Source: Candidatus Spongiihabitans sp. (GTDB lineage Bacteria; Pseudomonadota; Gammaproteobacteria; Arenicellales; Poriferihabitantaceae). From it: a stretch of 64,000 nucleotides of DNA. The notes beneath the pieces were generated by a model. The model saw only the letters and a program-made list of their open reading frames with translations, did no database searches and was not told the origin of the DNA. Below, one piece after another: positions 1-64,000 of the stretch; position 1 is the stretch's first letter; each line of letters opens with the position of its first letter. Both the position numbers and the translations under genes were made by a program. Location of the stretch: positions 2,391,228-2,455,227 of the forward strand of contig NZ_OZ250154.1 in NCBI RefSeq assembly GCF_965237845.1, in the 5' to 3' direction.

Positions 1-1
1 G

Positions 2-397
2 CTGGCGATTGCCGATAACCCAGAAAAATTCCCCCTGTTTTCCTCGGATGAACGAATCGAATTGGCTAAAACGGTTTTAAAGAATTTGGGCGACATTGCG
101 GGTAACATTGAGGTCGTGGGATTTCCCGGCCTGCTTATAGATTTCGCCCGCAGTTGTAAGGCCGATGTCATTGTTCGAGGGTTGCGCGCAGTGTCGGATT
201 TCGAGTATGAATTTCAACTGGCATCCATGAATCGCAAACTGGACAGCGAAATCGAAACCGTGTTTTTGACGCCCTCCGAAAACCACACTTTTGTTTCAGC
301 AAGTTTAGTAAAAGAGATTGCGCGTTACGGCGGGGATGTCAGCCCGTTTGTGCATAAAGAGGTTTATCGGGCTTTGGTTGCAAAATTCCGTGCCTGA
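2..397 (+). CDS. coaD: Phosphopantetheine adenylyltransferase, 5'-truncated by the window edge
   Basis: The frame is open from nt 2. The translation ...[43 protein letters not shown]...[26 protein letters not shown] matches the conserved CoaD C-terminal two thirds. Confidence 0.9.
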
Positions 398-442
398 ATT
401 TTCGTGATGAATTATTGACCCGCTGGAATTCAGTCAGGATAA

Positions 443-700
<258 letters not shown>

Positions 701-754
701 TCAAGAAATCAGCTTGACTTGTCATTCGACATCCAGCGCCCTGCCTAGGTAATT

Positions 755-2838
755 TTGACTGTGCATACCTTTGGCAAGCAACTCCACAACAAAGCGATCG
801 CCGCCCGCCATCGGTTTTGTATTGTTTTGAGCGGCAGCAAGCGCTGGGGAGAGAAATCCGCTTGAACGATTTGCGCTCAATATCCGCGGGATTCAATTGT
901 TCACGTCAGCAATTCCGACCAACGATTGATTGCAGATGACGCCGTTAAAACTTTGAAGATTGACCAGGCGAAACAGGCTTTAGGCAAAGAAATTGCTGCC
1001 GTTGTATATGATTGTTTCAGTGGCTTTGACCCAGATGCTGCGGGCATACTTGGCGGCGCCATAAAAGCGGGCGGGTTAATGGTTCTAATCACGCCTGAAC
1101 TCCCGCTTTGGCCTGAATTTGACGACCCGCAATTTGCCAAAATCACCGCCTACGGAAACCCAAAACCTGAATTCAGCTATTATATTAAGCGCTTAATTCG
1201 TATCATTTCTGAATCTTCAGATTGCATATTGATTCAGCAACATAAAACGCTTCCAAATCTGTCTGCTAATTACCAAACAACACCCGCTAGCCCACCTGAT
1301 TTTTCGGATCAAAACAAGGCGATCGAATCCATCAAGCATGTGGTTTATGGGCAAAGACGTCGACCAGCGATATTGCTATCGGATAGAGGAAGAGGAAAAT
1401 CCGCCGCCCTTGGCATCGCAGCAGGTCAATTGCTACAAGACAAAGCAAGGCGTATTGGCGTAACCGGCAACAGCAAACAGTCGGTTGCGAATGTATTCAA
1501 GCACGCCGCGCTCACGCATAACATTGTCGCAGATTCGTTGTGTTTTTACCCGGCGGATAAATTAATCGAGTCCAAACCTGAGATTGATTTGTTGTTGATC
1601 GATGAGGCCGCATCTATTCCATTATCAATGCTTGGGCGAATCCTGGAAATCTTTCCCAGAATCGCTTTTACCAGCACTGTTCATGGCTATGAAGGTACCG
1701 GCCGGGGTTTTATGTTGCGATTCAAAGAATTGCTCGATAGCCATTGCCGAGGAGCGGAAACCTGCATCCTGTCCACACCCATCCGTTGGGCGCAAGACGA
1801 TCCATTAGACGCATTTTTATTCGATGTATTATTACTCAATGCCGAGCCAGCTGGGATTTCGCTCCGTCACATTAATAAAAGCAAGGCCGATAACAGCAAG
1901 GTTGACACCAGTAAATTTGAGTTTAGCGTGATTGAAAAATCCGACTTGGTGGAAAATGAATCCTTGACTCGCGATGTGTTTGGCCTGCTAACCCAGGCGC
2001 ACTACCGCACCCGACCCCATGACCTTAGACACCTGCTGGATGCTGCCAATATAAGACTATTTGGAATCTGCCAACCAGGGCAACTTCAGCGGCAACTTCA
2101 ACAAAGGCAAATAATCGGGGTTGCAGTGGTTGCAATCGAGGGCGGATTTGACCATGAAACCGCAAACAAAATCTGGGCCAACCAATCGCGACCGAAGGAT
2201 CATTTGCTACCCGAGTTACTCTGTGCGCAACAAGGTCTTATCGATGCTGTGAAGTTAAAGACGGCCCGGATAATGCGAATTGTAGTGCGCCCTGAATTTC
2301 AACGGCATGGCGTTGGCAAAGGTCTGCTAACCCATATTTTCAATTTCTATAATCATGAAGTTGACCTGTTAGGGACAACATTCGGCGCAAATTTAGCGGT
2401 CTTGCAATTTTGGCTGGATAGCGAATTTATGCCGGTGCGAATTGGGCATAACCAAAGCCGCAATTCGGCAACTCACGCCTGTGCGATGATAAAACCCATT
2501 TCACCCCGCGGCAATCAATTAGCAACGCTGGCGGGAAATAAGTTTTCAGGCAACTTTCGCTACCAATTACGCGCAGTTTTTCCGAGCATCGATCCAGAAT
2601 TCGCTTTACTGAAATTACTATGCGATCGAATAGCCTGAGCCACGACGATCAACAGGAGATATTGACGGTTGAACGGATCTTGCTTGGCAAATCATGGAAA
2701 AATTGCACCGCCTTATCAAATCCCAAAGGTAAAAAACAAGGCGTTGCTGAACTAAGGAAAATTGTCGGCGCAATTCTTATAAAATTATACCCAAAACAAA
2801 TCAAACTCATACTGAAACAGTTCGGCCTTAAACCTTGA
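755..2838 (+). pseudogene. tmcA: tRNA(Met) cytidine acetyltransferase TmcA, interrupted by an in-frame TGA (863-865) and probably frameshifted near 2542-2638
   Basis: The body carries a Walker A motif (RGRGKSAALG), HGYEGTGRGF and a GNAT domain (RIVVRPEFQRHGVGKGLL). The same frame upstream of nt 926 is open back to nt 749 and reads (L/V)..HTFGKQLHNKAIAARHRFCIVLSGSKRWGEKSA*TICAQ, which resembles the TmcA N-terminus. ORF 2620-2838 (LSHDDQQEILTVERILLGKSW...GKKQGVAELRKIV) looks like the TmcA C-terminal tail in another frame. Confidence 0.7.
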
Positions 2839-2898
2839 ACTTTGAAACTGCTGCCAGTCGATCATATTTTGTAGGAGCACCCTTGTGGATACACTATC

Positions 2899-4008
2899 TT
2901 ACAAAAATAATAGTGATGATAATGCTGCAATAAAAACCCGGTTTTCCTGCTCTAATCCAATGGTCACACGGAGACAATTTTCAAGTGGCGAAGAGGGATT
3001 ATGCAAGTTTCTAATTAATACTCCTTTCTCCCTTAATCCGTTGAAGACCTCGTCGGCGCTACGCTCCACCCGGAACAAAAGAAAATTTGCCTCGCTGGGA
3101 AAGACTTCAATGCCGGAAATCTTGCTCATCTCCTGGAAAACCCAGCTCCGGTCTTTTCTTATTTGCCCGGCTTGTTGTTGCAGAATGTCGTGGTGTTGCA
3201 AATAAAATTGTGCGCTGGCCTGGCTCAAAATATTGTTGTTGTACGGCAATCGCAATTTCTCCATTTGCTCGATCCACTCAGGATTCCCTAGCATCAAGCC
3301 CAGGCGCAATCCTGCGAGCCCGCTTTTTGACATGGTTCTCAACACGATTAGATTTGGATGAGCAGCAATTTCGTTTATAAATGATTTTTGGCAAAATGCG
3401 AAATAGGCTTCATCAACCACAACCAAGCCCGGTGCGCTGTTTATAACTTGCTTGATGGTGGTCGGGTCAAAGCAATTGCCTATGGGGTTGTTCGGATAGG
3501 CGAAAAAAATACAAGCCGGACTGAATTCCTCCATTGCCTCAAACAAATTTTCAGCCTTGATTGAAAAATCAGCAGTTAACGGTATCCCTGCAAATTGTGT
3601 TGCCGTGGCCACGCTAATCTGTTGGTACATGGAGAATGTGGGCACCGGCGCGAGAAAAGTTCTGCCTACGCCGCCAACCAGCATTGCGATGATCTGAATC
3701 AGTTCATCGGAGCCGTTGCCTAACATCAACCCACATTCATCAGGGATGGAAAAACAACTACGAATCAACGCTTTCAACTCAGTGCTATCCGGATCAGGAT
3801 AGCGGTTAACCGAAACGCCGCCTAAAACCGATAACCATTCCTGTTTAAGCGTAGCGGGCAGCGTATATGGGTTTTCCATTGCATCCAGCTTTATCAACCC
3901 GGTTGAAGACGGCACCCGGTACGCCTTCATGGCGCGCACCTCAGCGGTTACCCATTTATCGATGGATGCTTTTGCGTTGTTGTTTGAATCAGGCATCAGG
4001 CTTCGCAT
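2899..4008 (-). CDS. hisC: Histidinol-phosphate aminotransferase
   Basis: 369 aa, class II aminotransferase. It has LDAMENPY, NGSDELIQ, YPNNPIGN and the PLP-lysine region RTMSKSGLAGLRLG. It overlaps hisD by 20 nt. Confidence 0.9.
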   Translation of the reverse strand: MRSLMPDSNNNAKASIDKWVTAEVRAMKAYRVPSSTGLIKLDAMENPYTLPATLKQEWLSVLGGVSVNRYPDPDSTELKALIRSCFSIPDECGLMLGNGSDELIQIIAMLVGGVGRTFLAPVPTFSMYQQISVATATQFAGIPLTADFSIKAENLFEAMEEFSPACIFFAYPNNPIGNCFDPTTIKQVINSAPGLVVVDEAYFAFCQKSFINEIAAHPNLIVLRTMSKSGLAGLRLGLMLGNPEWIEQMEKLRLPYNNNILSQASAQFYLQHHDILQQQAGQIRKDRSWVFQEMSKISGIEVFPSEANFLLFRVERSADEVFNGLREKGVLIRNLHNPSSPLENCLRVTIGLEQENRVFIAALSSLLFL

Positions 4009-5326
4009 TCCGGGTCAGGCGATATTGTGCTGCTCGCCGATGCGCGGTCAATCCTTCGCAATTGGCAAGAACCGCAGCGATTTTCGCCATCTCGTCCGCG
4101 CCTTCCATTGACGCTTGTATTATGCTGCTTCTCTTTTGAAAGTCATACACGCCCAATGGTGAACTAAACCTCGCCGTCCCTGCTGTGGGTAATACATGGC
4201 TCGGCCCCGCACAATAGTCCCCCAACGCCTCCGCGCTATATTTTCCAACGAAAATAGCGCCTGCATGGCGCACTTGTCCTAGCAGTGCTTGTGCATCTTT
4301 CACCATCAGTTGTAAATGTTCCGGGGCAATGCGATTAGCAATCTCCGCCGCCTGGTTTAACGCATCAACCAAAATAAGCGCGCCTTGCGTGTTCAGGGAT
4401 TTTTCAATGATTTTCCTGCGTTCCATTTCGGGCAACAGTTGCCTGACCGATGCTTGTATTTTCCCGGCCATCGATTGCGATGTTGTGATTACCATAGATT
4501 GCGCCAGCTCATCGTGTTCGGCCTGAGCAAACAAATCCATCGCCACCCAATCCGGGTCAGCGGTTTCATCACAAATAATCAGCACTTCCGAAGGGCCGGC
4601 AATCATATCAATGCCCACATCGCCGAATACCATTTTCTTGGCGGTGGCGACATAGATATTTCCGGGGCCGACGATTTTATCGACTCTGGGAATGGTTTCC
4701 GTTCCATAAGCCAAGGCAGCAACCGCTTGCGCTCCGCCTATGGTGAATATTCGATCAACCCCGGCAATCGATGCTGCGGCAATAACCGCAGAGTTAACCT
4801 CTGCGTTTGGAGTTGGAACAGTCATGATGATTTCCCCAACGCCTGCGACTTTAGCGGGAATGGCGGTCATCAACACCGAAGAAGGATAAGCCGCCTTTCC
4901 GCCAGGAACATAGACGCCGACTTTATCCACGGCGGTGATATTTTGCCCGAGCCGAGTGCCGTTTGATTCGGTATAGCACCATGACTGCTGCACTTCTTTT
5001 TGGTGAAATTCCCGAATACGCATCGCCGCTGCCTGCAGTGCTTCGGTTAATTCATCATCAACGTTTGCGATGTGCGCGTCTATTGCGGCAACGGGCAATT
5101 CCAGTTGAGATGCCTGTGCCACATCTAAATTATCTAATTTACGGGTATAGTCGATAACCGCATTGTCGCCCTGGGCGCGCACTGTTGCGATAATCGTCTT
5201 GACGCTGCTTTCCACGGAGTCATCTCCACCAGAATCAACCTCAAGGTTGCGGGCCAATAATTTTTCCAGTTCGGCTTCGAAATTTTTGTCAGCGAATTGG
5301 AGTTCTAATAACATGGCGGAAATCAA
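3989..5326 (-). CDS. hisD: Histidinol dehydrogenase
   Basis: 445 aa with GGKAAYPSSVLM, IAGPSEVLII, AQAEHD and GDYCAGPSHVLPT motifs. Confidence 0.95.
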   Translation of the reverse strand: MISAMLLELQFADKNFEAELEKLLARNLEVDSGGDDSVESSVKTIIATVRAQGDNAVIDYTRKLDNLDVAQASQLELPVAAIDAHIANVDDELTEALQAAAMRIREFHQKEVQQSWCYTESNGTRLGQNITAVDKVGVYVPGGKAAYPSSVLMTAIPAKVAGVGEIIMTVPTPNAEVNSAVIAAASIAGVDRIFTIGGAQAVAALAYGTETIPRVDKIVGPGNIYVATAKKMVFGDVGIDMIAGPSEVLIICDETADPDWVAMDLFAQAEHDELAQSMVITTSQSMAGKIQASVRQLLPEMERRKIIEKSLNTQGALILVDALNQAAEIANRIAPEHLQLMVKDAQALLGQVRHAGAIFVGKYSAEALGDYCAGPSHVLPTAGTARFSSPLGVYDFQKRSSIIQASMEGADEMAKIAAVLANCEGLTAHRRAAQYRLTRNAKPDA

Positions 5327-5355
5327 TCAGGCCGTATTTTGATTTATGTTTCGAT

Positions 5356-5553
5356 TCATGTAATACGTCTGCACTCGACGAATGTTTGCACCGATTTGCG
5401 ACACACCGGGGACGTATCCCTACCCCTCGGTCTAGAGGGGATGGACCGTAAGTATTCGCAACTCATTTCAAAACACTCGCCGTCAGTGAACGACACCATC
5501 AGAGTTCGGGTCTTGCGATTGAGATTGATTTCGGTGGGAGTGTGTTGGCTCAT
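5356..5553 (-). pseudogene. DUF971-family gene remnant; only about 36 N-terminal residues are intact
   Basis: MSQHTPTEINLNRKTRTLMVSFTDGECFEMSCEYLR resembles the DUF971 N-terminus. The expected VHSPSAEV.GHG continuation is visible only in another frame, broken by stops (VHPL*TEG*GYVPG). Confidence 0.5.
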
Positions 5554-5561
5554 GTTTTCTT

Positions 5562-5980
5562 TTATGTCTTTTTCACCAGTTTTCCAAGTTGATTCATTTT
5601 TCTGTTAAGAAGTCGCCGCTCTTTTAGCTGACACTCCCATATTCGCATTACTTTCCATCCTCTGTTTTTAACTGTGCTGGTTACCAATCTGTCACGTTTC
5701 TTGTTGGCATCTATCTTTCGAATCCAAACTCTCTGTTGCTTTCTGGAACCTCTCCATGTTTCGGACAACCATGCCAGAAACACCCGTCAATAAAAACCGC
5801 AATTTTGCTATTTGGAAATGCAATGTCTGGATTTCCAAAAAACGGATACCTACGCCGCCATCCCGTTAGGTGGTTCTGTTTCAACACTTCAATAAGTTTG
5901 CCTTCGGTTGATTTGTTTCCGGAGGACCAGACACGACTCATAAGCCATGAGCGTTTCTGTTGTGAAAAGACATCACCCAT
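5562..5980 (-). pseudogene. vsr: Very-short-patch repair endonuclease Vsr, split by a 1-nt deletion in an A/T run
   Basis: ORF 5711-5980 carries GNPDIAFPNSKIAVFIDGCFWHGCPKHGEVPESNREF. ORF 5562-5783 continues WIRKIDANKKRDRLVTSTVKNRGWKVMRIWECQL. The frames rejoin if ccaaactc (5724-5731) were ccaaaactc. Confidence 0.8.
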
Positions 5981-7637
5981 TCTTTTTTACATTATCCAAT
6001 CTATACAACAAAAATGAAACCAAACTTAGGATATTGAGACAATCATTTTCAATAAAAAGTTTGTTTAATATTTCTCTAGTTTCTTGAGATTCAGGATTCC
6101 TAAATGCCTGCATCAAACCAACTGAAAGAGATCTTTGACCATGTTGTATATTAATTTCTGTTTCACTGGAAAGTTTAGAGACTTGAAGTTTCGGATAGTT
6201 AGTGATTTCTATTTTTCCTTTTTTCTTTTCATATTTGAAATTAAAAGCCTGATTCATCAAATCTACACCTGACAATTGAAGATTGAGTTCCCTTTTCACT
6301 TTATTGTCGTAAACAACAGTTCCTTCTCTTGCCGCTTCTAAATATTTGCCACTTTTGTAGTCCTCATATAGCCTTTCCTTAATAAGTGGATGCAAGTTTC
6401 TCCAATGATAATAAGGATAAGGGGGTATAAGTTCTTTAAGTTCGGTGAATAATTCAACAGACTTGTCAGATTCTACTTCGGGAAGATCTTCAATAAGTTT
6501 TTTAATAAAAATCTCAAAGTTATTTTTCATATTCTCTGGCATGGATTTTTTCCAATCTTCTATGCCAACAGCACCAAGATTCTGGCTGACCTTTGCAAAT
6601 TTTTCATCTTTACGTTTTTTACGCCAATCCACTTGCACAAACTGAACGCACTGCCCAAGATACTTATGAAGTTCACTCATTTGTAAATGTCCCCAGTTAA
6701 GATTCTGTCTATTGGTGGAAATCACATCCTCAAGAAAATCCTCTATAAAGTCCACTTTTAACCATCCTGTCATATACGAAAAGAAGTGGCTGGATGTGCT
6801 ATCAGCAAATTGATAGGGGGTTTGTACAAGCTTGCCTCGGGCAAACAAAGAAATACCTCTCGAATCAAATCTTGGTGCAATGGGTTTTTCGGGTGTAATA
6901 ATTTTGCCCTGAATTTTGGCAACATGTTCATAATCTGATTCTATATCAGTAAAATCGTCTGGAAAATCCCAAGAAAATTCCTCGCCAAATGCGGAAAAGC
7001 GCATATCATTCGATAACGTTACCGCTTCCCCATCGTTACGACGTATGGTGACGGCAAAATCTTCTTCAAAAATAAAAAATCTCGCTATGCTACTAGCAAG
7101 CAATTCTTCCGAAAAATCAGATGCTCGATTTATATTTGTCAGTGTTATTTTAGTTCCTATGTCATCTCCTTCAACAATTTCATCGACCACTTCCGGGGTC
7201 ATTAGATATTTTCCTTCCGAGGAATTCATTAAATCATTCCAATCCATCGTAAAAATATTTCGCTTCTTTTGCTTAACAGTGTTTATGGTAATTGTCTGAA
7301 CAATCCCAAAAAATGAGAGCTTTCCCAAACCCTTTTTACCAATAACCTCCCGACCTCTATGAGTTATACCCTCTCCATCTTTTCTGCGATTGCGGCCAAT
7401 AATAAGAAATTTGTTATCAATATCATTAAATGACATACCCATACCGTTATCTTTTACAATAATTCTTTTCTCTCCAACATCATGTAACTCCACTTCCACT
7501 CTTGTTGCGTCCGCATCGTATGAATTAGATATTAACTCACTCAAAACCGGCGGCAGGGTTGAATACATCCGAATCCCAAGATGTTCTATAACCTTCGGGT
7601 CAAATGTCATCGTTAATTGTTTGTCGTTTTGAGACAT
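5973..7637 (-). CDS. GHKL (Bergerat-fold, MORC-like) ATPase with a C-terminal Hypoth_Ymh/TIGR02391-like domain
   Basis: N-box ELISNSYDADA, G1 box VKDNGMGM and G2 box GKKGLGKLSFFG. The C-terminus reads YKSGKYLEAAREGTVVYDNKV...GVDLMNQAF...LSVGLMQAFRNPESQ...NILSLVSFLLYRLD. It starts 9 nt after dcm and overlaps vsr by 8 nt. Confidence 0.7.
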   Translation of the reverse strand: MSQNDKQLTMTFDPKVIEHLGIRMYSTLPPVLSELISNSYDADATRVEVELHDVGEKRIIVKDNGMGMSFNDIDNKFLIIGRNRRKDGEGITHRGREVIGKKGLGKLSFFGIVQTITINTVKQKKRNIFTMDWNDLMNSSEGKYLMTPEVVDEIVEGDDIGTKITLTNINRASDFSEELLASSIARFFIFEEDFAVTIRRNDGEAVTLSNDMRFSAFGEEFSWDFPDDFTDIESDYEHVAKIQGKIITPEKPIAPRFDSRGISLFARGKLVQTPYQFADSTSSHFFSYMTGWLKVDFIEDFLEDVISTNRQNLNWGHLQMSELHKYLGQCVQFVQVDWRKKRKDEKFAKVSQNLGAVGIEDWKKSMPENMKNNFEIFIKKLIEDLPEVESDKSVELFTELKELIPPYPYYHWRNLHPLIKERLYEDYKSGKYLEAAREGTVVYDNKVKRELNLQLSGVDLMNQAFNFKYEKKKGKIEITNYPKLQVSKLSSETEINIQHGQRSLSVGLMQAFRNPESQETREILNKLFIENDCLNILSLVSFLLYRLDNVKKNG

Positions 7638-7646
7638 AGAATTGTT

Positions 7647-8690
7647 TCATACTGCACAAATGGACTGTGCTATTCTGTAAGCGAGTTGCGGTGGTACGGC
7701 ATTGCCTATTAGTTTGGAGGCGGCTGTTGAGCTTTCACACACAAAAATATAGTCTTTTTCGAATGTCTGTAATGTCGCGCCCTCTCTTAGAGACAATCCT
7801 CTATCCTCTTCCGGGTGGGTAAAACGGCCGTTGGAAATCCCGTTGAATCTTGTTGTAATGGTCGAAGAAGGTTTATTCCATCTCAACCTTCCGTAAACAT
7901 CTCTAAAAGAATCATCTTTGCCTTTGTAAGCCTTCAGTTGAAGTTCGGGGTCGTCTTTCCATGCCTTTCTCGTTCCGCCATTTTTGGGGGTCAGTTTAAC
8001 GCGTCTCAGATTTTTTTCGGATAAAGATGCAACTGTATCCATGAAATCAGTATCATCTATATGCCCGGCTCGAAGGGCGGGAAAACCATTATGGGTTCCG
8101 ATAAATTCTGCCAGAATCGATTCTTTTTCGGGTTTGGGAAAATTGATCGATTCGTTCATCCTGGAAGCAATCAAAACAAATCTCTTCCTGCTCTGAGGTA
8201 CCCCATAATCCTTGGCGTTCAAAATATTTTCGGTAATCACATGTCCTTTTTCTTTAAGTTTTTCGCAAAAATTATCAAGTCCGCTTTCCGCTTCTTTTCT
8301 TTTCATTCCGGGAACATTTTCTATAATAACATAGCCCGGATTATAGTAATAGACAAAGCGCCAAAAATCTTGAAGTAGCCCCTTGCTTCCTTCAGATGAT
8401 CTTCTATTGGTATTCAAAACGCTCCAATACTGGCAGGGACTACATCCTATAAAAACTAAAGAATCATCATTGCGTTTAACCCCGCACTTTTTTTCCAGAA
8501 ACGTACGGGGAAGTTTCTTTATATCTTTCAGAAAAAATCTAGTCTCAGGATGATTTTTCTCATATGTCTCCTTGCAATCTTCATCTATATCTATACCCGC
8601 AACAACTTTCACCCCGGCCATCTTCATGCCCTGCGTCATTCCGCCCGCACCGCAGAAAAAATCGACGGCTTTCAACAACTTGGCTGTCAT
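7647..8690 (-). CDS. dcm: DNA (cytosine-5)-methyltransferase
   Basis: Motif I FCGAGGMTQG, motif IV GCSPCQYWS, motif VI ENVPGM, motif VIII QSRKRFVLIA and motif X GNAVPPQLA. Confidence 0.93.
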   Translation of the reverse strand: MTAKLLKAVDFFCGAGGMTQGMKMAGVKVVAGIDIDEDCKETYEKNHPETRFFLKDIKKLPRTFLEKKCGVKRNDDSLVFIGCSPCQYWSVLNTNRRSSEGSKGLLQDFWRFVYYYNPGYVIIENVPGMKRKEAESGLDNFCEKLKEKGHVITENILNAKDYGVPQSRKRFVLIASRMNESINFPKPEKESILAEFIGTHNGFPALRAGHIDDTDFMDTVASLSEKNLRRVKLTPKNGGTRKAWKDDPELQLKAYKGKDDSFRDVYGRLRWNKPSSTITTRFNGISNGRFTHPEEDRGLSLREGATLQTFEKDYIFVCESSTAASKLIGNAVPPQLAYRIAQSICAV

Positions 8691-11035
8691 TTGTCACCGC
8701 CCAGTCTTTCAATTAGTGTTACCACATGAGCCGCAATTGCGGATGAGGCCAAACGTAAAACCTTGTCTTCGTCATAGTCTTCTTGTCTGCCGGAGTTTTC
8801 TTTTTCAGCATCATGGATCAGTTTTTTATACATCGCCAAAGTGAGAATACCAACACCGAATCTAAAACGGTGTCTAATAATCTCCCTTTTATCTTCGTCC
8901 CTTTCTCTTAAAACCAGATACAAAAGATATTTGTTGCCTTGGTTCACATATACTGTCAACTCCTCTCCCACAGAAACATGGCCGCCCGATTCTTCTGTAT
9001 AATTGTAGTTATCCCAATCTTCCATTTTCACCCATACAATGTCAGGAAAATTAAGGGAACGCTCCTTTTTCTTCCTTGTATTGGTTTTATCTCCGCCAGA
9101 ATTTGTGGTTGTTTTCTCTTCATTGGAAATTTTTATTGTTACATCGAAAAGTAAAGGAGTGGTTCTCTCTGGATTAGAATCATTGAAGCCAAACTGAACA
9201 GAAATTTCATCCTTCACTTTGGCATTTTCTGGAGGGCTTACCTTTATGCGAAATTTTCCATTACGCAGAGAACCTGAATTTGGTAGTACATCAGGCATTG
9301 GATGCAAAAATTTGCCCTGGTCGGCTTCTCTTATTAAATAGTCGTTTTGAGCATCCGTCTTACATACAATCCATCTGTAAGAATTGATGGGAATACTTTT
9401 TACGTCACCTTCCTCCAAGTTTGTTGGCTTTAAATATGTTGGAAACATTTTTCCTTCATATTTGTCCTCGCCTCCGGACGTTTGGACCGGCTCAACGACA
9501 ATATCCCCAGCATCAAAAAGCTCTTGAAGGTCGAGATTGTTTTTGACAAGATCGGAAAGGAATTCTTTACTGGATTCTTTCTCTATCTGTTCGCTCTGAC
9601 GACGTTTTTTTATTTCTCGCGCATATTTTCTGAGTTCTCTGTCCTCTCTCAGGGAATCTATAACGATTTCCTTTAATTCTCTCGTCAATTCTATTTGCGC
9701 CATTCTTTCCCTGTCCGGCTTAAACACGGCGGAGCGTGCCGTGTTGTCCATGGCATTACAGTCAATTTGAACAAGTAGATGGTTTCTTAGATCATCAAGT
9801 TGTGCCTTGCGCAATAAACTTGCTCTTTCCTTGGCTTGGGATTGACCGTTGATCGTGTAAAACATTCTGTAAGAGTAGTTGCGCAAATACTCCTTCATTT
9901 TGTCCAAGACAAAATAGGATATGCGAATAGTCCCCAAACTGCTATTTTCGGAATTCTCAGTCACGCCTTCAAAGTCGACTCGGCTTGTTTCGCCTTCTTC
10001 ATCATCAGATTTAAGCACTGTCTTCATACCGGAAAAAGTTCTTGGGGCTATACCTTCCGCCCTAAGGCCAACTTTTGTGGGCTTGGCATCAAAATCATAA
10101 AAACGAAGAGGCAAAGCACAGTCAATCAAACTTGTCGTGAGTGCGTCATACAATCCCAAATCAACATTACGGGAACCGGGGCCTATGTCATATTCATATA
10201 GTTTTACAACGCTGCCGCCATCTTTAACAACACCAATGTCCGCCCTGTCGTTGAAAGCTCTAATCTCATCAGCCTCAAAACAGGCAATTTCCCCATTGGG
10301 ACAGAAATACTCAACTACGGGCAGATCCTCCCCCTTGTGCGGACTCCGTACTCTTATTAGAGTCCATCCCCATAGGCCATCCGAATCGTCCAGGTTTCTC
10401 TTCGAGAGAATGAGTTTGTACATTCCACTCCTGATTTCCGCTCGGGTACAAAAAGTTATGGACCCGGTACTACCCATATTAAAACGCCCCTGAACAAATG
10501 GAATGCCGTCCTTGTTCTTCTCTCCGAGAGACAGAAAAGTCTTTTCAAAGTCTCCGTGATTTTGACCTTCACCAAAATCAACTATCGTGTAATTTGGGCA
10601 AGTGTCCCTTTTGGCTTTTCTTTGAATGCCTATCAAAACACTCTTTTCGGCCAATTTTGTCCTTTGCCCTTGACTTAACAGTGTTAATTTTCCTTCTTGA
10701 ACTTCGGGGAAAAAGAGCTTAACCGCTTCGCTCATGCTTTGGGGAACCGCTTCGCTCTCCAAATCCAGCCTCTTCTCCTTCGCCTTCCGCATGAGGATTG
10801 CGTCAATAGAATTAATAATCAGTTCCGCCAACGCACCGACAGGCTCGCTTGTTTGGACACCTACCCTGTCCCAATTCTTTTCAGCACCGCCGTAGGGTTT
10901 CCAATTCTTGTCATCGCTAAACTCGGATCGGCTTTTCAGAATTTCATTGACTTGTTCAGTGGAAAGCGCACGCAGGAAACCCTCCGCCGTTAACTTGGAA
11001 ATTTGGCTATTGGAAAACTTACCTGAATTAGTCAT
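8687..11035 (-). CDS. Large (782 aa) GHKL-like ATPase with about 500 aa of unrecognised C-terminal sequence
   Basis: N-box ALAELIINSIDA, G1 box IVDFGEGQ and G2 box GRFNMGSTGSITF. The rest has no motif I can name. Its stop overlaps the dcm start (ATGA, 8687-8690). Confidence 0.6.
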   Translation of the reverse strand: MTNSGKFSNSQISKLTAEGFLRALSTEQVNEILKSRSEFSDDKNWKPYGGAEKNWDRVGVQTSEPVGALAELIINSIDAILMRKAKEKRLDLESEAVPQSMSEAVKLFFPEVQEGKLTLLSQGQRTKLAEKSVLIGIQRKAKRDTCPNYTIVDFGEGQNHGDFEKTFLSLGEKNKDGIPFVQGRFNMGSTGSITFCTRAEIRSGMYKLILSKRNLDDSDGLWGWTLIRVRSPHKGEDLPVVEYFCPNGEIACFEADEIRAFNDRADIGVVKDGGSVVKLYEYDIGPGSRNVDLGLYDALTTSLIDCALPLRFYDFDAKPTKVGLRAEGIAPRTFSGMKTVLKSDDEEGETSRVDFEGVTENSENSSLGTIRISYFVLDKMKEYLRNYSYRMFYTINGQSQAKERASLLRKAQLDDLRNHLLVQIDCNAMDNTARSAVFKPDRERMAQIELTRELKEIVIDSLREDRELRKYAREIKKRRQSEQIEKESSKEFLSDLVKNNLDLQELFDAGDIVVEPVQTSGGEDKYEGKMFPTYLKPTNLEEGDVKSIPINSYRWIVCKTDAQNDYLIREADQGKFLHPMPDVLPNSGSLRNGKFRIKVSPPENAKVKDEISVQFGFNDSNPERTTPLLFDVTIKISNEEKTTTNSGGDKTNTRKKKERSLNFPDIVWVKMEDWDNYNYTEESGGHVSVGEELTVYVNQGNKYLLYLVLRERDEDKREIIRHRFRFGVGILTLAMYKKLIHDAEKENSGRQEDYDEDKVLRLASSAIAAHVVTLIERLGGDK

Positions 11036-11094
11036 TGATAAATTTCCATAATGCTTTTAACCCTCACGTAAGGACGATACTATACGCTAAATTC

Positions 11095-11515
<421 letters not shown>

Positions 11516-11526
11516 AATAAAATCAA

Positions 11527-12834
<1,308 letters not shown>

Positions 12835-13155
12835 TCAATCCCAACGGTCGTCTTTAACCTGCACAACCCCGTTGACAACTTGTAGCGGAAATGTATCAAT
12901 CGGTTCATATGCAGGGGGTGCAGCAACTTCTCCGGTTTTAATATTAAATTGCGCGCCATGCCGCGGGCATTCAATATTCTCCCCAATCACACAACCGCTG
13001 GCAATTTCACTGCCATCGTGGGTACATACATCTTCAAGCGCGTAAAACTCGCCATCAAGGTTGAAAATGACAATCATTGCATCGTCCACTTCAACGACAA
13101 CGTGTTTTCCGGGTTTTAATTTATCCGCCTTGACGGCGTTAATCCATTCACTCAT
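12835..13155 (-). CDS. Rieske (2Fe-2S) ferredoxin-like protein
   Basis: CTHDGSEIASG...CPRHGAQFNIKTGEV Rieske motifs. Its stop directly abuts the murA start codon. Confidence 0.8.
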   Translation of the reverse strand: MSEWINAVKADKLKPGKHVVVEVDDAMIVIFNLDGEFYALEDVCTHDGSEIASGCVIGENIECPRHGAQFNIKTGEVAAPPAYEPIDTFPLQVVNGVVQVKDDRWD

Positions 13156-13173
13156 TTTGGCACTATATCAGGA

Positions 13174-13632
13174 CTATATCAGGCCCAATTCCAAACGCGC
13201 CGCCTCGCTGATCAATGCCGGGGTCCAGGGCGGGTCCCACACTAATTCCACGGCAGCGCCTTTAATCCCCGGAACCAAGGCCACGGTTCGTTCAACCATG
13301 CCGGGAAAGGTCGCCGCCACCGGACAACCCGGCGCGGTAAGGGTCATATCAATATCCGCAAAGGCATCGTTAATATCCACTTTATAAATCAACCCGAGGT
13401 CATAAATATTCACCGGAATCTCAGGATCGTAAACCGTTTTCAATGCCTCGACTACGCGCTCCGCTAACTCATTTTCGGTTGCTGCGGGTAAATCGTCTGT
13501 ATCGACTGGCGTATCAGTCGGTTGGCCACTCGGTTGGCTACTCGGTTGGACTGGGCCATTATCTGCATTAAACTGTTGCATGATTTCGGTTTTCCTCTTT
13601 TCAAGTTGCGGATCAAAATTTACTCGTTTCAT
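13174..13632 (-). CDS. sufT: DUF59/SufT-like Fe-S assembly protein with a Pro/Gln/Ser-rich N-terminal extension
   Basis: VVEALKTVYDPEIPVNIYDLGLIY...TLTAPGCPVA...VWDPPWTP. Confidence 0.75.
   Translation of the reverse strand: MKRVNFDPQLEKRKTEIMQQFNADNGPVQPSSQPSGQPTDTPVDTDDLPAATENELAERVVEALKTVYDPEIPVNIYDLGLIYKVDINDAFADIDMTLTAPGCPVAATFPGMVERTVALVPGIKGAAVELVWDPPWTPALISEAARLELGLI
13518..13553. repeat. 12-bp tandem repeat x3 (tcggttggccac / tcggttggctac / tcggttggactg)
   Basis: Read directly from the sequence. It encodes QPSSQPSGQPT in the sufT-like gene. Confidence 0.9.
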
Positions 13633-13655
13633 GGCTTAATAATTTGTTCAAATAA

Positions 13656-14975
13656 TTAAATTTCGTGAATTAACTGACTGGCCAGGGTTTTTTCTAAAAC
13701 ATCTCGCAAAGGCTCAATATCAATCTGATTCAATACTTCGTTGACAAAAGCATAGGTTAATAATGTACGCGCATCGGCTTCATCGATTCCGCGCGTCCGC
13801 AAATAGAACATTGAATCCTCATTGAGTTGCCCAATTGTTGCGCCATGAGAACATTTAACGTCATCGGCGTAAATTTCAAGCTGGGGTTTGGTGTCGATTT
13901 CCGCATCCCGGGACAACAGCAAGGTATTGTTAGCTTGATGCGCATCGGTTTTTTGAGCGCCCGAGGCCACTTTTATGCGCCCGTGAAATACCGCTCTGGA
14001 GCGTTGCTCCAGCACCCCTTTGTAAAGCTCATTGCTGGTGCAGTTTTCTGCCTGATGAACCATTGTAGTATGGTTGTCAACATGCTGCTTGCCTGACAAA
14101 CTATATACTCCCAGCATGTCACAATGCGCCCCCGGGCCATTCAAATCAACTCGCAAATCGTTTCTTACCAAGCCGCCGCCCAAGGTAATTGTTCGACAAC
14201 TAAATCGACTGCCTTCTGCCTGTTTTACCCACACGCCACACACCTGATAAGCAGATGAGGATTGCGTTTGAATAATATAATAATCAATTTCAGCTCGCTG
14301 TTCGACAATAATTTCTGTTGTACTATTGCTCAGAGTATGTGCAGTGCTATTCGAAATGTAGCGATCAATAAACTGCGCCCTGCTGTTCTTACCCGCAATA
14401 ATCAGATTTCTCGGTTGAGAAATTGCCATTTCAGTTTGGCTCAGGAATATCAGCTCAATTGGCTTTTCTATTTGGACGTCTGGTTCAATTTTGATTACCA
14501 CACCGTCTTCATTCAAGGCGCCATTCAAGGCGGTAAATCCGTGGCTGTTGTTTTTTACAACGCTGCCAAAATATTTCTCCACTAAGCCGGGGGTATTGGT
14601 TAGAACTTCGGATAGTGACCGGACAGTAATGTCGCCCTTATTCAGGTCCAGCGTTGATTGCTTTTGATCCAAATGACCATCGACAAATACAATTTGATAA
14701 CTATCGAGTGCAGGGATTTTGAACCGGGTTAGATCAACGTTGCGGTGCGGCGTGGTAACCACATTGAAGTTTTTACTGGTAATCAATCGCAACGGCGTAT
14801 AGCGCCAATCTTCGTCGCGCTGAGTTGGAAATCCGATTTTGCTGAATCGCGCCAGATATTTTTTACGCTGGTCATCAAACCAGGCAACATCAATCCCCGG
14901 CAAACCTTTGTTAAGTCGCGCAAATTGGTCGATGTAATGCGCGGTGTCGGCTGCGACAAATGTATCAGGCTGCAT
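13656..14975 (-). CDS. sufD: Fe-S cluster assembly protein SufD
   Basis: SufD-like C-terminal beta-helix region (LLLSRDAEIDTKPQLEIYADDVKCSHGATIGQL). The start is moved to the MQPDTF ATG at 14975, which overlaps the sufC stop by 11 nt. The track's 15068 start runs into sufC. Confidence 0.85.
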   Translation of the reverse strand: MQPDTFVAADTAHYIDQFARLNKGLPGIDVAWFDDQRKKYLARFSKIGFPTQRDEDWRYTPLRLITSKNFNVVTTPHRNVDLTRFKIPALDSYQIVFVDGHLDQKQSTLDLNKGDITVRSLSEVLTNTPGLVEKYFGSVVKNNSHGFTALNGALNEDGVVIKIEPDVQIEKPIELIFLSQTEMAISQPRNLIIAGKNSRAQFIDRYISNSTAHTLSNSTTEIIVEQRAEIDYYIIQTQSSSAYQVCGVWVKQAEGSRFSCRTITLGGGLVRNDLRVDLNGPGAHCDMLGVYSLSGKQHVDNHTTMVHQAENCTSNELYKGVLEQRSRAVFHGRIKVASGAQKTDAHQANNTLLLSRDAEIDTKPQLEIYADDVKCSHGATIGQLNEDSMFYLRTRGIDEADARTLLTYAFVNEVLNQIDIEPLRDVLEKTLASQLIHEI

Positions 14976-15711
14976 CTTCAATCCAACTATAACCTTTATT
15001 TTCCAACTCCAATGCCAACGATTTATCGCCAGAACGAATAATTCTTCCTTCTGCAAGCACATGCACAAAATCAGGCACTATGTAGTCGAGCAAGCGTTGA
15101 TAGTGGGTCACCACAATCATGGCGCGATCCTTATTTCTCAATGTATTGATGCCATGCGCCACAATTTTCAACGCATCAATATCCAGCCCGGAATCGGTTT
15201 CATCGAGAACGCTTAAATAAGGTTCCAACAACGCCATTTGCAGAATCTCATTGCGTTTTTTCTCGCCGCCGGAAAAGCCTTCATTGATCGAGCGATATAA
15301 AAACGCCTCGTTCATTTCCACCAGCGCCGCCTTTTCCTTGATCAGTTTAAGAAACTCAACGGCGTTCAACTCCTCATCGCCGCGATGCTTGCGAATGGCG
15401 TTGATGGATGCCTTGAGTAAGTACAGATTCGTAACCCCCGGAATCTCGACCGGATACTGAAAGGCCAGAAAAAGCCCTTCCCGGGCGCGGATTTCCGGCT
15501 CCATTTCGAGCAAATCCCAACCCTTATAGGCAACCGACCCGGCGGTGATTTCGTAGTTATCGCGTCCCGCCAGCACGTTGGCCAAGGTGCTTTTGCCGGA
15601 GCCGTTGGGGCCCATAATCGCATGCACTTCGCCGGCCGCAACCTCCAGACTGATGCCGTTAAGTATGGCCTTGCCGTCCACGCTGGCGTGGAGTTTTTTA
15701 ACTGTAAGCAT
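14965..15711 (-). CDS. sufC: Fe-S cluster assembly ATPase SufC
   Basis: Walker A GPNGSGKST, signature FSGGEKKR and Walker B LSVLDETDSGLD. Confidence 0.95.
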   Translation of the reverse strand: MLTVKKLHASVDGKAILNGISLEVAAGEVHAIMGPNGSGKSTLANVLAGRDNYEITAGSVAYKGWDLLEMEPEIRAREGLFLAFQYPVEIPGVTNLYLLKASINAIRKHRGDEELNAVEFLKLIKEKAALVEMNEAFLYRSINEGFSGGEKKRNEILQMALLEPYLSVLDETDSGLDIDALKIVAHGINTLRNKDRAMIVVTHYQRLLDYIVPDFVHVLAEGRIIRSGDKSLALELENKGYSWIEDAA

Positions 15712-15772
15712 TTATATGACTCAGATTTGATTAAATTATTAAAAGACTTATCATTTTTCAGGGACGACGAGA

Positions 15773-17008
15773 CTAATACATTGGCGTTAAGTTTTTCTGA
15801 ATTCGCATTCTGTATTGCAGATATTCCATTGGCCTGTCGCCTTTTATGCTGTTGCAATTGCCACAAAGCAATTGGAAATTTTCCATGTAATCGCCACCGC
15901 CCTTTGACTTGGGGACAATGTGGTCAAGGTGGAAATTCGGTAAGTCAAACTCTTTTTTACAGCCGTTACATACACCTTCCTGCTCGTCGAAAAGAATCTT
16001 TTTAATTTGCGGTTTTTTCAGTTTGGTTTTGACAATATCGGTTCGCATCGGCGGCTTGTCGGTGGCCAAAAAATCTGTAAATACTTCCTTCTTAACATCA
16101 TCCGATTTCAGCAATCCCTGCGCGGTGGCATCCGTTAATCTATCCCGCACTAAATCCACCGCAACATCGCTCACATCAATGCCAATCCAATTGCGTTGCA
16201 ATCGATGCGCGGCGACGCAGGTGGTCGCACAACCGCAGAATGGATCCAACACCAAGTCGCCTTCGTTGCTGCTGGCTTTGATGATGCGGTCCAACAACGC
16301 CAGCGGTTTTTGCGTGGGGTAGCCGGTGACTTCCGGTTGATTGCCCCTTAATGCGGGTATGTCCCAAATGTCTCTGCAATGCACGTAGCGATAAGTTCCG
16401 CCATCGTCGGAAAGAATCTCGATGTTTTTAAATCCATATTTATGCGATAAATACGATTTTTCTTTTTGCAAATTAAATACATACTCTCTCCCCTTGGAGT
16501 AAAAGAAAACAACATCGTGTTTTCGCGAGAAATGTCGTTTACTCACCCCGCCCGTTTTATACGCCCAAGCAATTTCATTTCGAAAATTATGCTTGCCAAA
16601 AACTTCATCCAACATAATTTTCAGGTAATGGCCGGCAGTCGGGTCGCAATGCAAATATAAACTGCCTGTTTCTTTCAGCACCCGATGCATTTCAATCATC
16701 CGCTGTGCCATGAAGGTCAAATACGCCTTCATGGGCAAGCCGTGTATTTCTCCGGCGCTGCCAATAAACCTAAAGAGCCGGGGATATTTATCAAGGAACG
16801 CTTCCAAGCGTATGTCAATATCCTCGCTCCAAACCCAAATATCATCGAAACCAGCCTCTTTTTTGCCGGCTGGCGTGCCAATCGGGACGCGATAAATCCG
16901 CTTGGAATTAAACGGCGGGTCAAGGTAAATCAAATCCACCGTGCGACTATTCATACCCATAAGGACGGAAAGATTGTCGCCGACATATATTTTATTTTGG
17001 CTTTGCAT
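15773..17008 (-). CDS. Beta-class N6A/N4C DNA methyltransferase fused to a C-terminal HNH endonuclease domain
   Basis: Motif IV DLIYLDPPFN lies upstream of motif I VLDPFCGCATT, which is the beta-class order. The C-terminus reads CNGC...HLDHIVPKSKGGGDYMENFQLLCGNCNSIKGDR (HNH). The start is set at the MQSQNKIYVGDN ATG (17008), 19 nt after the sufB stop. The track's 17125 start overlaps sufB. Confidence 0.85.
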   Translation of the reverse strand: MQSQNKIYVGDNLSVLMGMNSRTVDLIYLDPPFNSKRIYRVPIGTPAGKKEAGFDDIWVWSEDIDIRLEAFLDKYPRLFRFIGSAGEIHGLPMKAYLTFMAQRMIEMHRVLKETGSLYLHCDPTAGHYLKIMLDEVFGKHNFRNEIAWAYKTGGVSKRHFSRKHDVVFFYSKGREYVFNLQKEKSYLSHKYGFKNIEILSDDGGTYRYVHCRDIWDIPALRGNQPEVTGYPTQKPLALLDRIIKASSNEGDLVLDPFCGCATTCVAAHRLQRNWIGIDVSDVAVDLVRDRLTDATAQGLLKSDDVKKEVFTDFLATDKPPMRTDIVKTKLKKPQIKKILFDEQEGVCNGCKKEFDLPNFHLDHIVPKSKGGGDYMENFQLLCGNCNSIKGDRPMEYLQYRMRIQKNLTPMY

Positions 17009-17027
17009 CGTGGTTCTTCCGGCAACG

Positions 17028-18479
17028 CTATCCAACCGACCCTTCCAAACTAATCCCCAACAGTTTCTGCGCTTCAACCGCAAACTCCATGGGCAATTCC
17101 CTGAAAACGTCCTTGCAGAATCCATTCACGATCATGGAGATGGCATCTTCTTCCGACAGGCCACGTTGACGGCAGTAAAATAATTGGTCTTCGCCGATGC
17201 GCGAGGTGGTGGCTTCGTGCTCAACCACTGCGGTTGGATTTTTAACCTCCATATAAGGAAAAGTATGGGCTCCGCATTTATCGCCCATCAACAATGAATC
17301 GCACTGCGAATAATTACGCGCATTTTCCGCGCCCTTAACCACCTTGACTAATCCGCGATAAGAATTTTGTCCATGACCGGCGGAAATGCCTTTTGAAATA
17401 ATCGTGCTTTTTGCGTTCTTGCCGATATGCACCATCTTGGTGCCGGTATCCGCTTGCTGATAATTATTGGTCAGCGCCACCGAATAAAATTCGCCGATGG
17501 AGTTGTCCCCTTCGAGCAATACGCTGGGGTATTTCCAGGTGATCGCCGAGCCGGTTTCCACTTGAGTCCATGAAATTTTGGCGTTTTCCCCACGGCATGC
17601 GCCACGTTTGGTCACAAAGTTATAAATACCGCCCTTGCCGTTTTCATCCCCCGGATACCAGTTCTGTATGGTGGAGTATTTGATCTCGGCGCCGTTCAAG
17701 GCGATTAGCTCCACCACCGCCGCATGTAATTGATTTTCATCTCGTTGCGGCGCTGTGCAGCCTTCAAGATAACTCACATAACTATCTTCATCGGCGATGA
17801 TCAGGGTTCGTTCAAACTGCCCGGTATTCATCGCATTGATTCGAAAGTAGGTTGACAATTCCATTGGGCAACGAACGCCCTTTGGTATATAAACAAATGA
17901 GCCTTCGCTGAATACTGCGGAATTTAGCGCGGCATAATAGTTATCGCCCGATGGCACCACAGAACCGAGATATTGCTTCACCAATTCAGGATAATCTTTC
18001 AGGGCTTCCGATAACGGACAAAAAATAACCCCTGACTCGGACAGAGTCTTTTTAAATGTTGTGACTACCGACACACTATCAAATACCGCATCCACCGCAA
18101 CCTTGACCCCGGCCAGCATTTTTTGTTCGTCGAGGGGAATACCCAGCTTTTCGTAGGTCTCGAGCAGCTTCGGATCGACTTCATCCAGGCTGTCCAGCAG
18201 CTGTTTCTGCTTGGGCGCGGAATAATAGCTAATTTCCTGAAATTCCACGGGCGGGTAATTCAAATGCGGCCACTCTGGAGATTCCATTTCAAGCCAATGC
18301 CGATAGGCGCCTAACCGCCATTCCAGCAAAAATTCCGGCTCCTCTTTTTTGGCGGAGATAATACGAATTACATCTTCGTTTAGCCCGGGAGGCAGCGTAT
18401 CCGCATCAATATCGGTAATAAAGCCTTCTTTATAGTCTCGCTGAACTAAAGAAGCGATTTCTTGTTCTGTACTGGTCAT
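17028..18479 (-). CDS. sufB: Fe-S cluster assembly scaffold SufB
   Basis: 483 aa with highly conserved SufB blocks ([57 protein letters not shown]). Confidence 0.95.
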
Positions 18480-18517
18480 TTAATTATTCCACGTATTTAA
18501 AATGATTCTTGTTTAAT

Positions 18518-19009
18518 TTATGAAGAGATTACGTTGGTCGAACTTTCCAAAATTGGCAAATTCACGAACTGTGAATTGCTGGATTCATCAGTGCGCTGTT
18601 GACCGACCCCGCTTTGTCGCATCAACTGGCCCAATCGTATGCCTGCCAAAAACCTATATAATTGATCGCTCAATTCACTCCACAAATCGTGCGACAGGCA
18701 GCGCTTGCCATCGTGGCAGTTTTGTGCACCGTCGCATTGGGTGATGTCGAGCGGCTCGTCCACCGCAACCACAATATCGGCCATGCTGATTTGATCAACA
18801 TCTTTTGCAAGAACATATCCACCCCCCGGTCCACGCGTGCCAGTCACCAAATCAGATTTCCGCATTTTAGAAAACAGCTGTTCGAGATAGGACAGTGAAA
18901 TCCCTTGATTATCCGATATACTTTTCAACGTAACTGGCCCATTGCGCTGGTTAATTGCCAAATCAATCATTGCAGTAACGGCATATCGGCCTTTGGTTGT
19001 CAGATGCAT
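18518..19009 (-). CDS. iscR: Rrf2-family Fe-S regulator, IscR-like
   Basis: MHLTTKGRYAVTAMIDLA wHTH N-terminus. C-x5-C-x5-C-x2-H ligand spacing (QCDGAQNCHDGKRCLSH). Confidence 0.85.
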   Translation of the reverse strand: MHLTTKGRYAVTAMIDLAINQRNGPVTLKSISDNQGISLSYLEQLFSKMRKSDLVTGTRGPGGGYVLAKDVDQISMADIVVAVDEPLDITQCDGAQNCHDGKRCLSHDLWSELSDQLYRFLAGIRLGQLMRQSGVGQQRTDESSNSQFVNLPILESSTNVISS

Positions 19010-19129
19010 CGAAAATTATCGGTCGGAGCGCATCGGGCAGCAAATTTACAGGGTCTCATCTACAGGGGCTCATCATGGAAAAACAGGAGTATAAACTAAA
19101 ACCAAGTAATTTAGTAGGTTTTTATGATA

Positions 19130-19302
19130 GCCTAAGGGGCAGACGGTCTCTTGCCGCTTGTGGCATAGTCGCCCAGTGGAGTTAATCCGCAGCACCAACC
19201 GCGAGTTGTCATGACCCATGATTTAATATTGCTACATAATGATAAAGACTTTAGCAAAATAGCAAGCGTTAAATCAGAACTCAAACAACAAGCGGCGCAA
19301 TA
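19130..19302 (+). pseudogene. PIN-domain (VapC-like) toxin C-terminal remnant
   Basis: ...VMTHDLILLHNDKDFSKIASVKSEL ends at TAG 19300-19302. An upstream piece, VELIRSTNREL, is in another frame. There is no intact N-terminus or antitoxin. Confidence 0.35.
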
Positions 19303-19498
19303 GAACTTAACCACGCGAATTTAATCCAGCACTCAAACGCACATTAAGCGCATTAGCGCCAAAAGCCTTAAAACTCAAGACCTCAGGGTTTCATCCGCAG
19401 GCGGTTTTGTAACTACCTATAAAACTGAATTTGAATATATTTTCTACTAAAAAATTAACGATATTTTCTTACAAGTTATTTGAATACTTAGTAAATTA

Positions 19499-22400
19499 AT
19501 GAAACTTGAAATCGCATTTTTAGATATTGAGGTTGGCGCCACCAGCAACAAAATAGATGATTTAGGTTATTTGTCTGAAAAATCAGCACTTGAAACGAGT
19601 TCTGTAAGTCAAATAAAAGACCGTTGTTTGCGTGAAGGAATTAGGTTTATTTGTGGACACAATTTTATTGAACACGATAAAAAATTTCTGGCAAAAACTA
19701 GTTTTAATCCAGTTTTAGAACAGATTAACATTATCGATACTTTGTATCTTTCAATGCTTTTATTTACTACTAAACGCACACACAAACTCGATAAACCATA
19801 TAAAAACAATCAAATCAATATTGAAAATCAGCCGTTAGGAGATGCTGCTCAAACAAAGGCATTATTTGAATTATTAGATAACGAGTTTGATAAACTATCA
19901 GTAAAAAAACAACAAATATTCTATCAATTATTAAAAAATGATAAATATTTTTCAGGTTTTTTTGATTTTAAAAAAGTAGCCAATAAAGAGATTGATATAT
20001 ACGAACAGATAAAAAAGCATATTGTTGTCAACAGTAAAGACTACAAAGAAAATGAAATAAATCATCCAGTAGAGATTGCTTTTATTATTTCTTATTTAAT
20101 GTCAAATGACAAAGGGGCTATATCATCAATTCTCTTAATCAAATATCCTGAAGTTGTAAAGTTATTAAAGCAACTTACTTTTGATAAAGACAAGGTAAAT
20201 ATTGAAAAATTTACCAAAGATGAATTTGGTGTTGATACTTTCAGGGAGTTTGATAAAAATGAGGTTGATGCTTATCAATTTTCCAGAGATGAACTTGCAC
20301 TTACCAACCCGACAGAGATTGAAAAAATATCACAAAAGGACATTATAGAAAGTGCGATTGATACCGATTCATTGCTAGCAATATTGCCAACGGGTGGCGG
20401 TAAAACCCTTGCTTTTCAAATCCCCGCTTTACTTAAAGCACAAAAATATAAAGGATTGAGTGTCGTTGTTTCCCCGCTTCAAGCCTTAATGAAAAACCAA
20501 ATAGATAGTTTCAGGCGTAAAAATAATAATTTTACGGTGCTGGCTATTAGTGGATATTTAAGCCCTATTGAACGCATGAACGCCATTACTGAAGTGGAAA
20601 ATGGGACTGCTGATATTTTGTATTTGGCACCTGAATCATTACGCTCTAATTCTATTTTTAACGCCCTTAAAAAACGCATTATTGAGCGCTTTATTATTGA
20701 CGAAGCACATTGCTTTTCATCTTGGGGGCATGATTTTAGGCACGATTACTATTTTATTGCCGAGACGATTAAGGAATTGGAACAATCCAGTTTTCAACCC
20801 CTTATTCCCGTGTCTTGCTTTACCGCAACAGCAAAGCCAGAGGTTATCAAAGATATAAAAGATTATTTCAAAGAAAAATTAGATATTACACTAAATAAGT
20901 TTATTGCCTCTGTTGAGCGTTATAACTTGCAATATAGCGTGATTGAAAGCAAAACAGCAGAGGATAAATACGAACAATTAATTAAAATTTTACTAGAGCG
21001 CGACAAAGCGAGCAAAAATCCGACCATTATTTATATTCCTCAAAACGCCAGACAATGCAGAGAACTGAGTGAAAAATTGCAAAATGATGAGCGGCTCACT
21101 GAGCTTGATTTGGTCATAGAACCTTTTTATGCCAAACTTGATGATGACAAGGAAGAGGGCAGAAGAGATAAAAACGCCAGAGGAAAATTTGAAATATTAG
21201 CGGATTTTATTGACAATAAAATTGATATTGTCATTGCAACCACTGCTTTTGGGATGGGGATTGATAAGGCGGATATTCAAACCATTATCCATTATCAGCA
21301 ATCGGATAGTTTGGAGTCTTATTTGCAAGAGTCGGGTCGTGGGGCGCGCGATGAAAATTTAATCGCCAAATGTATTGTCTTATATTCAAAAGAAGATTTT
21401 GATCGCTCGTTTACGCAGCTTAACCGCTCAAAAGTTGATATTGCCGAGATTAAAAGAATTGTCAAGGCGCTCAAAGGTTATGGAAACGACAAACTTAATT
21501 TATCGCCAAAAGACATTTCCAGAAAAATAGGGGTGGATACAGAAGACAGCAAAATTGATTATGACCTGATTATTAAAACTGCACTGTTGGAATTAGAACA
21601 ACACAATATTATTAAACGCGGTAGAGATGGTTATAAAATATTTGCAACTTCGCTTGAAAAACAAGAGCAGAAAAACATGTCTTTTGTGCATGAAGTGTTA
21701 GACCCTAAACAACAGCAAGAACCCTATATTGAGCTATATAAAGATATGATCTTGGTGATGCAAAATGTTATCCAACGGTCTAAATTAGACGCGATTGAAG
21801 TTGATGATTTGTCAGATATTGTTGGTGTGGGAAAACCAAGAATTTTTGATGTGCTATATCAGTTGCAAAAAGACGGATTATTGAAATTTAATAATGACAT
21901 TAGCCTCCATATTAAAAAATCAGTTCAAAAAGAGTTTGGGGATCATTTTGAGATGGAACAGAAGATATTTGACGGAATAAAAAATACTCCGGTTTACGAG
22001 AAAAGCATCAATTTACGAAGCCTGAATGATGAGAATAGCAATGATGTAATATTATTTAAGCAAATTATTCAAAGTTGGGGGCATTTATCAAGACTTAAAA
22101 ACAATATTTTTACCGCACGATTTAAAAACGATTTTTGCTTGTTTGAATTACAAGATGAACAAAAACTAGATAAACTCGTAAAAGCCAGAAAAGAATTATC
22201 ACTGTTTATTATTGAGCAATTACTGAACATATTAGGCACAGACATAGCCAAAGAGATTGAATTTTCCAGCAATAAAATAAAAGTGGATTATCACTCACCA
22301 ACACTGACCATAGAGGCGTTTCATCATACTTTTGTTTATTTGCACGATATGTTGAAAAGTTTTGAATTGCGTCGGGGTCGGTTGATTTATCATCACACCC

Positions 22401-23353
22401 TTAAATTGGATTTACAAAAAAAGATAAGGGAGAGAATGCCTTACCAAAACAGCCATTATGATAGTGGATTAAAGCATTATTATGAGCGAAAAATCGAAGC
22501 CATTCATATTCAAATTGCATTTTTAGAACGGTTACTAGCACAAGGTTGGCATGACACAAAAGACTTTGTCAAAAATTATTTTTCGATGGAATACGGCGCG
22601 TTTAAACAAATTTATCATTTTAATGAAAAAGAGATAAAACGACCCGTTACTAAAGAGAAATATCAACAAATATTAGAAAACCTAAACGCTGAACAAAAAC
22701 AAATTTTTAACGATACTTCTTCGCAAGCCATTATGGTTTTAGCCGGTCCAGGTAGCGGTAAAACCAAAACTTTAGTGCATAAAATTGCTTCGTTAATTAC
22801 GATTGAGAACAACAAGGCAGAATATTTTTTGATGCTCGCGCATTCAAGGGTTGCGGTTGCAGATTTTAGAGACAAACTCAAAAAACTCATTGGCAACCAA
22901 GTTTATACGGTGCGTATTCATACTTTTCATTCTTTTGCTTGCTCCCTATTAGGAAAAAATATTAGTGATGCTAATGAGTTACAAAACGTGCTACAAACAA
23001 CCGCCCAAATGCTCAATAACAATAAAATAACGATGCCGTTTATTAGTATGTTGGTCGTGGATGAATATCAGGATGTTGGCAAGCAAAGTTATGAATTTAT
23101 TAAAGCTATTTACACCAATATGGGCGTGAGCAAGACTGATAAAAAAATTATTGCGGTGGGCGATGATGACCAATGTATTAAAAACTATGGTGGTGATAAG
23201 GCTGACATTAAATATATCAAAGAATTTAAGCAATATTTTGGCAAAGACATCGCAGACTCGAGTAAATTTTCATCCTATCAGTTGCTAAATAATTATCGAA
23301 GTGGGGCTAATATTGTTGATTTTTTTACCCAATTTAGCAGTGTTATCGACTAA
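19499..23353 (+). CDS. Multidomain protein: DnaQ-like 3'-5' exonuclease + RecQ-family SF2 helicase + N-terminal half of a UvrD/PcrA-type SF1 helicase. It ends at an in-frame TAA.
   Basis: Exonuclease motifs IAFLDIEV and CGHNFIEHDKKFL. RecQ motifs LPTGGGKTLAFQIPAL, FIIDEAHCFSSWGHDFR, ATTAFGMGIDKADIQ and QESGRGARD. UvrD motifs LAGPGSGKTKT, VVDEYQDV, AVGDDDQCI and NNYRSG. Confidence 0.8.
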   Translation: MKLEIAFLDIEVGATSNKIDDLGYLSEKSALETSSVSQIKDRCLREGIRFICGHNFIEHDKKFLAKTSFNPVLEQINIIDTLYLSMLLFTTKRTHKLDKPYKNNQINIENQPLGDAAQTKALFELLDNEFDKLSVKKQQIFYQLLKNDKYFSGFFDFKKVANKEIDIYEQIKKHIVVNSKDYKENEINHPVEIAFIISYLMSNDKGAISSILLIKYPEVVKLLKQLTFDKDKVNIEKFTKDEFGVDTFREFDKNEVDAYQFSRDELALTNPTEIEKISQKDIIESAIDTDSLLAILPTGGGKTLAFQIPALLKAQKYKGLSVVVSPLQALMKNQIDSFRRKNNNFTVLAISGYLSPIERMNAITEVENGTADILYLAPESLRSNSIFNALKKRIIERFIIDEAHCFSSWGHDFRHDYYFIAETIKELEQSSFQPLIPVSCFTATAKPEVIKDIKDYFKEKLDITLNKFIASVERYNLQYSVIESKTAEDKYEQLIKILLERDKASKNPTIIYIPQNARQCRELSEKLQNDERLTELDLVIEPFYAKLDDDKEEGRRDKNARGKFEILADFIDNKIDIVIATTAFGMGIDKADIQTIIHYQQSDSLESYLQESGRGARDENLIAKCIVLYSKEDFDRSFTQLNRSKVDIAEIKRIVKALKGYGNDKLNLSPKDISRKIGVDTEDSKIDYDLIIKTALLELEQHNIIKRGRDGYKIFATSLEKQEQKNMSFVHEVLDPKQQQEPYIELYKDMILVMQNVIQRSKLDAIEVDDLSDIVGVGKPRIFDVLYQLQKDGLLKFNNDISLHIKKSVQKEFGDHFEMEQKIFDGIKNTPVYEKSINLRSLNDENSNDVILFKQIIQSWGHLSRLKNNIFTARFKNDFCLFELQDEQKLDKLVKARKELSLFIIEQLLNILGTDIAKEIEFSSNKIKVDYHSPTLTIEAFHHTFVYLHDMLKSFELRRGRLIYHHTLKLDLQKKIRERMPYQNSHYDSGLKHYYERKIEAIHIQIAFLERLLAQGWHDTKDFVKNYFSMEYGAFKQIYHFNEKEIKRPVTKEKYQQILENLNAEQKQIFNDTSSQAIMVLAGPGSGKTKTLVHKIASLITIENNKAEYFLMLAHSRVAVADFRDKLKKLIGNQVYTVRIHTFHSFACSLLGKNISDANELQNVLQTTAQMLNNNKITMPFISMLVVDEYQDVGKQSYEFIKAIYTNMGVSKTDKKIIAVGDDDQCIKNYGGDKADIKYIKEFKQYFGKDIADSSKFSSYQLLNNYRSGANIVDFFTQFSSVID

Positions 23354-23401
23354 CGCTTAAAGACCGATAAATTAGTAGCACATAGACAACAGCAGGGAAA
23401 A

Positions 23402-24394
23402 GTGAGTTTAATTCGTTATCAAAATAGTGATTATTACACCAATATACTCAATAGTGTCAAAGCCAATACTTCTAATAATATTGCCATCTTAGCAAGAAAA
23501 AATAAGGAGGTTTTATCAATCTATTCCATGCTAGTTTCAGACAATATAAAAGCGCGTTATATTGCGGATAATAATAGTTTTAGATTGGGTAATTTAGTTG
23601 AATTAACAGATGTTTTACAAAACTGGCGGGAGACAGAAGACTTTGAAAAAAGCAGAAATAATTCAGACACTATTTATGGAAAATCAAACAATAACGCATT
23701 AAAAAATGCGGTGCTTGATAAATTTGAAGATGAGTATCAAGCGGAAATTAAAAAAAGCCAGCAGCATTTTATTGGCGTATTTGAGCAGTATTTACATAAA
23801 ATCACTTTTGATGAATTTGAACTTGGCAAGAGTAAAGTTACTGTCTCCACCATACACAAAGCCAAAGGAAAAGAGTGGGATGAAGTTTATATATGTGCAC
23901 AAGATGACTTCATAAGCACCAACCCACAACAGGCGCAATACGATAAACGCTTAGCTTATGTTGCCATTACTCGAGCAAAAAACAGCCTTTATATTCATTC
24001 TAAAATAACACTATTTGATGGTTTTATCGATTATTTTGATGAGCACAATATCTGCAATACTCAATTTGAACCGCTTAAAACTATTGTCCTGTTAATGGGT
24101 TTGGATGATATAGTATTGACCTATTCATACTCTCAAGAAGGCATTGCAAAAAGTTCTCCTCTGGCTGGCGAAGTTGTGGATGTCATTGACAAACAACAAT
24201 ATATAACTATTGCTAAAGATAATAATCAAATTGCTTCATTGTCACAAAAAATGATTGAAAAGATACGGGATGAAAATGGCTACAGGTTAAACAATAAGGC
24301 GGAAATTGAAAATGTAGTTGAATGGGTGAATAAAGAGGATGGCAAAAAATACAAACAGGTATTATGTAAAATTTATTTGTCAAAAGAACATTAA
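23402..24394 (+). CDS. C-terminal half of the same UvrD/PcrA-type helicase plus about 130 aa of extra C-terminal domain
   Basis: It is in the same reading frame as 19499-23353, separated by one TAA and 16 sense codons. Motifs VSTIHKAKGKEWDEVYI and RLAYVAITRAKNSLYIH are UvrD motifs V/VI. Confidence 0.8.
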   Translation: MSLIRYQNSDYYTNILNSVKANTSNNIAILARKNKEVLSIYSMLVSDNIKARYIADNNSFRLGNLVELTDVLQNWRETEDFEKSRNNSDTIYGKSNNNALKNAVLDKFEDEYQAEIKKSQQHFIGVFEQYLHKITFDEFELGKSKVTVSTIHKAKGKEWDEVYICAQDDFISTNPQQAQYDKRLAYVAITRAKNSLYIHSKITLFDGFIDYFDEHNICNTQFEPLKTIVLLMGLDDIVLTYSYSQEGIAKSSPLAGEVVDVIDKQQYITIAKDNNQIASLSQKMIEKIRDENGYRLNNKAEIENVVEWVNKEDGKKYKQVLCKIYLSKEH

Positions 24395-24561
24395 TTGAGG
24401 CAACTCTTATCGTATTTGCACCATAAATAGAATATTCTATTATTTAGTAGATGAAAAATGCCAATAGTGAAAGAACTGCATGGAGGTCGGTGTGAATATC
24501 CCCACTTTAACGGATACTTTTGGGTGTTAGGAAATGTCGCCTCGCAAATCGTTGTACTGTA

Positions 24562-25173
24562 ATGGCGGCAAGGGTCGGACTCACCGGCGGCATTGGCAGC
24601 GGCAAAACCACCGTTGCCAGCTGCTTTGCCGGGCTTGGCGTTCAGGTTATTGACGCCGACCAGATTGGGCGGGACATTACCGAACCCGGAAGCGCACAAT
24701 CCGAACAAATCCTCGCTCAAATCATGGAACACTTTGGGCGCGCAATAATGGATTCCCAAGGCCGCCTCAAGCGTAAACGACTCGGCCAGATGGTCTTCAA
24801 TTCCCCGCAAAAAAGGAAACTGCTCGAGTCCATTCTGCACCCGCCAATCTTGGACAAAATGTTGGCGCAATGCCGGCAAAGCAAATCGCCCTACTGCATA
24901 CTTGAAATTCCACTGCTCATCGAAAGCGGGCAGCATGAATTAATGGGTCGCGTCGTAGTGGTCACCTGTAATCCCGAAACACGAACAAGTCGGTTACAGC
25001 AGCATCGAAAGATGAGTGTGGATGAAATTAACCGCGTTTTGGACACACAATTGAGCGATCAGGATAGATTAGCCAAGGCAGATGATGTCATTGTTAATGA
25101 CTCAACTATCGCCGCGCTTAAACAGCAAGTAAATATCTTGCACGAAAATTATTGGTCAATGTTCGGGGCTTAA
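24562..25173 (+). CDS. coaE: Dephospho-CoA kinase
   Basis: VGLTGGIGSGKTTVA P-loop and ...ILHPPI.... The start is set at the ATG at 24562 (MAARVGLTGG). Confidence 0.85.
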   Translation: MAARVGLTGGIGSGKTTVASCFAGLGVQVIDADQIGRDITEPGSAQSEQILAQIMEHFGRAIMDSQGRLKRKRLGQMVFNSPQKRKLLESILHPPILDKMLAQCRQSKSPYCILEIPLLIESGQHELMGRVVVVTCNPETRTSRLQQHRKMSVDEINRVLDTQLSDQDRLAKADDVIVNDSTIAALKQQVNILHENYWSMFGA

Positions 25174-25181
25174 GATTCCAA

Positions 25182-25589
25182 TCATAACAACTTAACCACA
25201 TCCAAAATGGGGTGCACTGCTTCAAGCACATCCATTTCCAGGATTTCTTCAATGCTCTTCCAACCAAAATTTTGCTGCTCCAGATTTATTATCTGTTGGT
25301 CGAAATTGTCTGCCAAATAAACATCCAGCCATACATTTGCATGGTCGTAGTCATAGGCGATTTGGGTTAACGGAATTATGTTTTTTATGGAAACGCCTAA
25401 CTCCTCATTCAGTTCTCGAATCAAAGCCTGTTGCGGCGATTCATTTTTCTCGACCTTGCCGCCGGGAAATTCCCACTGCCCGGCGCACGGTTTTCCGGGC
25501 AGTCTTTGCTGAACTAAAAGCTGTCCCTGAGGGTTTCGCAGCACACCCACTACAACATATAGTCGAGAGTCAGGAGCGGTAATCGGCAT
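25182..25589 (-). CDS. mutT: NUDIX hydrolase, MutT-like 8-oxo-dGTP diphosphatase
   Basis: WEFPGGKVEKNESPQQALIRELNEELGV Nudix box. 135 aa. Confidence 0.75.
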   Translation of the reverse strand: MPITAPDSRLYVVVGVLRNPQGQLLVQQRLPGKPCAGQWEFPGGKVEKNESPQQALIRELNEELGVSIKNIIPLTQIAYDYDHANVWLDVYLADNFDQQIINLEQQNFGWKSIEEILEMDVLEAVHPILDVVKLL

Positions 25590-26847
25590 TAATACGGATA
25601 TAGCCGTGAGTTAAATCGCAAGTCCATACCGTGGCTGCACCGCCACCTATGCCGACATCAACAGCAATGAAAATCTCATTATCTTTTAAATGTTTGGCAA
25701 CCCCTGCTTCATCGTAACCCTCTATGACCTGCCCATTTTCAGTAATTAGCATGCCACCGATATTTATTTTTAAATTATCTCGGGCAGCCTGTTCACCAGA
25801 TTTCCCCACCGCCATCACTATCCTGCCCCAATTCGCGTCTTCACCGGCGATGGCGGTTTTGACCAAAGGCGAATTGGCGATGGATTTGGCGATTACTTTT
25901 GCCGCTCGGTCGGATTCCGCTCCGCTAACCGTGATTTCGATCAATTTCGTTGCGCCCTCGCCGTCGCGCACAACTTGCTTGGCCAAATCCAGCATAATTG
26001 TTTGCAGCGCTTTTTTGAATTCAACCAATGATTCATCTGCAATGTCCTGTTCAATATCCCCTTTAATTTCCGTGCTCAGCTCATTGGCTGCCTTGCCTGT
26101 GGCAAACAGCAAACAGGTATCGCTGGTCGAAGTATCACTATCGACGGTTATGGCATTAAATGACTGCTGATTCGCGTCCACAAGCATTCGTTGAAGCAAT
26201 GGCGAGGGAATTTTAGCATCGGTAAATATAAATGCCAGCATGGTCGCCATATCGGGTTCGATCATACCGGAGCCTTTGGCAAATCCATTGAGGCTAACCA
26301 CGACATCGCCAATCGTGGTTTGAGCGCTTGCGCCTTTAGGAAATGTATCGGTTGTGGTAATCGCTTGCGCCGCATCCTGCCAATTGTTCGCGTGCAATTT
26401 ATCCGCCAGTTTTGGTATGGCATTGACTATGCGATCAATCGGTAGCGGCTCACCAATCACGCCGGTAGAAGCAACAAATACATTATCCGTTTTGCAGTCA
26501 ATACTACTCGCCACAGCCGCGCACGTATCCTGGCAATGTTGCTCTCCGATTTTTCCGGTAAACGCATTGGCATTTCCGGAGTTCACAATCAGCGCAGCCG
26601 CTTGGCCACTTTCAAGATGATCTCGGCACAGCAGAATCGGCGCACCGGCCGTGGATGATTTGGTAAAAACGCCTGCCACTGTAGTGCCTGGGCAAAAACT
26701 TGCAAGCATCAGATCATTGCGATTCTGATATTTAATGCCAGCCGCGGTGGCCGCCAGCCGCACCCCGTTTATCGGCGCGAGCGCGGGAAAAGCTATCGGC
26801 GCAAGCGGCGACCTTTTCACGGCGCTCGACTCTCGCTGATAAGCCAA
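25570..26847 (-). CDS. argJ: Bifunctional glutamate N-acetyltransferase / amino-acid acetyltransferase
   Basis: NSGNANAFTG, the self-cleavage site region GMIEPDMATMLAFIFTD and the C-terminus CDLTHGYIRINADYRS. Confidence 0.93.
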   Translation of the reverse strand: MAYQRESSAVKRSPLAPIAFPALAPINGVRLAATAAGIKYQNRNDLMLASFCPGTTVAGVFTKSSTAGAPILLCRDHLESGQAAALIVNSGNANAFTGKIGEQHCQDTCAAVASSIDCKTDNVFVASTGVIGEPLPIDRIVNAIPKLADKLHANNWQDAAQAITTTDTFPKGASAQTTIGDVVVSLNGFAKGSGMIEPDMATMLAFIFTDAKIPSPLLQRMLVDANQQSFNAITVDSDTSTSDTCLLFATGKAANELSTEIKGDIEQDIADESLVEFKKALQTIMLDLAKQVVRDGEGATKLIEITVSGAESDRAAKVIAKSIANSPLVKTAIAGEDANWGRIVMAVGKSGEQAARDNLKINIGGMLITENGQVIEGYDEAGVAKHLKDNEIFIAVDVGIGGGAATVWTCDLTHGYIRINADYRS

Positions 26848-26878
26848 CCTTTCATTCTTACCATCCGCTTTGTGGCAA

Positions 26879-27751
26879 TTAGTTTATGTTTTGTTTCAAA
26901 AATCTAATGACTATCTTTTTTGCTTTCTTGCTTCCAAGCAATCTATGTTTATACCTTAAATATCCATCTGTAAAAACTATGGATTTACTGCCATTTGATT
27001 TGTTCATAAATCTCCCACAATCACCTTTTAGCTGACGGCTTTGAAACCAGGGATCATCTTTTGCAACGAGGCTTAAAACTGGTTCATTATCTGGCGCATT
27101 AAGACCGTGGTATGAATGCCAGCCAGCATGACATGTCCATCCTTCGACAATTCTGGCCTTTACGGACATATCCTCATCTTTTGATGAAAAGGTGGCTGTT
27201 GTTATTCCGCCTTCACTTAACCCCATTAAAAAAACATTTTCACTATCAACCCAATCCAACATTTTTGCCTTAGCAATCGCATACCCGGCATCATTTTGCC
27301 TCATTTTCAAAGTCGGCTGGTATAGCCCTCCTTTATGAGTGCTTGGCTCGCAGGATTTTGGATATTTCTTTCGAGCGAAACTCGCCGGAGCGATTACTGC
27401 ATACCCATTTTTCGCTAAAAAATTGATCGTGTGAAGTGTGCCCTCCCAAATGCCTGTGCAACCGTGCATATAAATCACTGTCGGGTAAGTTCCTTTAATG
27501 GCGGTATTACTGGATGTTAATTTACTTATTGTTGTCCTGATAAATCTAGTCGATCCTGTTTTCGGAATTCTTACCAATGCTGCCTGCCATGTTCTATCCA
27601 TTTCCAAAGAATCAGCCCAGTCTCTTGGGTGCATTTTAAGCCAGTGCGTAAAACTTCTGGTGCTGTTGCCTAATCCGCTTATACCTGTACCGCAACCTGT
27701 TGCCAACGCAACCATTACGATAAAAATATAACGCATGATGATTTTATTCAT
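26879..27751 (-). CDS. Putative lipoprotein alpha/beta hydrolase (dienelactone-hydrolase-like)
   Basis: Signal peptide with a lipobox-like VALATGC. Nucleophile elbow LMGLSEGG. It is AT-rich relative to its neighbours by eye. Confidence 0.5.
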   Translation of the reverse strand: MNKIIMRYIFIVMVALATGCGTGISGLGNSTRSFTHWLKMHPRDWADSLEMDRTWQAALVRIPKTGSTRFIRTTISKLTSSNTAIKGTYPTVIYMHGCTGIWEGTLHTINFLAKNGYAVIAPASFARKKYPKSCEPSTHKGGLYQPTLKMRQNDAGYAIAKAKMLDWVDSENVFLMGLSEGGITTATFSSKDEDMSVKARIVEGWTCHAGWHSYHGLNAPDNEPVLSLVAKDDPWFQSRQLKGDCGRFMNKSNGSKSIVFTDGYLRYKHRLLGSKKAKKIVIRFLKQNIN

Positions 27752-27864
27752 ATCTTATCTCCTGTGTCTTTCTTAATGCAGGTTGTTTTCGGGGACTTGC
27801 ATTCTAGCCCATTCATTTTTCAATTATCCCTGCTCGGCGCAGAAGGAAGTAATGAGACCACACA

Positions 27865-30609
27865 TCAGAGTTTGCCGTGGCATTGCTTGAACTTTTTCCC
27901 GGAACCACAGGGACAGGGCTCATTCCTTCCAATCTTTTTGCCGTCTCTGACAAACGGCTGTTCTACTGATTCATTAACCGGTTGATGCGCGGATTGCCTA
28001 GCGGATTGCCTTCCGGGTTGCTCGCCCCCCGCGGTTGCCTCATTGTGAATGTATTTCACAGACTGCTCGCGCGCTTGTTGTGCGCGCAACCTTTGTTCCA
28101 TTTCCAGCATTTCATCCTGTGACGGCACGTGCACCTTGGCGAGAACAGAAATAACCTCGAATTTCATCGACTCAAGTAATGCGGTGAACATTTCAAACGC
28201 TTCGCGTTTGTATTCCTGTTTCGGGTTTTTCTGCGCATATCCGCGCAAACCAATTCCCTGGCGCAAATAATCCATATTTGCGAGATGCTCTTTCCACTGA
28301 CCATCCAGAACCTTGAGCATGACCTGTTTCTCGAAATGACGCATACTATCGCTGCCAACCCGCTCCTCCTTAGCCTGAGTCATATCCACTATGCTGTGCA
28401 AAATTTTCTTTCGAAGCGTTTCCTGATGAAGCGAATCGTCTTCATCGAGCCATTTGCGAATTTCCAAAGCGATCCCGAATTCGCTTTCAATTTCCTTCTC
28501 CAACTGCTCAACCTCCCATTGCTCCTCCAGCGTTTGCGGGGAAATAGACCGATCTATAACCGTGTTGACAACTTCTTCCCGGTTATCCACTACGTACTCT
28601 GAAATATCCTCGGTTTCCATCAACAGGTTGCGCTGTTCGTAAATTATCTTGCGTTGCTCATTGGCGACATCATCATATTCCAATAGTTGCTTTCGCATAT
28701 CAAAGTTATGGCCTTCCACTTTTTTCTGGGCATTTTCGATCGCACGAGTAACCCACGAATGTTCAATGGCTTCACCCTCCTCCATGCCCAGTTTTTCCAT
28801 CAGCCCGGCAATTTTTTGCGAACCGAAAATTCGCATTAAACTATCTTCGAGTGACAAAAAGAATCGGCTGGATCCGGGGTCGCCCTGGCGGCCGCATCTT
28901 CCTCGCAACTGATTATCCACCCGCCTGGATTCGTTTCGCTCAGTGCCCAGTACGTGCAAACCTCCCGCATCAATCACTTGCTGATGCCTTTTGTCCCACT
29001 GCTCGCGCGCCTCCCGCTTTTTATCGTCATGTGGAATTGCATTCAGTTCAATTTCCAAATTTCCGCCGAGCACGATATCCGTTCCACGGCCTGCCATATT
29101 GGTTGCAATGGTAATGTTGCCCGGGCGCCCAGCTTCAGCAATGATTTTAGCTTCGCTACCGTGATGTTTGGCATTTAAAACCTGGTGTTCAATACCTTTC
29201 TTTCCCAGGATTTGTGACAAATGCTCTGAAGTTTCAATGGAAGCGGTTCCGACCAGAACCGGTTGACTACGGGCACGGCACTCTTCTATACCCTCACAAA
29301 TGGCGGCATATTTTTCATTCGCTGTGCGATACACCAGATCCGCGGAATCGTCTCGCCACATCTCTTTATTAGTCGGGATAATAACCACTTCAAGGTCGTA
29401 AATTTGTAAAAACTCCGGCGCCTCGGTATCCGCCGTGCCGGTCATTCCGGCTAATTTGTCGTACAAACGAAAATAATTTTGAAAAGTAATCGAGGCTAAT
29501 GTTTGGCTCTCCTGTTGAATAGCCACCCCTTCCTTGGCTTCAATCGCTTGATGCAATCCTTCCGACCACCTGCGACCCGGCATCATACGCCCGGTGAACT
29601 CATCAATAATGACGATGGCATTGTCTCTTACAATGTAATCCACATCCTTGTTAAATAAATTGATGGCGCGCAACGCTGAATTGAGATGATGCATCAGGCT
29701 GATATTCGCGACCTCGTATAAACTACTGCCCGATTCGAGCAAACCTGCTCGGGTCAGTAGTTTCTCGGCATGTTCATGCCCTTCTTCAGTTAACGTAACT
29801 TGCCTTGATTTTTCATCAACCGAGAAATCCCCAGGTAAATATTCTGAGCCTTCAGGTTGTTCTTGTTTAACCAGATTGGGGACGATTATATTGATCTTGT
29901 TATACAAATCCGTGCTTTCTTCCGCTGGCCCGGAAATTATTAGCGGCGTTCGAGCTTCATCAATTAAGATGGAATCCACTTCATCGATAATGCCAAATCC
30001 TAAGCCGTTCTGAAATCGGTCTTGCCCGGAAAATGCCATGTTATCCCTTAAATAATCGAATCCAAACTCATTGTTGGTGCCATAGACAATATCGCTTTGA
30101 TAGGCTGTTTTCTTTGCCTCTCGATCCTGGCCTGACAGAATTACACCCACGGTTAAACCAAGAAACGAATAAATTTCCCCCATCCACTCGGCATCACGTT
30201 GCGCCAAATAGTCATTGACAGTGACGATATGGACCGGGCTGCCGGAAACGGCATTGAGATATGCGGGGAGAGTGGCTACCAGGGTCTTGCCTTCACCGGT
30301 TTTCATCTCAGTAATTTTTCCTTCATTCAATACGATGCCGCCAATCATTTGAACGTCGAAATGACGTAATCCCAAGGTGCGCACCGAGGCTTCCCGTACC
30401 ACCGCAAATGTTTCTGCTAACAATTCGTCTTTATCAGCACCCTTAGCAAAACGCGCCTTGAATTCAATCGTCTTGGCTGCCAGTTCATCGTTACTGAGAT
30501 CTTGCAAACCGCTTTCAAGGGCATTGATCTGGTTGACCGTTTTGCCCAGTTTTTTGAGAAGACGCTGGTTTCGGTCGCCAAAAAAAATTTTCAGTACATC
30601 CTGAAACAT
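27865..30609 (-). CDS. secA: Preprotein translocase ATPase SecA
   Basis: 914 aa with [43 protein letters not shown] and a C-terminal zinc motif [14 protein letters not shown]. Confidence 0.97.
27989..28024. repeat. 12-bp tandem repeat (gcggattgccta, gcggattgcctt, degenerate third unit)
   Basis: Read directly from the sequence. It encodes [12 protein letters not shown] in the SecA C-terminal linker. Confidence 0.85.
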
Positions 30610-30715
30610 ATAAAAAGTGCTATTATCTAGTTCGGGTTGCTTTGGGTCTGTTGCGTGCCAGTTGTGGCAGGATTATGCCAGAGTCGTTAACTTGCTATAA
30701 GACCGTTATCAAATA

Positions 30716-31180
30716 ATGAAAGAGTTTAAATCCATCGCCGGGATGATTAAAAACAGTTTACCCATTAGTAAAGACCCGCCTGTCGTGGAACACTTGCAAC
30801 AATCTCTTATCGACTATTGGCGAGAGCAAGTCGGCATTGCAGCTCCTCATACCCGCCCTTTGTTATTTCAATCCGGTCGATTGGTGGTATTTTGTGATTC
30901 CGCAGCGTGGGCCACCCAAATCCGTCACCAGAAGCCTTCTCTGTCACGGCAATTGAATGATAATAATTTCAAAATTTCTGATATAAACATAAAAATACGT
31001 CCTGCATCCTCGTTTCGACCGCTAGCTAATCATTCCAGGAAAAAGATCAATCCAATATCAAAAGACAATGCAAATGCCATTTGCGACCTTGCCACAAAGA
31101 TCGGGCATAGTGAATTAAGGAAATCCCTGTTGCAACTTTCAAAAAGATGCCGCACGAAAACCAATGGGCGGCCATCCTGA
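30716..31180 (+). CDS. DUF721 (DciA-like) protein
   Basis: YWREQVGIAAPHTRPLLFQSGRLVVFCDSAAWATQIRHQKPSLSRQLN fits the DUF721 pattern. Its position between secA and lpxC is typical for gammaproteobacteria. Confidence 0.6.
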   Translation: MKEFKSIAGMIKNSLPISKDPPVVEHLQQSLIDYWREQVGIAAPHTRPLLFQSGRLVVFCDSAAWATQIRHQKPSLSRQLNDNNFKISDINIKIRPASSFRPLANHSRKKINPISKDNANAICDLATKIGHSELRKSLLQLSKRCRTKTNGRPS

Positions 31181-31223
31181 AAAGAGCGAATTGACGGGTT
31201 GCCCCAGATTGAAAATATCCGGG

Positions 31224-32135
31224 CTATACGGTTGCTACAGTGCTGGCAAAGGCGATTGGCACTTGCGTTTCGTCCTCGTAAGACACCAATTCCCAGGCCG
31301 ATTCGTTGGCAAGCAGTTGACGCAGTAATTTATTATTTAATGCGTGTCCGGATTTATGCGCACTAAACTCACCAATCAAAGGATGCCCAAGCAAATAAAG
31401 GTCGCCGATCGCATCGAGCACTTTGTGTTTAACAAATTCATCTTCATAACGTAAACCATCGTCATTCAAAATATGGAACGAATCCATCACAATCGCATTG
31501 TCGACACTTCCGCCTTGTGCCAGCCCGGCATTACGCAACGCTTCCAAGTCATCCATAAAACCAAATGTCCTGGCGCGACTGACTTCCTTCACGAATGAAG
31601 TGGTCGAAAAATCCACCGACGCAATCTGGGTGGAGCTTTTCAAAATAGGATGATCAAAATCAATTATAAATGAAACTTTAAATCCGTTAAACGGCTCAAA
31701 CTTAACCCACTTGTCGTCCTCTTTCACCAAAAGTGGTTTTGTGATTCGTATAAATTGCTTGAGTTTTTCCTGTTCAAGAATGCCTGCGGACTGTAGCAAG
31801 AAAACAAATGGCCCGGCACTGCCATCCATTATTGGCACTTCCGGCGCACTCACCTTGACGTAGGCATTATCGATACCCAAACCCGCAAAAGCAGACATCA
31901 AATGCTCGACTGTGGAAATTTTTACGCCATCCACTTCCAATGTTGTGGATAGCCGAGTGTCGCTGACGTTTTCCGGGCGGGCCGAAACGGTGACCACTGG
32001 GTCAAGATCAACACGTTGGAAAATAATCCCGGTATCGACCGCGGCCGGGCGGAGGGTTAGATATACTTTTTCACCGGTATGAAGACCAACTCCCGTGGCA
32101 CGAATAATGTTCTTCAGGGTTCGTTGCCGAATCAT
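31224..32135 (-). CDS. lpxC: UDP-3-O-acyl-GlcNAc deacetylase
   Basis: [33 protein letters not shown] and [14 protein letters not shown]. Confidence 0.95.
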
Positions 32136-32340
32136 TTAGAGTTCATTCCGGTTTAAATATCGATTCAACTGGTCAACGGGGGAAGGCGAAGTCGCTCTTG
32201 TGGCAAAGGGGCGAATACTACACCAAAACTATTTGATAAATGGCTTTATTAAATTTTTTTAATATTCCCCCCACTTCATACCCCCTGCTGTCTTGCACAC
32301 GATTGAAATGACTTATTACAACTTTTTACAATCCTTTGCA

Positions 32341-33489
32341 TTAGTCCGCCTGCCTCCTTAAATAGGCAGGAATATCATACATATCTAATTGGGTCGCTTC
32401 TGCGGTTCTCTCGCCCATTCTTGCAAATCGCTTTTGCGGCAGGACTCGCTCCATTTTACGCTCTACGCCTTCGACTGCCTGAACCGGTTTCGCCGAGTTC
32501 TCCCCATTCTCAAGTGGCGCGATTTTTGCCTTTGGATCAATCAAACCTGTCGCCACCATGGTAACCCGAAGATCTCCCTGCATGGCCGAATCGAAAGCGG
32601 TGCCAATTACCACGTTGGCATCTTCCGCAGCGTATTCATGGATTGCATTACCCACCGCTTCGAATTCACCGATAGTCATATCTGGGCCTGCGGTTATATT
32701 AACCAACAGGCCTTTGGCGCCATGTAAGTTGATGTCTTCGAGAAGCGGGCTGGATATTGCTTTTTGGGTCGCTTCAATGGCCCGGTTTTCACCGCTCACG
32801 GTCGCTGAACCCATCATCGCCATACCCATCTCGGACATCACAGTTCTGACATCGGCAAAATCGACATTAATCAATCCCGGTCGGGTGATCAGTTCTGCAA
32901 TTCCTTGAACCGCATTGAACAAAACTTCATTGGCTTTGTTGAATGCATCTACCATAGAGGCTTCCTGTCCCATGACCGCTAAAACTTTTTCATTGGGAAT
33001 GGTGATTAAAGAATCAACGTATTCTTGTAACTCTTCAATACCCCGGTCAGCAATGGTTTGGCGTTTACTGCCTTCAAACGGAAACGGTCTGGTGACCACA
33101 GCTACCGTAAGCGCGCCTTTTTCCCGGGCCAGCTCGGCAATCACAGGAGCAGCGCCGGTGCCGGTTCCACCCCCCATCCCTGCGGTGATGAAAAGCATAT
33201 CTGCACCATCAATCGCCGAAGCGATGCGATCGCTATCTTCCGCCGCCGCCTGGCGTCCGATCTCTGGATCTGCACCCGCCCCCAGCCCCTTGGTCAAATT
33301 CTCGCCTAACTGCAAAACAGTGTCAGCCTTTGATCGCGACAGCATTTGGGCATCGGTATTAGCATTTATGAAATCAACGCCTTCAAGATCAGCGGTGAGC
33401 ATATGTTCTACGGCATTGCCGCCGCCGCCGCCCACCCCGATGACTTTGATCACCGCTTGTTGACTAACTGTATCTACTAGTTCAAACAT
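32341..33489 (-). CDS. ftsZ: Cell division GTPase FtsZ
   Basis: [14 protein letters not shown], the [13 protein letters not shown] tubulin signature and the C-terminal [11 protein letters not shown]. Confidence 0.97.
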
Positions 33490-33696
33490 TTTATTTCCTC
33501 CTCGTGTGTACTTCGATTAATATTTGTAAGGATTCGAGCACCGAGCCTTAGAGCGCTTGGTACTATTCTTCTTACAAGGCATGCTCGCGCCCGAACCAAA
33601 AATAACCACTCGAGGCGTAAGAGTAAACATTAAAAAATTAAGTCGTTTGAGACACTTAATCTCCGAAATAGAATTTGCCAATAAAATCTGCAATCA

Positions 33697-34932
33697 TCAA
33701 AAACTGCCCTTAAACCAGCCTTTCATCCGCTCCACCATAGATGTCACAACGCCAGGCTTATGTGATTGTTGTTGCATCTGATTGCGGTTTGCATATCCAA
33801 ATTGTGCAAGCCCTATGCCGGTGGAGTAAATTGGATTGCACACCACTTCACTGAGACCCCCTTCATAATTTGGCAATCCCTGGCGCACCGGCAAGTGAAA
33901 AATTTCTTCGGCCAGATCTATCATCCCTTCAATACGTGAACTGCCCCCGGTAAGCACAATGCCCGATCCAATGACTTCTTCAAACCCGCTTTTGCGTATT
34001 TCGACCTGGATCAACAACAGTAATTCTTCAATTCTCGGCTCAATAATCTCTGCAAGGTTTCGTCGGGATAGTGTTCGTGGTGGACGTCCGCCTATGCTCG
34101 GTGTTTCGATGGTTTGCCCTTCATCAACCAGTTGCACCAGTGTGCAACCAAATTTTTTCTTGATATCTTCTGCCGCCTGAGTCGGCGTATGAAAAGCAAC
34201 GGCGATGTCGTTGGTCACTTGATCGCCGGCAACCGGAATGACCGCGGTATGACGGATGGCGCCTTCGGTAAAAATCGCTATGTCGGTTGTGCCACCACCG
34301 ATGTCGATCATGCAAACACCAAGTTCACGCTCATCTTCGGTGAGCACCGCTTCACTGGAAGCAATTTGTTCGAGAATAATGTCATCAACTTCCAACCCGC
34401 AACGACGGATACATTTCACAATATTTTGCGCCGCACTGACCGCACCGGTAATCATATGCACTTTAGCTTCCATGCGCACGCCGCACATCCCTATCGGCTC
34501 ACGAATCCCGTCCTGCCCATCGATCACAAAATCCTGGGGCAATACATGCAAAATACGCTGATCATTAGGGATAGCCATCGCTTTTGCAGCATCGATCACT
34601 CGCTCTTTATCGCTTTGTGTGACTTCGTTGTCCTTAATCGCAACAACGCCGTGTGAATTGATACTGCGGATATGCGCTCCTGCAATGCCTGCGTAAACAG
34701 AATAGATTTGGCAACCCGCCATTAATTCTGCTTCCTCCACAGCCCGTTTGATTGACTGCACGGTGGATTCAATATTGGCGACCACGCCTTTTCGTAAGCC
34801 TGTTGCCGGATGATGGCCGACACCAATGACTTCCATTGTCCGGGTCGGTCCTACTTCAACCACGACAACCAGAACCTTGGAGGTCCCAATATCCAATCCT
34901 ACCACCAGATTATTATTTGATTTCTTCGGCAT
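33697..34932 (-). CDS. ftsA: Cell division protein FtsA
   Basis: VGLDIGTSKV, DIGGGTTDIAIF and VLTGGSSRIEG actin-fold motifs. Confidence 0.95.
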   Translation of the reverse strand: MPKKSNNNLVVGLDIGTSKVLVVVVEVGPTRTMEVIGVGHHPATGLRKGVVANIESTVQSIKRAVEEAELMAGCQIYSVYAGIAGAHIRSINSHGVVAIKDNEVTQSDKERVIDAAKAMAIPNDQRILHVLPQDFVIDGQDGIREPIGMCGVRMEAKVHMITGAVSAAQNIVKCIRRCGLEVDDIILEQIASSEAVLTEDERELGVCMIDIGGGTTDIAIFTEGAIRHTAVIPVAGDQVTNDIAVAFHTPTQAAEDIKKKFGCTLVQLVDEGQTIETPSIGGRPPRTLSRRNLAEIIEPRIEELLLLIQVEIRKSGFEEVIGSGIVLTGGSSRIEGMIDLAEEIFHLPVRQGLPNYEGGLSEVVCNPIYSTGIGLAQFGYANRNQMQQQSHKPGVVTSMVERMKGWFKGSF

Positions 34933-35017
34933 AATATTGACTAGTCGCGCCTCGTTTAGTTATTTTTTGAACGTGGCATCGAGTATTGGCTATGTTTAAG
35001 TTTGTTCTTAAAAAATA

Positions 35018-35911
35018 TTAAGGGTGCGAGGTAAACCCCGATTCGGTAATATTTTGTGCAACGGATTGAGAGCCCTGCCAGCTAATCGCAAAGCCATTGG
35101 GATAGCGCAGGTCAATGGTTTTCATTTGCGGAAATTGAACGATAAGTTCCTGATTCAACGCTTCAATAAACCGTTCAATGCGGGGAAATGCATTGGCTTT
35201 GTCCACCACCATAGTCACTTTAGCGGGCCGGTCGATTATTTGCCCCGAACCTTGAGTAGATTGCCCCCCACTCAACGCCAGCGCTCCCATAGAAAGTTTC
35301 AGCCGCCATAAATCTCTTGAATCCAAACTCAGTTGTTCGAGGGCTAAGCCGTTGGAAGAAAATTGTTCTGACCATTGCTGAAACGCTTTCCAAACGATCT
35401 GTTTTTGGTCGGCGGAACCATACAGCAAAGGCAAATCATGGTTGCTTTTGTTCCCGCCCCCGTGCTGACGATCAACCAGGTCTCCGGTAAAATTAAGCCA
35501 CTTGCCCTCTCCCCACCTGGCCACGGGTTGAACTTCCACCACATCAACCATAATGGTGGATGGCCATTGTCGCCGCAGCGATGCGGAAAATACCCAGGGA
35601 ATTTGCTTTATTTCGTTTTCGAGCCGACGCAAATTAACGGAAAAATAATTGCCTTCGAGTGTTGCTTCAGCAATCTGTTTCACTTGTGCGCCATCGACAT
35701 GGTTAAAGCGCCCATGCACTTCGATTTCTTTAATCTGAAATTTTTGCGGATCAAACAATCGATCAGCGACAAACAGCACCACGAGCGAGGTCAGTAATAT
35801 GACTGCCATTAGCATTATCCAGCGTGGCCGTGTGTTCACAACCAGGTCGGCAGGGGTCTGTTGCAACTCGGAAGCCCTATCCGAAAGATTGCGGGAAGAT
35901 AATGAATTCAT
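35018..35911 (-). CDS. ftsQ: Cell division protein FtsQ
   Basis: TM segment followed by a POTRA domain (FQIKEIEVHG...IPWVFSASLRRQWPSTIMVDVVEVQPVARW). Confidence 0.8.
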   Translation of the reverse strand: MNSLSSRNLSDRASELQQTPADLVVNTRPRWIMLMAVILLTSLVVLFVADRLFDPQKFQIKEIEVHGRFNHVDGAQVKQIAEATLEGNYFSVNLRRLENEIKQIPWVFSASLRRQWPSTIMVDVVEVQPVARWGEGKWLNFTGDLVDRQHGGGNKSNHDLPLLYGSADQKQIVWKAFQQWSEQFSSNGLALEQLSLDSRDLWRLKLSMGALALSGGQSTQGSGQIIDRPAKVTMVVDKANAFPRIERFIEALNQELIVQFPQMKTIDLRYPNGFAISWQGSQSVAQNITESGFTSHP

Positions 35912-36852
35912 TTTTCTCCCCCGATAATTCGGACTTCAAGGTCCAGTTCTATACCGCTGTGTTGGTTCACCCGGTCTCGAGCAATGTTGATTAATTGTTC
36001 GATGTCCGCGGATGTTGCATTGCCCTGGTTCACAATAAAGTTAGCGTGTATTTCTGAGATTGCCGCATCGCCTACTGTGTGCCCTTTGAGCCCGGCATCT
36101 TCAATTAATCTTGCCGCGAAGTCCGCGGGCGGATTTTTAAACACTGAACCGGCGTTTGCACTTTGTATCGGCTGCGATGCACTGCGTTTTTCCAGCAGAC
36201 TGCGAATTTTATCCTTGCCACTGTACCCGCTATCCGCTAACCCTAATGCGAGTGTGCCGCTCAGGATCCAGCAGTCTTCCGGTAACGCAACTTGGCGATA
36301 ACCGTAACTCAGGTCTTTAGTTTGAATCTTTTTGCACTGCCCGTGCCGGTCCACACATTCCACCTGCTCAACCCATTGCCAGGTCTCTGTGCCAAACGCA
36401 CCGGCATTCATAGCCAGTGCGCCGCCAAACGAGCCAGGCACCCCGGCTAAAAATTCCACGCCGGTTAAATTATTGCGCGCTGCGACCCTGGCGACTTTGG
36501 CGCAAGATACACCTGACTCAAGGCACAACCGATCAGGCGCAATTAATTCGTACTCACTCAGACCCTTGGAGGTTCGAATCACCATCCCTTGCACACCCTC
36601 GTTACGCACCAATAAATTACTGCCCAAGCCAATCCAGTGCAGCGGAATCTGTGGCGGTAATTGTTTAAGCAACTGTATTAAATCCGCTTTATTCTCCGGG
36701 GTATAAAAATAGTCAGCGATGCCGCCAATGCGCCAACTGGTATGCCGCGACATGGGCTCGTCGATCAATAACCGACCCTTCAACCCGCGCATTATTTTAA
36801 GTATCCCCTTGCGGGAGAAATCTGGCAGATTGCTGACTTGCCTATTTTTCAT
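35908..36852 (-). CDS. murB: UDP-N-acetylenolpyruvoylglucosamine reductase
   Basis: MSRHTSWRIGG, GLGSNLLV, GSFGGALAMNAGAFG and GSVFKNP. The start is uncertain: ATG 36852 is chosen and ATG 36795 is also possible. The track's start at 36924 lies inside murC. Confidence 0.88.
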   Translation of the reverse strand: MKNRQVSNLPDFSRKGILKIMRGLKGRLLIDEPMSRHTSWRIGGIADYFYTPENKADLIQLLKQLPPQIPLHWIGLGSNLLVRNEGVQGMVIRTSKGLSEYELIAPDRLCLESGVSCAKVARVAARNNLTGVEFLAGVPGSFGGALAMNAGAFGTETWQWVEQVECVDRHGQCKKIQTKDLSYGYRQVALPEDCWILSGTLALGLADSGYSGKDKIRSLLEKRSASQPIQSANAGSVFKNPPADFAARLIEDAGLKGHTVGDAAISEIHANFIVNQGNATSADIEQLINIARDRVNQHSGIELDLEVRIIGGEK

Positions 36853-38275
36853 TGGCGGCATCATTGGCTGCCTCCTTTGTAATTGGAATCGGCGGCGGTG
36901 ATCGGTCTGCCAACGATTGGGCAAATCGGCCGATGTCCCCAGCGCCTAAAGTCAACAACAAATCACCGCTTTGAACCATATTCGGCAACACCGCGTTCAA
37001 CTCTTCCAATGTTTCCACAAAAACCGGATCGTTGCCTCGCTTGCGGATTGCTCGACAAAGAGAACGACCATCACTTCCGCTAATGGCCTGCTCACCGGCG
37101 GGGTAAACTTCGGTGATGATTAAATGGTCAACCCCTGCCAGCAACTGAACAAAATCGTCGAATAAATCTCGGGTACGGGAAAATCTATGGGGTTGAAACA
37201 CCACTAGAATCCGCCGCTCAGGCCAGCAATCCTTGCTCGCTTGCAGGGTTGCGGCCAATTCGGTCGGGTGATGCGCATAGTCGTCAATGACTTCCACTCT
37301 ATGACTGCCAATCCGAACCTCGCCCAGTGGTTGAAAACGTCTGCCGATGCCCTGAAAACCAGACAACGCTGTGCCGATGGACTGAGCCGATAAACCCAAC
37401 TTGTATGCGATTGAAATTGCCGCTAAAGCGTTCAACACATTGTGCCTGCCTGGCAGAGCCAAATTGAATTGGCCGATTGATTGGCCGAAACGAATCACTT
37501 CAAAGGCGCTTTCCCTACCGTTGTGAACAATGTTGGTTGCACGATAGTCAACCCCCTCCGAGGTGCCATAACTCACAATGGGTCTTCGTATCGCGGTTGC
37601 GATCTCTCTGATATTAGGGTCGTCGAAACACAGGATTGCCAGGCCGTAGAACGGTAAATTATGCAGGAAATCGAGATAGGCCTGTTTCAGGCGATTGAAA
37701 TCTCCGTCATAGGTTTGCATATGGTCATGGTCGATATTGGTCACCACTGCTATCTGCGGTTGCAAATGTAAAAATGACGCATCGCTTTCATCCGCTTCAG
37801 CAACCAAATACTCGCCCCGACCCAGACACACATTGCTGTTAACACTATTGACCACACCGCCGACGATGAAAGTCGGATCAAGGCCGGCGCTGGCAAGCAC
37901 CGTTGCAACCAAACTTGTGGCAGTGGTTTTTCCATGCGTGCCGGCAATGGCAATCCCCTTTCGAAAACGCATCAATTCACCCAGCATTTCCGCCCGTGGA
38001 ACCAACGGGATTCTGTTGTCTCTGGCCGCGACAGCTTCGCTATTGTTGTCGTCAATCGCGCTGGAAACGACGACCGCATCAGCGCCTTTGATATTCATTC
38101 CATCGTGACCGATATATATGGTAGCGCCGGCCTGGCGAAGTCGCTCCAGGATTGCGGTGTCTGATAAATCAGACCCGGAAACCTGAAAATCCAGATCAAG
38201 CAATACTTCGGCAATGCCACTCATGCCGATGCCACCGATGCCGACAAAATGTATATGTTGGACAAAGTCACGCAT
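36842..38275 (-). CDS. murC: UDP-N-acetylmuramate--L-alanine ligase
   Basis: IHFVGIGGIGMSG, AIAGTHGKTTTS and DDYAHHPTE. The start is set at the MRDFVQH ATG (38275), just inside the murG 3' end. Confidence 0.93.
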   Translation of the reverse strand: MRDFVQHIHFVGIGGIGMSGIAEVLLDLDFQVSGSDLSDTAILERLRQAGATIYIGHDGMNIKGADAVVVSSAIDDNNSEAVAARDNRIPLVPRAEMLGELMRFRKGIAIAGTHGKTTATSLVATVLASAGLDPTFIVGGVVNSVNSNVCLGRGEYLVAEADESDASFLHLQPQIAVVTNIDHDHMQTYDGDFNRLKQAYLDFLHNLPFYGLAILCFDDPNIREIATAIRRPIVSYGTSEGVDYRATNIVHNGRESAFEVIRFGQSIGQFNLALPGRHNVLNALAAISIAYKLGLSAQSIGTALSGFQGIGRRFQPLGEVRIGSHRVEVIDDYAHHPTELAATLQASKDCWPERRILVVFQPHRFSRTRDLFDDFVQLLAGVDHLIITEVYPAGEQAISGSDGRSLCRAIRKRGNDPVFVETLEELNAVLPNMVQSGDLLLTLGAGDIGRFAQSLADRSPPPIPITKEAANDAANEK

Positions 38276-39395
38276 GCATCGCCTCCAAGCATATTGTCGC
38301 CACATCATCGGTTGCCCGGGGTTTTGCCAGTTTTCGCGCGGCTTTGGCCATGGCAATCAGCAGTTTTCGATCGCTATCAAATCGAGTCAAAATTTTTAGC
38401 CAATGACCCTGAACAAACTGCTCCTCAAGCACCATATAGGCTGCATTATTGCCAACCAAATAGGAAGCATTCCTGGCTTGATGGTCATTTACGGCATAAG
38501 GATAAGGAACAAAAACGGCCGCGGCTCCTGCGCAACAGACTTCAGAAACGGTCATTGCACCACTTCTACAAATGACGATATCGCACCATTCGTAAGCGGC
38601 CTTCATATCATCAATAAATTCATTTATTTTAAGTATCCCCTTGCGGGAAACCTGACAGCCTATTCCTGCTTCCAAATAAGCCGCGCCAATTCCATTTTGA
38701 TCTTTTTTACCGCTTTGATGCCAAATATCAACATCGGGCATCGGGTGAGTGGCAAATAGTTTTGGAAGCTGCTGGTTAAATACATCGGCGCCCTGACTAC
38801 CGCCAACGATCAATAACCGCAACGGCTGTTTGCGATTGGCCAGTCTGATTTCAGGGGCCGGAATATTTGAAATCTCCGGCCGCACCGGATTGCCGGTCCA
38901 TTGAAACTGCCTAAACCCGTCGGCAGAAGGAAACCCGGTTAATATTCGATGGCTAAATCGGGACAACCAACGATTGGTTAGCCCGGCCACTGAATTTTGT
39001 TCATGCAGGACAATCGGCAGTCTCAACGCCGCAGCCACTAAGCCACCCGGACCGGAAACAAATCCCCCCATCGCTAAAATTGCTTTTGGCCTGCGCTTTA
39101 ATATGACGTACAGCGTTTGTACGATGGCCTTTACCAGCATAAACGGCATCAATATTTTTCGCATCACACCGCTTTTGCGCAGCCCTTTTATATTGATGGG
39201 ATCGAAGGTGATGCTGGCTTCTGTAACCAACCTGGCTTCGAGGCCCTGCCGAGTTCCAATCCAACTCACTTCCACCCCTTGATGCATCAGTTCTTTAGCG
39301 ACTGCCAATGCCGGGATGACATGGCCTCCGGTTCCGCCTGCCATAATCATCATTCGACTTGCCTCGGTCCTTATTTTTGATCGGGCGCTTCGCAT
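38268..39395 (-). CDS. murG: Lipid II GlcNAc transferase MurG
   Basis: MIMAGGTGGHVIPALAVA, GGSQGA and RSGAMTVSE. An alternative start lies at 39353. Confidence 0.93.
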   Translation of the reverse strand: MRSARSKIRTEASRMMIMAGGTGGHVIPALAVAKELMHQGVEVSWIGTRQGLEARLVTEASITFDPINIKGLRKSGVMRKILMPFMLVKAIVQTLYVILKRRPKAILAMGGFVSGPGGLVAAALRLPIVLHEQNSVAGLTNRWLSRFSHRILTGFPSADGFRQFQWTGNPVRPEISNIPAPEIRLANRKQPLRLLIVGGSQGADVFNQQLPKLFATHPMPDVDIWHQSGKKDQNGIGAAYLEAGIGCQVSRKGILKINEFIDDMKAAYEWCDIVICRSGAMTVSEVCCAGAAAVFVPYPYAVNDHQARNASYLVGNNAAYMVLEEQFVQGHWLKILTRFDSDRKLLIAMAKAARKLAKPRATDDVATICLEAMHA

Positions 39396-40603
39396 CTTCG
39401 ACCTCCGGGCTGTGGCCTGCTTTGTCGATCAACTGCAAACAACAATCCCACAGCAGCCATGCTGATTAACATACTGCTGCCGCCGTGACTCATCATCGGC
39501 AAGGTTATTCCTTTGGTCGGCAGTAATCCGGTATTCACGCCGATATGCACACCCGCTTGCAAAGCGAACAGCAGGCCGATACCCTGTGCCAGAAAGCCTG
39601 AAAACCGCTGCCCCAACTGCAGTGCTCTATGGGAGATAGCAAACGCACGAAACAATAACAACGTGAAAAGCGTTAATACGCCGAAGATACCTACCGCCCC
39701 CAATTCTTCACCGATGATGGCAATCAGGAAATCATTGCTTGCGTGTGGAAGATAGAACAATTTTTGAATGCTGCTGCCGAGGCCGACGCCAAACCATTCA
39801 CCCCGACCAATTGCGATTAGCGCCTGAATCAATTGAAACCCATTACCATATGGGTCGGCCCAGGGATCCCGGTAACTTAACAATCGTGCTACCCGATAGG
39901 GCTCCATCCACATAATGGAAGCCAGTAGCATGACAACCATACTGAGACCGATCAGGAAATGCCAGAAACGAACCCCTGCTAAAAACATCATTCCTGCAAT
40001 GGCAGTGGTTATCACCACAGCGGTGCCAAAGTCAGGTTCAAGAAGAAGCAATACTCCGATTGCCCCTACTACCAAACCAGTATTGATAATGCCGACTTTG
40101 AATAGATGCAAATCTTCGCGCTTCCTCGCTAGGTAGTCGGCGAAATAAATAATCCCGGCGATCTTCATAAACTCAGACGGTTGAAATCGGATACCCCCTA
40201 AATCGATCCATCGAATACTGCCGTTGACCTCCACGCCCACGCCAGGGAAAAGCACTACAACCAATAACAGCAATCCAATCAGCAACAATGCCTTGCTCGC
40301 TGCGGCAAGCCAATTCATTCGAATCGAGGCGGCCATGAAAAGTAGTACGCTCCCCAGGCCAATATGCAATAGATGTTTAATAAGAGGGTTGAAGTTGATA
40401 TCCAAAGTGCGGCTGTCAACCGTTATGGTTGCGGAATAAACCATGACCACGCTCAGGGACAGCAAGGCAATCACCGTAAACATTAACCATTGGTCATAGG
40501 ATGAAACTTCGCTTACACGATTCGCTTGAAACGCGGTTGCCCTGGTGTTCATTGCGGTGCGGTTCATTGCGGTGCGGTTTATTGCGGCCTGGTTAGCTAA
40601 CAT
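39371..40603 (-). CDS. ftsW: Lipid II flippase / SEDS protein FtsW
   Basis: Multi-TM protein with QPSEFMK, YLPHASNDFLIAIIGEELG and LPTKGITLPMMSHGGSS. The start is set at ATG 40603. The track's 40708 start is also possible. Confidence 0.9.
   Translation of the reverse strand: MLANQAAINRTAMNRTAMNTRATAFQANRVSEVSSYDQWLMFTVIALLSLSVVMVYSATITVDSRTLDINFNPLIKHLLHIGLGSVLLFMAASIRMNWLAAASKALLLIGLLLLVVVLFPGVGVEVNGSIRWIDLGGIRFQPSEFMKIAGIIYFADYLARKREDLHLFKVGIINTGLVVGAIGVLLLLEPDFGTAVVITTAIAGMMFLAGVRFWHFLIGLSMVVMLLASIMWMEPYRVARLLSYRDPWADPYGNGFQLIQALIAIGRGEWFGVGLGSSIQKLFYLPHASNDFLIAIIGEELGAVGIFGVLTLFTLLLFRAFAISHRALQLGQRFSGFLAQGIGLLFALQAGVHIGVNTGLLPTKGITLPMMSHGGSSMLISMAAVGLLFAVDRQSRPQPGGRRCEAPDQK
40551..40595. 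repeat. 15-bp tandem repeat x3 (attgcggtgcggttc, attgcggtgcggttt, attgcggcctggtta)
   Basis: Read directly from the sequence. It encodes INRTAMNRTAMN at the FtsW N-terminus. Confidence 0.9.
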
Positions 40604-40729
40604 GTTGTTTCCTGGACTCACTTCGCAACCCTGATATTTTGGGGAACGAGCACGAGCATGAATTAAACAACGAACTTTTAATAAACCTATACTCGGTGTC
40701 ACGTTCAAAGAATTTATAAACGGGGCGAT

Positions 40730-42103
40730 TCAATGCACCAGCTCCCAAACCAGTTGTTTGTAAACATTGCCGCGATGTTCGTAGTTGTCGAACATGTCGA
40801 AACTTGCACAAGCCGGAGAAAACAAAACCACCGAGCCTGATTGCGCTAATTTTCTCGCATGAACTACCGCTTGTTCCAATAAATCAACCCGGGTGCTGGG
40901 CACTGATTGATCAAGGCTTTCGAAAATTATTCCTGCGTCCTCGCCAAACAAAATGGTGTGCTTTACACGCTCTTTGATGACCTGGGCCAATTGCGAGAAA
41001 TCAGCCCCCTTGCCTTTGCCCCCGGCGATTAAAATGAGGTCCTGCGAAAAGCCTGTAATCGCCGCTATGGTTGCACCGGCATTGGTGCCTTTGGAATCAT
41101 TAATCCACTTTACCCCATTGACTTCAGCAACAATTTCACAACGATGGGGCAGCCCGCCATAATTAAGCGCGGCATTAATCACCACCGGATTCAACTCAAC
41201 CCCGGCAGTTTCCACCAGCGCCATCGCGGCCAGAATATTGGCAATGTTTTGCTCGCCCTGGAGAGTAATTTGTTCTACCCGCGCAAGCAGGGTTTCACCG
41301 TGCAACAGCGATCGTGAATTGCCTGACTCCGCCACACCGAATTGATTGGCCGCCTGGGGAGCATCCAAACCAAAGCTGGTCATTGAAGTATTCTGCGAAG
41401 TATTCTGGCATGGCCGGGGATTTGTGAGTACATCATCCCGATTAACCACTACCTTGTTGGCGTTTTCAAATATTCTTTTCTTGGCATTAATATAATCATC
41501 CAGAGTGGGGTATCGATCCATATGGTCTGCGCTAATATTCAGCACCGTAGCTGAACAGGCGTTCAACGAATAAGTCGTTTCCAACTGGAAACTGGACAAC
41601 TCCAGGACATAATAATCAGGGACATAATAATCGGGTAATGCATGGTCGAGTAAATCCAGAACCGGGGTTCCAATATTGCCGCCGGTTTTTACTTTCAGCC
41701 CCGCGGCTAACATCATTTCGGCAACCAGCATGGTCACGGTGGATTTGCCATTGGAGCCGGTTATCGCAATGATCGGGGCTTCGGCCTGTTTGACAAACAA
41801 TTCAATATCACCGATTAGCGCTCCCCCATTGCTGAAATTTTGCCGCTCTATTTCAATGCCGGGACTAGTGACTATTTGATTGAAACTCCCAAACCACGCA
41901 TATGGTATCTGTCCGGTGATAATTTCCACACTCGGAAATTCATCTTTGACCTGTTTCAGATACGGCGGCAACTCCCGCGAATCCGCCACAGTAACCTGCA
42001 TCCCTGATTTCACCAGATATTTGACCACCGAGTAACCGGTTGACCCAAGTCCTATCACCAGAATCCGATCATTGTTCGGTTGAATGGAATTTGCCATGTT
42101 CAA
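40730..42103 (-). CDS. murD: UDP-N-acetylmuramoylalanine--D-glutamate ligase
   Basis: VIGLGSTGYS, ITGSNGKSTV and DSKGTNAGA. Confidence 0.93.
   Translation of the reverse strand: MNMANSIQPNNDRILVIGLGSTGYSVVKYLVKSGMQVTVADSRELPPYLKQVKDEFPSVEIITGQIPYAWFGSFNQIVTSPGIEIERQNFSNGGALIGDIELFVKQAEAPIIAITGSNGKSTVTMLVAEMMLAAGLKVKTGGNIGTPVLDLLDHALPDYYVPDYYVLELSSFQLETTYSLNACSATVLNISADHMDRYPTLDDYINAKKRIFENANKVVVNRDDVLTNPRPCQNTSQNTSMTSFGLDAPQAANQFGVAESGNSRSLLHGETLLARVEQITLQGEQNIANILAAMALVETAGVELNPVVINAALNYGGLPHRCEIVAEVNGVKWINDSKGTNAGATIAAITGFSQDLILIAGGKGKGADFSQLAQVIKERVKHTILFGEDAGIIFESLDQSVPSTRVDLLEQAVVHARKLAQSGSVVLFSPACASFDMFDNYEHRGNVYKQLVWELVH
41385..41408. repeat. 12-bp tandem duplication (gaagtattctgc / gaagtattctgg) in murD
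   Basis: Read directly from the sequence. It encodes QNTSQNTS. Confidence 0.9.
41605..41634. repeat. 15-bp tandem duplication (ggacataataatcag / ggacataataatcgg) in murD
   Basis: Read directly from the sequence. It encodes PDYYVPDYYV. Confidence 0.9.
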
Positions 42104-42115
42104 TACCCCAACTCC

Positions 42116-43198
42116 TCAGCGCACCTTCAATGTGGCTAATCCGATCAATACCAGGATCAGGCTTATAATCCAAAAACGCACAATAATCTTTGGCTCAGGC
42201 CACCCTTTCAATTCAAAATGATGATGGATCGGCGCCATGCGAAACAGTCGGCGACCTATCAATTTAAAAGAGACGACCTGCAAAATGACCGACACGGTTT
42301 CCATGACAAATATCCCGCCCATCACCATCAGCACAATTTCCTGGCGCACAATTACCGCGACAATACCAATCGCAGCACCGAGGGAAAGCGCGCCGATGTC
42401 TCCCATAAATACCTGAGCCGGATAGGTGTTGAACCATAGAAACCCGAGACCTGCTCCGACCAGCGCCGAACAAAATATGAGCACCTCTCCTGCGCCAGCA
42501 ATATAAGGAATTCCAAGGTATCCCGAAAAATTGGCGTTTCCGGTGGTGTATGCAAATACCCCTAAGGCCCCGGCCACCATGACGGCCGGCATAATCGCCA
42601 AGCCATCTAATCCATCGGTCAAATTCACGGCGTTACTGGTTCCAACCACAACCAGGTAAGTAAGTACTATGAATCCCCAACCCAGTGGAATTGCCACGTC
42701 TTTAAACAGCGGAACCAGCAACGCGGTTTCCGCTGGAGACCGCGCGGTATAAAATAGAAAAAAGGCGGTTATCAATCCAGAAACGCTTTGCAGCAGAAAT
42801 TTATTGCGCGCTCCCATCCCCTTGGGATCTTTGTTGATTAGTTTTTGATAATCGTCAACCCAACCGATCAAACCAAAAGCAATGGTGGTAAATAAAATCA
42901 CCCATATATATCGGTTGGTCAAATCCGCCCATAACAACGTGGCAACGACTACGGCAATTAATATCATAGCGCCGCCCATTGTCGGGGTGCCGACTTTGCT
43001 GAAATGCATGGGCGGCCCGTCTGCCCGGACAGTTTGGCCAATTTTGTGGTCACTCAGTTTTCGAATCATCGTCGCCCCAAAAATAAAAAATATCCCAATG
43101 GCAGTGAGTACGCCGCAGATGCCGCGAAATGTCAGATATCGAAATACATTGAAGAAACTATAGTCCTGAGAAAGATTGTTGAACAGCCAGGTCAGCAT
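42116..43198 (-). CDS. mraY: Phospho-N-acetylmuramoyl-pentapeptide transferase
   Basis: [33 protein letters not shown] and APIHHHFE. Confidence 0.95.
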
Positions 43199-44790
43199 GG
43201 TTTAGTCCCTTCTCGATGATCCAATTGCCCATGGTCCTGTCCATAATCCTGTCCATAATCCTGTCCATATTCAAAATCTTCGGCTTCGATAATTTCGGCA
43301 ACCACTCGCTCCATCATCGACGACCTCGACCCTTTGACCAAAACCGCCACGCCGTCACTTAAATTGCCCTTCAATTCAGCCACTAAATCGTCCAAACTTT
43401 CAAAAACCTGAGCGCCCTTGCCGAAACCATGCGCGTAATCCCTGGCATTGTTATCACTCCCATTATTATCTTGGGAGACCAGACACATGAGAATATCCAT
43501 GCGCTTTTTATTGGCATAGCGACCCACTTCATTGTGTCGTTGCTTGCTCATTTTTCCGAGTTCTGCCATAGCACCCAAAACCAAAATCCTTACCCCGTCG
43601 AAATTTGCAAGCACATCAATGCCGGCCTTAATCGACTGGGGATTGGCGTTATAACTATCGTCGATCACCATGCACCCCATAAGCCCCTGCTTCGGATTCA
43701 GCCGACCACTCACTGCCTGCATGTTTTCAAGCCCGGTTTTTATGGACTGTATCGTGGCGCCGGCGGCGTAACAGATTGCGGCGGCGGCCAGGGCATTCAT
43801 TACATTGTGGCGACCCGGCAAGGTTAGATTGATGGCGATGTGTTGTTCATCATGCTGTTCATCAACAATGTGCAAATCGAAACGGCTTGTCAGCCATTCA
43901 GATTTCGCTTCGGATAATATTTTTTGGGTCGAGCGCCGAGTCTTTATTTGTTTGGACCCTGTTTGGTGCCTACGGCTTGGCGCCCGGTCTAAACTTTTAT
44001 AACTCCCGAGGCGCAAATTAGTTACGGTCAGGTCTGCGGGTTTTTCCATCGCAAAAGAAATCACTCGACCGGTTTTTAACTGAGGCTTGACCTGAGCCAA
44101 CCATTGATCGCTGAATTGGTCGTCTGCGTTAATCACCGCAGTCCCGTTTTCCTTTAATCCGGAAAAAATTTCTGCTTTTGCCTGAGCAATTTGTTGCAGG
44201 TTACCCAGTCCCTCAAGATGGGCTGGGGCAACATTATTAATTAACGCAATCGTCGGCCGGGTTAAGCGACTGAGGGTGGCGATTTCCCCAATGTGGTTGG
44301 CGCCCATTTCGATGACCGCAAAATCATGGCTCTCATTTAATTTAAGCAATGTCAACGGTACGCCCCATTGATTGTTAAAACTTCGCTCCGGGAACAAGCA
44401 ATTTCCGCATTGATTCAATATCGATGCGGCCATAGCGGTGACTGTGGTTTTTCCATTGCTGCCGGTAATCGCCAGCACCGGAATATCGAAGCGCAAACGC
44501 CAGTGGCTTGCCAGTTGCCCGAGTGCTTGCGTGGTATCCGAGACTTTGATTTTGGGCATATCAATTTGAGCGAAATCGGTATTCACGGCAGCGGAAACCA
44601 TGGCCCCTACCGCCCCTTTCTTTTTCGCCTGGGCGACGAAATCGTGACCATCGAATTTTTCTCCCGGGATGGCAACAAATAAGTCTCCCCGATCGACAGT
44701 TCTGGAATCCGTGGCAACCGTCGTGAACAGCGCATCCGCACCGTATAGTTTTCCCTGAACGATATTGGCGGCTTCCGATAGCGCCATCAT
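43192..44790 (-). CDS. murF: UDP-MurNAc-tripeptide--D-Ala-D-Ala ligase, unusually long (532 aa)
   Basis: [35 protein letters not shown] and DDSYNANP. It carries a roughly 39-aa basic insert (aa ~263-301) and a repeat-encoded C-terminal tail. Confidence 0.9.
43235..43270. repeat. 12-bp tandem repeat x3 (tcctgtccataa x2, tcctgtccatat)
   Basis: Read directly from the sequence. It encodes [12 protein letters not shown] in the MurF C-terminal tail. Confidence 0.9.
43841..43864. repeat. 12-bp tandem duplication (tgttgttcatca / tgctgttcatca) in murF
   Basis: Read directly from the sequence. It encodes DEQHDEQH. Confidence 0.85.
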
Positions 44791-46385
44791 GTCAGCTCCT
44801 CAAGAAGTTCTGGAACCATTGCCCGGTCGCTCAATGGGTTAACAGCATTGCCGATTGTCTGAGTGTGTTCATGACCTTTTCCCGCCAGCAAAATTAAATC
44901 ATCTTGATTGGAAGATTTAATCGCTTCCGCCATTGCTTGTCTACGATCATGAATGACCGTAATGGGTTGGCTCAATCCTTGTTTTATTTGTTCAATAATT
45001 TGTGCGGACGGTTCGGTACGCGGGTTGTCATCGGTTACGATGATTCGGTCAGCGATTGATTGTGCAATCCGGCCCATTTGCGCTCGTTTGTCTTGATCGC
45101 GGTCACCGCCGCAGCCAAATACCACGACCAGATTTCCGCGACACAGTGATTTGAGGGATTTAAGCGCACGCTCCAGTGCGTCCGGTGTATGCGCATAATC
45201 CACCACCACCGCAGGCTGGGCCGGACGATTGCTAAACACTTCCATTCGCCCTGGCGGCGCAGCGATGTGGGCAACAACTTCTGCTATTGCACCCATTGCA
45301 TAACCCATTGCGAACAGACAACCGATAGCGGCAAGAATATTCGGTACATTAACTTCTCCTAACAGCCTTGAATGAATCTGTTGGCGGCTCCGCTGGCCCT
45401 GAAACGCCAATTTAAACCGTATTCCCTGGTCATCCGTTTCCAATTCAACCGGTTGCAACTCTCCAGACTTCATGCCGTAGCTAACGCAGGTTAGTCCTTG
45501 ACCCCGCCAATTGCATAATTGCAGCAGCTCACGGCCAAAATTATCGTCACTATTTATTACCACGGCGTTGAGCGAGGCGAATTCAAACAACTTTTGTTTG
45601 GCGTCGCCATAGCGGGTCATGGATTGGTGATAGTCGAGATGGTCCTGGGTTAAATTTGTGAATATGGCAATATCGAAATCGATGCCATTGGCTCGGCCCT
45701 GCTCCAGTCCATGAGAAGAGACTTCCATACTGACCGCGCCAGCCTGGTTGGCTAAAAATTCGAACAACTGTTCATGAATGGATATCGCATCCATAGTCGT
45801 CAATTCCGAATGTTGCAGATCGCTAACGAATCCACTGCCGATGGTTCCAGAATAACCACACCGTATGCCGAGCAATTCCAATGCCTGGGCGATCAAATAA
45901 GCGGTCGTGGTTTTGCCATTGGTACCGGTAATTCCAATCATTTTCAGATTCTTGGACGGATTACCGAAATACCGCGCCGCAATTATCCCGAGTTTTTGTT
46001 GCAGGTTTTCTATGCCAATCACCAGCGCGTCCTGCTTGACCGAGTCCTTTAGCAAGGCACTACGGCTGGCACCGATCTTTTCGAACAACACAGCCGCCGC
46101 GCCATTAGCCAATGCCTGATCGATATACGCCCGCCCGTCGGTTATCATTCCCGGCAGCGCAATAAACATATCGCCAGACCCGACCCTTTGACTGCTGAGT
46201 TGAAGCGCCGCAATCAGACAATCATGGCCTTGCTCCACTTCAGCATATCCCGCCAACAATTCACTTAACCAAATTGTTGCCGACGGATTTGCCAGGCCCG
46301 CTTTATGCAGGCCCGCTTTATGCAGGCCCGCTTTATGCAGACCAGTTTCATGCAGACTGGCTTTTTGATGATTAATCATCGGCAT
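44787..46385 (-). CDS. murE: UDP-MurNAc-L-Ala-D-Glu--meso-DAP ligase
   Basis: GITGTNGKTTT, the DYAHTPDALE region and DNPRTE. The start is set at ATG 46385 (MPMINHQ), because the track's 46457 start overlaps ftsI. Confidence 0.92.
   Translation of the reverse strand: MPMINHQKASLHETGLHKAGLHKAGLHKAGLANPSATIWLSELLAGYAEVEQGHDCLIAALQLSSQRVGSGDMFIALPGMITDGRAYIDQALANGAAAVLFEKIGASRSALLKDSVKQDALVIGIENLQQKLGIIAARYFGNPSKNLKMIGITGTNGKTTTAYLIAQALELLGIRCGYSGTIGSGFVSDLQHSELTTMDAISIHEQLFEFLANQAGAVSMEVSSHGLEQGRANGIDFDIAIFTNLTQDHLDYHQSMTRYGDAKQKLFEFASLNAVVINSDDNFGRELLQLCNWRGQGLTCVSYGMKSGELQPVELETDDQGIRFKLAFQGQRSRQQIHSRLLGEVNVPNILAAIGCLFAMGYAMGAIAEVVAHIAAPPGRMEVFSNRPAQPAVVVDYAHTPDALERALKSLKSLCRGNLVVVFGCGGDRDQDKRAQMGRIAQSIADRIIVTDDNPRTEPSAQIIEQIKQGLSQPITVIHDRRQAMAEAIKSSNQDDLILLAGKGHEHTQTIGNAVNPLSDRAMVPELLEELT
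46296..46340. repeat. 15-bp tandem repeat, three perfect units (gcccgctttatgcag) flanked by degenerate units (46281-46370)
   Basis: Read directly from the sequence. It encodes LHETGLHKAGLHKAGLHKAGLANP at the MurE N-terminus. Confidence 0.92.
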
Positions 46386-46401
46386 TGCGCTATTCGTTTC
46401 C

Positions 46402-48147
46402 TCAAACCTTATTCTCTTTTTTGGGTATGGAAGTAATTTTGGATGCGTCAATATCATCCGGCTTAACGTTATACAAACGCATCAAATCCGCCATCAAACT
46501 TGAAAACACCGGCGCGGCAACATCTCCTCCGTAGTAAAATTTTCCTCTGGGATCATTGATAGCAACCACCATCACAAATTTAGGGTCGGTTATCGGCGCC
46601 AAGCCTGCGAACAGAGAAACATAGCGTTTATTTTTGTAGCTGCCGTCTATTATTTTAAGGGTGGTTCCGGTTTTTCCGCCGATACGATAACGCGGGATTT
46701 GTGCTTTTCGCGCAGTGCCATTCGGCGTCGCAGCCTGCTCCAGCATTGCGCGGATACTGGCTACAGTTTGCGTATGAAAAACCCGCTTGCCGATTGCGCG
46801 ATAGCCTGGTTTTCTCGGTTGCAGCGTTACCGGCAGCAACACGCCGTCCGTTGCGAACACCGTGTAGGCTCTGGCTAACTGCAATAATGTCGAGGAAAAT
46901 CCATAGCCATAAGCCAACGTTGCATGCTCAATTTTTCGCGTGCGTTTTTTCAACACCCCGGAAATTTCCCCTGGCAAACTTCCGGTTCGACTGCCAAACC
47001 CGACATCCTCAAAGGTGTTGTATAAATCATCAAACGGAAACGCCAATGCCAATTTGGCAGAGCCGACGTTGCTGGAATGGACCACAACATCAAACACCGA
47101 TATCTCGCCGTAATCATGCACATCGCGTATGGTATGATCGGAAACCTGATAGCGCCCCGGCGAAGTGTCCACCATGGTATCCGGGCCAACTTCGCCGCTT
47201 TCCAATGCCATGGCAATGGTAAATGGTTTGACAGTGGAACCCGGCTCCAGAACATTAGTAACGGTGCTGTTTCGAAACACGCCCGGGGTCATTGAACTGC
47301 GGTCATTGGGATTGAACTGGGGTGAATTGACCATTGCAATTATTTCCCCGCTCGGAATCCCAAGCACAACAACGCTGCCGCCGACGGCATCGTGTTTCTT
47401 GATTGCAGATTCAAGGTAACGACTTGCCTGAGACTGCACTCGTTGGTCGATAGTAATTACCAGATCCTTGCCATGCCGAACCTGCTGAATACTTTCCTCG
47501 ATTTCAACATAGTGTCCGGCTAAATCCTTAAGCACCCGTTTACGGCCTGCCCTGCCTTTCAATTCAGTATCGAAAGCAAGCTCCAAACCTTCCTGCCCAT
47601 TGTCATCGATATCGGTGAACCCGATTAAATGTGCGCTTACTGGCCCTCCGGGATAGTAACGCTTGTATTCCCTGCGTACTTCCACGCCCGGAATTTTCAT
47701 AGCCATAACCTGTTCCACTACAGCAGGCGGCAGCTGTCTTTTGACGTACATAAAGCTGGCATCAGCAAATTTTTCGCAATTTTGCTGTAAATTCTTTTTG
47801 GCAAGATTGATGGTTTCCAACATCGGTTGCCACAATGATTGATCCGTGCAAAATATACCGGGTTCCGCCGCAAGAGAATCTACTGGCGTGCTTACCGACA
47901 ACACCCGCCGGTTACGATCCAGAATTCGCCCTCGTTGCGGGGAGATTTTTACTGTCCTCATATATCGTTTATCGCCCTGAACCCGTAAACTTTCATTTTC
48001 CTCGGTATGCAACTGCACTACCCGCAGCGCCAGAACAGTAAAAGCAGAAATCATCAACGCAAGCACCACATGCCGACGCCAGCTTCGCATGCATGACTCT
48101 CTTGGTGCTACGCATAACCCTCTGTAATGTTTATTTTTTTTATTCAT
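46402..48147 (-). CDS. ftsI: Peptidoglycan D,D-transpeptidase FtsI (PBP3)
   Basis: N-terminal TM segment. Motifs GSTVKPF (SxxK), HSSNVG (SxN) and GKTGT (KTG). Confidence 0.9.
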   Translation of the reverse strand: MNKKNKHYRGLCVAPRESCMRSWRRHVVLALMISAFTVLALRVVQLHTEENESLRVQGDKRYMRTVKISPQRGRILDRNRRVLSVSTPVDSLAAEPGIFCTDQSLWQPMLETINLAKKNLQQNCEKFADASFMYVKRQLPPAVVEQVMAMKIPGVEVRREYKRYYPGGPVSAHLIGFTDIDDNGQEGLELAFDTELKGRAGRKRVLKDLAGHYVEIEESIQQVRHGKDLVITIDQRVQSQASRYLESAIKKHDAVGGSVVVLGIPSGEIIAMVNSPQFNPNDRSSMTPGVFRNSTVTNVLEPGSTVKPFTIAMALESGEVGPDTMVDTSPGRYQVSDHTIRDVHDYGEISVFDVVVHSSNVGSAKLALAFPFDDLYNTFEDVGFGSRTGSLPGEISGVLKKRTRKIEHATLAYGYGFSSTLLQLARAYTVFATDGVLLPVTLQPRKPGYRAIGKRVFHTQTVASIRAMLEQAATPNGTARKAQIPRYRIGGKTGTTLKIIDGSYKNKRYVSLFAGLAPITDPKFVMVVAINDPRGKFYYGGDVAAPVFSSLMADLMRLYNVKPDDIDASKITSIPKKENKV

Positions 48148-48152
48148 GTCGG

Positions 48153-48176
48153 TTTATGCCCTTTATGCCCTTATGG
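48153..48176. repeat. 9-bp tandem repeat (tttatgccc x2 plus a partial unit) in the ftsL-ftsI intergenic region
   Basis: Read directly from the sequence. Confidence 0.8.
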
Positions 48177-48241
48177 TTTGGGTATATCCAAAAAATAAAC
48201 AACAGAAGGGTAAAACCGATGGAGCCTTTGTGGTTGTATTC

Positions 48242-48589
48242 CTAGCCACCCTTCGCCCCCATTGCCTTTATTGAGCGCGTGCCTTTATTGAACATGCCTT
48301 TATTGAAGGCGCTGTTCAATTGGTCCCCCGCCATCTGCACAGTAATAATTTGCTCCGGCGGTGGCGGCAGCATCCCCAATCTAGTGCCAGCGTCATCAGC
48401 GATGTTATTCTCCATGGCCCAGGTTGCTTTTTCCAGCATCAGCCTGCCCCACTCGGATTGTAACTGATTGCGCTGATTCTCCATTTCTTGCAGGTCAATA
48501 AATGACAACCGATTTTCGTGGCGGACGGTGACCACGAACAACGCACTGGCCAGCACCACAATCAGCATAAAAACAGATGGTTTGCTCAT
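48242..48589 (-). CDS. ftsL: Cell division protein FtsL
   Basis: Small bitopic protein, VVLASALFVVTVRHENRLSFIDLQEMENQRNQLQSEWGRLMLE. Its position between rsmH and ftsI fits. The C-terminal tail carries a thrice-repeated 11-mer, gcctttattga (48264, 48281, 48296). Confidence 0.7.
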   Translation of the reverse strand: MSKPSVFMLIVVLASALFVVTVRHENRLSFIDLQEMENQRNQLQSEWGRLMLEKATWAMENNIADDAGTRLGMLPPPPEQIITVQMAGDQLNSAFNKGMFNKGTRSIKAMGAKGG

Positions 48590-48613
48590 AGTGGCTTCTA
48601 GTTAATCCCCGCC

Positions 48614-49582
48614 CTATGCAACCTTTTGAGCGGTGCGCATAACCGCGCTTCTTGCTCTGGGATTTTGTTTTAATTCGCTCATCCCCGGCTTTATCGGTTT
48701 GCCGACCAATCTTAATCGCGGTTTTAGCATGTCATGGGTAACCGGCAAATCATGGGGATAGGGGTCGCCTTTGGACTGGTTGCGAAAAAACCGTTTCACC
48801 AGTCTGTCTTCCAGGGAATGAAAACTGATCACAACCAAACGCCCTCCCGAAGCCAACGCCTCCAGCGCATCGGGCAATACAGATTCAATTTCCTGCAACT
48901 CCTGATTTATCGCAATACGAATAGCCTGAAAGGTTCGGGTTGCAGGGTGTTTATGCCCTTTGTGGTATGGGTACTTGCCTTTTTCCCTTGCAGGAACAGC
49001 TTCGCACACAAGTTTCGACAATTGTCCAGTAGAGCTAATTTGGTTTTTCAACAAAGTTTGTTTAATTCTTCTGGCGATTCTTCGGGCAAATCTTTCTTCG
49101 CCAAACACTTTTAATACTCGAATTAGCTCACTCTCTTCGACCTGTTTTATCCAGGCAGCCGCAGTCATCCCGACACTACGATCCATTCGCATATCAAGCG
49201 GCCCATCATGATTGAAACTAAATCCTCGCTCGGCCACATCAAATTGAGGCGAGGAAACACCGAAATCAAACAGGAGCGCATCCACTTTTCCGATCAAATT
49301 ACGTTCTCCCAGAATTTGGGAAAGCTTCGAAAATGGAGCATGAATAATTTCAATGCGATCTTGGTTTTGCCATTTTGACAATGCCTGGTCAATCGCGTCT
49401 TGATCACGATCGATAACAATTAATCGGGCGTGGCTGGCAAGCGCGCCGAAGATCGCCCGGGCATGACCGCCACGACCATAGGTGGCATCCACAACTATTT
49501 TACTGTCGGGAATATTGAGCGCCTGCACGACCTCTTTTAACAACACCGGGATGTGGGCTGATGCGTTCATGTTGGCTATCAT
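48614..49582 (-). CDS. rsmH: 16S rRNA (cytosine1402-N4)-methyltransferase
   Basis: HIPVLLKEV, DATYGRGGH, DFGVSSPQ and SFHSLEDR. The start is set at ATG 49582, just after the mraZ stop. Confidence 0.93.
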   Translation of the reverse strand: MIANMNASAHIPVLLKEVVQALNIPDSKIVVDATYGRGGHARAIFGALASHARLIVIDRDQDAIDQALSKWQNQDRIEIIHAPFSKLSQILGERNLIGKVDALLFDFGVSSPQFDVAERGFSFNHDGPLDMRMDRSVGMTAAAWIKQVEESELIRVLKVFGEERFARRIARRIKQTLLKNQISSTGQLSKLVCEAVPAREKGKYPYHKGHKHPATRTFQAIRIAINQELQEIESVLPDALEALASGGRLVVISFHSLEDRLVKRFFRNQSKGDPYPHDLPVTHDMLKPRLRLVGKPIKPGMSELKQNPRARSAVMRTAQKVA

Positions 49583-49587
49583 GCTGA

Positions 49588-50046
49588 CTATAGGGAAAGT
49601 TGCTCCATCTCCACCGATAAATTTTCCAGATCCATTTCTTCTTGCAACCACTGACTCCGACGAGCATTCCACAGCTGTTCGCTCCAAATCTCAAATTTGT
49701 TTCCCTGACCAACAAGCAGCACCGCTTTTGTCATCATTGCGAATTCCCGCAATGGAGCTGGCAATAATATTCTGCCGCTGCCATCCATTTCCACATCACT
49801 GGCATAACCCAGTAAAAATCGTTTTAGCCGTTGGTGATTTGCATCGAAACTGGGCAATGCCACAATTTTTTGTTCAACCAATTCCCATTCGTCCAAAGGG
49901 TATAACCATAAGCAATGCTCTTTGGTATTATTCACTGTAACAATCATTTTGCCGCCGCAACGATCCATAAGGGCATTGCGGAATCTACTTGGAATTGCCA
50001 GTCTGCCTTTATCGTCGAGATTGAGTGTATTTGCGCCGCGAATCAT
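49588..50046 (-). CDS. mraZ: Transcriptional regulator MraZ
   Basis: MIRGANTLNLDDKGRLAIPSRFR and a second DGSGRILLPAPLR half (duplicated SpoVT/AbrB-like fold). The start is the ATG at 50046. Confidence 0.9.
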   Translation of the reverse strand: MIRGANTLNLDDKGRLAIPSRFRNALMDRCGGKMIVTVNNTKEHCLWLYPLDEWELVEQKIVALPSFDANHQRLKRFLLGYASDVEMDGSGRILLPAPLREFAMMTKAVLLVGQGNKFEIWSEQLWNARRSQWLQEEMDLENLSVEMEQLSL

Positions 50047-50077
50047 AGTTATCAACCCTGGATGATGTGAAAAATTC

Positions 50078-50092
50078 CCCACAATTTCCCAC
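50078..50092 (-). promoter_or_regulatory. Possible MraZ operator: two GTGGG direct repeats 10 nt apart
   Basis: The minus strand reads GTGGGaaattGTGGGg, 32-46 nt upstream of the mraZ ATG. MraZ operators in E. coli are spaced TGGGN repeats. Only two repeats are seen here. Confidence 0.35.
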
Positions 50093-50463
50093 TTTTCAAC
50101 ACTATATGGGCGAGTGCATACTCTGTCAAGAAAGAAATAGGGGGTTTAGAGGGTAAAAATCGTCTATTTTTAAGGGAAATGAAGGTTTTCGCGCCCTTAT
50201 AAGTTAATGTAAATTCTTGATTTAGTGTATAACAATTCGTTATGCTTGAATAAACTGACACCAAAATTCAAAAGTATCCTTGAATTATGCGCTTGAATCC
50301 TCCCCCATTAAGTCGTTGAGTAAAAATTATAATTTTTCAAATTTTATGCGGAAATAGTCAATGTCATCAGCATCATCCAATTGATTCAGGCGAGCCAGGA
50401 TCTTAAAAATGTTAGTTCCGCAGCGCATTCGGCTAAATAACCAACCGGGCTGAATAAGGCAGA

Positions 50464-51063
50464 TCACGAATCAATGGCATCGAGAAACATTTTTACGAAA
50501 CGATAGGTGAGTCCCCATAATACTTTTCCTGACCGAAACTGAATGCCGGGATATGGTTTTTCCGCGCAGACGGTTTGGTATTGGATTTGGGCGGATAATG
50601 CTGGCGGGTGTAACAGGTCATCAACCTTGATCCAGAAACTATCGCCCACCTCCGGGCTATGACTGACCACTTGGGGCGAGTCGAGATTAAAAACGAAACA
50701 ACTGATAATCAATGAAATATCCCGATTATTATTCCTGCCCGGTTGGTCATCCAGACGCCCCAGCAGCGCATTAGCCGGTAACCTTATCCCAACCTCCTCA
50801 TCGGTTTCCCGCCGTGCGGTTGCGGCGATATCTTCGTCCCAACGGTCGCAGTTGCCACCTGGGAAAGCGATTTGCCCTGACCATGGGTCATTTTTATTTT
50901 CCGCTCTTTGTATGAAGAACATTTCAGGATCGGTATCCAGATTACGTAATATGAGTGCCACCGAAGCTGATTTGTTGTCGCCGATTTTGATTAATTTGGG
51001 GCGGTATTCCCTAATCCTTGGCACTATACGCCTTGGCGCTCTCAACTTTGGCGAATGGTTCAC
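50464..51063 (-). CDS. NUDIX hydrolase, CoA pyrophosphatase-like
   Basis: GQIAFPGGNCDRWDEDIAATARRETDEEVGI Nudix box, with the upstream RAENKNDPWSG typical of the NudL/CoAse subgroup. Confidence 0.7.
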   Translation of the reverse strand: MNHSPKLRAPRRIVPRIREYRPKLIKIGDNKSASVALILRNLDTDPEMFFIQRAENKNDPWSGQIAFPGGNCDRWDEDIAATARRETDEEVGIRLPANALLGRLDDQPGRNNNRDISLIISCFVFNLDSPQVVSHSPEVGDSFWIKVDDLLHPPALSAQIQYQTVCAEKPYPGIQFRSGKVLWGLTYRFVKMFLDAIDS

Positions 51064-51069
51064 AACAAG

Positions 51070-51789
51070 CTAACTTTCAGGAACGCCTTCAACCAATTCA
51101 TGCAATCGTTTACAATCCTCAATAATAAGCCGTTTTCGATGACGCTTAATTAACCCCGCTTTTTCCAGTTTTTTTAGCTCGCGGCTTACCGCCTCTCTGG
51201 TGCAACTTACTCGACTGGCGAGTTCTGCATGAGTGGGAGGATTATTGATTCGAGCGACACCATCAAAGTCCAAATTTTCTTTTGAAATACGCAGCAGTTG
51301 TGCGTGAATCCGCTTGCTTACATCCAAAGTGGCATACTCAAAAATTCGATCGCACAATTGTCGCACTATCCCGGTCAGTTGCTGGAGCATTTCAATACAA
51401 ACAGCCGGATATTTTTGCAATATCTTGAGAAAGTCGCTCGGCGACACAATGGTTATTGTTGTGTCGGACAACGCAATCACGTTAGCCGATCGCGGTTTTC
51501 CATCGATCGCTGAAAACCCCCCGAAGTTGCCGCCAGCCGCAATGTCAATGAAACTGACTTCCTTGCCTTCATTGGAAAAAAGGGTAACTCTTACACGTCC
51601 AGCATTGATTAGATATAAATTGGTATCGCGATCCATGACCCGAACGATGTACTTGCCTTTCTTGAACTTCTTACTGACAGATTTTTTCAATAGCCGTTCG
51701 CGGTCTTCCTTGGTGAGTAGTCTAAGAAATAATTTGCACTGTTTTTTATTGTATTCAACCATGGTTATTTTTATTCGATTCGTGTTCAA
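51070..51789 (-). CDS. Crp/Fnr-family transcriptional regulator
   Basis: cNMP-binding beta-barrel (GNFGGFSAIDGKPRSANVIA) and a C-terminal HTH (THAELASRVSCTREAVSRELKKLEKAGLI). Confidence 0.8.
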   Translation of the reverse strand: MNTNRIKITMVEYNKKQCKLFLRLLTKEDRERLLKKSVSKKFKKGKYIVRVMDRDTNLYLINAGRVRVTLFSNEGKEVSFIDIAAGGNFGGFSAIDGKPRSANVIALSDTTITIVSPSDFLKILQKYPAVCIEMLQQLTGIVRQLCDRIFEYATLDVSKRIHAQLLRISKENLDFDGVARINNPPTHAELASRVSCTREAVSRELKKLEKAGLIKRHRKRLIIEDCKRLHELVEGVPES

Positions 51790-51946
51790 AAATTATCATT
51801 GCATCAACTTAATCATGGTATTGTTTTGAGGTGCTGGGCTAAACGATTTTATCGTTTAGCCAAAATAATGATATCGAAACAACACACTACCGAAAATAAA
51901 CCATTACTTCAACAGCGTTTGGACGCTCGGCTGTGAAAAAACCATA

Positions 51947-52915
51947 ATGAAAGGCGTGATTCTCGATAAAGACTCATTCGACCGAGGGGATATCGACTTG
52001 AAAAAACTTCTGCAACATCCAGTTGAATGGACCGATTATGCCAGCACATCGCCCGCCCAAATTAAACACCGGATAAAGGGGCGTGAAATAATAATTACAA
52101 ACAAAGTTGAACTGAATAAGGATTTGCTCGAATCAACAAATTGTTTGAAACTAATTATGATCGCCGCAACCGGCACCGATAATGTTGATCTCGACGAATG
52201 TCGCGCAACAGGCATCACCGTTTGCAATGCCAGACATTATGCGACCCCTGCTGTCGTTCAGCACACCTTTGCGCTGATGCTCAATTTATTGACCAATCAA
52301 TTTCGATATCATCAAGCTGTAGCAGCGGGCGCATGGTGCAACAGCAATGTATTTTGTTTGCTCGACTATCCGATCGTCGAAATCCAGAATAAAACTTTGG
52401 GAATAATTGGTTATGGCGCTTTGGGCAAAAAAGTCGCTGAGATCGCTAAAGCGTTTGGAATGTTTGTCCAAATATGTCAAAGGCCAGGAGGTAAAAAGGA
52501 GTCCGGCAGGATTTCATTTAAGCAAATACTCGCTGATTCCGATGTGCTGACGATCCATTGCCCGCTCACGCCGGATACGCTGAATTTGCTTGGGGAAAAT
52601 GAATTTAATCGCATGAAATCCAATGCCATTATTATTAACACCGCGCGCGGGGCAATCATAGACTCGGAGGCGTTGGTAAATGCGCTGAAAAAAGGGCAAA
52701 TTGCAGGCGCGGGAATCGATGTTTTAAGCGAGGAACCGCCTCCAAGTTCTGAGCCATTATTACAACCGGCCTTATTGCAACAAGATGCCCCAAACCTGAT
52801 CGTTACACCACACAATGCCTGGGCAACCAGAGAATCCCGACAGCGTCTGGTCGATCAAATTACGGAAATTTTAGGTAAATGGTTAAGCGGTCACCCGATA
52901 AATGTTGTCAGCTAA
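51947..52915 (+). CDS. D-isomer-specific 2-hydroxyacid dehydrogenase (glycerate dehydrogenase / hydroxypyruvate reductase-like)
   Basis: GIIGYGALGKKVA NAD-binding motif, INTARGAIID and VTPHNAWAT. Confidence 0.85.
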   Translation: MKGVILDKDSFDRGDIDLKKLLQHPVEWTDYASTSPAQIKHRIKGREIIITNKVELNKDLLESTNCLKLIMIAATGTDNVDLDECRATGITVCNARHYATPAVVQHTFALMLNLLTNQFRYHQAVAAGAWCNSNVFCLLDYPIVEIQNKTLGIIGYGALGKKVAEIAKAFGMFVQICQRPGGKKESGRISFKQILADSDVLTIHCPLTPDTLNLLGENEFNRMKSNAIIINTARGAIIDSEALVNALKKGQIAGAGIDVLSEEPPPSSEPLLQPALLQQDAPNLIVTPHNAWATRESRQRLVDQITEILGKWLSGHPINVVS

Positions 52916-54087
52916 TGCTCGCTCCTCCCCTGTCCCTGTACATTCATTTTCCGTGGTGCATTAAAAAATGCCCGTATTGCGATTTCAACTCCCACGCACT
53001 GAAGGGCGCGCTCAATGCGAAAAAACATGAGGAAAAATATATCAAGGCATTGCTAAGTGACCTTGATGCCGATCTTGATGTCGATGTTGCGGCTGCAACC
53101 AAAGACCGAAAATTGATTTCCATTTTTATAGGCGGCGGCACGCCGAGTTTGTTTTCGGCAAAATCGTTTTCAATGCTTTTGGATCAAATCAAGCAGCGCA
53201 TAGCATTGGATGCCAATATTGAAATCACGCTGGAAGCCAATCCTGGGACGCTTGAACACGATCAATTTGAGGCTTATCTGGAATCTGGCATTAATCGGCT
53301 TTCCCTCGGCGTACAAAGCTTTGATGACCGACAATTAAAAACCCTCGGCCGGATTCATGATTCCAGCGCTGCCGAAAACGCGATACAAGCGGCCAAGACC
53401 GCGGGGTTTAAAAACTTTAACCTGGATTTGATGTATGGCTTACCTGATCAATCCGCGCAAATGGCGGTACAGGATTGTCTGCGCGCCATCAGCTACTCAC
53501 CAACGCATTTATCTTTTTATCAACTGACCATCGAACCTAATACCTATTTTTATCAATTCCCGCCCCGACTCCCTGACCACGATCAGCAAATCGAAATACA
53601 AACTGCATTGCAAAATACATTACACCAACACGACTACCGACAATACGAAGTCTCGGCATATGCCCAACCCGGCCGCGAATGCAAACATAATTTAAACTAC
53701 TGGCAGTTTGGCGACTATCTCGGCATCGGCGCTGGCGCCCACTCTAAATTAACCGGCGATGGCAGCGTTGTGCGCAGCTGGAAACAAAAACATCCTGAAA
53801 CCTACATGGCGCATATTGAAAACAATACGCCGTATAAAATGGAAAACCCAGTGCCGCAAAAAGAGCTCCTGTTCGAATTCATGATGAACGCCCTGCGCCT
53901 CAAAGACGGCATCAAATTAACGGCATTGCAACAACGCACCGGGCTTCCCGGCAATTTGGCTATCACCGCATTGCAACGCGCAATTAACCAAAAATGGGTG
54001 GAAATAACCGATGAAACTATTCGATGCACTGAGCCGGGCTATTTATTTATCGATGAAATATTGCAAGACCTGTTGCCGGCGTCGTGA
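52915..54087 (+). CDS. hemW: Radical SAM heme chaperone HemW (HemN-like, oxygen-independent coproporphyrinogen oxidase family)
   Basis: LYIHFPWCIKKCPYCDF radical-SAM CxxxCxxC motif, GGGTPS and LSLGVQSF. The start ATG overlaps the preceding stop (TAATG). Confidence 0.85.
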   Translation: MLAPPLSLYIHFPWCIKKCPYCDFNSHALKGALNAKKHEEKYIKALLSDLDADLDVDVAAATKDRKLISIFIGGGTPSLFSAKSFSMLLDQIKQRIALDANIEITLEANPGTLEHDQFEAYLESGINRLSLGVQSFDDRQLKTLGRIHDSSAAENAIQAAKTAGFKNFNLDLMYGLPDQSAQMAVQDCLRAISYSPTHLSFYQLTIEPNTYFYQFPPRLPDHDQQIEIQTALQNTLHQHDYRQYEVSAYAQPGRECKHNLNYWQFGDYLGIGAGAHSKLTGDGSVVRSWKQKHPETYMAHIENNTPYKMENPVPQKELLFEFMMNALRLKDGIKLTALQQRTGLPGNLAITALQRAINQKWVEITDETIRCTEPGYLFIDEILQDLLPAS

Positions 54088-54151
54088 GTCCAGATAAATC
54101 ATTTTCTCTTTAATGCCAACAATCCGGAATACCGCAGACCGCATCGACGCG

Positions 54152-55093
54152 CTAGGCGCACGAGTCGAATAACACGACGCTGCGGATAGATTCACCGGAG
54201 TGCATCAAGTCAAAGGCGTGATTAATCTTATCCAGCGGCATGGTATGGGTAATCAAATCATCAATATTAATTTTTCCGTCCATATACCAATCAACAATTT
54301 TTGGCACATCGGTTCGTCCGCGCGCGCCGCCATTGGTAATGTCAACAATATTAGCGACCAAATCACCTTCGACCTGCTTCGGATTGACAAAGTGTGTCAT
54401 ACCAAATTTTTCTGCAAGCGGTTGACGTTTGGGATTGATGTCAACGCCAACAATCTTATCCGCGCCAGCAAGCCGCGCGCCTTGCACAACATTCAACCCA
54501 ATGCCGCCGAGACCAAAGACAACCACATTGTCGCCCGGCTGCACTTTTGCGGTATTGATGACCGCACCGATTCCAGTAGTTACACCACAACCAATGTAAC
54601 AAACTTTATCGAACGGGGCATCTTCGCGAATTTTTGCTACGGCAATTTCCGGCAATACCGTGTAATTAGAAAACGTCGAGGTACCCATATAATGGAAAAT
54701 CCTTTGTTTGCCCATGGAAAATCTGCTGCTGCCATCGGGCATCAGCCCCTGCCCCTGAGTAACGCGGATTGCTTGGCAAAGGTTAGTCTTACCGCTAGTG
54801 CAATAGTCGCACTGGCGACATTCCGGCGTATATAGCGGGATGACGTGATCGCCTTTTTTTACACTGGTAACGCCCTCGCCAACCTCGACAACAATACCCG
54901 CGCCCTCATGCCCGAGGATGGCTGGGAACAAGCCCTCGGGGTCGGCGCCAGAGCGGGTGAATTCATCGGTATGACAAATTCCCGTAGCCTTAATCTCTAT
55001 CAGCACCTCGCCGGCTTTGGGGCCGTCGAGTTGAACCGTTTCAATTACCAGCGGTTTCCCCGCTTCGTAGGCAACCGCCGCTCGTGATTTCAT
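54152..55093 (-). CDS. frmA: Class III alcohol dehydrogenase / S-(hydroxymethyl)glutathione dehydrogenase carrying a roughly 58-aa internal in-frame deletion
   Basis: [33 protein letters not shown] and FGLGGIGL. It is 313 aa, against about 370 aa for the family. The sequence jumps from DITNGGA directly to [13 protein letters not shown], so the block between the two conserved GGV motifs is missing. Confidence 0.85.
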
Positions 55094-55137
55094 CTAAACT
55101 ACCCTCTAGTCCGCCCTACAGGAATTCTAATTTTTTG

Positions 55138-55156
55138 TCCCGATAATTTATCGGGA
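55138..55156. promoter_or_regulatory. Perfect 9-1-9 palindrome tcccgataa-t-ttatcggga upstream of frmA (candidate operator)
   Basis: Read directly from the sequence. It lies 45-63 nt upstream of the frmA ATG (55093). Confidence 0.35.
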
Positions 55157-55476
55157 TGTTTAATTACGTGATCGGCATCAAAGTCAAATAATCCCATTTC
55201 ATTCTCCACCGATTCTACATTATCAAAAGCCAACTTTAACATTCCAAATTGATATTTTCTATCCATTGTATAGGTTCATAACATCTGGCACTCCGGGTGG
55301 CTGATAAACAGGGATTGTACAGGGGAGCGCAGGGCCAGGGCTTGGCGAGGCCGCTCAGTGTTGTAAAACACCAGCAACGCCTATGCGCCGAACTCCTTGC
55401 CGTTTGATGTTCCCATTGAATTGGCGGGCGCAGCCCACCCTGCGGCCGGTCGGCGACCGCCTGCTGACGCCGAAGG

Positions 55477-55988
55477 TTAAAACCGCATCTCGCCCTTGAT
55501 CAGGATGGCATGTTCGGCCGGGCCGCCGCCCTCGCCATTTTCCTGTCTGATAAATCTGAGATGCGCCTTCATCAGGATTGGTCATAAGCATATCTGTGCG
55601 ACCATTCTGCAGATCGATATACAAGGCTTCACTTGTATCGTAAAAAACAACTTCGGCTTCGGGCAACTTGGCTTCAAACAAGCTGGCATAGACGGAAGCG
55701 CGCTCAACTCCAACTTTAAGGTCCTTGAAATTAACCGCTATTGCCATGCCTGCACTGGAAAACATATGCAAGATCTGCGCCAACCAGTTCGGCCATATCT
55801 TTTGCTACGTCAACACCGTAACCGGCGAGTTCGCCTTCCGCCGTTTTATAGTTAAACGGCGCATAGGCGCACACCATCCCAACACGCAGAGTTTCCGCGG
55901 ATACGGTGCCAAAGCCAATACAAAGAAAGCAAGCAGGTAGTCTCGAATAGCAATTGCCTGAGCCTGGACAGTACTGAGTTACATACAT
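55477..55988 (-). pseudogene. Periplasmic substrate-binding protein (family-3 / MxaJ-like) pseudogene with frameshifts and an internal deletion
   Basis: Signal peptide plus ETLRVGMVCAYAPFNYKTAEGELAGYGVDVAKDMAELVGADL in one frame. MAIAVNFKDLKVGVERASVYASLFEAKLPEAEVVFYDTSEALYIDLQNGRTDMLMTNPDEG is in a second frame, and the ending ...GEMRF* is in a third. Confidence 0.6.
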
Positions 55989-56031
55989 GTACCATATTCA
56001 TCGATACACCGCATCCGGGATACAAGCAGCT

Positions 56032-56163
56032 CTGGGGGCGGTTGTTGGTGGCGAAGCGTTCACGCCAGGCTTTACTCGAATGTAATGTGCGCCCATCATT
56101 CTTTATCCTCCAATCATTGGCATGTTTGAGTGATTTAATGTTTGGCACAAAAAGCGTTTCATC
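56032..56163 (-). mobile_element. Remnant of a transposase (rve/DDE integrase C-terminal end)
   Basis: ETLFVPNIKSLKHANDWRIKNDGRTLHSS aligns position-for-position with the common GEIFYSLREAQ..IE.WRR.YN..RPHSS tail of IS3/IS481-type transposases. No catalytic core or inverted repeats are present. Confidence 0.45.
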
Positions 56164-56189
56164 TACTAATTTTATCTGCTTCATTGCGA

Positions 56190-57269
56190 CTATTCCCACT
56201 CTAACTCCTGGTAAGCGCGCAAGATATTGCGTGGGTGAAAAATCTCCATCAACCGCCAATCGCCAAACGATGTCGCGTTGTTTGAGGCGTCTTTGTTTTT
56301 AATTGTCTGTTCAGCGTCCACTAGGGCGGATTGCAAAGAGATTCCATCGGAAATTTGCTGCCGAATACTGTTCATCAAGGTGGCAAAATACTGCCATTGC
56401 TTTTGCCATTTCCCTTGCCAGTCAGGCTCTGGTCGCCCATGTCCGGGTACAATCAAATTTGCCGAATACTCCTCGATCACATTGCGGCTGTTTAGAACCC
56501 CTTTCAGACTCGCCTCAAAGGTTGGCACATGGTCCACAAAAAACATATCACCCGCCCATAGTGTTTGGTTTATTTCATCCCAGAGTACCAAATCATTATT
56601 AGTGTGGGAGACTGGCAATGTACTAATGCGTAAATCGCGCCCACCAATACTGACCATCACCGTCTCATCAACGGCTTGTATGCGATTAGCATAATTCTCA
56701 AGCGAGAATGTGGAAAGATTGTTTGCCTGCGTTGTTTCCCCTCCAAGCGCGTCATTTAGCCCCGCAATATCCTTGACCATCCGCTGAGCAAGCGCGGGCA
56801 CTAAAGCATGATTTACGAGCAGTTGTGCGTCGGTTTTCTCAAGCAGGGTCGGCAAACCCATCCAATGGTCTGGATGGGCATGGGTGATGATAATGTGGCT
56901 GATGGGTAATTCAGAAATGTGTTGGATTTCGCTCAACAGCTGTTCAGCAACGAACGATGAGCCTCCTGAGTCAATAATCGCAATGGAATGCTGGCCAATT
57001 AATACTCCTATGTTTGCTATATCTCCTTGATTACTCGCATTAAGCAAGGCCACCTCTCCATAGTGAATATAGCTAGCGCTCGACTCAGGAGATGCTTCTA
57101 CAACATTATTTATTTGTTGGAGCGGTTGTAAGAAAGAGCCTGCTTGAACCAATCCGGGCAAACAGAATAAACCCATTATTAACCCGGCCCTGTGTAGCTT
57201 TCGTATGTGAACAAGGAGGAAATTTACGCTACAACGAGTATGAATATCTGGATAAATCTTGGCTATCAC
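56190..57269 (-). CDS. MBL-fold metallo-hydrolase (quinoprotein-relay-system zinc metallohydrolase-like), secreted
   Basis: IITHAHPDHWMG (HxHxDH), a later VPGHG, and an N-terminal signal-like GLFCLPGLVQAG. The start may be an internal Met. Confidence 0.7.
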   Translation of the reverse strand: MIAKIYPDIHTRCSVNFLLVHIRKLHRAGLIMGLFCLPGLVQAGSFLQPLQQINNVVEASPESSASYIHYGEVALLNASNQGDIANIGVLIGQHSIAIIDSGGSSFVAEQLLSEIQHISELPISHIIITHAHPDHWMGLPTLLEKTDAQLLVNHALVPALAQRMVKDIAGLNDALGGETTQANNLSTFSLENYANRIQAVDETVMVSIGGRDLRISTLPVSHTNNDLVLWDEINQTLWAGDMFFVDHVPTFEASLKGVLNSRNVIEEYSANLIVPGHGRPEPDWQGKWQKQWQYFATLMNSIRQQISDGISLQSALVDAEQTIKNKDASNNATSFGDWRLMEIFHPRNILRAYQELEWE

Positions 57270-57751
57270 TGTATTTACTGAATCATCGGCTCTATATTGA
57301 ATGGGTTAATACACGTCACACGACTATGGATATGCAGTATTTCCCGCTAACTTTAATTTGGGGGGGGGTTATTCGATATTTGCTGAAACATCTGCGTTTA
57401 CAGGGGCTCAACGACATCTGTGCAATGCATATTCCAAGGAAGATCCTGCTCATTCTCTACCAGACAAAAAATCACACGCCTTTCAACCGATTGATTATGG
57501 TATGCTGTTCCCTAGTAGAATTTCTGGTGGGGATTATCTGTAGGCATGGTGAAATTAATTAAGCATTACGTAACTGTTTAATCATTTCGTTACAAATGCT
57601 TAAACACAAGATACCACATAGTAATCTGATACTGTATGCATTTTGGTTTAATACCGAAGCAGTATGTCGGCTGCTCGTGCGGCATTATAAACCACTATAT
57701 CAAATGTGTCATTAACAAAACAGTTGGTAACCATTAGAGCCGCCTGCATCC

Positions 57752-58225
57752 ATGCAGAGAGAAAACATGCATACTAAAATAACACCCCTTGCCTCGGACC
57801 TCTCTCGTCAGTACATTGTGATTGTTATGATTTTCCTTATGGCAATAGTTTGGGTATTTAAAGTCACTGCCCAAGAGACCTCAGCGGCGGAAAAAAACAA
57901 CGCTGTTAGTGAAGCATTTAAATACCCCGGCGAATACGTCAACCCCAATGGTGATGGTTATCCGACAGCGGTTAAAGTAGAATATGTAATGGGTTGCTTA
58001 GCCGCTAACGGAATGGATCTTGGAAATTTGGTAAAGTGCTCTTGTAGTATCGATTATATAGCCGCACAACTTTCATTTGAAAAATACACACAGGCAGACA
58101 CGGTGTTAAGGGCGCAGCTTGATCAAGGCACCAAAGGCGCAGTATTCCGGGAATCCGGGTGGGCTAAAGACATGGTGAATGAATTGCAAGAGATACAATC
58201 GGCATCATCATTAGAATGCTTCTAA
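57752..58225 (+). CDS. Hypothetical membrane-anchored or secreted protein
   Basis: 157 aa with an N-terminal hydrophobic segment, IVIVMIFLMAIVWVF. No motif recognised. Confidence 0.4.
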   Translation: MQRENMHTKITPLASDLSRQYIVIVMIFLMAIVWVFKVTAQETSAAEKNNAVSEAFKYPGEYVNPNGDGYPTAVKVEYVMGCLAANGMDLGNLVKCSCSIDYIAAQLSFEKYTQADTVLRAQLDQGTKGAVFRESGWAKDMVNELQEIQSASSLECF

Positions 58226-58444
58226 AGTGCCAATATCCTCTTATATACCAGCACTTACCCATTGGCATTCCTTAACTAATCTGGAAAAATGTGATTTTAG
58301 GTTGTGTATGCAGGACCTCAGTAAAATTTGAGGTCACCATTGGTGATCAGGCAATTTACTGGTTTTCTCAGGTGCGCCCAACTACTCTTTTTAGGTTTAA
58401 CCCAAAAGCATGCGGACATCAACTCCTGTGGGGTGCTCAGGTGT

Positions 58445-59371
58445 TTACATTTGGTACACTGATGACCATTGTCGTTCAAAAAGTTTGAGCTTTGAATCAA
58501 CTGCATAGATATCAATCGCGCCACCCGTTTTTTTTGGAATGAAATCAAAGCGCAAGGTCGGGTTTTCGCTGAGAGAGAAGTTGGTTTCAAGCTTGAGTAT
58601 CTCCTCTTCATCATATTTCACACCGATTGTGTGAATAAAATAGGCGGGAATATAAAGCCGATTAATCTGATCAAACTGCATACCAGAATTATTGGGGTGC
58701 TTGATCTGGAAATTAAGCTGTATACGTTCGCGATTTTCACCCGTTACCGGACTGGATTCGAGTTTAAGTTTAAATTTGCCCACATTTGCCAATGCTGCTT
58801 CAGCATCACCTGAGGCCGGTGCTGAACAACCGCCAGAAGCCTTGACATATCGAGTTACCACATAAGCCTGGTCTTCATTGGTAATCGCTACGACCCTTAC
58901 ATAGGTATATTCATTAATTCGGATGCGCGTTTCGAGGTTTTGCCAGCCAGTATTGGGTGGAAACGTAAATTTACCTGCCAAGGGCGCCGGGTTGTTATCG
59001 GCGAAAAGATACAACGTTTTAATATATTGCCCGGTGGTCTGTGTTTGCAATGCCTTGATTGAAATAGGCACGAGCGCCGCATCATAGGCTCGCTCGGGCG
59101 CCTCCAGGCTAATCAGCGCGCTACCATCCTGTATTTCACGATCTCCCAGCACTGCACGCTTAACCGTCAGCCAACGCTGATTGACATTCACACCTTCATT
59201 AACACCTGATGAGTCACTATGGCCACTCAATGGGCTGTTCAATGGCGTCACGCTGACCGCCAACACTAATTCACTGCCTGTCAAGCTCAGCAACAATACG
59301 AATACGCCGCACCAGATACGATACACTGTAAACAGACAAATGCTTTGTTTAAATACCTGGATTGCTGTCAT
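58445..59371 (-). CDS. Fused SoxY-SoxZ-like carrier protein (quinoprotein dehydrogenase-associated type)
   Basis: Signal peptide, a mid-protein VKASGGCSAP (SoxY-type GGC carrier motif) and a SoxZ-like C-terminal half (IKHPNNSGMQFDQINRLYIPAYFIHTIGVKYD...SLSENPTLRFDF). The start is set at ATG 59371. Confidence 0.6.
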   Translation of the reverse strand: MTAIQVFKQSICLFTVYRIWCGVFVLLLSLTGSELVLAVSVTPLNSPLSGHSDSSGVNEGVNVNQRWLTVKRAVLGDREIQDGSALISLEAPERAYDAALVPISIKALQTQTTGQYIKTLYLFADNNPAPLAGKFTFPPNTGWQNLETRIRINEYTYVRVVAITNEDQAYVVTRYVKASGGCSAPASGDAEAALANVGKFKLKLESSPVTGENRERIQLNFQIKHPNNSGMQFDQINRLYIPAYFIHTIGVKYDEEEILKLETNFSLSENPTLRFDFIPKKTGGAIDIYAVDSKLKLFERQWSSVYQM

Positions 59372-59466
59372 CGGCTGCCTCCGAATAATTTCTGCTGCGT
59401 TAATCAAATTTATAACTCAAACAATTGTGAAAAATAGATCAAATTACTTACACCGAAGCTTATTAA

Positions 59467-60138
59467 TCACTTTACGTACTCTGCAATCGCGCGCGCCACA
59501 ACCCCCAGATTCTCTTCTATCCGAACAGGTTGTTCGCATAAGTCTATCAGAATATTTTCTCGATTGCGGAAGATTTGCTCAACCACTGCTATCTCTTCAG
59601 TCAGCTGATCAAGGGATGTTTCTGTCGCTAACAAATTATCTCGTTGTTCCAGTAAAAAGGTCAAATGATGCGCCAGGCCTTTTTGTTTTTTCGTGAATTT
59701 CTGGATGCCCTTTATATATTTTTGTCGCATTAGATTAAACTCGTTAAGTGTTGCCATAAACAAACCTGTTGCTGCTTCTGGTCGATTAGCCAAACTCGTG
59801 TCACCCAGAAATTGCTCAATCAGCGCGATCTCATTGTCACCAGCAGAAAACTGACCAGCCACTTTAGTGGCAAGGGTTTTAATTTTCGCATTTGATAACC
59901 ATCGGTCAGCGAGTTTCTCATCAAGCGGATAGGGCCAGACCACGGCAGCAGTAACTGTAGCCACTAATATTTGTGCACAGGGCCAATCATTTTCCTGCGC
60001 TTGCACATTCGCTTGCGCAGCAATCATCATCCCCAGCAATAATGTGCCGGCTTTTAGTGATGGAATTTGTTTCTGTTCAAGGTTCAAATCTTTTACAACT
60101 CTATTTATGACGGGCTTACTGAAGATACATTCGTTCAA
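59467..60138 (-). CDS. Hypothetical exported protein inside the quinoprotein accessory cluster
   Basis: 223 aa with a signal-like LLLGMMIAAQANVQA. It is predicted helical and has no recognised motif. Confidence 0.4.
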   Translation of the reverse strand: MNECIFSKPVINRVVKDLNLEQKQIPSLKAGTLLLGMMIAAQANVQAQENDWPCAQILVATVTAAVVWPYPLDEKLADRWLSNAKIKTLATKVAGQFSAGDNEIALIEQFLGDTSLANRPEAATGLFMATLNEFNLMRQKYIKGIQKFTKKQKGLAHHLTFLLEQRDNLLATETSLDQLTEEIAVVEQIFRNRENILIDLCEQPVRIEENLGVVARAIAEYVK

Positions 60139-60220
60139 TAGCGATAGTTGCGCTCTAGTCTTAGGTTATGACTTAATCACAGTAAGGCGTCTGTCAAATT
60201 ATTCCATAATCCGACGCACC

Positions 60221-61024
60221 TTAGGCTCGTTCCATCTTTGTGTTGCCGTTTCGTTTGGGGTCATAACCCATAAACGCTAAAAACATGAAAATCATGGCAC
60301 AGACTGTTACGATAATAAGCGCCTTTGCGCTGAATTGCCCGTATAGGGAAAACCGAATCAATTCAACGACGTAGGTAAAAGGGTTCCAGCTACACAGTTT
60401 GAATAGCCAGGGGGAAACGTCCTCAATTTTCCACAATGGATACAATGCAGATGAAGCAAAGTACATGGGGAAAATAACAAAGTTCATGATTCCTGCAAAA
60501 TTTTCCAACTGCTTGATAAATGAGGAGAGCAACAAACCCAATGCACCGAGCATTATTCCACCAATAAAGATCGCTGGCAGCACCGATAAATAGCCGATAG
60601 CGGGGGGCTGGATATTCCATAAATAAGCAATAATTAGAAAAACAGCGCATTGAAACAGCGCGATAACCACGCTGGCAAACAGGCGACAGCACAGCAAAAT
60701 CCAACGTGGTAATGGTGTGGTGAGCAATATTCTCATACTTCCCAATTCGCGGTCATAGACCATCGATAAGGAACTTTGCATGCCGTTAAATAGCAGAATC
60801 ATCCCCAGCAATCCCGGTGTGATGTACTCCTCGTAAAGTATATACGTTTCATAAGGTGGGATAATTGATACACCCAATATCGAGCGGAAACCCGCTGCGA
60901 AAATAAATAACCATACCAGTGGGCGAACCAATGCACCGAAAAAGCGCCCTTTCTGATTCAGAAAACGTAAAAACTCGCGTTTTATTACTCCATTGAAACA
61001 GCGCCAAACGTGAATAAAGCTCAT
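60221..61024 (-). CDS. ABC-2 type exporter permease
   Basis: 267 aa with about 6 TM segments. Its start overlaps the stop of the ATPase gene (61021-61024). Confidence 0.75.
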   Translation of the reverse strand: MSFIHVWRCFNGVIKREFLRFLNQKGRFFGALVRPLVWLFIFAAGFRSILGVSIIPPYETYILYEEYITPGLLGMILLFNGMQSSLSMVYDRELGSMRILLTTPLPRWILLCCRLFASVVIALFQCAVFLIIAYLWNIQPPAIGYLSVLPAIFIGGIMLGALGLLLSSFIKQLENFAGIMNFVIFPMYFASSALYPLWKIEDVSPWLFKLCSWNPFTYVVELIRFSLYGQFSAKALIIVTVCAMIFMFLAFMGYDPKRNGNTKMERA

Positions 61025-61908
61025 CTGGTTATCTCCTCTTTCAAACCATGCCGTTCTAATGTCTGGGACAAACTCATGCGCGCTTTTGCTTGATCAGGCT
61101 GTCCGGTGATTTTTAAAAAAGCGGCTTGAATGGAATTACAATCCTGCGTCTTAATGACTGTATTTGCTCTATTATCGGCCAATATTCGCCCTTGGTGCAG
61201 GATTGCCACGGGGTCATCATCAAGCACTTCATCAACCAGGTGTGTTGCCCATAGGACACTGACATTGTGCTGGCTGCAAAGCTGGCGGATAGTTGCAATA
61301 AAGTTGTATCGGCTTTTAACATCCAAACCTGTTGTGGCTTCGTCCATCAACAATAACTTGGGTGAATGGAGCAGGGCTCGCGCTAATTCTACGCGTCGTT
61401 TTTGGCCTCCACTCAGTTTTACCACCGTCTGTCTGGCATGCTCCGAAAGAGAAACTAAAGCCAGCAGTTCTTCAATTCGCCTTTTAGTGTGAACTTTAGA
61501 TAAGCCTTGCAAGGCGGCATAGTATTGTAGATTTTGCAATACGCTCAAACCGGGTTCCAGCGTTTGTTGTTGAAACACAATTCCCAAATGTTGCAAGGCC
61601 GACATAGGCCGTTTGTTGATATCTTCACCAAAAATACGGATTTGCCCCAGGTTACACGCAAATAAATAACTTAGCAGCGAGAATAGTGTGGATTTACCCG
61701 CGCCGTTGATGCCCATTAACACTTTGAAACTGCCCACTTCAACCGTTAAGCTAACATTATCCAGCGCCCGTTTTTGTGCCGTCCCATCACCATAGGAAAA
61801 ACAAACATCACGAATAGAAATTGCCACTGGGCTTTGCTCATTCGAATGCTTCAACTGTTTTCTCTGGTTATTTAATGGTACGAGCGGGAATTGGTAACCA
61901 CCGCCCAA
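61021..61908 (-). CDS. ABC transporter ATP-binding protein
   Basis: Walker A GINGAGKST, signature LSGGQKRR and Walker B LLLMDEATTGLD. Confidence 0.9.
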   Translation of the reverse strand: MGGGYQFPLVPLNNQRKQLKHSNEQSPVAISIRDVCFSYGDGTAQKRALDNVSLTVEVGSFKVLMGINGAGKSTLFSLLSYLFACNLGQIRIFGEDINKRPMSALQHLGIVFQQQTLEPGLSVLQNLQYYAALQGLSKVHTKRRIEELLALVSLSEHARQTVVKLSGGQKRRVELARALLHSPKLLLMDEATTGLDVKSRYNFIATIRQLCSQHNVSVLWATHLVDEVLDDDPVAILHQGRILADNRANTVIKTQDCNSIQAAFLKITGQPDQAKARMSLSQTLERHGLKEEITR

Positions 61909-62870
61909 GGCGAGCGGCCAACTTTGATGGTTTTAATGACTTTGAGTTTATCAACATCCACAACTGATACATCGCTACTCACGCCATTAGTCGTGAAAAG
62001 TAAGCGTTCATCGGGCGAGAAATCCAAGTTCCAAACTCGTTGTCCGACCAATAGATATTTTTCTACCTTAAAGGTTAGAGCATCGACCACCGCAATTCTG
62101 GCGGCTGGTCCCAGCGCAACGAAAGCTTTATCTCCGGCCCGGTTAATTGCAACACCAACGGGTTGTATAGCAGACTTATCGATGCCTGGAATCTCAAAGC
62201 GAATGACATGAACAATTTTGCGTAGTTCACTGTCGATGACACTCACAGTACCCCCAATTTCTGAAGACACCCACACTTGCCTGCCGTCAGGTGTAAACTG
62301 AGCAACACGTGGACGACTATCAACCAATACGTTACTGACAATATCCAGATTTTCCAGGTCGATAAAATGCGCCATATTCGTCGTTTCCGAAGTACTCACC
62401 AACCACTTGCCATCAGGGCTTATTCCCACCCCTTCTGGCTCAATACCCACCGGGATTTCTTTAATCTTTTGCGCACTTTGGACATTGACAACCGTGACCA
62501 TATTATCATCTTCATTAGCGATATAAAGCCGCTGACCATTCGGGCTGAGGGCCATAAGTTCGGGGTCGGGCCCGGAGGGTAGTGTGCCCACTAATTTACG
62601 CGTTTTCAGGTCGAGTATCTGAATGATGTCGTCCTCGCCTGCAGCAATATACAATTTGGTTTTATCCTGGCTGAGCGTCAAACCTCTTGGACGCTCACCG
62701 ACTGCTATTTTATCGGTCACCTTAAAAGTTTCACCATCAATCACTTCAATGGTGTTGTCTTTTTCACTCGAAACATAAACCTCGAAAGGTTCCGCTACTG
62801 TTGGAATCAATAACAGCATACTGGAGAACAGTACGCCCGACACAGCTTTTCTAAATATTGTTTTAGGCAT
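61872..62870 (-). CDS. YVTN-repeat beta-propeller protein (PQQ-dependent catabolism-associated type), secreted
   Basis: Signal peptide and repeated G..P.G...SPDG..L(Y/W)V units (GERPRGLTLSQDKTKLYIA, SGPDPELMALSPNGQRLYIA, GIEPEGVGISPDGKWLVS, RVAQFTPDGRQVWVS). Confidence 0.75.
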   Translation of the reverse strand: MPKTIFRKAVSGVLFSSMLLLIPTVAEPFEVYVSSEKDNTIEVIDGETFKVTDKIAVGERPRGLTLSQDKTKLYIAAGEDDIIQILDLKTRKLVGTLPSGPDPELMALSPNGQRLYIANEDDNMVTVVNVQSAQKIKEIPVGIEPEGVGISPDGKWLVSTSETTNMAHFIDLENLDIVSNVLVDSRPRVAQFTPDGRQVWVSSEIGGTVSVIDSELRKIVHVIRFEIPGIDKSAIQPVGVAINRAGDKAFVALGPAARIAVVDALTFKVEKYLLVGQRVWNLDFSPDERLLFTTNGVSSDVSVVDVDKLKVIKTIKVGRSPWAVVTNSRSYH

Positions 62871-63105
62871 TAGTCTTTTGTCTTTATTGGTTATATCAAA
62901 TGCTAAAAACCCTGCAAAGCCACCGCGTTTGACAATACGGTGTTAAAAACAAACTCAAATTTCTCATTTATAAACATAAAACTGCGCTTTCTCGCTTGTT
63001 TTTGTCTTGTCTTGTCTGCGCTCGTAATGCTTTGCAGAGACCCCATGTTTATGAATGAACCGTCGGTATAGTACAGGTTCCGCATTAATGTCTCCTACGG
63101 GGATG

Positions 63106-63135
63106 GTTGAAATCCCTCGCTTTTAGGCGGAGGGA
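63106..63135. repeat. Hairpin repeat, copy 1: gttgaaatCCCTCGCttttagGCGGAGGGa
   Basis: It shares the gttgaaa-CCCTCGC-loop-GCG(G/A)AGGG architecture with copy 2. Confidence 0.6.
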
Positions 63136-63229
63136 AGAGAGTGGAATGTTGCTATGCGACATTACAGACAGGGTGCCCATATGAAACGGATTTGAAGGTG
63201 CATTTGGTGCGGATTCCAAAATACCGTAA

Positions 63230-63260
63230 GTTGAAACCCTCGCCTTACAGGCGAAGGGTG
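63230..63260. repeat. Hairpin repeat, copy 2: gttgaaaCCCTCGCCttacaGGCGAAGGGtgg. It probably also serves as the fpr terminator.
   Basis: It lies about 30 nt downstream of the fpr stop (63289). On the minus strand the stem-loop is followed by TTTCAAC. Confidence 0.55.
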
Positions 63261-63288
63261 GTTAGTTTAGTGGTTAAAAATCGGTACA

Positions 63289-64000
63289 TTATTTCTCCAC
63301 AAAAGCTCGTTCAACGACATATTCGTGGAAATCGCTTTTACGGGTTTCGGTGAATCCCAGGTCATCTAATATTCTACTCAGGCTGTTCAACATACTGGGG
63401 CTGCCGCACAGCATGAACCGATCATCCTCGACGTTTAGTGGCGGCATTCCGATGTCTTCGATCAATTTTCCGGTTTCCAACAAAGTGGTGATGCGACCAT
63501 AATTTTTATAAGGCTCGCGGGTGACAGCGGGGTAGTAGATTAGTTTATCTCTGACGGTATCACCAAAATATTCGTTGTCGTGCAGTTCATGGTCAATCAA
63601 TTGCTGGTAGGTCAGTTCATTGATAAAACGGCAACCATGAACCAGGATTACTTTTTCAAAATTTTCGTAAACCTCAGGGTCCTTGATAATGGACAGAAAT
63701 GGTGCCAGCCCGGTGCCGGTGCTAAGCATATATAAATGCTTGCCTGGGCGCAGATGATCCCAAAGCAATGTTCCCGTTGGCTTTTTGCTGACCAACAGTT
63801 TGTCGCCCACTTTGACGTGTTGCAGCTTTGAGGTCAGCGGGCCATCCTGGACCTTGATGCTGTAGAACTCAAGATAATCTTCATAGTTTGAGCTGGCCAT
63901 GCTGTAGGCGCGTAATAACGGCTTGCCGTCAACTTCCATGCCCATCATGGCAAAATCGCCGTTGCGGAAACGTAACGAAGGGTCGCGGGTGGTTTTGATG
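63289..64000 (-). CDS. fpr: Ferredoxin--NADP+ reductase, 5'-truncated by the window edge
   Basis: RAYSMAS (FAD RxYS motif), LSTGTGLAPF (NADP GTGxAP motif), MLCGSPSM and the C-terminal ERAFVEK. The frame stays open to nt 64000. Confidence 0.85.
   Translation of the reverse strand, partial: IKTTRDPSLRFRNGDFAMMGMEVDGKPLLRAYSMASSNYEDYLEFYSIKVQDGPLTSKLQHVKVGDKLLVSKKPTGTLLWDHLRPGKHLYMLSTGTGLAPFLSIIKDPEVYENFEKVILVHGCRFINELTYQQLIDHELHDNEYFGDTVRDKLIYYPAVTREPYKNYGRITTLLETGKLIEDIGMPPLNVEDDRFMLCGSPSMLNSLSRILDDLGFTETRKSDFHEYVVERAFVEK

Follow-up and report, generated by a model that had tools for sequence, protein, structure and literature searches.

The short tandem arrays in the cell-wall and division genes of the 64,000-nucleotide stretch of DNA analysed here (the window) are very probably the mark left locally by a mutational bias in a genus of sponge symbionts, common to at least five of its genomes, and not devices of the genes that host them. 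In the 2.74-Mb genome from which the window comes (G000), 147 exact tandem duplications of 10–15 bp were identified, equivalent to 54 per Mb, against a chance expectation of approximately 3.5. Counts by period were 13 (10 bp), 16 (11 bp), 46 (12 bp), 22 (13 bp), 13 (14 bp), 37 (15 bp), 5 (16 bp), 0 (17 bp) and 4 (18 bp), with less than one per period expected by chance from 11 bp upward. Densities of 35–107 per Mb were found in four congeners, compared with 2.5, 10 and 7.5 per Mb in G013, G017 and G019, respectively, which belong to other genera, the values for relatives being based on samples of 240–400 kb. The first-pass annotation had proposed that micro-duplication is elevated in this organism. 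The genome-wide comparison bears this out, with a density in the genus 5–20 times that of relatives outside it. Exact duplications reached 9.1 per Mb in 78 dcw loci of other bacteria, where two of period 12–15 occurred in 0.99 Mb of the cluster.

That same annotation had placed the arrays in essential genes and called their density there unusual. They are tied neither to such genes nor to this region. Arrays occur genome-wide and are common to at least five genomes of the genus, and the 64-kb bin of the window contained 18 Tandem Repeats Finder (TRF) rows with a score of at least 40, a typical bin of the same genome containing 14–25. The 147 exact duplications in G000 were evenly spread round the chromosome, with 136 in unique DNA. 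Their units (40–44% G+C) were unrelated to one another in sequence, no boundary motif was found, and hairpin potential at pre-duplication sites showed no excess. They were hosted by housekeeping genes and spacers, not by a few switched genes. Non-coding density was 140–460 per Mb in the genus versus 0–50 in other genera, and coding density was 14–55 versus 2.7 per Mb, with coding status assigned by a crude ORF caller. Relaxed purifying selection, offered earlier as a contributing factor, is insufficient alone, since non-coding DNA has the same excess.

Arrays in the window were re-read at their coordinates and TRF was run on the sequence; most were recovered by both routes, as follows.

2081–2104, plus strand: tmcA QLQRQLQQ, a weak 12-bp pair with three mismatches (9 of 12 bases agree); no TRF row
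11537–11563, minus strand: murA C-terminal tail NMNQNMNQ, exact 12-bp unit × 2.2; TRF and direct reading
13162–13183, no strand: ACTATATCAGG × 2, an exact 11-bp duplication spanning the sufT 3′ end; TRF row, absent from the first-pass list
13518–13553, minus strand: sufT N-terminal QPSSQPSGQPT, 12-bp unit × about 3 (2.7); TRF and direct reading
27989–28024, minus strand: secA linker RQSARQSA, 12-bp unit × 2.7; TRF and direct reading
40547–40595, minus strand: ftsW N-terminal NRTAMNRTAM, 15-bp unit × 2.7–3.2; TRF and direct reading
41385–41408, minus strand: murD QNTSQNTS, 12-bp unit × 2; TRF and direct reading
41605–41634, minus strand: murD PDYYVPDYYV, 15-bp unit × 2 with one mismatch; direct reading
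43235–43270, minus strand: murF C-terminal tail YGQD × 3, exact 12-bp unit × 2.9; TRF and direct reading
43841–43864, minus strand: murF DEQHDEQH, 12-bp unit × 2 with one mismatch; direct reading
46293–46364, minus strand: murE N-terminal GLHKA × 3 plus degenerate units, 15-bp unit × 4.2; TRF and direct reading
48153–48176, no strand: TTTATGCCC × 2.2, a 9-bp array in the ftsI/ftsL intergenic region; TRF and direct reading
48263–48310, minus strand: ftsL C-terminal FNKGM units, 15-bp unit × 2.9 with an indel; TRF and direct reading

All of the arrays listed earlier exist and translate as had been stated, though the tmcA pair is weak and is possibly a chance match. The ftsL tail, previously read as an 11-mer repeated three times, is instead built of the 15-bp FNKGM unit. 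Most of the listed arrays are tails or linkers outside the family models, in agreement with their earlier placement at termini and surface linkers. The MurA model ends (residue 417) before the murA array is reached, the ftsW array precedes the start of its model (residue 61–72), and the sufT N-terminal array comes ahead of a conserved domain beginning around residue 45–56. In secA, the array is in the linker that separates the translocase core from the C-terminal SEC-C motif. The murF DEQHDEQH pair (residues 309–316) is within a lineage-specific insertion, the matches of relatives breaking just upstream at residues 260–296. This placement does not extend to the whole genome, however, where exact in-frame duplications were spread evenly along ORFs.

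Copy number at these sites was rarely constant. Relative to G000, the murA array was one unit shorter in G002 and two units shorter in G005, and the ftsW array was one unit shorter in G002. The sufT N-terminal array had fewer copies in G002 and more in G005, while the ACTATATCAGG site at the 3′ end of the same gene had three copies in each. The murD QNTSQNTS pair was common to G000 and G002 only, the proteins of G005, G001 and G006 being shorter by 4–5 residues. In murF, the YGQD tail was decayed at equal length in G002 and absent from G005, G001 and G006; DEQHDEQH had more units in G005 and none in G001 and G006. The murE array was represented by two diverged units in G002 and G005 and by none in G006, and the FNKGM units of ftsL numbered two in G000, three in G002 and four in G005. 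Altogether, 9 of the 11 gene arrays in the window differed in copy number among congeners. The exceptions were tmcA, for which the sampled stretches contained no orthologue, and the second murD pair, which was constant. This PDYYVPDYYV pair sits in the conserved core of the protein, directly before the LELSSFQLE motif. It is double in G000, G001, G002, G005 and G006, and single in G004, G013, G017, G019 and about 20 other proteobacteria. It is an old duplication that became fixed in the conserved MurD core.

Among 13 exact duplications of G000 with an orthologous site in G002, 12 differed in length. In the spectrum of indels separating these two genomes, lengths of 12 and 15 bp stood out as secondary peaks. 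Of the indels between congeners, 46–57% of those of 9–16 bp copied adjacent sequence, versus 14–26% of shorter or longer ones. As orthologues mostly carry other copy numbers, the duplications are recent and recurrent rather than ancient, in line with the original expectation.

The sizes of the duplications were confined to a narrow range. Pooled non-coding counts were 22 (9 bp), 9 (10 bp), 14 (11 bp), 21 (12 bp), 22 (13 bp), 13 (14 bp), 19 (15 bp), 5 (16 bp), 1 (17 bp) and 0 (18 bp), forming a hump at 9–15 bp with a steep fall at 16–17 bp. The TRF excess over controls was limited to periods 11–16, and period 18 was not raised. In genes, periods 12 and 15 dominated. Per period, in-frame duplications there were about 40% as dense as duplications in non-coding DNA, and they were found anywhere along ORFs; out-of-frame duplications also occurred, 11 of them inside ORFs. 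Segments of 9–16 bp are thus duplicated head-to-tail at sequence-unspecific sites over the whole chromosome, at about 5–20 times the rate of related genera. Selection then acts as a filter, leaving all periods from 9 to 15 in non-coding DNA and almost only 12 and 15 in genes. Once two copies are present, arrays gain or lose units by slippage, so that copy number comes to differ between species, and even conserved cores, that of MurD among them, have retained a few duplications for good. It should be noted that an equal standing density could also arise if duplications were lost less often, instead of being formed more often.

The alternative that survives best is ordinary slippage between short direct repeats, visible only through relaxed purifying selection in a host-restricted symbiont of small effective population. 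Junctions bear on this directly. About 60% of duplications across five genomes had a blunt junction with no microhomology, which slippage of this kind would not be expected to produce. Extensions of k = 0, 1 or 2 bases past two copies numbered 47, 16 and 8 in G000 and 38, 15 and 7 in the four congeners, in agreement with a no-microhomology expectation of 59, 30 and 11%. On the other hand, about 40% of arrays ran three or more bases past two copies, as slippage would predict; many of these longer extensions are decayed third copies, and part of them may be true microhomology events. Slippage is further favoured by the clear growth and shrinkage of arrays between species, by the tolerance of in-frame duplications throughout ORFs, and by the symbiotic lifestyle, as judged from a congeneric record. 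Against it, non-coding DNA also shows a 5–10-fold excess over other genera, and the sharp drop at 16–17 bp, with 18-mers not raised, is unexpected from a distance-dependent process. We consider this explanation unlikely, albeit one with a real chance of being correct. RecA-independent slipped-strand duplication likewise yields short tandem duplications that later expand and contract, but it needs microhomology at the junction and would not stop at 16 bp. The earlier attribution to slippage thus seems apt for the gain and loss of units and not for most primary events. Because the majority of junctions are blunt and the size range ends abruptly, we think that something other than classical slipped-strand mispairing of short direct repeats gives rise to the primary event.

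Several sources of the primary event can be envisaged. The most likely, which we advance tentatively, is that a stretch as long as a primer or a repair patch is copied again in connection with replication or repair and then joined without homology; sizes of 9–16 bp resemble the length of bacterial primers or repair patches. Ordinary slippage with an unusual size bias would be a possible but not a probable source, and fill-in of staggered nicks by a putative nuclease seems doubtful. It is conceivable, on balance somewhat against the odds, that the genus has long kept a distinct process that makes blunt, homology-independent duplications of 9–16 bp anywhere in the genome, with an enzymology new to bacteria, and that this process is a main source of protein-length evolution, even in essential cores. 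Blunt joining normally needs end joining, yet Ku was not found in the five genomes searched, and this counts against the explanation favoured here. So does the presence of every repair or replication gene tested, with no gain or loss of a gene to account for the bias.

Cut-and-paste transposition, leaving footprints by excision and end joining, or nuclease action, with staggered nicks filled in afterwards, would account for blunt, homology-free duplications of set length, as target-site duplications and filled 5′ overhangs are both of this form, and DDE transposases do occur in the genus. The elements examined do not fit, however. Target duplications were 5 bp for IS481-like, 2–3 bp for IS30-like and 3 bp for IS5-like elements, and no element making 9–16-bp target duplications was found among the IS families examined. 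Matches to DDE_Tnp_1 ranged from 4 in G000 to 78 in G001 at equal duplication density, so IS or MITE footprints were rejected on copy number as well as on size. No cut-site motif marks the boundaries, and the Cas1 match, considered as a possible casposase, belongs to an ordinary type I-F locus. Non-homologous end joining by Ku and LigD was also rejected: in addition to the missing Ku, the sole ATP-dependent ligase match has a signal-peptide-like N-terminus, as in periplasmic LigE. Among the eight genomes sampled, this LigE-like match goes with high density, but it also occurs in genera outside the sample (G008, G009 and G014), and G004 gave no match; it is confounded and unlikely as a cause. 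Footprints or filled nicks are therefore an improbable origin. Two further kinds of insertion were rejected as sources: those of approximately 106 bp are REPIN-like hairpin elements, which are not makers of target duplications, and one of 1.7 kb, flanked by 12-bp repeats, is a transporter gene present in a single copy.

A defect in repair or replication could raise the duplication rate, whether it affects the Pol I flap nuclease (the rad27 or polA-exo type of mutator), UvrD, RecJ or another single-strand exonuclease, or mismatch repair. In yeast and human cells, duplication mutations have been associated with Okazaki flaps left unprocessed (yeast rad27/FEN1, 3′-flap pathway; PMC13202174). The duplications described here are similarly short, and the sizes would suit an origin tied to lagging-strand maturation, but the Pol I 5′-nuclease, xni and RNase HI are present. 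By presence and length, mutS, mutL, recJ, uvrD, the polA 5′-nuclease, xni, xseA, rnhA, dinB, holC and recQ were full-length in the genus genomes searched. The mutS gene was full-length in six of seven genus genomes, the exception being G006, where it is broken into two frames; mutL was full-length in the three genomes searched for it. PF02739, the 5′-nuclease of polA, was present in all 31 genomes, with a second copy (xni) in G000; a flap-nuclease-deficient duplicator was rejected on this presence. A mismatch-repair mutator lineage was set aside because mutS and mutL are kept, and because G019, which lacks mutS, mutL and recJ, has only 7.5 duplications per Mb. Exonuclease I was not found in the genus, which would favour a defect, but it is equally missing from the low-density outgroups. 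Flap-type duplications use flanking direct repeats or nearby annealing, and most duplications here have no such repeats. The DEAD and UvrD helicase island in the window was rejected as a cause, being carried by G000 and G002 only. The genus is placed in Arenicellales, and its high-density genomes form one clade; this amounts to a single transition, so any correlation with a gene is confounded. As judged from gene content, no known repair defect appears to explain the bias, the four genes first named as candidates (mutS, mutL, uvrD and recJ) being intact, and we regard such a defect as quite improbable.

An adaptive role, as contingency loci or as functional low-complexity linkers under selection, is very improbable. 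Variation in copy number between species and the position of most window arrays in tails and linkers would suit it, and VNTR, MLVA and contingency loci also consist of head-to-tail units in multiples of 3 bp that differ in copy number between related genomes. Here, in contrast, there are hundreds of unrelated units, mostly in two copies and within a narrow size window, hosted by housekeeping enzymes rather than surface or regulatory proteins; non-coding DNA shows the excess at all periods from 9 to 15, and out-of-frame duplications also exist. An artefact of assembly or polishing is scarcely credible even though the genomes are long-read metagenome assemblies, as single-contig G013, G017 and G019 lack the excess, 40-contig G002 shows it, and decayed arrays are common to independent assemblies, one being kept at the protein level in five genomes.

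Short tandem duplications are already known as a class of mutation. Huang and Mrazek (2014, PMC4060949) surveyed two-copy tandem repeats of 9–11 bp (9n2, 10n2 and 11n2) across prokaryotes and found them at normal or weakly raised frequency; in a few archaea they were strongly over-represented, and then in intergenic DNA only. The pattern reported here is of the same class, but the excess is strong in genes as well as spacers and peaks at 12–15 bp. We found no description of such a signature in bacteria or in this genus. What sets the genus apart is the sharp window of 9–16 bp, together with junctions that are for the most part blunt and a set of repair genes that seems complete.

Roughly one indel in five in the genus is a short tandem duplication, and the genus offers a natural system for studying the origin of homology-free short duplications in bacteria. 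Such events lengthen even essential proteins, such as MurA, MurD, MurE, MurF, FtsW, FtsL and SecA. Annotation of these genomes should take this into account, as the bias, and not functional novelty, is the source of tails and insertions in conserved proteins and of some frameshifts. Finally, given their differing copy numbers in different species, the loci could be used as markers, as first suggested, and are probably usable for fine-scale typing of these uncultured symbionts.

Tandem Repeats Finder (TRF) returned arrays at almost all of the positions where the first-pass annotation had read in-frame tandem duplications in essential genes, and in-frame translation of the stretches reproduced the peptides as they had been written. 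The gene assignments were also correct, with NCBIfam model matches for tmcA-like, murA, sufT, secA, ftsW, murD, murF, murE and ftsI; ftsL was identified by position and size only.

Tandem arrays in the window detected by TRF (window coordinates)
11537-11563: murA array, 12 bp × 2.2, exact
13518-13549: sufT array
27989-28021: secA array
40547-40594: ftsW array, 15 bp × 3.2
41385-41407: murD QNTSQNTS array
43235-43269: murF tail array, 12 bp × 2.9, exact
46293-46364: murE array, 15 bp × 4.2
48153-48172: intergenic array, 9 bp × 2.2
48263-48307: ftsL array, 15 bp × 2.9

The ftsL tail, described as a repeated 11-mer, has a unit of 15 bp instead, and the two units proposed in tmcA share only 9 of their 12 bases, which could be of chance origin. 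An exact 11-bp out-of-frame duplication missing from the original list lies across the 3′ end and stop-codon region of sufT (13162-13183). Three copies are found at this site in each of the congeners G002 and G005, indicating that sufT varies among species at its C-terminus or 3′ end.

Across the whole source genome (G000; 2.74 Mb, single contig, 48% G+C), in which the window spans C1:2391228-2455227, exact tandem duplications with two or more copies were tallied by period. Counts at periods of 10 to 18 bp were 13, 16, 46, 22, 13, 37, 5, 0 and 4, respectively, with a chance expectation below one per period from 11 bp upward. The 147 duplications of 10–15 bp (54 per Mb) are evenly distributed round the chromosome, 136 of them in unique DNA. 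The window and its essential genes, thought at first to be unusual, are not special: their 64-kb bin holds 18 TRF rows (score at least 40), and a typical bin 14–25.

Elevated micro-duplication relative to related genomes was confirmed. In samples of 240–400 kb from each relative, rather than full genomes, exact 10–15-bp duplications occurred at 88 (G002), 108 (G005), 55 (G001) and 35 (G006) per Mb within the genus and at 2.5 (G013), 10 (G017) and 7.5 (G019) per Mb in outgroups from other genera; the ranges are 35–108 versus 2.5–10 per Mb, and the high-density genomes all belong to one clade. A same-gene control, comprising 0.99 Mb from 78 cell-wall and division (dcw) loci of other bacteria, gave 9.1 per Mb, with only two duplications of period 12–15. 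For imperfect arrays (TRF score at least 40) the contrast was smaller, at 267 per Mb in G000 versus 126 in the control loci. This excess was restricted to periods 11–16, and period 18 was not raised (4.4 versus 16 per Mb in controls). An assembly artefact is unlikely, since single-contig assembly is common to G000 and the low-density outgroups, and G002, in 40 contigs, shows the excess.

With coding status assigned approximately, by a crude ORF caller, non-coding DNA carried 140–460 duplications per Mb in the genus versus 0–50 in outgroups, and coding DNA 14–55 versus 2.7 per Mb for in-frame periods. An excess in both means raised input, or retention, of duplications. Relaxed selection, which had been offered as a contributor, is thus not the whole story as far as protein tolerance is concerned. 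Pooled over five genus genomes, non-coding duplications numbered 22, 9, 14, 21, 22, 13, 19, 5, 1 and 0 at periods of 9 to 18 bp; those in ORFs numbered 64 at 12 bp and 36 at 15 bp, with just 2–6 each at 10, 11, 13 and 14 bp. Selection is a reading-frame filter on the duplications. There was a hint of leading-strand bias in G000, where leading-strand genes carried in-frame exact duplications at 1.9 times the per-base density of lagging-strand genes (43 versus 16; P = 0.03, uncorrected), with origin and terminus placed from G+C skew alone. The proposed preference for protein tails and linkers held for the window, where most listed arrays fall outside family models, but not genome-wide, where exact in-frame duplications show an even distribution over the length of ORFs. 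Such tails and linkers would be the expected refuge for older, multi-copy arrays.

Most arrays are recent rather than ancient, as orthologue alignment revealed stepwise copy-number differences among congeners. The C-terminal end of MurA reads NQN--TA in G005 and NMNRN-TA in G002, with 11 residues in G000, and FNKGM units in FtsL number two in G000, three in G002 and four in G005. Congeners differ as well at the murE, ftsW, sufT, secA and both murF arrays, and QNTSQNTS of MurD is common to G000 and G002 only. For 13 exact duplications of G000 the orthologous site lay within the G002 sample; six were exactly one unit shorter in G002, one was longer, one was equal in length and five differed otherwise. 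Between these genomes (approximately 90% nucleotide identity), indels showed secondary peaks at 12 bp (19 + 13) and 15 bp (7 + 8), above the 6- and 9-bp counts. Indels of 9–16 bp made up approximately 18% of the total, and 46–57% of them were copies of adjacent sequence, versus 14–26% of shorter or longer ones. On sequence comparison, PDYYVPDYYV of MurD is an old duplication: immediately N-terminal to the conserved LELSSFQLE motif, it is double in five genus genomes and single in G004 (a further member of the genus), G013, G017, G019 and about 20 other proteobacteria.

Other differences between genomes were observed in the window. MurF (43192-44790) has 532 aa, whereas relatives other than G000 and G002 have about 460–510 aa; the extra length is due to a lineage-specific insertion near residues 261–316 and a repeat-built C-terminal tail. 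Insertions of approximately 106 bp in the ftsZ-ftsA (33510-33617) and ftsA-ftsQ (34932-35038) spacers are missing from G002 and/or G005; their kinship with other hairpin-type, REPIN-like repeats of G000 (about 106–111 bp) points to small mobile elements within the dcw operon. A low-G+C island (19499-24394; 34% versus 45–50% in its surroundings) encodes a DEAD-box domain fused to a UvrD-like helicase. It occurs in only G000 and G002 among 31 relatives, at 97–99% identity versus about 90% elsewhere in the genome. The gene is split in G000 into ORFs of 1284 and 330 aa by a CAA-to-TAA change near 23351; G002 retains one 1635-aa frame. It is probably a defence-type gene of recent acquisition that is now broken.

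Slippage between direct repeats of m bases yields an array m bases longer than two copies, and this extension was scored as k. In G000, k was 0, 1, 2 and at least 3 in 47, 16, 8 and 76 arrays, respectively, and in four pooled congeners in 38, 15, 7 and 40. The proportions for k = 0–2 match chance extension alone (59/30/11%), and many arrays with k of at least 3 run on into a decayed third copy; about 60% of events are therefore blunt, microhomology-free duplications. No boundary motif was found at the duplications, and their sites had no excess of hairpin potential.

A lineage-specific mutational bias is very probably at work. It would make 9–16-bp tandem duplications at unspecific sites, the products would be sieved by reading-frame selection, and the surviving arrays would then undergo ordinary expansion and contraction. 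For the primary event we tentatively propose that a stretch of primer or patch size is copied a second time in connection with replication or repair, with homology-free sealing. Bacterial primers (approximately 10–14 nt) and excision-repair patches (12–13 nt) resemble the duplication units in size. Plain slippage is disfavoured by the blunt junctions and the abrupt upper limit on size. Slippage with an unusual bias is a rather unlikely source, and fill-in of staggered nicks made by some nuclease is more doubtful still.

Loss of a repair or replication gene was not borne out: full-length copies of mutS, mutL, recJ and uvrD occur in the searched genomes of the genus, and the same is true of the polA 5′-nuclease domain, xni, xseA, dinB, rnhA, holC and recQ. 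Duplications are few in outgroup G019 even though it is without mutS, mutL and recJ. ExoI was not found in any genome searched, nor was Ku, sought as an end-joining component. A minimal ATP-dependent DNA ligase, LigE-like and with an N-terminus resembling a signal peptide, is encoded outside the window (G000:C1:2352526-2353458). Ligase matches occur in six of seven genus genomes and none of three sampled low-duplication outgroups, and also in other, unsampled genera; the association with duplication density is confounded, and the enzyme is mechanistically unlikely as a cause. IS elements were rejected, their families making target duplications of only 2–5 bp; DDE transposase counts range from 4 to 78 between genomes with duplication density unchanged. 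Cas1, not found in G013 or G017, was dismissed as part of a normal type I-F locus. That CRISPR-Cas locus (G000:C1:1558191-1569037, outside the window) has arrays, Cas1, Csy proteins and Cas6f, with Cas2-3 apparently split over two ORFs.

In a prokaryotic survey, two-copy 9–11-bp tandem repeats were normal or weakly over-represented, with strong excess in a few archaea and there intergenic only (PMC4060949). Duplication mutations arise from unprocessed Okazaki flaps in yeast and human cells (PMC13202174), whereas here the flap nuclease is present. No published account of this signature was found, either for bacteria or for this genus. In kind, the finding belongs with the known short tandem duplications and VNTR-like coding repeats; what would surprise a mutation specialist is the size window together with the blunt junctions. 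The repeats in essential genes, as first framed, would be a by-product of the genome-wide bias.

Follow-up and report, generated by a model that had tools for sequence, protein, structure and literature searches.

The cassette at positions 5562-11035 of the window (the whole 64,000-nt stretch of DNA that was analysed) is, we hold with moderate confidence, a horizontally acquired restriction-modification-type cassette of a sponge symbiont in which two methylase-linked GHKL modules have been joined and share one C5 methyltransferase. The island is read as a fusion because each ATPase also pairs alone with a methylase elsewhere. The first module (Dcm-B554-Vsr) is already catalogued, and only the second (A782 plus methylase) is new and worth testing. 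The four genes are tightly packed in a block of low GC:

8687-11035, minus strand, A782 (782 aa), ORF for a GHKL ATPase plus transducer of an unannotated methylase-linked family
7647-8690, minus strand, Dcm (347 aa), C5-cytosine DNA methyltransferase, by ORF and HMM
5973-7637, minus strand, B554 (554 aa), paraMORC-type GHKL ATPase with a C-terminal Ymh/HEPN domain, an NmeAIP-type putative restriction protein, by ORF and HMM
5562-5980, minus strand, vsr (T:G mismatch endonuclease), split into an N part (5711-5980) and a C part (5562-5783)

The ORF list of the window places all four genes where the earlier note had put them, with a 4-nt overlap between A782 and Dcm, a 9-nt gap between Dcm and B554 and an 8-nt overlap between B554 and vsr. 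A782, upstream of Dcm, is translationally coupled to it, as is vsr to B554 through the 8-nt overlap. The Pfam and NCBIfam HMM searches that the note had proposed gave matches far beyond chance for DNA_methylase, for HATPase_c_3 with Hypoth_Ymh/TIGR02391 and for Vsr. Dcm was matched by PF00145 (DNA_methylase, 5.5e-57), TIGR00675 (3.5e-44) and PADLOC MTase_II (3.7e-91), and with FCGAGG, PCQ, ENV, QSRKR and GNAVPP all legible it looks intact by sequence. Enzymes of the Vsr family repair T:G mismatches that arise from 5mC deamination. The two parts of the window vsr were recognized at 2e-14 (N part) and 8e-8 (C part), and DNA alignment with four relatives traced the frameshift to one T missing from a T4 run at about 5726-5728, which may reflect a genuine mutation or an error made at this homopolymer in long-read assembly.

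Several lines of evidence bear out the horizontal acquisition proposed in the earlier note. GC is 0.32-0.46 in the block and about 0.50 in hisD and murA, and the cassette DNA is 72-80% similar, over most or all of its length, to loci of sponge-associated MAGs labelled Nitrospirales, Arenicellales, Thermodesulfobacteriota and Poriferihabitaceae. In addition, fragments of genes that flanked it in a donor came along with the cassette, and the block is bracketed by a direct repeat (42 nt, 88% identical, 6200-nt spacing) whose similarity extends beyond the 42 nt:

11520-11616, no strand assigned, right direct-repeat copy, the functional murA 3' end (repeat search and tblastn)
11384-11515, minus strand, truncated N-terminal part of a gene that looks PP-loop (SGGxxS)/PAPS-reductase-like, MNKPHIVKFSGGRSSG..., from the ORF and motif reading only
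11095-11409, minus strand, hemB (porphobilinogen synthase) 3' fragment that came with the cassette (ALAD 2e-20, profile positions 238-289 of 317)
5356-5553, minus strand, DUF971/GBBH-like_N gene fragment that came with the cassette (GBBH-like_N 6e-4, below cut-off)
5320-5405, no strand assigned, left direct-repeat copy, a diverged murA 3'-end remnant (VSQIGANIRRVQTYYMNRNINQNTA-stop) abutting the hisD start codon (repeat search and tblastn)

Window positions 11124-11366 match the 3' end of hemB in L002 and L004 with 78-83% DNA identity; in those loci hemB is intact and is the gene immediately upstream of the A782 homologue. Positions of about 5419-5616 have 76-80% identity to the region downstream of vsr in the same two loci. 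The PP-loop-type ORF had no match in Pfam or NCBIfam and is probably what is left of a gene that occupied the insertion site earlier. The left repeat copy matched the murA C-terminus by tblastn (61% identity, E 3e-7); because a duplicated murA 3' end brackets the block, murA is taken to have abutted hisD before the insertion. The murA-hisG-hisD synteny that had been invoked needs one correction, as a weak test found no hisG anywhere in the window.

In architecture and gene order the first module matches the NmeAI-type restriction-modification system of Neisseria, in which a C5 methylase (M.NmeAI) is followed by a GHKL + Hypoth_Ymh protein (putative R.NmeAIP) and then by Vsr (V.NmeAI). The three genes of NmeAI are M, R and one for patch repair (PMC3787668), and R.NmeAIP, a putative REase, combines GHKL and Hypoth_Ymh domains (PMC2441816). 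The M-R-V locus of N. gonorrhoeae shares 55-58% protein identity with the window in M, 38-40% in R (GHKL/Ymh) and 42% in V; the window, however, adds a fourth gene, A782, and has Gln for the HEPN His and a frameshifted vsr. For this module the earlier view of an uncharacterised system is not supported; A782 remains new. The mechanism was rightly called uncharacterised, as neither ATPase has a biochemically characterised one; no published activity was found for R.NmeAIP, and in REBASE the NmeAI-type R is entered as a putative restriction enzyme. For M.NmeAI the reported site is CCGG (PMC7973814), which shows no depletion in the window (ratio 1.05).

B554 was matched by Pfam HATPase_c_3 (1e-23) and Hypoth_Ymh (1.7e-16), by NCBIfam TIGR02391 (3e-19) and by two PADLOC REase_II models (2e-27). 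It also matched NCBIfam NF050001, 'BbrUII/HgiDII family restriction enzyme' (1.2e-65). By the earlier note, a match of either ATPase to a characterised restriction endonuclease family in REBASE would refute its view, and this match goes part of the way towards that; it lies below the cut-off (222 bits, cut-off 550 bits) and covers the first 400 of 659 model positions (B554 residues 9-383 on positions 2-400). The N-terminal GHKL domain and the region that follows are common to the two. R.HgiDII has an N-terminal GHKL domain and an unassigned C-terminal domain (PMC2441816), whereas B554 leaves the last ~260 positions of the model without a match and has the Ymh/HEPN domain in their place; with this replacement and the low score, B554 does not belong to the BbrUII/HgiDII family. 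No recognisable restriction nuclease had been seen in the cassette from its letters, but the Ymh/TIGR02391 tail of B554 is an HEPN nuclease domain, so that one is recognisable after all; Ymh belongs to the HEPN superfamily and is fused to paraMORCs in R-M neighbourhoods (PMC3710099). The HEPN motif R-x4-H reads R513-NPES-Q518 in the window (codon CAA at 6086-6084), and His518 is kept in 27 of 28 aligned B554 homologues, the window copy alone having Gln, and is present in 10 of 13 four-gene loci. As HEPN domains act on RNA as a rule, it is possible that B554 does not cut DNA in any way.

A782 is the real unknown of the cassette. Its family is large and unannotated: over 516 homologues are full length, and clustering at 50% identity gives 2,379 groups. 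It gave nothing in PADLOC or NCBIfam models, HATPase_c_3 alone and sub-threshold (7e-4) in Pfam, hence no usable model in the three collections, and nothing in a profile search of PDB sequences. The Bergerat boxes reported as legible in both ATPases were confirmed: in A782 E71/N75/D78, D153xGxG157 and N186-MGSTG-191 are invariant across 46 homologues and at all 43 genome loci, and the B554 ATPase motifs are invariant in 13 of 13 copies. Structure prediction and fold search, also proposed earlier for the large protein, were run. The AlphaFold (AF2) model (pLDDT 81.6) matched the ATPase regions of GyrB, Hsp90 and TopoVI-B in Foldseek (E about 1e-9), and the C-terminal model (pLDDT 68.5) matched Ig-like domains alone (E ≥ 1.5e-3). 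As modelled, the GHKL ATPase and transducer of A782 are followed by a helical linker, then an Ig-like beta-sandwich and finally a helical hairpin at the C-terminus. The whole-protein Foldseek search returned GHKL/transducer proteins only, and no nuclease fold came to light.

A C5 methylase lies directly downstream of the A782 homologue at 28 of the 43 genome loci and Vsr is present at 18; besides these two, only a small upstream ORF recurs comparably often. In R-M systems it is typically the restriction component whose family is found beside methylases of several classes, and because A782 family members do adjoin several classes (sampled distant members lie beside N6_N4_Mtase or N6_Mtase/Eco57I-type methylases), A782 is read as a restriction-type component. 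A missing adjacent methylase is unusual for a classical restriction enzyme; this is the situation in L010, L027 and L028, where all motifs are intact. The four-gene neighbourhood, whose conservation the earlier note had wished to see checked, is kept at 12 of the 43 loci, and A782 and B554 homologues on same-sized metagenome contigs suggest further copies. B554 and Dcm stand on their own, with or without Vsr, in an Anaerolineales MAG, a Clostridium sp., a Moraniibacteriota MAG, a Burkholderia plasmid and N. gonorrhoeae. Among the methylases, the window Dcm groups with those of B554-only modules (45-51%), and most A782 loci have a different Dcm clade (32-36%). At L013 an A782-type Dcm is accompanied by a 122-aa remnant of a B554-type Dcm, and an intact B554 follows directly on this remnant, which shows two once-complete modules side by side; an intact B554 whose own methylase is reduced to a remnant also argues against strict cognate M-R pairing.

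In the first module the methylase would mark host DNA at a short site, the GHKL-HEPN protein would be an ATP-driven effector acting on a missing mark or a disturbed system, and Vsr, if functional in the window copy, would repair the T:G mismatches left by 5mC deamination. In the second, A782 would dimerise on ATP like other GHKL ATPases and clamp DNA, and would be antagonised by neighbouring methylation, acting in the manner of a restriction (R) component by way of an unrecognised catalytic site or else without cleavage. Several points speak against this explanation: the second paraMORC beside an A782-like gene in L050 hints at cooperation of the ATPases and not independence, A782 has no detectable nuclease fold, B554 may not cut DNA, CCGG is not depleted in the window, L010, L027 and L028 have A782 with no methylase beside it, and L013 keeps B554 although its own methylase is a remnant.

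With Gln in place of the catalytic HEPN His and a frameshift in vsr, the window copy looks partly decayed and is probably no longer fully active in this genome. That it is a decaying relic without present function is a possibility we take seriously, if an unlikely one: the His518 change is unique among the 28 aligned homologues, the cassette lies among the hemB, DUF971 and PP-loop fragments with no mobility gene in it, and further copies (L009, L016, L030, L033) are decayed too. However, the reading frames of A782, Dcm and B554 run full length and keep all their ATPase and methylase motifs, the frameshift falls in a homopolymer, and His to Gln is a single third-position change that could be a sequencing error.

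It is doubtful, though conceivable, that B554 acts as an RNase of abortive infection which the methylase or a restriction partner restrains until a phage interferes, with A782 as the primary DNA-level restriction component. Such a role has been proposed explicitly for HEPN (Ymh) proteins by Anantharaman et al., by analogy with PrrC and RloC (PMC3710099). The R-x4-H conservation is consistent with it, and it would explain how B554 tolerates a methylase swap (L013, L016, L018, L025), but B554 + Dcm pairs exist without another restriction component to guard, and over its first 400 residues B554 shares homology with a family that NCBIfam names a restriction enzyme.

The earlier note had spoken of a two-ATPase module. 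We consider it improbable that A782 and B554 form one obligate two-ATPase machine, for instance a MutL-alpha-like heterodimer in which the HEPN nuclease would come from B554 while A782 would recognise or clamp the DNA, with Dcm methylation controlling both. GHKL ATPases act as dimers, the A782-...-Dcm-B554 order recurs at the 12 loci in two configurations and with different Dcm clades, and many of the closest B554 homologues are on contigs of the same size as A782-bearing ones, which suggests shared contigs. In L050, a distant locus, there is a 4-nt overlap between the A782-like gene and another kind of paraMORC (HATPase_c_3 + HATPase_c, 704 aa), next to an N6_N4 methylase and a response-regulator-like gene. 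An obligate unit is nevertheless contradicted by the stand-alone pairing of each ATPase with a methylase: B554 is missing at 31 of 43 A782 loci, including L001 (85% identical; A782 + Dcm + Vsr), all sampled B554 loci outside the sponge clade are without A782, the two families have no profile similarity to each other, and the two modules of L013 were once complete separately.

Very improbable is a repair accessory in which the GHKL ATPases are MutL-like activators of Vsr in very-short-patch repair and accompany Dcm to reduce the mutations that 5mC brings: in E. coli, MutL and Vsr interact functionally (reference list of PMC2292703), vsr is coupled to B554, and vsr directly follows A782 in betaproteobacterial loci, but methylase and not Vsr is the constant partner (28 against 18 loci; L044 and L045 are B554 + Dcm modules without Vsr), distant A782 members adjoin N6/N4 methylases for which T:G repair is irrelevant, a repair activator has no need of an HEPN nuclease domain, and MutL models cover only about 45 N-terminal residues of B554.

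The joined R-M-type modules also resemble other systems that have been described. A782 and B554 share their GHKL motifs, and operons with cytosine methylase and Vsr, with the paraMORC/MORC GHKL ATPases (Iyer, Abhiman & Aravind 2008); A782 could not be assigned to paraMORC1-5 from the text of that study, lacking the ExxxH (paraMORC2), RecB-like nuclease (paraMORC3), TIR (paraMORC4) and HxH (paraMORC5) features. The HEF_HK/response-regulator-like systems with C5 methylases and Vsr (Bellieny-Rabelo et al. 2021) are alike in their operon of Dcm, paraMORC-derived GHKL and Vsr, and in L050 the A782-like gene directly follows the HATPase_c_3 + HATPase_c protein and the response-regulator-like gene. 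In contrast, the window has no HEF_HK or response-regulator-like gene, and its second ATPase is of the Ymh/HEPN type. Neither window ATPase matched the PADLOC Shedu models; VcSduA (Shedu-type, paraMORC3), unlike them, has a PD-(D/E)xK DUF4263 nuclease and needs no methylase. VcSduA is an anti-phage protein validated by experiment that requires its GHKL ATPase together with the C-terminal nuclease, and thus shows that paraMORC-type proteins can be defence effectors (PMC12137116).

The island between murA and hisD consists of four minus-strand ORFs, found at exactly the positions first claimed:

8687-11035, minus strand, ORF of A782, a 782-aa GHKL ATPase
7647-8690, minus strand, ORF of Dcm, a C5 methylase (DNA_methylase)
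5973-7637, minus strand, ORF of B554, a 554-aa GHKL ATPase (HATPase_c_3 + Hypoth_Ymh)
5711-5980 and 5562-5783, minus strand, vsr in two overlapping frames, with the Vsr HMM matching both halves

Both ATPases are 100% identical to proteins from a MAG (metagenome-assembled genome) of the sponge symbiont Candidatus Spongiihabitans. From A782 to vsr, the genes overlap by 4 nt, are separated by 9 nt and overlap by 8 nt, as the earlier note had read them, and the AT-rich character it ascribed to the block was borne out (GC 0.32-0.46 inside, compared with about 0.50 in hisD and murA). Its further claim of GHKL motifs in both partner ATPases also held, with Bergerat motifs I-III (ExxxNxxD, DxGxG, glycine-rich lid) found in each protein. 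In alignments with homologues these motifs were invariant, both in A782 (E71/N75/D78, D153/G155/G157, N186-G191) and in B554 (E34/N38/D41, D63/G65/G67, G100/G103/G105). The Pfam/TIGRFAM searches it had suggested for the four proteins returned matches for Dcm (PF00145, DNA_methylase, 5.5e-57; TIGR00675, 3.5e-44), B554 and both Vsr halves; for A782, a sub-threshold HATPase_c_3 match was the sole family match in Pfam, NCBIfam and PADLOC. The catalytic PCQ and ENV motifs of Dcm can be read in its translation, and each of A782, Dcm and B554 has its full length and retains every ATPase and methylase motif. Both ATPases fit the broad description of paraMORCs, a class of MORC-like prokaryotic GHKL ATPases, by Iyer et al. 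(2008); compared by the published motif list (PMC2292703), none of the family-specific motifs of paraMORC1-5 is conserved in A782.

B554 combines HATPase_c_3 (Pfam, 1e-23, residues 29-162) with Hypoth_Ymh (PF09509, 1.7e-16, residues 413-547), the latter region also being recognized by TIGR02391 (3e-19), and both tail matches were above cut-off. The NCBIfam model NF050001, 'BbrUII/HgiDII family restriction enzyme', matched with 1.2e-65 and 222 bits over positions 2-400 of its 659, with a curated cut-off of 550 bits; on this profile comparison B554 is a relative of the BbrUII/HgiDII family and not one of its members. Two PADLOC REase_II models also matched B554, and MzaB (PADLOC-DB v2) matched at the GHKL level only (6e-7). 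An assignment as MutL was rejected, the MutL models matching residues 31-75 only and far below their cut-offs. R.HgiDII consists of an N-terminal GHKL domain and an unassigned C-terminal domain, and R.NmeAIP, a putative restriction endonuclease only, of GHKL and Hypoth_Ymh (Orlowski & Bujnicki, PMC2441816), which is exactly the architecture of B554. NmeAI comprises three genes, M, R and a patch-repair gene (PMC3787668), and the recognition site of M.NmeAI was reported as CCGG (PMC7973814). A Neisseria gonorrhoeae locus (L048) has the same M-R-V order as the window, with identities of 55-58% for M, 38-40% for R (GHKL/Ymh) and 42% for V; from the published description of NmeAI, we infer that L048 corresponds to the named NmeAI/Ngo homologue. 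The window differs from NmeAI in that its vsr is split by a 1-nt deletion, which may be an assembly error. Judged from their sequences, three of the four cassette genes fit NmeAI, a catalogued but biochemically unproven R-M type. The B554 family numbers more than 2,679 homologues, and self-contained Dcm-B554 pairs, with or without Vsr, were found in an Anaerolineales MAG, a Clostridium sp., a Moraniibacteriota MAG and a Burkholderia plasmid. The earlier statement that the island holds no recognisable restriction nuclease has to be withdrawn for B554, because its Ymh tail is classed as a HEPN domain by Anantharaman et al. (PMC3710099), though one of a kind that usually cuts RNA.

For A782 we recovered more than 516 close, full-length homologues, every one of them annotated 'hypothetical', and a profile search placed the family at 2,379 clusters at 50% identity. 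Thirty distant members had no match in Pfam and PADLOC, A782 itself matched no family in PADLOC-DB v2 (Mza, Shedu, Tiamat and others) and no MutL model, and tblastn against plasmids returned remote 'hypothetical protein' relatives only, 24-31% identical. Compared profile against profile, the A782 and B554 families showed no relationship. An AF2 model of A782 (pLDDT 81.6) aligned over about 370-540 columns to the GyrB 43K fragment, Hsp90/TRAP1 and TopoVI-B, and A782 is predicted to be a GHKL domain followed by an S5-fold transducer. In the model these extend to about residue 445 and are succeeded by a helical linker, an Ig-like beta-sandwich, a small alpha/beta unit and a C-terminal helical hairpin. 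Foldseek with the full model gave GHKL/transducer proteins only, and residues 445-782 were therefore modelled separately (pLDDT 68.5). With this second model, the fold search proposed earlier for the C-terminal part returned only Ig-like beta-sandwiches (E at least 1.5e-3) and no nuclease fold; a profile of the C-terminal half gave noise only against PDB sequences (E 0.55). A beta-beta-alpha (His-Me-like) motif at residues ~685-710 was rejected as a candidate because the His of the window's GGHV is not conserved, the motif reading GAYV in most relatives. When A782 was compared domain by domain across clades that differ in Dcm type, conservation was lower in the C-terminal beta region (39%) than in the GHKL domain (59%), with no TRD-like break; this counts as weak evidence.

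In the 43 genome loci with an A782 relative, a C5 methylase lies directly downstream of A782 in 28, a set that takes in nearly all loci with at least 40% identity, and Vsr occurs in 18. The four-gene neighbourhood, whose conservation in other genomes was to be checked, does recur, with B554 found in 12 of the 43 loci. Distant members of the A782 family adjoin an N6_Mtase/Eco57I-type methylase (L055) or an N6_N4 methylase (L056), or lie near divergently transcribed Dcm and Vsr genes (L053). Because its members accompany methylases of several classes, we infer that the A782 family acts as the restriction side would in an R-M system. A conserved small ORF (~76-100 aa, core ...RVNRVIKEIRLIGNLSNRSSYEYSDEDVRKI..., no Pfam match) stands directly upstream of A782 homologues in L012, L014, L017, L019-L022, L035-L040, L053 and L055, in Dcm-linked and Dcm-less clades alike. 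The window and its closest relatives lack this ORF, which may encode a regulator or subunit. A782 also occurs alone with all motifs intact (L010, L027, L028). In two of these loci, from sponge-symbiont MAGs (L027 and L028, ~8001-10349), the solitary A782 is directly upstream of rpoZ-spoT-ridA-recG and has no adjacent methylase. Beside another distant relative, a 353-aa protein (L054:3441-4502) has a weak match to the SeqA C-terminal domain (1.4e-4, below cut-off). Because SeqA binds hemimethylated DNA, this protein may be another methylation reader.

The methylases indicate how the cassette may have been assembled. The window Dcm, like those of L001-L009, falls among methylases from B554-only modules (45-51% identity), and most A782 loci carry a different Dcm clade that is only 32-36% identical. 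In four loci (L013, L016, L018 and L025) B554 instead follows an A782-type Dcm. In one of these, L013, a full A782-type Dcm and an intact B554 are separated by what is left of a B554-type Dcm, a 122-aa C-terminal piece at 11548-11916; this is the footprint of two R-M-type modules fusing with subsequent loss of one methylase. The simplest reading is that A782-Dcm and Dcm-B554 were put side by side and one methylase was later lost, with lineages differing in which. Such a methylase swap fits poorly with strict cognate M-R pairing, and it is mainly for this reason that our confidence in an explanation by fused R-M modules is moderate. The repeated fusion and swap, hard to square with strict pairing, also offer a concrete handle for experiments.

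In the mechanism we propose, the methylase would mark self DNA, and the GHKL proteins would dimerise on ATP and clamp DNA, as do gyrase B, MutL, Hsp90 and MORC proteins, licensing an effector where the mark is missing. The effector of B554 would be its HEPN domain, with RNA or DNA as the substrate, A782 would enter the scheme with no visible effector domain, and Vsr would offset the mutagenic cost of 5mC. Fusions of Ymh to paraMORC ATPases occur in R-M neighbourhoods, and an analogy with PrrC and RloC was proposed (Anantharaman et al., PMC3710099); a PrrC-like role of B554 in abortive infection was considered here as well.

We also considered that the cassette is simply decaying in this genome. 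The HEPN motif of the window reads R513-NPES-Q518 rather than R-x4-6-H; of 28 aligned homologues, 27 have His at position 518, as do 10 of 13 four-gene loci. In vsr, a T4 run is one T short, which splits the ORF. Both Q518 and the frameshift could be true decay or long-read/assembly errors. Clearly decayed copies exist elsewhere (L009, L016, L030, L033). CCGG is not depleted in the 64-kb window (ratio 1.05), and no clear candidate for an avoided site emerged in these 64 kb.

The earlier note had treated the two-ATPase set as one unit, and an obligate complex of A782 and B554 was considered accordingly. In its favour, a second paraMORC does recur beside an A782-like gene in L050 (263-7352), where the distant A782-like gene overlaps a 704-aa HATPase_c_3 + HATPase_c (HEF_HK-like) paraMORC by 4 nt. 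The pair is preceded by a wHTH/response-regulator-like gene and an N6_N4 methylase, which makes L050 a second, independent arrangement of two GHKL ATPases with a methylase. However, stand-alone ATPase-methylase pairs are many, and each of the two pairs of the cassette is also found by itself, as in L001 (85% identical, from a MAG labelled Nitrospirales), which has A782, Dcm and Vsr and no B554. A bolder reading, which we regard as rather unlikely, is that the A782 family is a methylation-antagonised restriction effector without a known nuclease fold, using either a new catalytic site in its Ig-like/C-terminal region or ATP-dependent, non-cleaving clamping, looping or compaction of incoming unmethylated DNA; A782 could then team with a second paraMORC, of GHKL-HEPN or HEF_HK type, as a two-ATPase machine. 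If true, this would be a prokaryotic equivalent of the silencing mediated by MORC proteins in eukaryotes, with the meaning of methylation reversed. A MutL-like helper function in Vsr repair is opposed both by the linkage of A782 to N6/N4 methylases and by the presence of the HEPN domain.

GHKL ATPases beside cytosine methylases and Vsr have been in REBASE and in computational descriptions since 2008. In the literature on paraMORC-type proteins we found an activity test only for Shedu VcSduA, and the methylase-linked ones that we found had no published mechanism. VcSduA, an experimentally validated GHKL-nuclease defence protein, differs from the present proteins in having a PD-(D/E)xK domain and no methylase. 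Genuinely new are the A782 family, its lack of a recognisable nuclease, and the repeated joining of A782 to a second paraMORC module. A782 represents a very large family of methylase-linked partners that has no model in current annotation libraries, and if it restricts DNA, either its nuclease fold would be new or it would restrict without a nuclease. For annotation, a 'hypothetical protein' and a 'TIGR02391 family protein' beside dcm become readable as R-M-type parts.

The borders of the island carry the following features:

11095-11409, hemB fragment, DNA match to the gene flanking the cassette in L002 and L004
5356-5553, DUF971/GBBH-like_N gene fragment, DNA match to the gene flanking the cassette in L002 and L004
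5320-5361 and 11520-11561, direct repeat with a 42-nt core, 88% identical, bracketing the whole low-GC block
11384-11515, minus strand, truncated N-terminus (MNKPHIVKFSGGRSSG...), a few bases past the murA stop, no HMM match

The cassette DNA is 72-80% identical over most or all of its length to loci in sponge-associated MAGs labelled as several phyla, and the similarity extends beyond the four genes on both sides. In L002 and L004, from Arenicellales and Poriferihabitaceae MAGs, an intact hemB lies directly upstream of A782, and window positions 11124-11366 correspond to its 3' end; positions ~5419-5616 match the DNA that follows vsr in these two loci. Since the hemB and DUF971 fragments match these flanks, pieces of the donor's flanking genes travelled with the cassette. 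The similarity of the direct repeat runs for ~85-95 nt (5320-5405 and 11520-11616). Its right copy is the working murA 3' end, and its left copy is a diverged remnant of the murA C-terminus (61% identity, E 3e-7) abutting the start of hisD, a layout that resembles att-type integration into the 3' end of murA. No integrase is left at the island. A tRNA-targeted island was rejected because the window contains no tRNA gene or Rfam family, and promoter and terminator scans gave no more matches than in shuffled sequence. Horizontal acquisition, as first proposed, is supported by the low GC, the cross-phylum DNA similarity, the co-transferred flank fragments and the bracketing repeat, and points to one defence cassette recently transferred between sponge symbionts of different phyla. 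The murA-hisG-hisD synteny invoked alongside it was not borne out: tblastn with an E. coli HisG query found no hisG in window positions 1-64000, which counts as a weak negative. Evidently murA and hisD were adjacent before the insertion, and the murA-hisG-hisD order does not hold in this lineage. The truncated fragment at 11384-11515, past the murA stop, reads by its residues like a PP-loop/PAPS-reductase-type gene and may be what is left of an island that occupied the murA site before.

Follow-up and report, generated by a model that had tools for sequence, protein, structure and literature searches.

What the 782-aa protein encoded next to dcm does, and whether it conceals the effector of its island, is the question raised by this locus in the 64,000-nucleotide stretch of DNA analysed here (the window). 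A sequence-only reading had recognised a GHKL N-terminus and supposed that any effector of the island would most likely be hidden in this protein. Iyer, Abhiman and Aravind (2008, PMC2292703) predicted that GHKL+S5 proteins of the MORC/paraMORC type belong to restriction-modification (R-M) operons, together with cytosine methylases and Vsr. Some of these predicted operons are helicase-less and combine MORC with a second GHKL protein, paraMORC1, with a distinct C-terminal extension (PMC2292703). The families described there are predictions, none of them experimentally tested, and the biochemical roles of methylase-operon GHKL+S5 ATPases are still poorly understood (PMC8011034; bioRxiv 10.64898/2026.09.30.754977). 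The 782-aa protein is named G782 below, and the adjoining 554-aa GHKL-HEPN protein G554.

Results

Gene structure and domain layout

The open reading frame and its features were confirmed. It is present on the minus strand (11035..8687), and the peptides quoted earlier were all found in its product: ALAELIINSIDA (residues 68-79), VDFGEGQ (152-158) and GRFNMGSTG (183-191). The reported overlap with dcm, taken as translational coupling with the methylase, is also there, the TGA of G782 lying inside the dcm ATG (ATGA; ...ggtgacaaATGAcagcc...). The features of the locus are collected in Table 1.

Table 1 Features of the G782 locus (positions in the window; residues are those of G782)
Feature	Position	Strand	Description	Basis
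G782	8687..11035	minus	782-aa predicted GHL-type ATPase, unannotated family	ATG start, ORF and translation
residues 1-59	10859..11035	minus	N-terminal helices and conserved NWKPYGG..KNWD, W45 invariant	alignments, model secondary structure
residues 60-300	10136..10858	minus	GHKL (Bergerat) ATP-binding domain	motifs, Foldseek, Pfam
residues 301-445	9701..10135	minus	S5-fold transducer	Foldseek, secondary structure, conservation
residues 446-508	9512..9700	minus	charged helical stalk	AlphaFold model
residues 509-530	9446..9511	minus	disordered, variable linker	pLDDT below 50, variable alignment columns
residues 531-641	9113..9445	minus	Ig-like beta-sandwich	domain model pLDDT ~95, Foldseek
residues 642-663	9047..9112	minus	disordered Lys/Thr-rich linker	pLDDT 30-45
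residues 664-782	8687..9046	minus	small alpha/beta (beta-hairpin/helix) unit and long helical hairpin (714-777)	models, conservation
dcm	7647..8690	minus	C5-cytosine DNA methyltransferase	Pfam DNA_methylase 5.5e-57, TIGR00675
G554	5973..7637	minus	HATPase_c_3 GHKL and C-terminal Hypoth_Ymh (HEPN-like)	domain matches
vsr remnant	5586..5974	minus	two reading frames	tblastn with L007 Vsr: pieces in frames -1 and -3
hemB (ALAD) 3' fragment	11095..11409	minus	directly upstream of G782	Pfam ALAD 2e-20

The ATPase module

Conservation was counted in 53 diverse family members (23-78% identity). All four ATP-binding motifs are intact: motif I (N box, E-x3-N-x2-D), with E71 at 94% and N75 and D78 at 100% (n = 53); motif II (D-x-G-x-G), with D153, G155 and G157 invariant (n = 53); the glycine-rich lid of motif III, with G183 and G188 invariant and G191 at 98% (n = 53); and motif IV, G-(T/S)-x-(I/V)-K-L-Y, with G274 at 98% and K278 invariant (G274-x-x-x-K278 in G782). 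Foldseek matched the full model to GyrB 43K, Hsp90 N+M, TRAP1 and Topo VI-B with E-values of 1e-10 to 1e-8 and probability 1.00, over alignments of 380-650 columns. Motifs and fold search thus agree on the GHKL N-terminus. The sole Pfam match of G782 was HATPase_c_3 (E = 7e-4, 20 bits), which falls below the 25-bit cut-off of that profile; the 53 members gave sub-threshold HATPase_c_3 matches only, in 7 of them, and the curated thresholds of HATPase_c and HATPase_c_3 were not reached. Placement in the GHKL superfamily is therefore based on the motifs and the Bergerat fold, and not on a curated profile.

An S5-fold domain follows directly after the GHKL domain. Alignments to GyrB 43K and Hsp90 N+M cover 380-500 columns, at modest TM-scores of 0.35-0.45 per target, and the secondary structure of residues 352-437 (beta-beta-beta-alpha-beta-alpha) fits S5. 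The domain holds FYTxNGQ (N396, G397, Q398), which resembles the F-V-N-G-R strand of MutL, and the invariant R442, 44 residues past the N-G-Q strand. Judged by this spacing, which we take to resemble that of the phosphate-sensing residue of MutL, R442 is a candidate phosphate-sensing finger. By its motifs and models, G782 is predicted to be a GHL-class ATPase (Bergerat fold and S5 transducer), as are MutL, MORC, Hsp90 and GyrB, and would hydrolyse ATP. Residues 1-59 may possibly serve as a dimerisation strap.

The C-terminal region shows no sign of a nuclease

The earlier view that only the first ~200-280 aa can be assigned holds for sequence profiles, which name nothing further, but not for structure: Foldseek assigns the protein up to about residue 445, and the Ig-like part can be named. 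The stalk (helices 449-463, 466-487, 490-498 and 501-506 in the AlphaFold model) is the charged stretch described as coiled-coil-like, ELTRELKE...SSKE, found at residues 449-491. The beta-rich C-terminal part was likewise recovered, as strands at 535-637 in AlphaFold models. The Ig-like sandwich carries a conserved loop, T560-D561-A-x-N564-D-Y566-x-x-R569, plus D619, and W674, N698 and N701 are conserved in the small unit behind it. Residues 664-782, for which no fold match of their own was obtained, are probably a dimerisation or partner-docking module.

The suggested search for conserved residues among homologues did find them in the C-terminal region: T560, D561, N564, Y566, R569, D619, N698 and N701, a handful of polar positions being kept at 88-100% across both clades of the family. 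It could accordingly be asked whether G782 is itself a restriction endonuclease, driven or licensed by its GHKL domain, with a novel catalytic site in the Ig-like/helical module (for example T560-D561...N564...R569, D619 and N698/N701) in parallel to the GHKL and PD-(D/E)XK combination of BbrUII/HgiDII. Such Dcm-partnered GHKL-nuclease fusions exist, and the same genome holds elsewhere a true BbrUII-family enzyme (730 bits, PDDEXK_4-like C-terminus). Moreover, at least seven loci consist of G782 and Dcm only, with no candidate partner nuclease nearby, which leaves G782 as the sole candidate for the R function (L011, L014, L015, L019, L020, L022, L023), and many members of the second clade stand alone. 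Several results speak against this reading. No His column is conserved in the family (the highest reaches 74%, at position 400; n = 53), and D561 and D619 are the only conserved acidic residues in the C-terminal 340 aa, the family's D700 being Gly in G782 and Gly/Ala in its subclade. Foldseek of the isolated C-terminal model (pLDDT 87.7) against PDB and BFVD returned only generic Ig, cadherin and BIG2 matches (E ~1e-4) and no nuclease fold, and no nuclease profile matched. Comparison of the family profile with the genome's BbrUII/HgiDII enzyme by hhalign (probability 0.7%) found nothing beyond motif II. A hypervariable folded target-reading domain is also lacking, although the partner methylases are diverse (33% identity between Dcm types). 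We consider it unlikely that G782 is the nuclease.

The proposal of an effector hidden in G782 is therefore not supported: residues 301-445 belong to the ATPase module as S5/transducer, 531-641 are generic Ig-like, and the tail is helical, without a nuclease fold. Given that no sign of a nuclease was found, G782 is probably an ATP-driven clamp rather than a hidden effector. Overall, the earlier interpretation is partly supported. No DNA-binding domain was identified in G782. Within the island, an effector-type domain can be recognised only in G554, namely its HEPN-like Ymh domain.

A large family outside the databases

Homologue searches returned 2,358 representative clusters at 50% identity (E<=1e-3) and, in a second search, more than 516 full-length relatives; G782 therefore belongs to a conserved family and is not a chance ORF. 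Members were found in 471 bacterial and archaeal species. The family had no match in NCBIfam, PADLOC, PHROGs or PDB sequences (phmmer and profile), and the PADLOC-DB models matched G782 with 0 families. With no entry for it in Pfam, NCBIfam, PADLOC or PHROGs, the family escapes both genome annotation and the tools that look for defence systems. Compared with close relatives, dN/dS of G782 is 0.09-0.16, and 0.05-0.3 for every domain taken separately; at about 0.1, these values point to purifying selection on all of its domains.

The distribution is patchy and crosses phyla. Relatives with 78-85% identity were found in sponge MAGs of Nitrospirota and Thermodesulfobacteriota, and a homologue of any kind occurs in only 4 of 41 related genomes. 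The GC content of the island is 0.32-0.43, against ~0.50 in the flanks. By tblastn, no phage matches and six plasmid matches to G782 were obtained, the latter all labelled "hypothetical protein"; PAPS-reductase genes lie near two of the plasmid homologues.

Distant members occur in defence islands, with GmrSD, type I R-M, ProA/Hhe, SIR2 and DUF262. In the other main clade, which is without Vsr, the neighbours are N6_N4 methylases, PIN proteins or nothing. Since many members of this non-Dcm clade have no linked methylase, the core activity of the family cannot depend on Dcm. A 340-aa partner protein, translationally coupled to distant members, was dropped as a lead; by eye it resembles a DNA-binding protein and not a nuclease, N-terminally helical/RHH-like and C-terminally winged-helix-like, an appearance for which the databases gave no match.

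The Dcm link and the role of Vsr

Of 38 loci in the clade of G782, 33 have a Dcm no more than three genes away, and both co-directional and divergent arrangements occur. When linkage to Dcm is mapped on a tree of 71 members, a single change accounts for it (support 100). Among the 33 Dcm-linked loci, 20 also have Vsr, and in several loci (L012, L016, L017 and L018) the vsr gene and the stop of G782 overlap by 4 bp. E. coli MutL stimulates Vsr, and G782 shares the GHKL+S5 architecture of MutL. G782 might on these grounds be a repair accessory, a MutL surrogate aiding the Vsr nickase at T:G mismatches that arise by deamination of 5-methylcytosine. This seems very unlikely to us: 13 of the 33 Dcm-linked loci have no Vsr within three genes, the other clade lacks Vsr, distant members lie in defence-island contexts, and the present island has retained G782 alongside a broken vsr.

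DNA collinearity with L002, L004 and L008 extends from window position 11358 down to ~5420. Upstream of G782, L002 has an intact hemB (Pfam ALAD) and L004 an ORF of the hemB cluster; the hemB fragment of the present locus was carried in with the cassette. A PP-loop fragment upstream (11381-11515) was rejected as part of the cassette, as it was matched in no other locus. A scan for promoters and terminators gave sites no commoner than chance.

Damaged neighbours of an intact ATPase

The N-terminal 400 aa of G554 resemble BbrUII/HgiDII restriction enzymes, and G782 and G554 are not close paralogues by BLASTP. The HEPN motif of G554 reads RNPESQ and not RNPxxH, with Q518 (codon 6084-6086) in place of a His kept in 115 of 116 G554 homologues; Q occurs in this copy only. 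From its sequence, the HEPN domain of this genome appears to have lost its catalytic His. G554 is present in only 12 of 80 G782 loci, while elsewhere Dcm-G554 pairs occur without G782, and it is an optional add-on to G782-Dcm. The vsr frame breaks near 5714-5729. The island is thus half decayed, with ATPase and methylase intact and the HEPN site and vsr damaged. As G782 is intact while both of its candidate partners are damaged, the ATPase may not need them.

This state of the island bears on a further explanation, that G782 is nuclease-free and MORC-like, and that ATP-dependent clamping, compaction or trapping of unmethylated incoming DNA blocks its replication or expression. It would fit with purifying selection on G782 beside two damaged nucleases, with a core that often consists of G782 and a methylase only or of G782 alone, and with a GHL clamp architecture in which a stalk and a dimerisation-like C-terminal module are present but a nuclease is not. 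Against this, a regular expression for the MORC-defining S5 motif (G-h-x-h-h-p-x-x-R-h-l), also in a relaxed form, matched 0 of 53 members, and no such mechanism is known in prokaryotes; for G782 we regard this as very unlikely, on a par with the repair role. The corresponding statement for the family, namely that it is a nuclease-free ATP-driven clamp which alone excludes unmethylated foreign DNA by entrapment or compaction, as an equivalent of MORC-type silencing in bacteria and archaea, is quite unlikely in our judgement; in one clade the Dcm mark would then identify self, and the stand-alone clade would discriminate in another way. A near match to the MORC S5 motif, GISLFARGKLV, is seen in G554.

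Discussion

With about even confidence, we hypothesize that G782 is the ATP-operated clamp of a methylation-linked, R-M-like cassette, of the paraMORC class and not a nuclease itself. G782 and the co-translated Dcm would be the conserved core of this horizontally mobile cassette. Dcm would mark the host DNA, and G782, as a dimeric ATP-operated clamp or matchmaker, would bind and act on unmarked DNA, which would then be cut by a separate, exchangeable partner or inactivated without cutting. Candidate partners in this type of cassette would be the GHKL-HEPN protein and the Vsr-family nuclease, and the cassette would presumably act in defence. Methylase-operon GHKL+S5 ATPases were already predicted in 2008 as components of R-M systems; the large family described here, with an Ig-like and helical C-terminus, is unnamed and unannotated. 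The ATPase and Dcm offer a compact two-gene test case for a nuclease-less ATPase that gives a methylase a restriction-like partner, a question that also matters for the reading of methylated DNA by eukaryotic MORC proteins.

G782 resembles MORC and paraMORC1-5 in a GHKL domain with intact motifs followed by S5, in operons with cytosine methylase and Vsr, and in a patchy, laterally transferred spread. The architecture and the layout of G554, Dcm and G782 fit the published description of paraMORC1. The features of paraMORC2 (ExxxH in S5), paraMORC5 (HxH C-terminal domain), paraMORC3 (RE-fold/DUF4263) and paraMORC4 (TIR) are absent from G782, for which neither Pfam nor Foldseek gave a nuclease or TIR match. 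The Ig-like and helical C-terminal module is without description in PMC2292703.

In G782 as in MutL, a linker and then a C-terminal module come after the GHKL+S5 part, but no sequence-level match was obtained with MutL models. MutL acts as a matchmaker: it activates MutH and, in E. coli, Vsr, which are nucleases in their own right, and its C-terminal endonuclease motif is DQHA(X)2E(X)4E. Unlike MutL, G782 has no C-terminal dimerisation/endonuclease domain, conserved His or matching acidic cluster, and it has an inserted Ig-like domain, a methylase link and a location on a mobile island.

BbrUII/HgiDII enzymes (NCBIfam NF050001) are similar in that a large GHKL protein lies beside and overlaps a C5 methylase, but they carry a C-terminal PD-(D/E)XK-like domain that G782 lacks, and the NF050001 model did not match G782. 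Their relative in the island is G554, in which the nuclease domain is replaced by the HEPN-like Ymh domain. By hhalign, the G782 family profile showed no relation to a 771-aa unknown protein beside another G554 locus.

Topoisomerase VI B of the M. mazei type, which has a C-terminal Ig-like domain, shares with G782, in the same order, the GHKL domain, a transducer with a long helix and the Ig-like domain. Foldseek aligned the two over ~650 columns (E ~3e-9 to 1e-8), with a global TM-score of only ~0.3. In contrast to Topo VI-B, no H2TH was recognised in G782, no Spo11/Toprim A-subunit gene lies nearby, and G782 is located on a methylase island. Tiamat and GHKL-Shedu (paraMORC3/VcSduA) are single-gene phage-defence GHL/GHKL ATPases, some of them beside methylases (bioRxiv 10.64898/2026.09.30.754977; PMC12137116). 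Both carry C-terminal PD-(D/E)xK nucleases, whereas G782 has neither a nuclease nor a PADLOC match, and Tiamat also has DUF3684/TPR-like folds.

Gene layout and domain architecture of G782

The 782-aa open reading frame claimed in a sequence-only reading of this DNA (G782 hereafter) is real and contains all the peptides cited for it, with its strand corrected to minus. As that reading had also claimed, its stop codon overlaps the start of dcm, lying within the dcm start codon (…gacaaATGAcagcc…). The island consists of G782, a C5-cytosine methylase gene (dcm), a second GHKL protein (G554) and vsr, and has a GC content of 0.32-0.43, compared with ~0.50 in the neighbouring hisD and murA.

Positions of the cassette genes, adjoining features and loci used for comparison
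Feature	Position	Strand	Description
G782	window 11035..8687	minus	782 aa
dcm	window 7647-8690	minus	downstream of G782; Pfam DNA_methylase, 5.5e-57
G554	window 5973-7637	minus	downstream of G782; 554 aa; HATPase_c_3 (1e-23) and C-terminal Hypoth_Ymh/HEPN-like (1.7e-16)
G554 codon 518	window 6084-6086	minus	CAA (Gln), in the HEPN motif
vsr, two frames	window 5586-5974	minus	downstream of G782; reading frame broken near 5714-5729
hemB 3' fragment	window 11095-11409		upstream of G782
Short ORF	window 11381-11515	minus	PP-loop-like N-terminus
hemB in another genome	L002:5931-6941		intact (ALAD, 336 aa), immediately upstream of the cassette
ORF in another genome	L004:5928-6938		same cluster as the L002 hemB, equivalent place
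Restriction enzyme locus (L088)	G000:C1:2272649-2277556		own genome, outside the window

Pfam returned HATPase_c_3 for G782 at E = 7e-4 and 20 bits (cut-off 25), and NCBIfam, PADLOC, PHROGs and PDB sequence searches gave no match. A full-length AlphaFold model (24 homologues as input, pLDDT 77.5) was matched by Foldseek to GyrB 43K, Hsp90 N+M, TRAP1 and Topo VI-B with E-values of 1e-10 to 1e-8 over 380-650 aligned columns, from which residues ~60-445 are predicted to form a two-domain GHL ATPase module, in which a Bergerat fold is followed by an S5-type transducer. Residues 449-506 are modelled as long charged helices, corresponding to the "coiled coil" of the sequence-only reading, and residues 509-529 and 642-661 are disordered in the models. 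A second model, of residues 524-782 (71 homologues as input, pLDDT 87.7), contains an Ig-like beta-sandwich at 531-641; M. mazei Topo VI-B also has an Ig-like domain. The sole Foldseek matches of this C-terminal model in PDB and BFVD were generic Ig, cadherin, S-layer and BIG2 folds (E ~1e-4). The models are completed by a small beta-hairpin/helix unit (664-700) and a long helical hairpin (714-777).

The GHKL N-terminus named earlier therefore stands, but it is not the only nameable part, since ~60-445 and the Ig-like 531-641 can now be assigned; as modelled, none of the newly assigned parts would be catalytic apart from the ATPase. The suggestion that the island's effector lies hidden in the C-terminal 500 residues found no support: ~150 of these belong to the ATPase module, ~110 to a generic Ig-like domain and the remainder to helices and linkers, and the island's sole effector-type domain sits in the neighbouring gene, G554.

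Conserved residues

Conservation was scored on an alignment of 53 diverse family members (23-78% identity). Invariant or nearly so were the GHKL motif residues (E71, N75, D78; D153, G155, G157; G183, G188, G191; G274, K278), an N-terminal W45/N54 motif, N396-G397-Q398 and R442 of the S5 domain and, in the C-terminal part, T560, D561, N564, Y566, R569, D619, W674, N698 and N701. By motif content the ATPase machinery looks complete. R442 is a plausible candidate for the S5 finger, because its spacing is similar to that in MutL, where an N-G-R strand is followed ~41 residues on by the phosphate-sensing lysine (MutL R266 and K307).

The sequence-only reading had suggested looking for conserved acidic or histidine residues among homologues. 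Conserved residues are indeed present in the C-terminal part, but only two are acidic, and no conserved histidine was found among the 53 members (the highest column, at position 400, reaches 74%). Asp700 is present in 86% of the family and is Gly or Ala in G782 and its close relatives. On the Ig-like domain, the pair of conserved acidic residues and the single arginine bear no likeness to any familiar nuclease site and may make up a loop that binds a metal or a partner. That the C-terminal module holds a cryptic nuclease site is, in our judgement, unlikely.

Distribution and selection

A word-seeded search recovered >516 full-length homologues, every one labelled "hypothetical", and scanning the full set of 1.84 billion representatives with an HMM yielded 2,358 clusters at E<=1e-3 and 777 at E<=1e-30, almost all of 750-850 aa. 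Relatives occur in 471 species (one genome scanned per species), ranging over Proteobacteria, Chloroflexota, Bacillota, Patescibacteria and methanogenic archaea. Six plasmid records carry a homologue, in each case a "hypothetical protein", and phage records yielded none. Within the window's own lineage a homologue is found in only 4 of 41 related genomes, all distant, and proteins 78-85% identical to G782 are found in Nitrospirales, Arenicellales and Thermodesulfobacteriota MAGs, a pattern of lateral transfer. The gene is under constraint: over its whole length dN/dS is 0.09-0.16, with 0.05-0.15 for the ATPase module and 0.1-0.3 for the stalk, Ig-like and C-terminal parts.

Gene neighbourhoods

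ORFs were called in 80 loci, and neighbours were clustered and named via Pfam. A tree of 71 full-length members has two clades. In the first (38 rows, including the window), 33 rows have a Dcm no more than three genes away, and a single change on the tree suffices to account for the Dcm label (support 100). The link persists across G782-Dcm, G782-Vsr-Dcm and divergent Dcm/G782 layouts. Twenty loci contain Vsr, and several of these show a 4-bp overlap between it and the G782 stop. Only 12 loci have a G554 homologue, and these are dispersed across the first clade; the G554 family is far larger (at least 2,679 proteins, labelled "TIGR02391 family"), and (Vsr)-Dcm-G554 arrangements exist without G782. 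Since most G782 loci lack G554 and Dcm-G554 loci can lack G782, G782+Dcm and Dcm+G554 are two separable modules with one methylase in common in this island.

The second clade has an N6_N4 methylase neighbour in nine loci. In nine loci from several phyla (L025, L047, L057, L058, L060, L063, L064, L066 and L073), a VapC-like PIN gene lies directly upstream of the G782 homologue, 12-181 bp away or overlapping, preceded in three by a MazE/AbrB-like gene; the PIN protein could be a nuclease partner or simply an addiction module of the island. A conserved ~340-aa protein is translationally coupled to the homologue in seven loci (L042, L049, L051, L053, L055, L059 and L077, with Methanoregula members among them), its gene lying upstream, with an overlap in five and a gap of 12-27 bp in the other two (L055 and L077). 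Database searches with this protein gave no match; alignment by eye suggests a DNA-binding protein with an RHH-like N-terminus and a winged-helix-like C-terminus. In L051 and L059, an uncharacterised protein of 403-406 aa is also encoded downstream of the ATPase gene. Other second-clade loci have no recurrent neighbour and often lie among genes of defence systems, for example GmrSD, type I R-M, ProA/Hhe-like helicases, SIR2 and DUF262.

State of the island in this genome

The G782 and Dcm genes are intact. In G554 the HEPN R-N-P-x-x-H motif has become RNPESQ; 115 of 116 G554 homologues have the histidine, and the window copy alone has the glutamine, whose codon is one base from a His codon. 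The sole recognisable effector site of the island is therefore probably dead in this copy. Together with the vsr frameshift, this change means that the cassette is decaying in its downstream half, with G782 and dcm kept intact. Relatives of the L005-L008 type retain both the HEPN histidine and an unbroken vsr.

Residues 1-400 of G554 are similar to BbrUII/HgiDII restriction enzymes (NF050001, 222 bits, under cut-off). A genuine enzyme of this family (730 bits) is encoded elsewhere in the same genome, at L088, and has HATPase_c_3 and a weak PDDEXK_4 C-terminus; a Dcm gene overlaps it on the upstream side, and an N6 methylase gene lies downstream of it. The comparison shows that G554 is built on this scaffold, with a HEPN-like domain in place of the nuclease domain.

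Proposed role of G782

GHKL+S5 proteins (MORC and paraMORC1-5) accompanying cytosine methylases and Vsr in R-M-like operons were predicted in 2008 by Iyer, Abhiman and Aravind (PMC2292703), who proposed a MutL- or topoisomerase-ATPase-like remodelling of DNA-protein complexes with separate nucleases as partners, and described helicase-less operons in which a methylase is accompanied by a MORC and by another GHKL protein, "paraMORC1", with a distinct C-terminal extension. Our results place G782 in this class. The G554-Dcm-G782 set fits the published description of the paraMORC1 helicase-less operon. G554 has a near-MORC S5 motif, whereas the MORC motif is found in 0 of 53 G782 family members, and tests for the hallmarks of MORC and of paraMORC2-5 were negative for G782.

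We put at roughly even chances the reading that G782 acts as a dimeric clamp or matchmaker operated by ATP, forming the non-methylase half of a defence module of which Dcm would be the methylase half, without being the nuclease itself. This clamp reading has three weak points: several loci consist of G782 and Dcm alone, many second-clade members are solitary, and here the candidate partner nuclease genes are damaged and G782 is conserved. Rivals thus stay in play: the cryptic nuclease already considered, as well as a nuclease-free, MORC-like trapping of DNA, which we regard as quite improbable. The same points also keep alive a MutL-like helper of Vsr repair (MutL reportedly stimulates Vsr), to which we give similarly little credence.

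Sequences upstream of the cassette

The N-terminus of a short ORF upstream of G782 is PP-loop-like (MNKPHIVKFSGGRSSG...), and a stop codon ends the frame after 43 codons. This ORF was rejected as a cassette member, having no counterpart in any related locus; PAPS-reductase family genes are found close to two distant plasmid homologues (L081 and L082). The hemB 3' fragment in the window is collinear with three loci in other genomes (L002, L004 and L008) at ~77% DNA identity. Either the cassette brought ~325 bp of donor hemB with it, or the hemB 3' end is its landing site.

Follow-up and report, generated by a model that had tools for sequence, protein, structure and literature searches.

The suf operon of a Candidatus Spongiihabitans strain raises the question of why a gene encoding both a DNA methyltransferase (MTase) and an HNH nuclease should lie between sufB and sufC, and what the resulting protein might do. 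The locus was analysed in a stretch of 64,000 nucleotides of the genome, hereafter called the window, and the gene is referred to as MT-HNH.

An accessory gene between sufB and sufC

The minus strand of the window carries iscR, sufB, a 19-nt spacer, a 411-amino-acid open reading frame, a 61-nt spacer, sufC and sufD in this order (Table 1). The initial annotation had placed the first Met of the inserted frame at position 17008, with these same spacers, and proved exact to the base. The regulator at the head of the cluster displays the C-x5-C-x5-C-x2-H ligand pattern typical for IscR, and the window SufB shares 71-99% identity with SufB in the genomes compared. The sufT-like and Rieske ferredoxin genes complete the conserved cluster, the order of which is common to strains L001, L169 and L171. 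Within the 19-nt spacer, a purine run (GGAAG) precedes the MT-HNH ATG by 9-13 nt; the spacer is the same in L001, where the closest mismatch is one base within the end of sufB. A longer frame of 450 amino acids (start at 17125), which extends upstream and overlaps sufB, was rejected; homologues and database entry P0001 ('DNA methyltransferase [Ca. Spongiihabitans sp.]', 411 aa, 100% identical to the window protein) favour the Met at 17008. No Rfam family of structured RNA reached its gathering score in the window.

Table 1 Features of the suf locus and of the MT-HNH gene, with positions in the window.
Feature	Position	Strand	Basis and remarks
Rrf2/IscR-type regulator gene, head of suf cluster	18518..19009	-	Pfam Rrf2, E = 5e-39
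sufB	17028..18479	-	Pfam SUFBD_core, E = 4e-79; TAG stop
Spacer from sufB stop to MT-HNH start, 19 nt, left insertion junction	17009..17027	-	sequence
MT-HNH gene, 411 aa, beta-class amino-MTase with C-terminal zinc-ribbon HNH nuclease domain	15773..17008	-	Pfam, NCBIfam, PADLOC MTase_II
Recombination tract, window allele versus L001 allele (approximate extent)	16164..16860	-	sliding identity, mismatch counts
Catalytic motif IV DPPF, aa 30-33	16910..16921	-	invariant in 119/119 homologues
Target-recognition domain (TRD), aa 148-227, hypervariable cassette	16328..16567	-	sequence comparison
AdoMet-binding motif I DPFCGCATT, aa 255-263	16220..16246	-	conservation in 119 homologues
HNH nuclease core CxxC...DH...N...CxxCN, aa 347-392	15833..15970	-	Pfam HNH, HNH_5
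Spacer from MT-HNH stop to sufC start, 61 nt, AT-rich, right junction	15712..15772	-	sequence
sufC	14965..15711	-	Pfam ABC_tran; 99% identity to L001 SufC
sufD	13656..14975	-	Pfam SUFBD_core, E = 5e-87; 11-nt overlap with sufC; same layout in L001
sufT-like gene (FeS_assembly_P)	13174..13632	-	Pfam
Rieske ferredoxin gene	12835..13155	-	Pfam

MT-HNH was found between sufB and sufC in three near-identical Ca. Spongiihabitans strains of one species (the window strain, L001 and L252), with identical junctions, whereas the site is empty in the nearest relatives, L169 and L171, whose SufB proteins are 93% and 92% identical to that of the window and whose sufB-sufC gaps measure 85 and 97 nt. In agreement with the premise of the initial annotation that suf operons normally keep the two genes contiguous, sufB adjoins sufC without MT-HNH in 76 of 76 more distant genomes, counting only those where both genes could be located (gaps of 3-660 nt). 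Absent from 78 other suf operons (the distant genomes together with L169 and L171), the gene does not recur as a suf component; it is an accessory insertion in an otherwise contiguous sufB-sufC junction. The idea of an invading element was to fail if the gene were universal in the clade at this position, under purifying selection and without signs of mobility, or if its HNH catalytic residues were degenerate. Neither is the case, since MT-HNH is absent from these close relatives and from the distant genomes, and its HNH residues are intact. The operon comparison proposed at the outset thereby established which sites are occupied and which are empty (3 versus 78), but it did not yield the exact insertion boundaries, because the spacers of L169 and L171 have diverged too far to be aligned with the junctions in the window. 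The identical junctions in all three strains point to a single old insertion, which would have entered a sufB-sufC spacer of roughly 80-100 nt in a recent ancestor of the window species.

A consensus scan of the MT-HNH strand from sufB to sufC returned no promoter- or terminator-like site, and no terminator-like hairpin in the 61-nt spacer; the scan was crude and also missed the iscR promoter, so it argues weakly for the absence of signals belonging to the gene itself. Since neither a promoter nor a terminator belonging to MT-HNH could be recognised, read-through that starts at the IscR-controlled suf promoter is its probable mode of expression. A foreign origin judged by composition was considered and rejected: GC3 is 0.53, the same as in the suf genes, so a compositional signature is absent.

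Domain architecture and distribution of the MT-HNH family

The initial annotation had read the gene as a fusion of a beta-class amino-MTase and an HNH nuclease, and profile searches confirmed both parts. Pfam N6_N4_Mtase (PF01555) covers residues 24-286 (E = 1.2e-49, 169.6 bits, cut-off 26.7), and Pfam HNH covers residues 347-392 (E = 7e-12, 45.7 bits, cut-off 21.4), with an additional match to HNH_5. The motifs are circularly permuted, DPPF being followed by the TRD and then by motif I, which is the order of beta-class N6/N4 enzymes. The motifs quoted in the initial annotation are present and invariant in 119 homologues, with D255-T262 of motif I showing no variation and T263 showing conservation of at least 90%; the HNH residues C347, C350, D362, H363, N377, C382, C385 and N386 are kept in all 119.

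An AF2 model of the protein (pLDDT 83, pTM 0.83) matched CcrM, M.BceJIV, M.RsrI and MboIIA (M.MboIIA) in Foldseek (E = 1e-14 to 1e-17), and the best MTase matches in phmmer had E values of about 1e-17 to 1e-19. MT-HNH shares with these four enzymes the MTase fold and the order DPPF, TRD, motif I, at only about 21-24% identity, and unlike MT-HNH they have no nuclease domain. The Asp in DPPF and the best NCBIfam matches, which are adenine-specific enzymes, suggest that MT-HNH methylates adenine (m6A). The HNH part is related in sequence to the HNH domains of Cas9, IscB, McrA and group II intron maturases (NCBIfam Cas9d, E = 6e-12, and IscB, E = 6e-9; PDB matches 8d2k for Cas9, 6ghc for McrA and 6me0 for a maturase), with which it has in common the beta-beta-alpha-metal core, the DH...N...N residues and two CxxC pairs. 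There, RNA, a separate DNA-binding domain or a modification reader directs the HNH domain, whereas the sole candidate guide in MT-HNH is the TRD of the MTase. Between the window and L001 alleles, dN/dS was 0.085 in the N-terminal part and 0.137 in the C-terminal part; the gene is under purifying selection.

The family comprises at least 119 full-length members, in which all catalytic residues are invariant, and 120 of the 120 best database matches keep both the MTase and the HNH domain. The window genome holds a second copy (P0013). Several copies occur per genome, and members lie alone or as tandem copies amid diverse housekeeping genes, for example between trkA and trkH, upstream of rpmF-plsX-fab, between purMN and pgsA-hda, or beside a peptidase M23 gene. 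The 67 neighbour proteins of members represented 89 different Pfam families, mostly housekeeping; they included one IS1595 transposase and two other N6_N4 MTases, and no recurrent nuclease, recombinase or specificity subunit was found among them. Flanking direct or inverted repeats that could mark transposition or integration were limited to short chance matches, and insertion loci shared no flanks except about 45 nt upstream in the tandem duplicates of L084. No full-length MT-HNH (at least 80% of the protein covered) was detected in 72,556 plasmid and 50,697 phage records, which contained MTase-only relatives alone, at 51% identity or less; the HNH part was present in about 8 of the best 80 IMG/VR loci. 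When used alone as a query, the HNH module retrieved 662 cluster representatives at E <= 1e-10, many of them short fragments, so this search says little on other architectures. No published characterisation of the fusion or of any family member was found in full-text literature searches, nor anything on the MT-HNH gene in the Spongiihabitans literature. Collectively, the family is large and uncharacterised, and it looks like a one-protein restriction-modification (R-M) unit. Its very large size, the second copy in the genome and the TRD exchange between near-identical strains described below go beyond the initial annotation.

The initial annotation had also raised a link to Fe-S or oxidative-stress regulation, as something that would be unusual. 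If MT-HNH were a functional recruit of the suf pathway, its methylation or nicking would be deliberately coupled to such regulation, and several features would agree with this: the gene lies on the same strand with short spacers and no detected promoter or terminator of its own, purifying selection retains it in three strains, and it has the GC3 of the suf genes. We nevertheless consider recruitment very improbable. The 78 suf operons that do without the gene include those of the closest relatives outside the species, its paralogues and homologues lie in unrelated operons, and its four cysteines, judged by their motif, are those of a standard HNH zinc ribbon and not of an Fe-S site. The Fe-S link is probably incidental because members occupy many unrelated housekeeping contexts; the suf operon would then be a tolerated landing site with no functional partnership. 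HNH domains of the zinc-ribbon type are found in the restriction enzymes KpnI, Hpy99I and MnlI.

Exchange of the target-recognition cassette

The suf DNA of the window strain is 97% identical to that of L001, yet the two MT-HNH proteins cannot be aligned over residues about 148-227, which correspond to the TRD, while the flanks of this segment are about 97% identical and the HNH half and the gene ends reach 99-100% DNA identity. The break is limited to these residues and lies within a graded tract, along which identity drops gradually toward the TRD: successive intervals of 150 nt contain 13, 19, 60, 40 and 26 mismatches, against a background of 1-9. Both TRD alleles were present in one sponge sample, ERZ25072730. 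In another organism (L084), two copies that lie in tandem between trkA and trkH are identical except for the TRD. The L001 protein, P0003, whose TRD spans residues about 148-236, has a TRD that is 82% identical to that of P0020, on backbones that are 65% identical. Across the family, mean pairwise identity is 32% in the TRD versus 63-73% in the catalytic parts, the HNH domain (63%) being conserved like the MTase core (65-73%), and the 119 proteins fall into 55 TRD clusters. These comparisons show that the TRD is exchanged as a cassette, both among near-identical strains and within tandem pairs.

Cassette exchange bears directly on the possibility that MT-HNH is an orphan MTase with an epigenetic or anti-restriction role, its HNH domain serving in extra DNA binding or repair nicking or being a phage-derived relic. 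In favour of this role, members are annotated by NCBI and JGI as DNA methyltransferase and nothing more, the nearest relatives that consist of an MTase alone (about 45-49% identity) come from phages and plasmids, the genes are solitary amid housekeeping genes, and their expression is regulated when they lie within an operon. CcrM and Dam, as examples of regulatory orphan MTases, have a fixed specificity, and CcrM combines this conserved specificity with a cell-cycle role; the TRDs of the MT-HNH family, on the other hand, are hypervariable and replaced between strains. The gene is also missing from sister lineages and is therefore not a conserved regulator. All 119 homologues retain the HNH catalytic residues and zinc ligands unchanged, none of the 120 best matches has lost the domain, and phage and plasmid collections hold no full-length copies. 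We thus find an orphan MTase a doubtful explanation.

Restriction-modification and selfish readings of MT-HNH

The initial annotation had offered two possibilities, either an R-M or addiction module made of one protein or a selfish element of the homing type, and these are still the leading explanations. To the reading that MT-HNH is a self-contained accessory gene, a single-polypeptide Type IIC-like R-M or selfish module expressed through suf read-through, we would give an even chance, on the strength of its architecture and catalytic residues, its insertion status, purifying selection, TRD exchange and the solitary, scattered occurrence of members. One TRD within a beta-class, probably N6-adenine, MTase would recognise a short DNA sequence, which the enzyme would methylate in host DNA with AdoMet, while the C-terminal HNH domain would nick or cut DNA where sites lack methylation, or close by; double-strand breaks would result if the enzyme formed homodimers like those of CcrM and M.BceJIV. 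Recombination with paralogues would replace the TRD cassette. Because a single TRD would serve both activities, each swap would change restriction and protection together, and this would explain why near-identical strains and tandem copies differ in the TRD only.

The closest functional parallels are the Type IIC/IIG enzymes (MmeI, BpuSI, Eco57I, BtgZI), which likewise place nuclease and MTase domains with a single specificity module on one polypeptide; in those enzymes this module directs both activities, and unmodified DNA is cut, often in an AdoMet-dependent way. In such combined enzymes a change in the specificity module alters both activities together, which has led to wide divergence of specificity (Pingoud et al. 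2014, PMC4081073); the TRD-only differences among MT-HNH proteins resemble this divergence, and MT-HNH members too can stand alone as genes. Canonical Type IIC/IIG enzymes join a PD-(D/E)XK nuclease at the N terminus to a gamma-class (NPPY/F/W) MTase, and the exception BtgZI has an alpha-class MTase at its N terminus and a PD-(D/Q)XK nuclease at its C terminus (PMC4081073). MT-HNH, by contrast, is far smaller (411 aa) and combines a beta-class DPPF MTase, an internal TRD and a C-terminal HNH nuclease. It is therefore a functional analogue and not a member of Type IIC/IIG, and the analogy is architectural only.

Three points count against an R-M function. The housekeeping neighbours of members, instead of defence islands, are atypical for defence genes. 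A TRD swap creates new unmethylated sites in the host, and these should be a danger if the restriction enzyme is active, unless its cleavage is under tight control. The HNH domains of this clade are usually single-strand cutters.

A self-protecting homing-type element would use the same two domains differently: the HNH nuclease would cut empty or unmethylated targets, repair would copy the bare frame into them, and the MTase would shield the carrier. Free-standing homing endonuclease genes are known from phages (the T4 seg and mob genes), and the insertion of mobile R-M units into operon-like clusters was reportedly described by Furuta, Abe and Kobayashi in 2010. Like these, MT-HNH is a bare frame that occupies the spacer between two conserved genes, its occurrence among close relatives is sporadic, and no recombinase or terminal repeats were found; unlike the phage genes, it lies in a bacterial chromosome and its nuclease is fused to a methylase. 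The mobile unit would be essentially the frame alone, given that recombinase, repeats and conserved flanks were not found, and the several, sometimes tandem, copies per genome and the landing sites in spacers of housekeeping operons would suit homing. One Logan contig, which comes from a strain whose SufB is 98% identical, ends exactly at the sufB stop codon, and this could reflect polymorphism at the junction. However, empty and occupied alleles were not seen within one population, all three strains being occupied with identical junctions. Moreover, the TRDs of beta-class MTases read short sites, as opposed to the long targets of homing endonucleases, and TRD replacement would shift the nuclease off any fixed homing site. 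We consider homing rather unlikely on balance.

A bolder proposal, which we regard as quite unlikely, is that MT-HNH genes form a new class of homing or restriction genes, autonomous and self-protecting, which would spread as bare frames into the short spacers that separate the genes of housekeeping operons, within populations of symbionts (sponge and probably termite-gut bacteria). The HNH break would drive insertion or post-segregational killing, the methylase would immunise the carrier, and TRD exchange would retarget both activities, generating specificity polymorphism within one sponge sample.

If active, MT-HNH would add a compact (about 410 aa) beta-class MTase/HNH architecture to the combined R-M enzymes, which so far comprise PD-(D/E)XK nucleases with gamma-class MTases, or an alpha-class MTase in one exception. 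The family would also bring, as a natural library, dozens of recognition cassettes that can be exchanged on an almost constant scaffold, an appealing basis for engineering nickases or cutters and methylases with sequence specificity. For the module reading, the locus would exemplify how defence or selfish genes embed in essential symbiont operons as promoter-less frames, and it indicates that cassette replacement can give co-existing strains different specificities; both matter for barriers to gene flow at the strain level and for resistance to phages in sponge microbiomes. Finally, annotation calls for caution, as members carry the label DNA methyltransferase and PADLOC takes the gene for a Type II MTase that lacks its cognate nuclease.

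Occupancy of the sufB-sufC junction

The initial annotation described a 411-aa gene fusing a beta-class amino-methyltransferase to an HNH nuclease (MT-HNH), inserted between the normally adjacent sufB and sufC. ORF listing, sequence inspection and Pfam reproduced its coordinates, spacer lengths and motifs exactly, and Pfam matched both expected domains, N6_N4_Mtase at residues 24-286 (E = 1.2e-49) and HNH at residues 347-392 (E = 7e-12). In this sponge-associated gammaproteobacterium (Ca. Spongiihabitans, order Arenicellales, family Ca. Poriferihabitaceae), the cluster was arranged as iscR-sufB-(MT-HNH)-sufC-sufD-sufT-Rieske (12835-19009, minus strand), with the cysteine desulfurase genes sufS/sufE absent from it.

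Features of the suf locus in the window
Feature	Position or length	Strand	Basis
Rrf2/IscR-type regulator	18518-19009	-	Pfam
sufB	17028-18479	-	Pfam
Spacer, sufB to MT-HNH	19 nt	-	sequence
MT-HNH, 411-aa ORF	15773-17008	-	Pfam N6_N4_Mtase + HNH
Spacer, MT-HNH to sufC	61 nt	-	sequence
sufC	14965-15711	-	Pfam
sufD (11-nt overlap with sufC)	13656-14975	-	Pfam
sufT-like gene, Rieske ferredoxin gene and murA, in that order after sufD		-	Pfam

Comparison of related suf operons identified MT-HNH as an insertion. Eighty genomic loci encoding SufB proteins 71-84% identical to that of the window were retrieved, and in none of the 76 where both genes could be located did MT-HNH occupy the sufB-sufC gap (3-660 nt). 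Two closer relatives found by protein search, L169 and L171 (SufB 93% and 92% identical), also had an empty junction, with gaps of 85 and 97 nt, and the remainder of their suf cluster was collinear with the window; their layout likewise lacked sufS/sufE. Rather than being clade-wide, occupancy was confined among the loci compared to three strains with SufB about 99% identical: the window, L001 and L252. Both spacers were near-identical in these strains, indicating a single insertion in their common ancestor. Together the spacers amount to 80 nt, approximately the length of the empty spacer, and the inserted unit was therefore essentially a bare ORF. No flanking repeats surrounded MT-HNH, and its composition was not deviant (GC3 0.53, equal to the suf genes). 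No promoter- or terminator-like site was seen on its strand, which is weak evidence, and the gene is presumably co-transcribed with the suf genes.

Two further loci deserve mention. In L170, a Logan contig (SRR7464845; SufB 98% identical, 88% DNA identity), the contig end falls exactly at the sufB stop codon, perhaps because polymorphism at the insertion junction broke the assembly. In L252, sufD was called in two pieces of 91 and 290 aa (6034-7352), reflecting either a real frameshift or an error in this 6x-coverage contig.

Domain conservation and exchange of the target-recognition domain

A database entry on a 2.74-Mb contig, 'DNA methyltransferase [Candidatus Spongiihabitans sp.]', was 100% identical to the window protein, and PADLOC called the latter 'MTase_II'. 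The AF2 model was confident (pLDDT 83, pTM 0.83). Its methyltransferase part matched the beta-class enzymes CcrM, M.BceJIV, M.RsrI and M.MboIIA, and the sequence kin of its HNH part were the HNH domains of Cas9, IscB, McrA and group II intron maturases; no solved chain united the two parts. Both domains were retained in all 120 best database hits (49-100% identity). The initial annotation had considered degeneracy of the HNH catalytic residues; in an alignment of 119 family proteins (392-473 aa), each of the eight catalytic and zinc residues of the HNH was invariant, as were the catalytic motif DPPF and the AdoMet-binding motif DPFCGCAT. Mean pairwise identity was 63% for the HNH and 65-73% for the methyltransferase core, so the nuclease is equally conserved, and dN/dS between the window and L001 was ~0.09-0.14 outside the target-recognition domain (TRD). 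These results ruled out the HNH as a decaying relic. The internal segment matching the TRD of beta-class enzymes was only 32% conserved and fell into 55 clusters.

Exchange of the TRD cassette is a new finding, and the polymorphism is clear. IscR, SufB, SufC and SufD of L001 were 97-99% identical to those of the window (~97% at the DNA level), but the MT-HNH proteins were only 79% identical. The difference was limited to a tract at ~16164-16860, within which the TRD core (aa ~148-227) was unalignable; the first 30 codons and the entire HNH half showed 99-100% DNA identity. The window-type allele was present in L252, which shares its sample with L001, so one sponge metagenome contains two predicted specificities. 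A second, independent case was a tandem MT-HNH pair between trkA and trkH in another organism, with 0-4 mismatches per 90 nt outside the TRD and unrelated sequences inside it. TRD types also crossed backbones: the L001 TRD was 82% identical to that of the database homologue P0020, the backbones being 65% identical.

The segment 15714-16163 (HNH half and 61-nt spacer) differed from L001 by 3 mismatches in 450 nt, the flanking suf genes averaging ~4 per 150 nt; either unusually strong constraint or recent inter-strain exchange of the segment could explain this. The tandem pair was located at L084 (6001-8644), L085 and L086 (3229-6643). In L086, PH_gly_zipper and SHOCT domains extended the second copy to 691 aa; nearby was an IS1595 transposase.

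Genomic habits and possible nature of MT-HNH

Family members occurred singly or in tandem amid housekeeping genes. Besides the trkA-trkH site, they lay directly upstream of rpmF-plsX-fabH-fabG-acpP-fabF, between purMN and pgsA-hda, overlapping the start of a peptidase M23 gene, or adjoining a hydantoinase gene. A full-length copy was detected by tblastn in 47 loci, 42 of which (45 gene copies) also yielded the gene by crude ORF calling; there, ~78% of neighbours per side shared its strand, and gaps were often <30 nt. Pfam matches of the 67 neighbour proteins spanned 89 families, most of them unrelated, with a single transposase and no recurrent nuclease or specificity partner. Full-length MT-HNH was absent from 72,556 plasmid and 50,697 phage records and rare in IMG/VR; phages and plasmids commonly carried methyltransferase-only relatives (~45-49% identity). 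The named sources included sponge symbionts and, judging from record names alone, apparent termite-gut bacteria. The window genome carries a second copy, 58% identical.

Collectively, a nuclease that is intact and never lost, in a solitary, sporadic, multi-copy gene with a hypervariable, exchangeable TRD, points away from both a regulatory orphan methylase and a function in the suf pathway. These features favour a restriction-modification or selfish unit consisting of one gene. The initial interpretation is partly supported: an accessory restriction-modification or selfish gene is plausible, and the link to Fe-S is probably incidental. The suf location is most readily understood as a landing site that tolerates and expresses the gene. 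A homing-type mechanism, which would account for bare-ORF insertions in spacers, is less likely, since junctions are identical in all strains of the species and a TRD swap would redirect the nuclease.

In Type IIG enzymes, one specificity module serves both activities, so that its exchange shifts restriction and protection jointly and permits wide specificity divergence (Pingoud et al. 2014, PMC4081073). This logic would apply directly to MT-HNH. The Type IIG enzymes described there combine PD-(D/E)XK nucleases with gamma-class methyltransferases (BtgZI being an alpha-class exception), whereas MT-HNH joins a beta-class methyltransferase to a C-terminal HNH; we therefore treat it as a Type IIG analogue, not a member. 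Full-text searches and reviews in the open-access literature yielded no description of a beta-class methyltransferase-HNH fusion. Given this and the annotation 'DNA methyltransferase', the family is known as sequences but appears functionally uncharacterised. MT-HNH is a candidate new variant of combined restriction-modification enzyme.

At L002 (7265-10579), a 63%-identical copy was accompanied on its contig by a separate 247-aa N6_N4_Mtase gene and by a HEAT-repeat protein that matched N6_N4_Mtase weakly, with glnA and further housekeeping genes in between. This arrangement hints at a high density of methylase genes in that genome.

Other islands in the window

A low-GC island (19499-24394, plus strand; 25-37% GC against 46% for the window) lay between coaE (24520-25173) and iscR. 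It contained a 1284-aa ORF resembling DpdF/RecQ and UvrD/GajB helicases, followed by a separate 330-aa UvrD_C ORF; the two look like parts of one giant helicase interrupted by a frameshift or a stop, and L252 had a 1631-aa version. At this position L169 and L171 carried pilB-pilC-pilD, and in L170 coaE adjoined iscR.

A second inserted island (5973-11035, minus strand; GC3 0.31-0.42) separated murA from hisD, two genes that are direct neighbours in L169. Its products were a 782-aa protein matching GHKL (HATPase_c_3) weakly, a C5 cytosine DNA methylase of 347 aa and a MORC-like protein of 554 aa with HATPase_c_3 + Hypoth_Ymh. The island could represent a Dcm-linked defence module of MORC type. 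Just downstream of murA (11095-11632, minus strand), short ORFs resembling by eye the C-terminus of hemB (porphobilinogen synthase) and a PAPS-reductase-like N-terminus could be gene remnants at the island edge.
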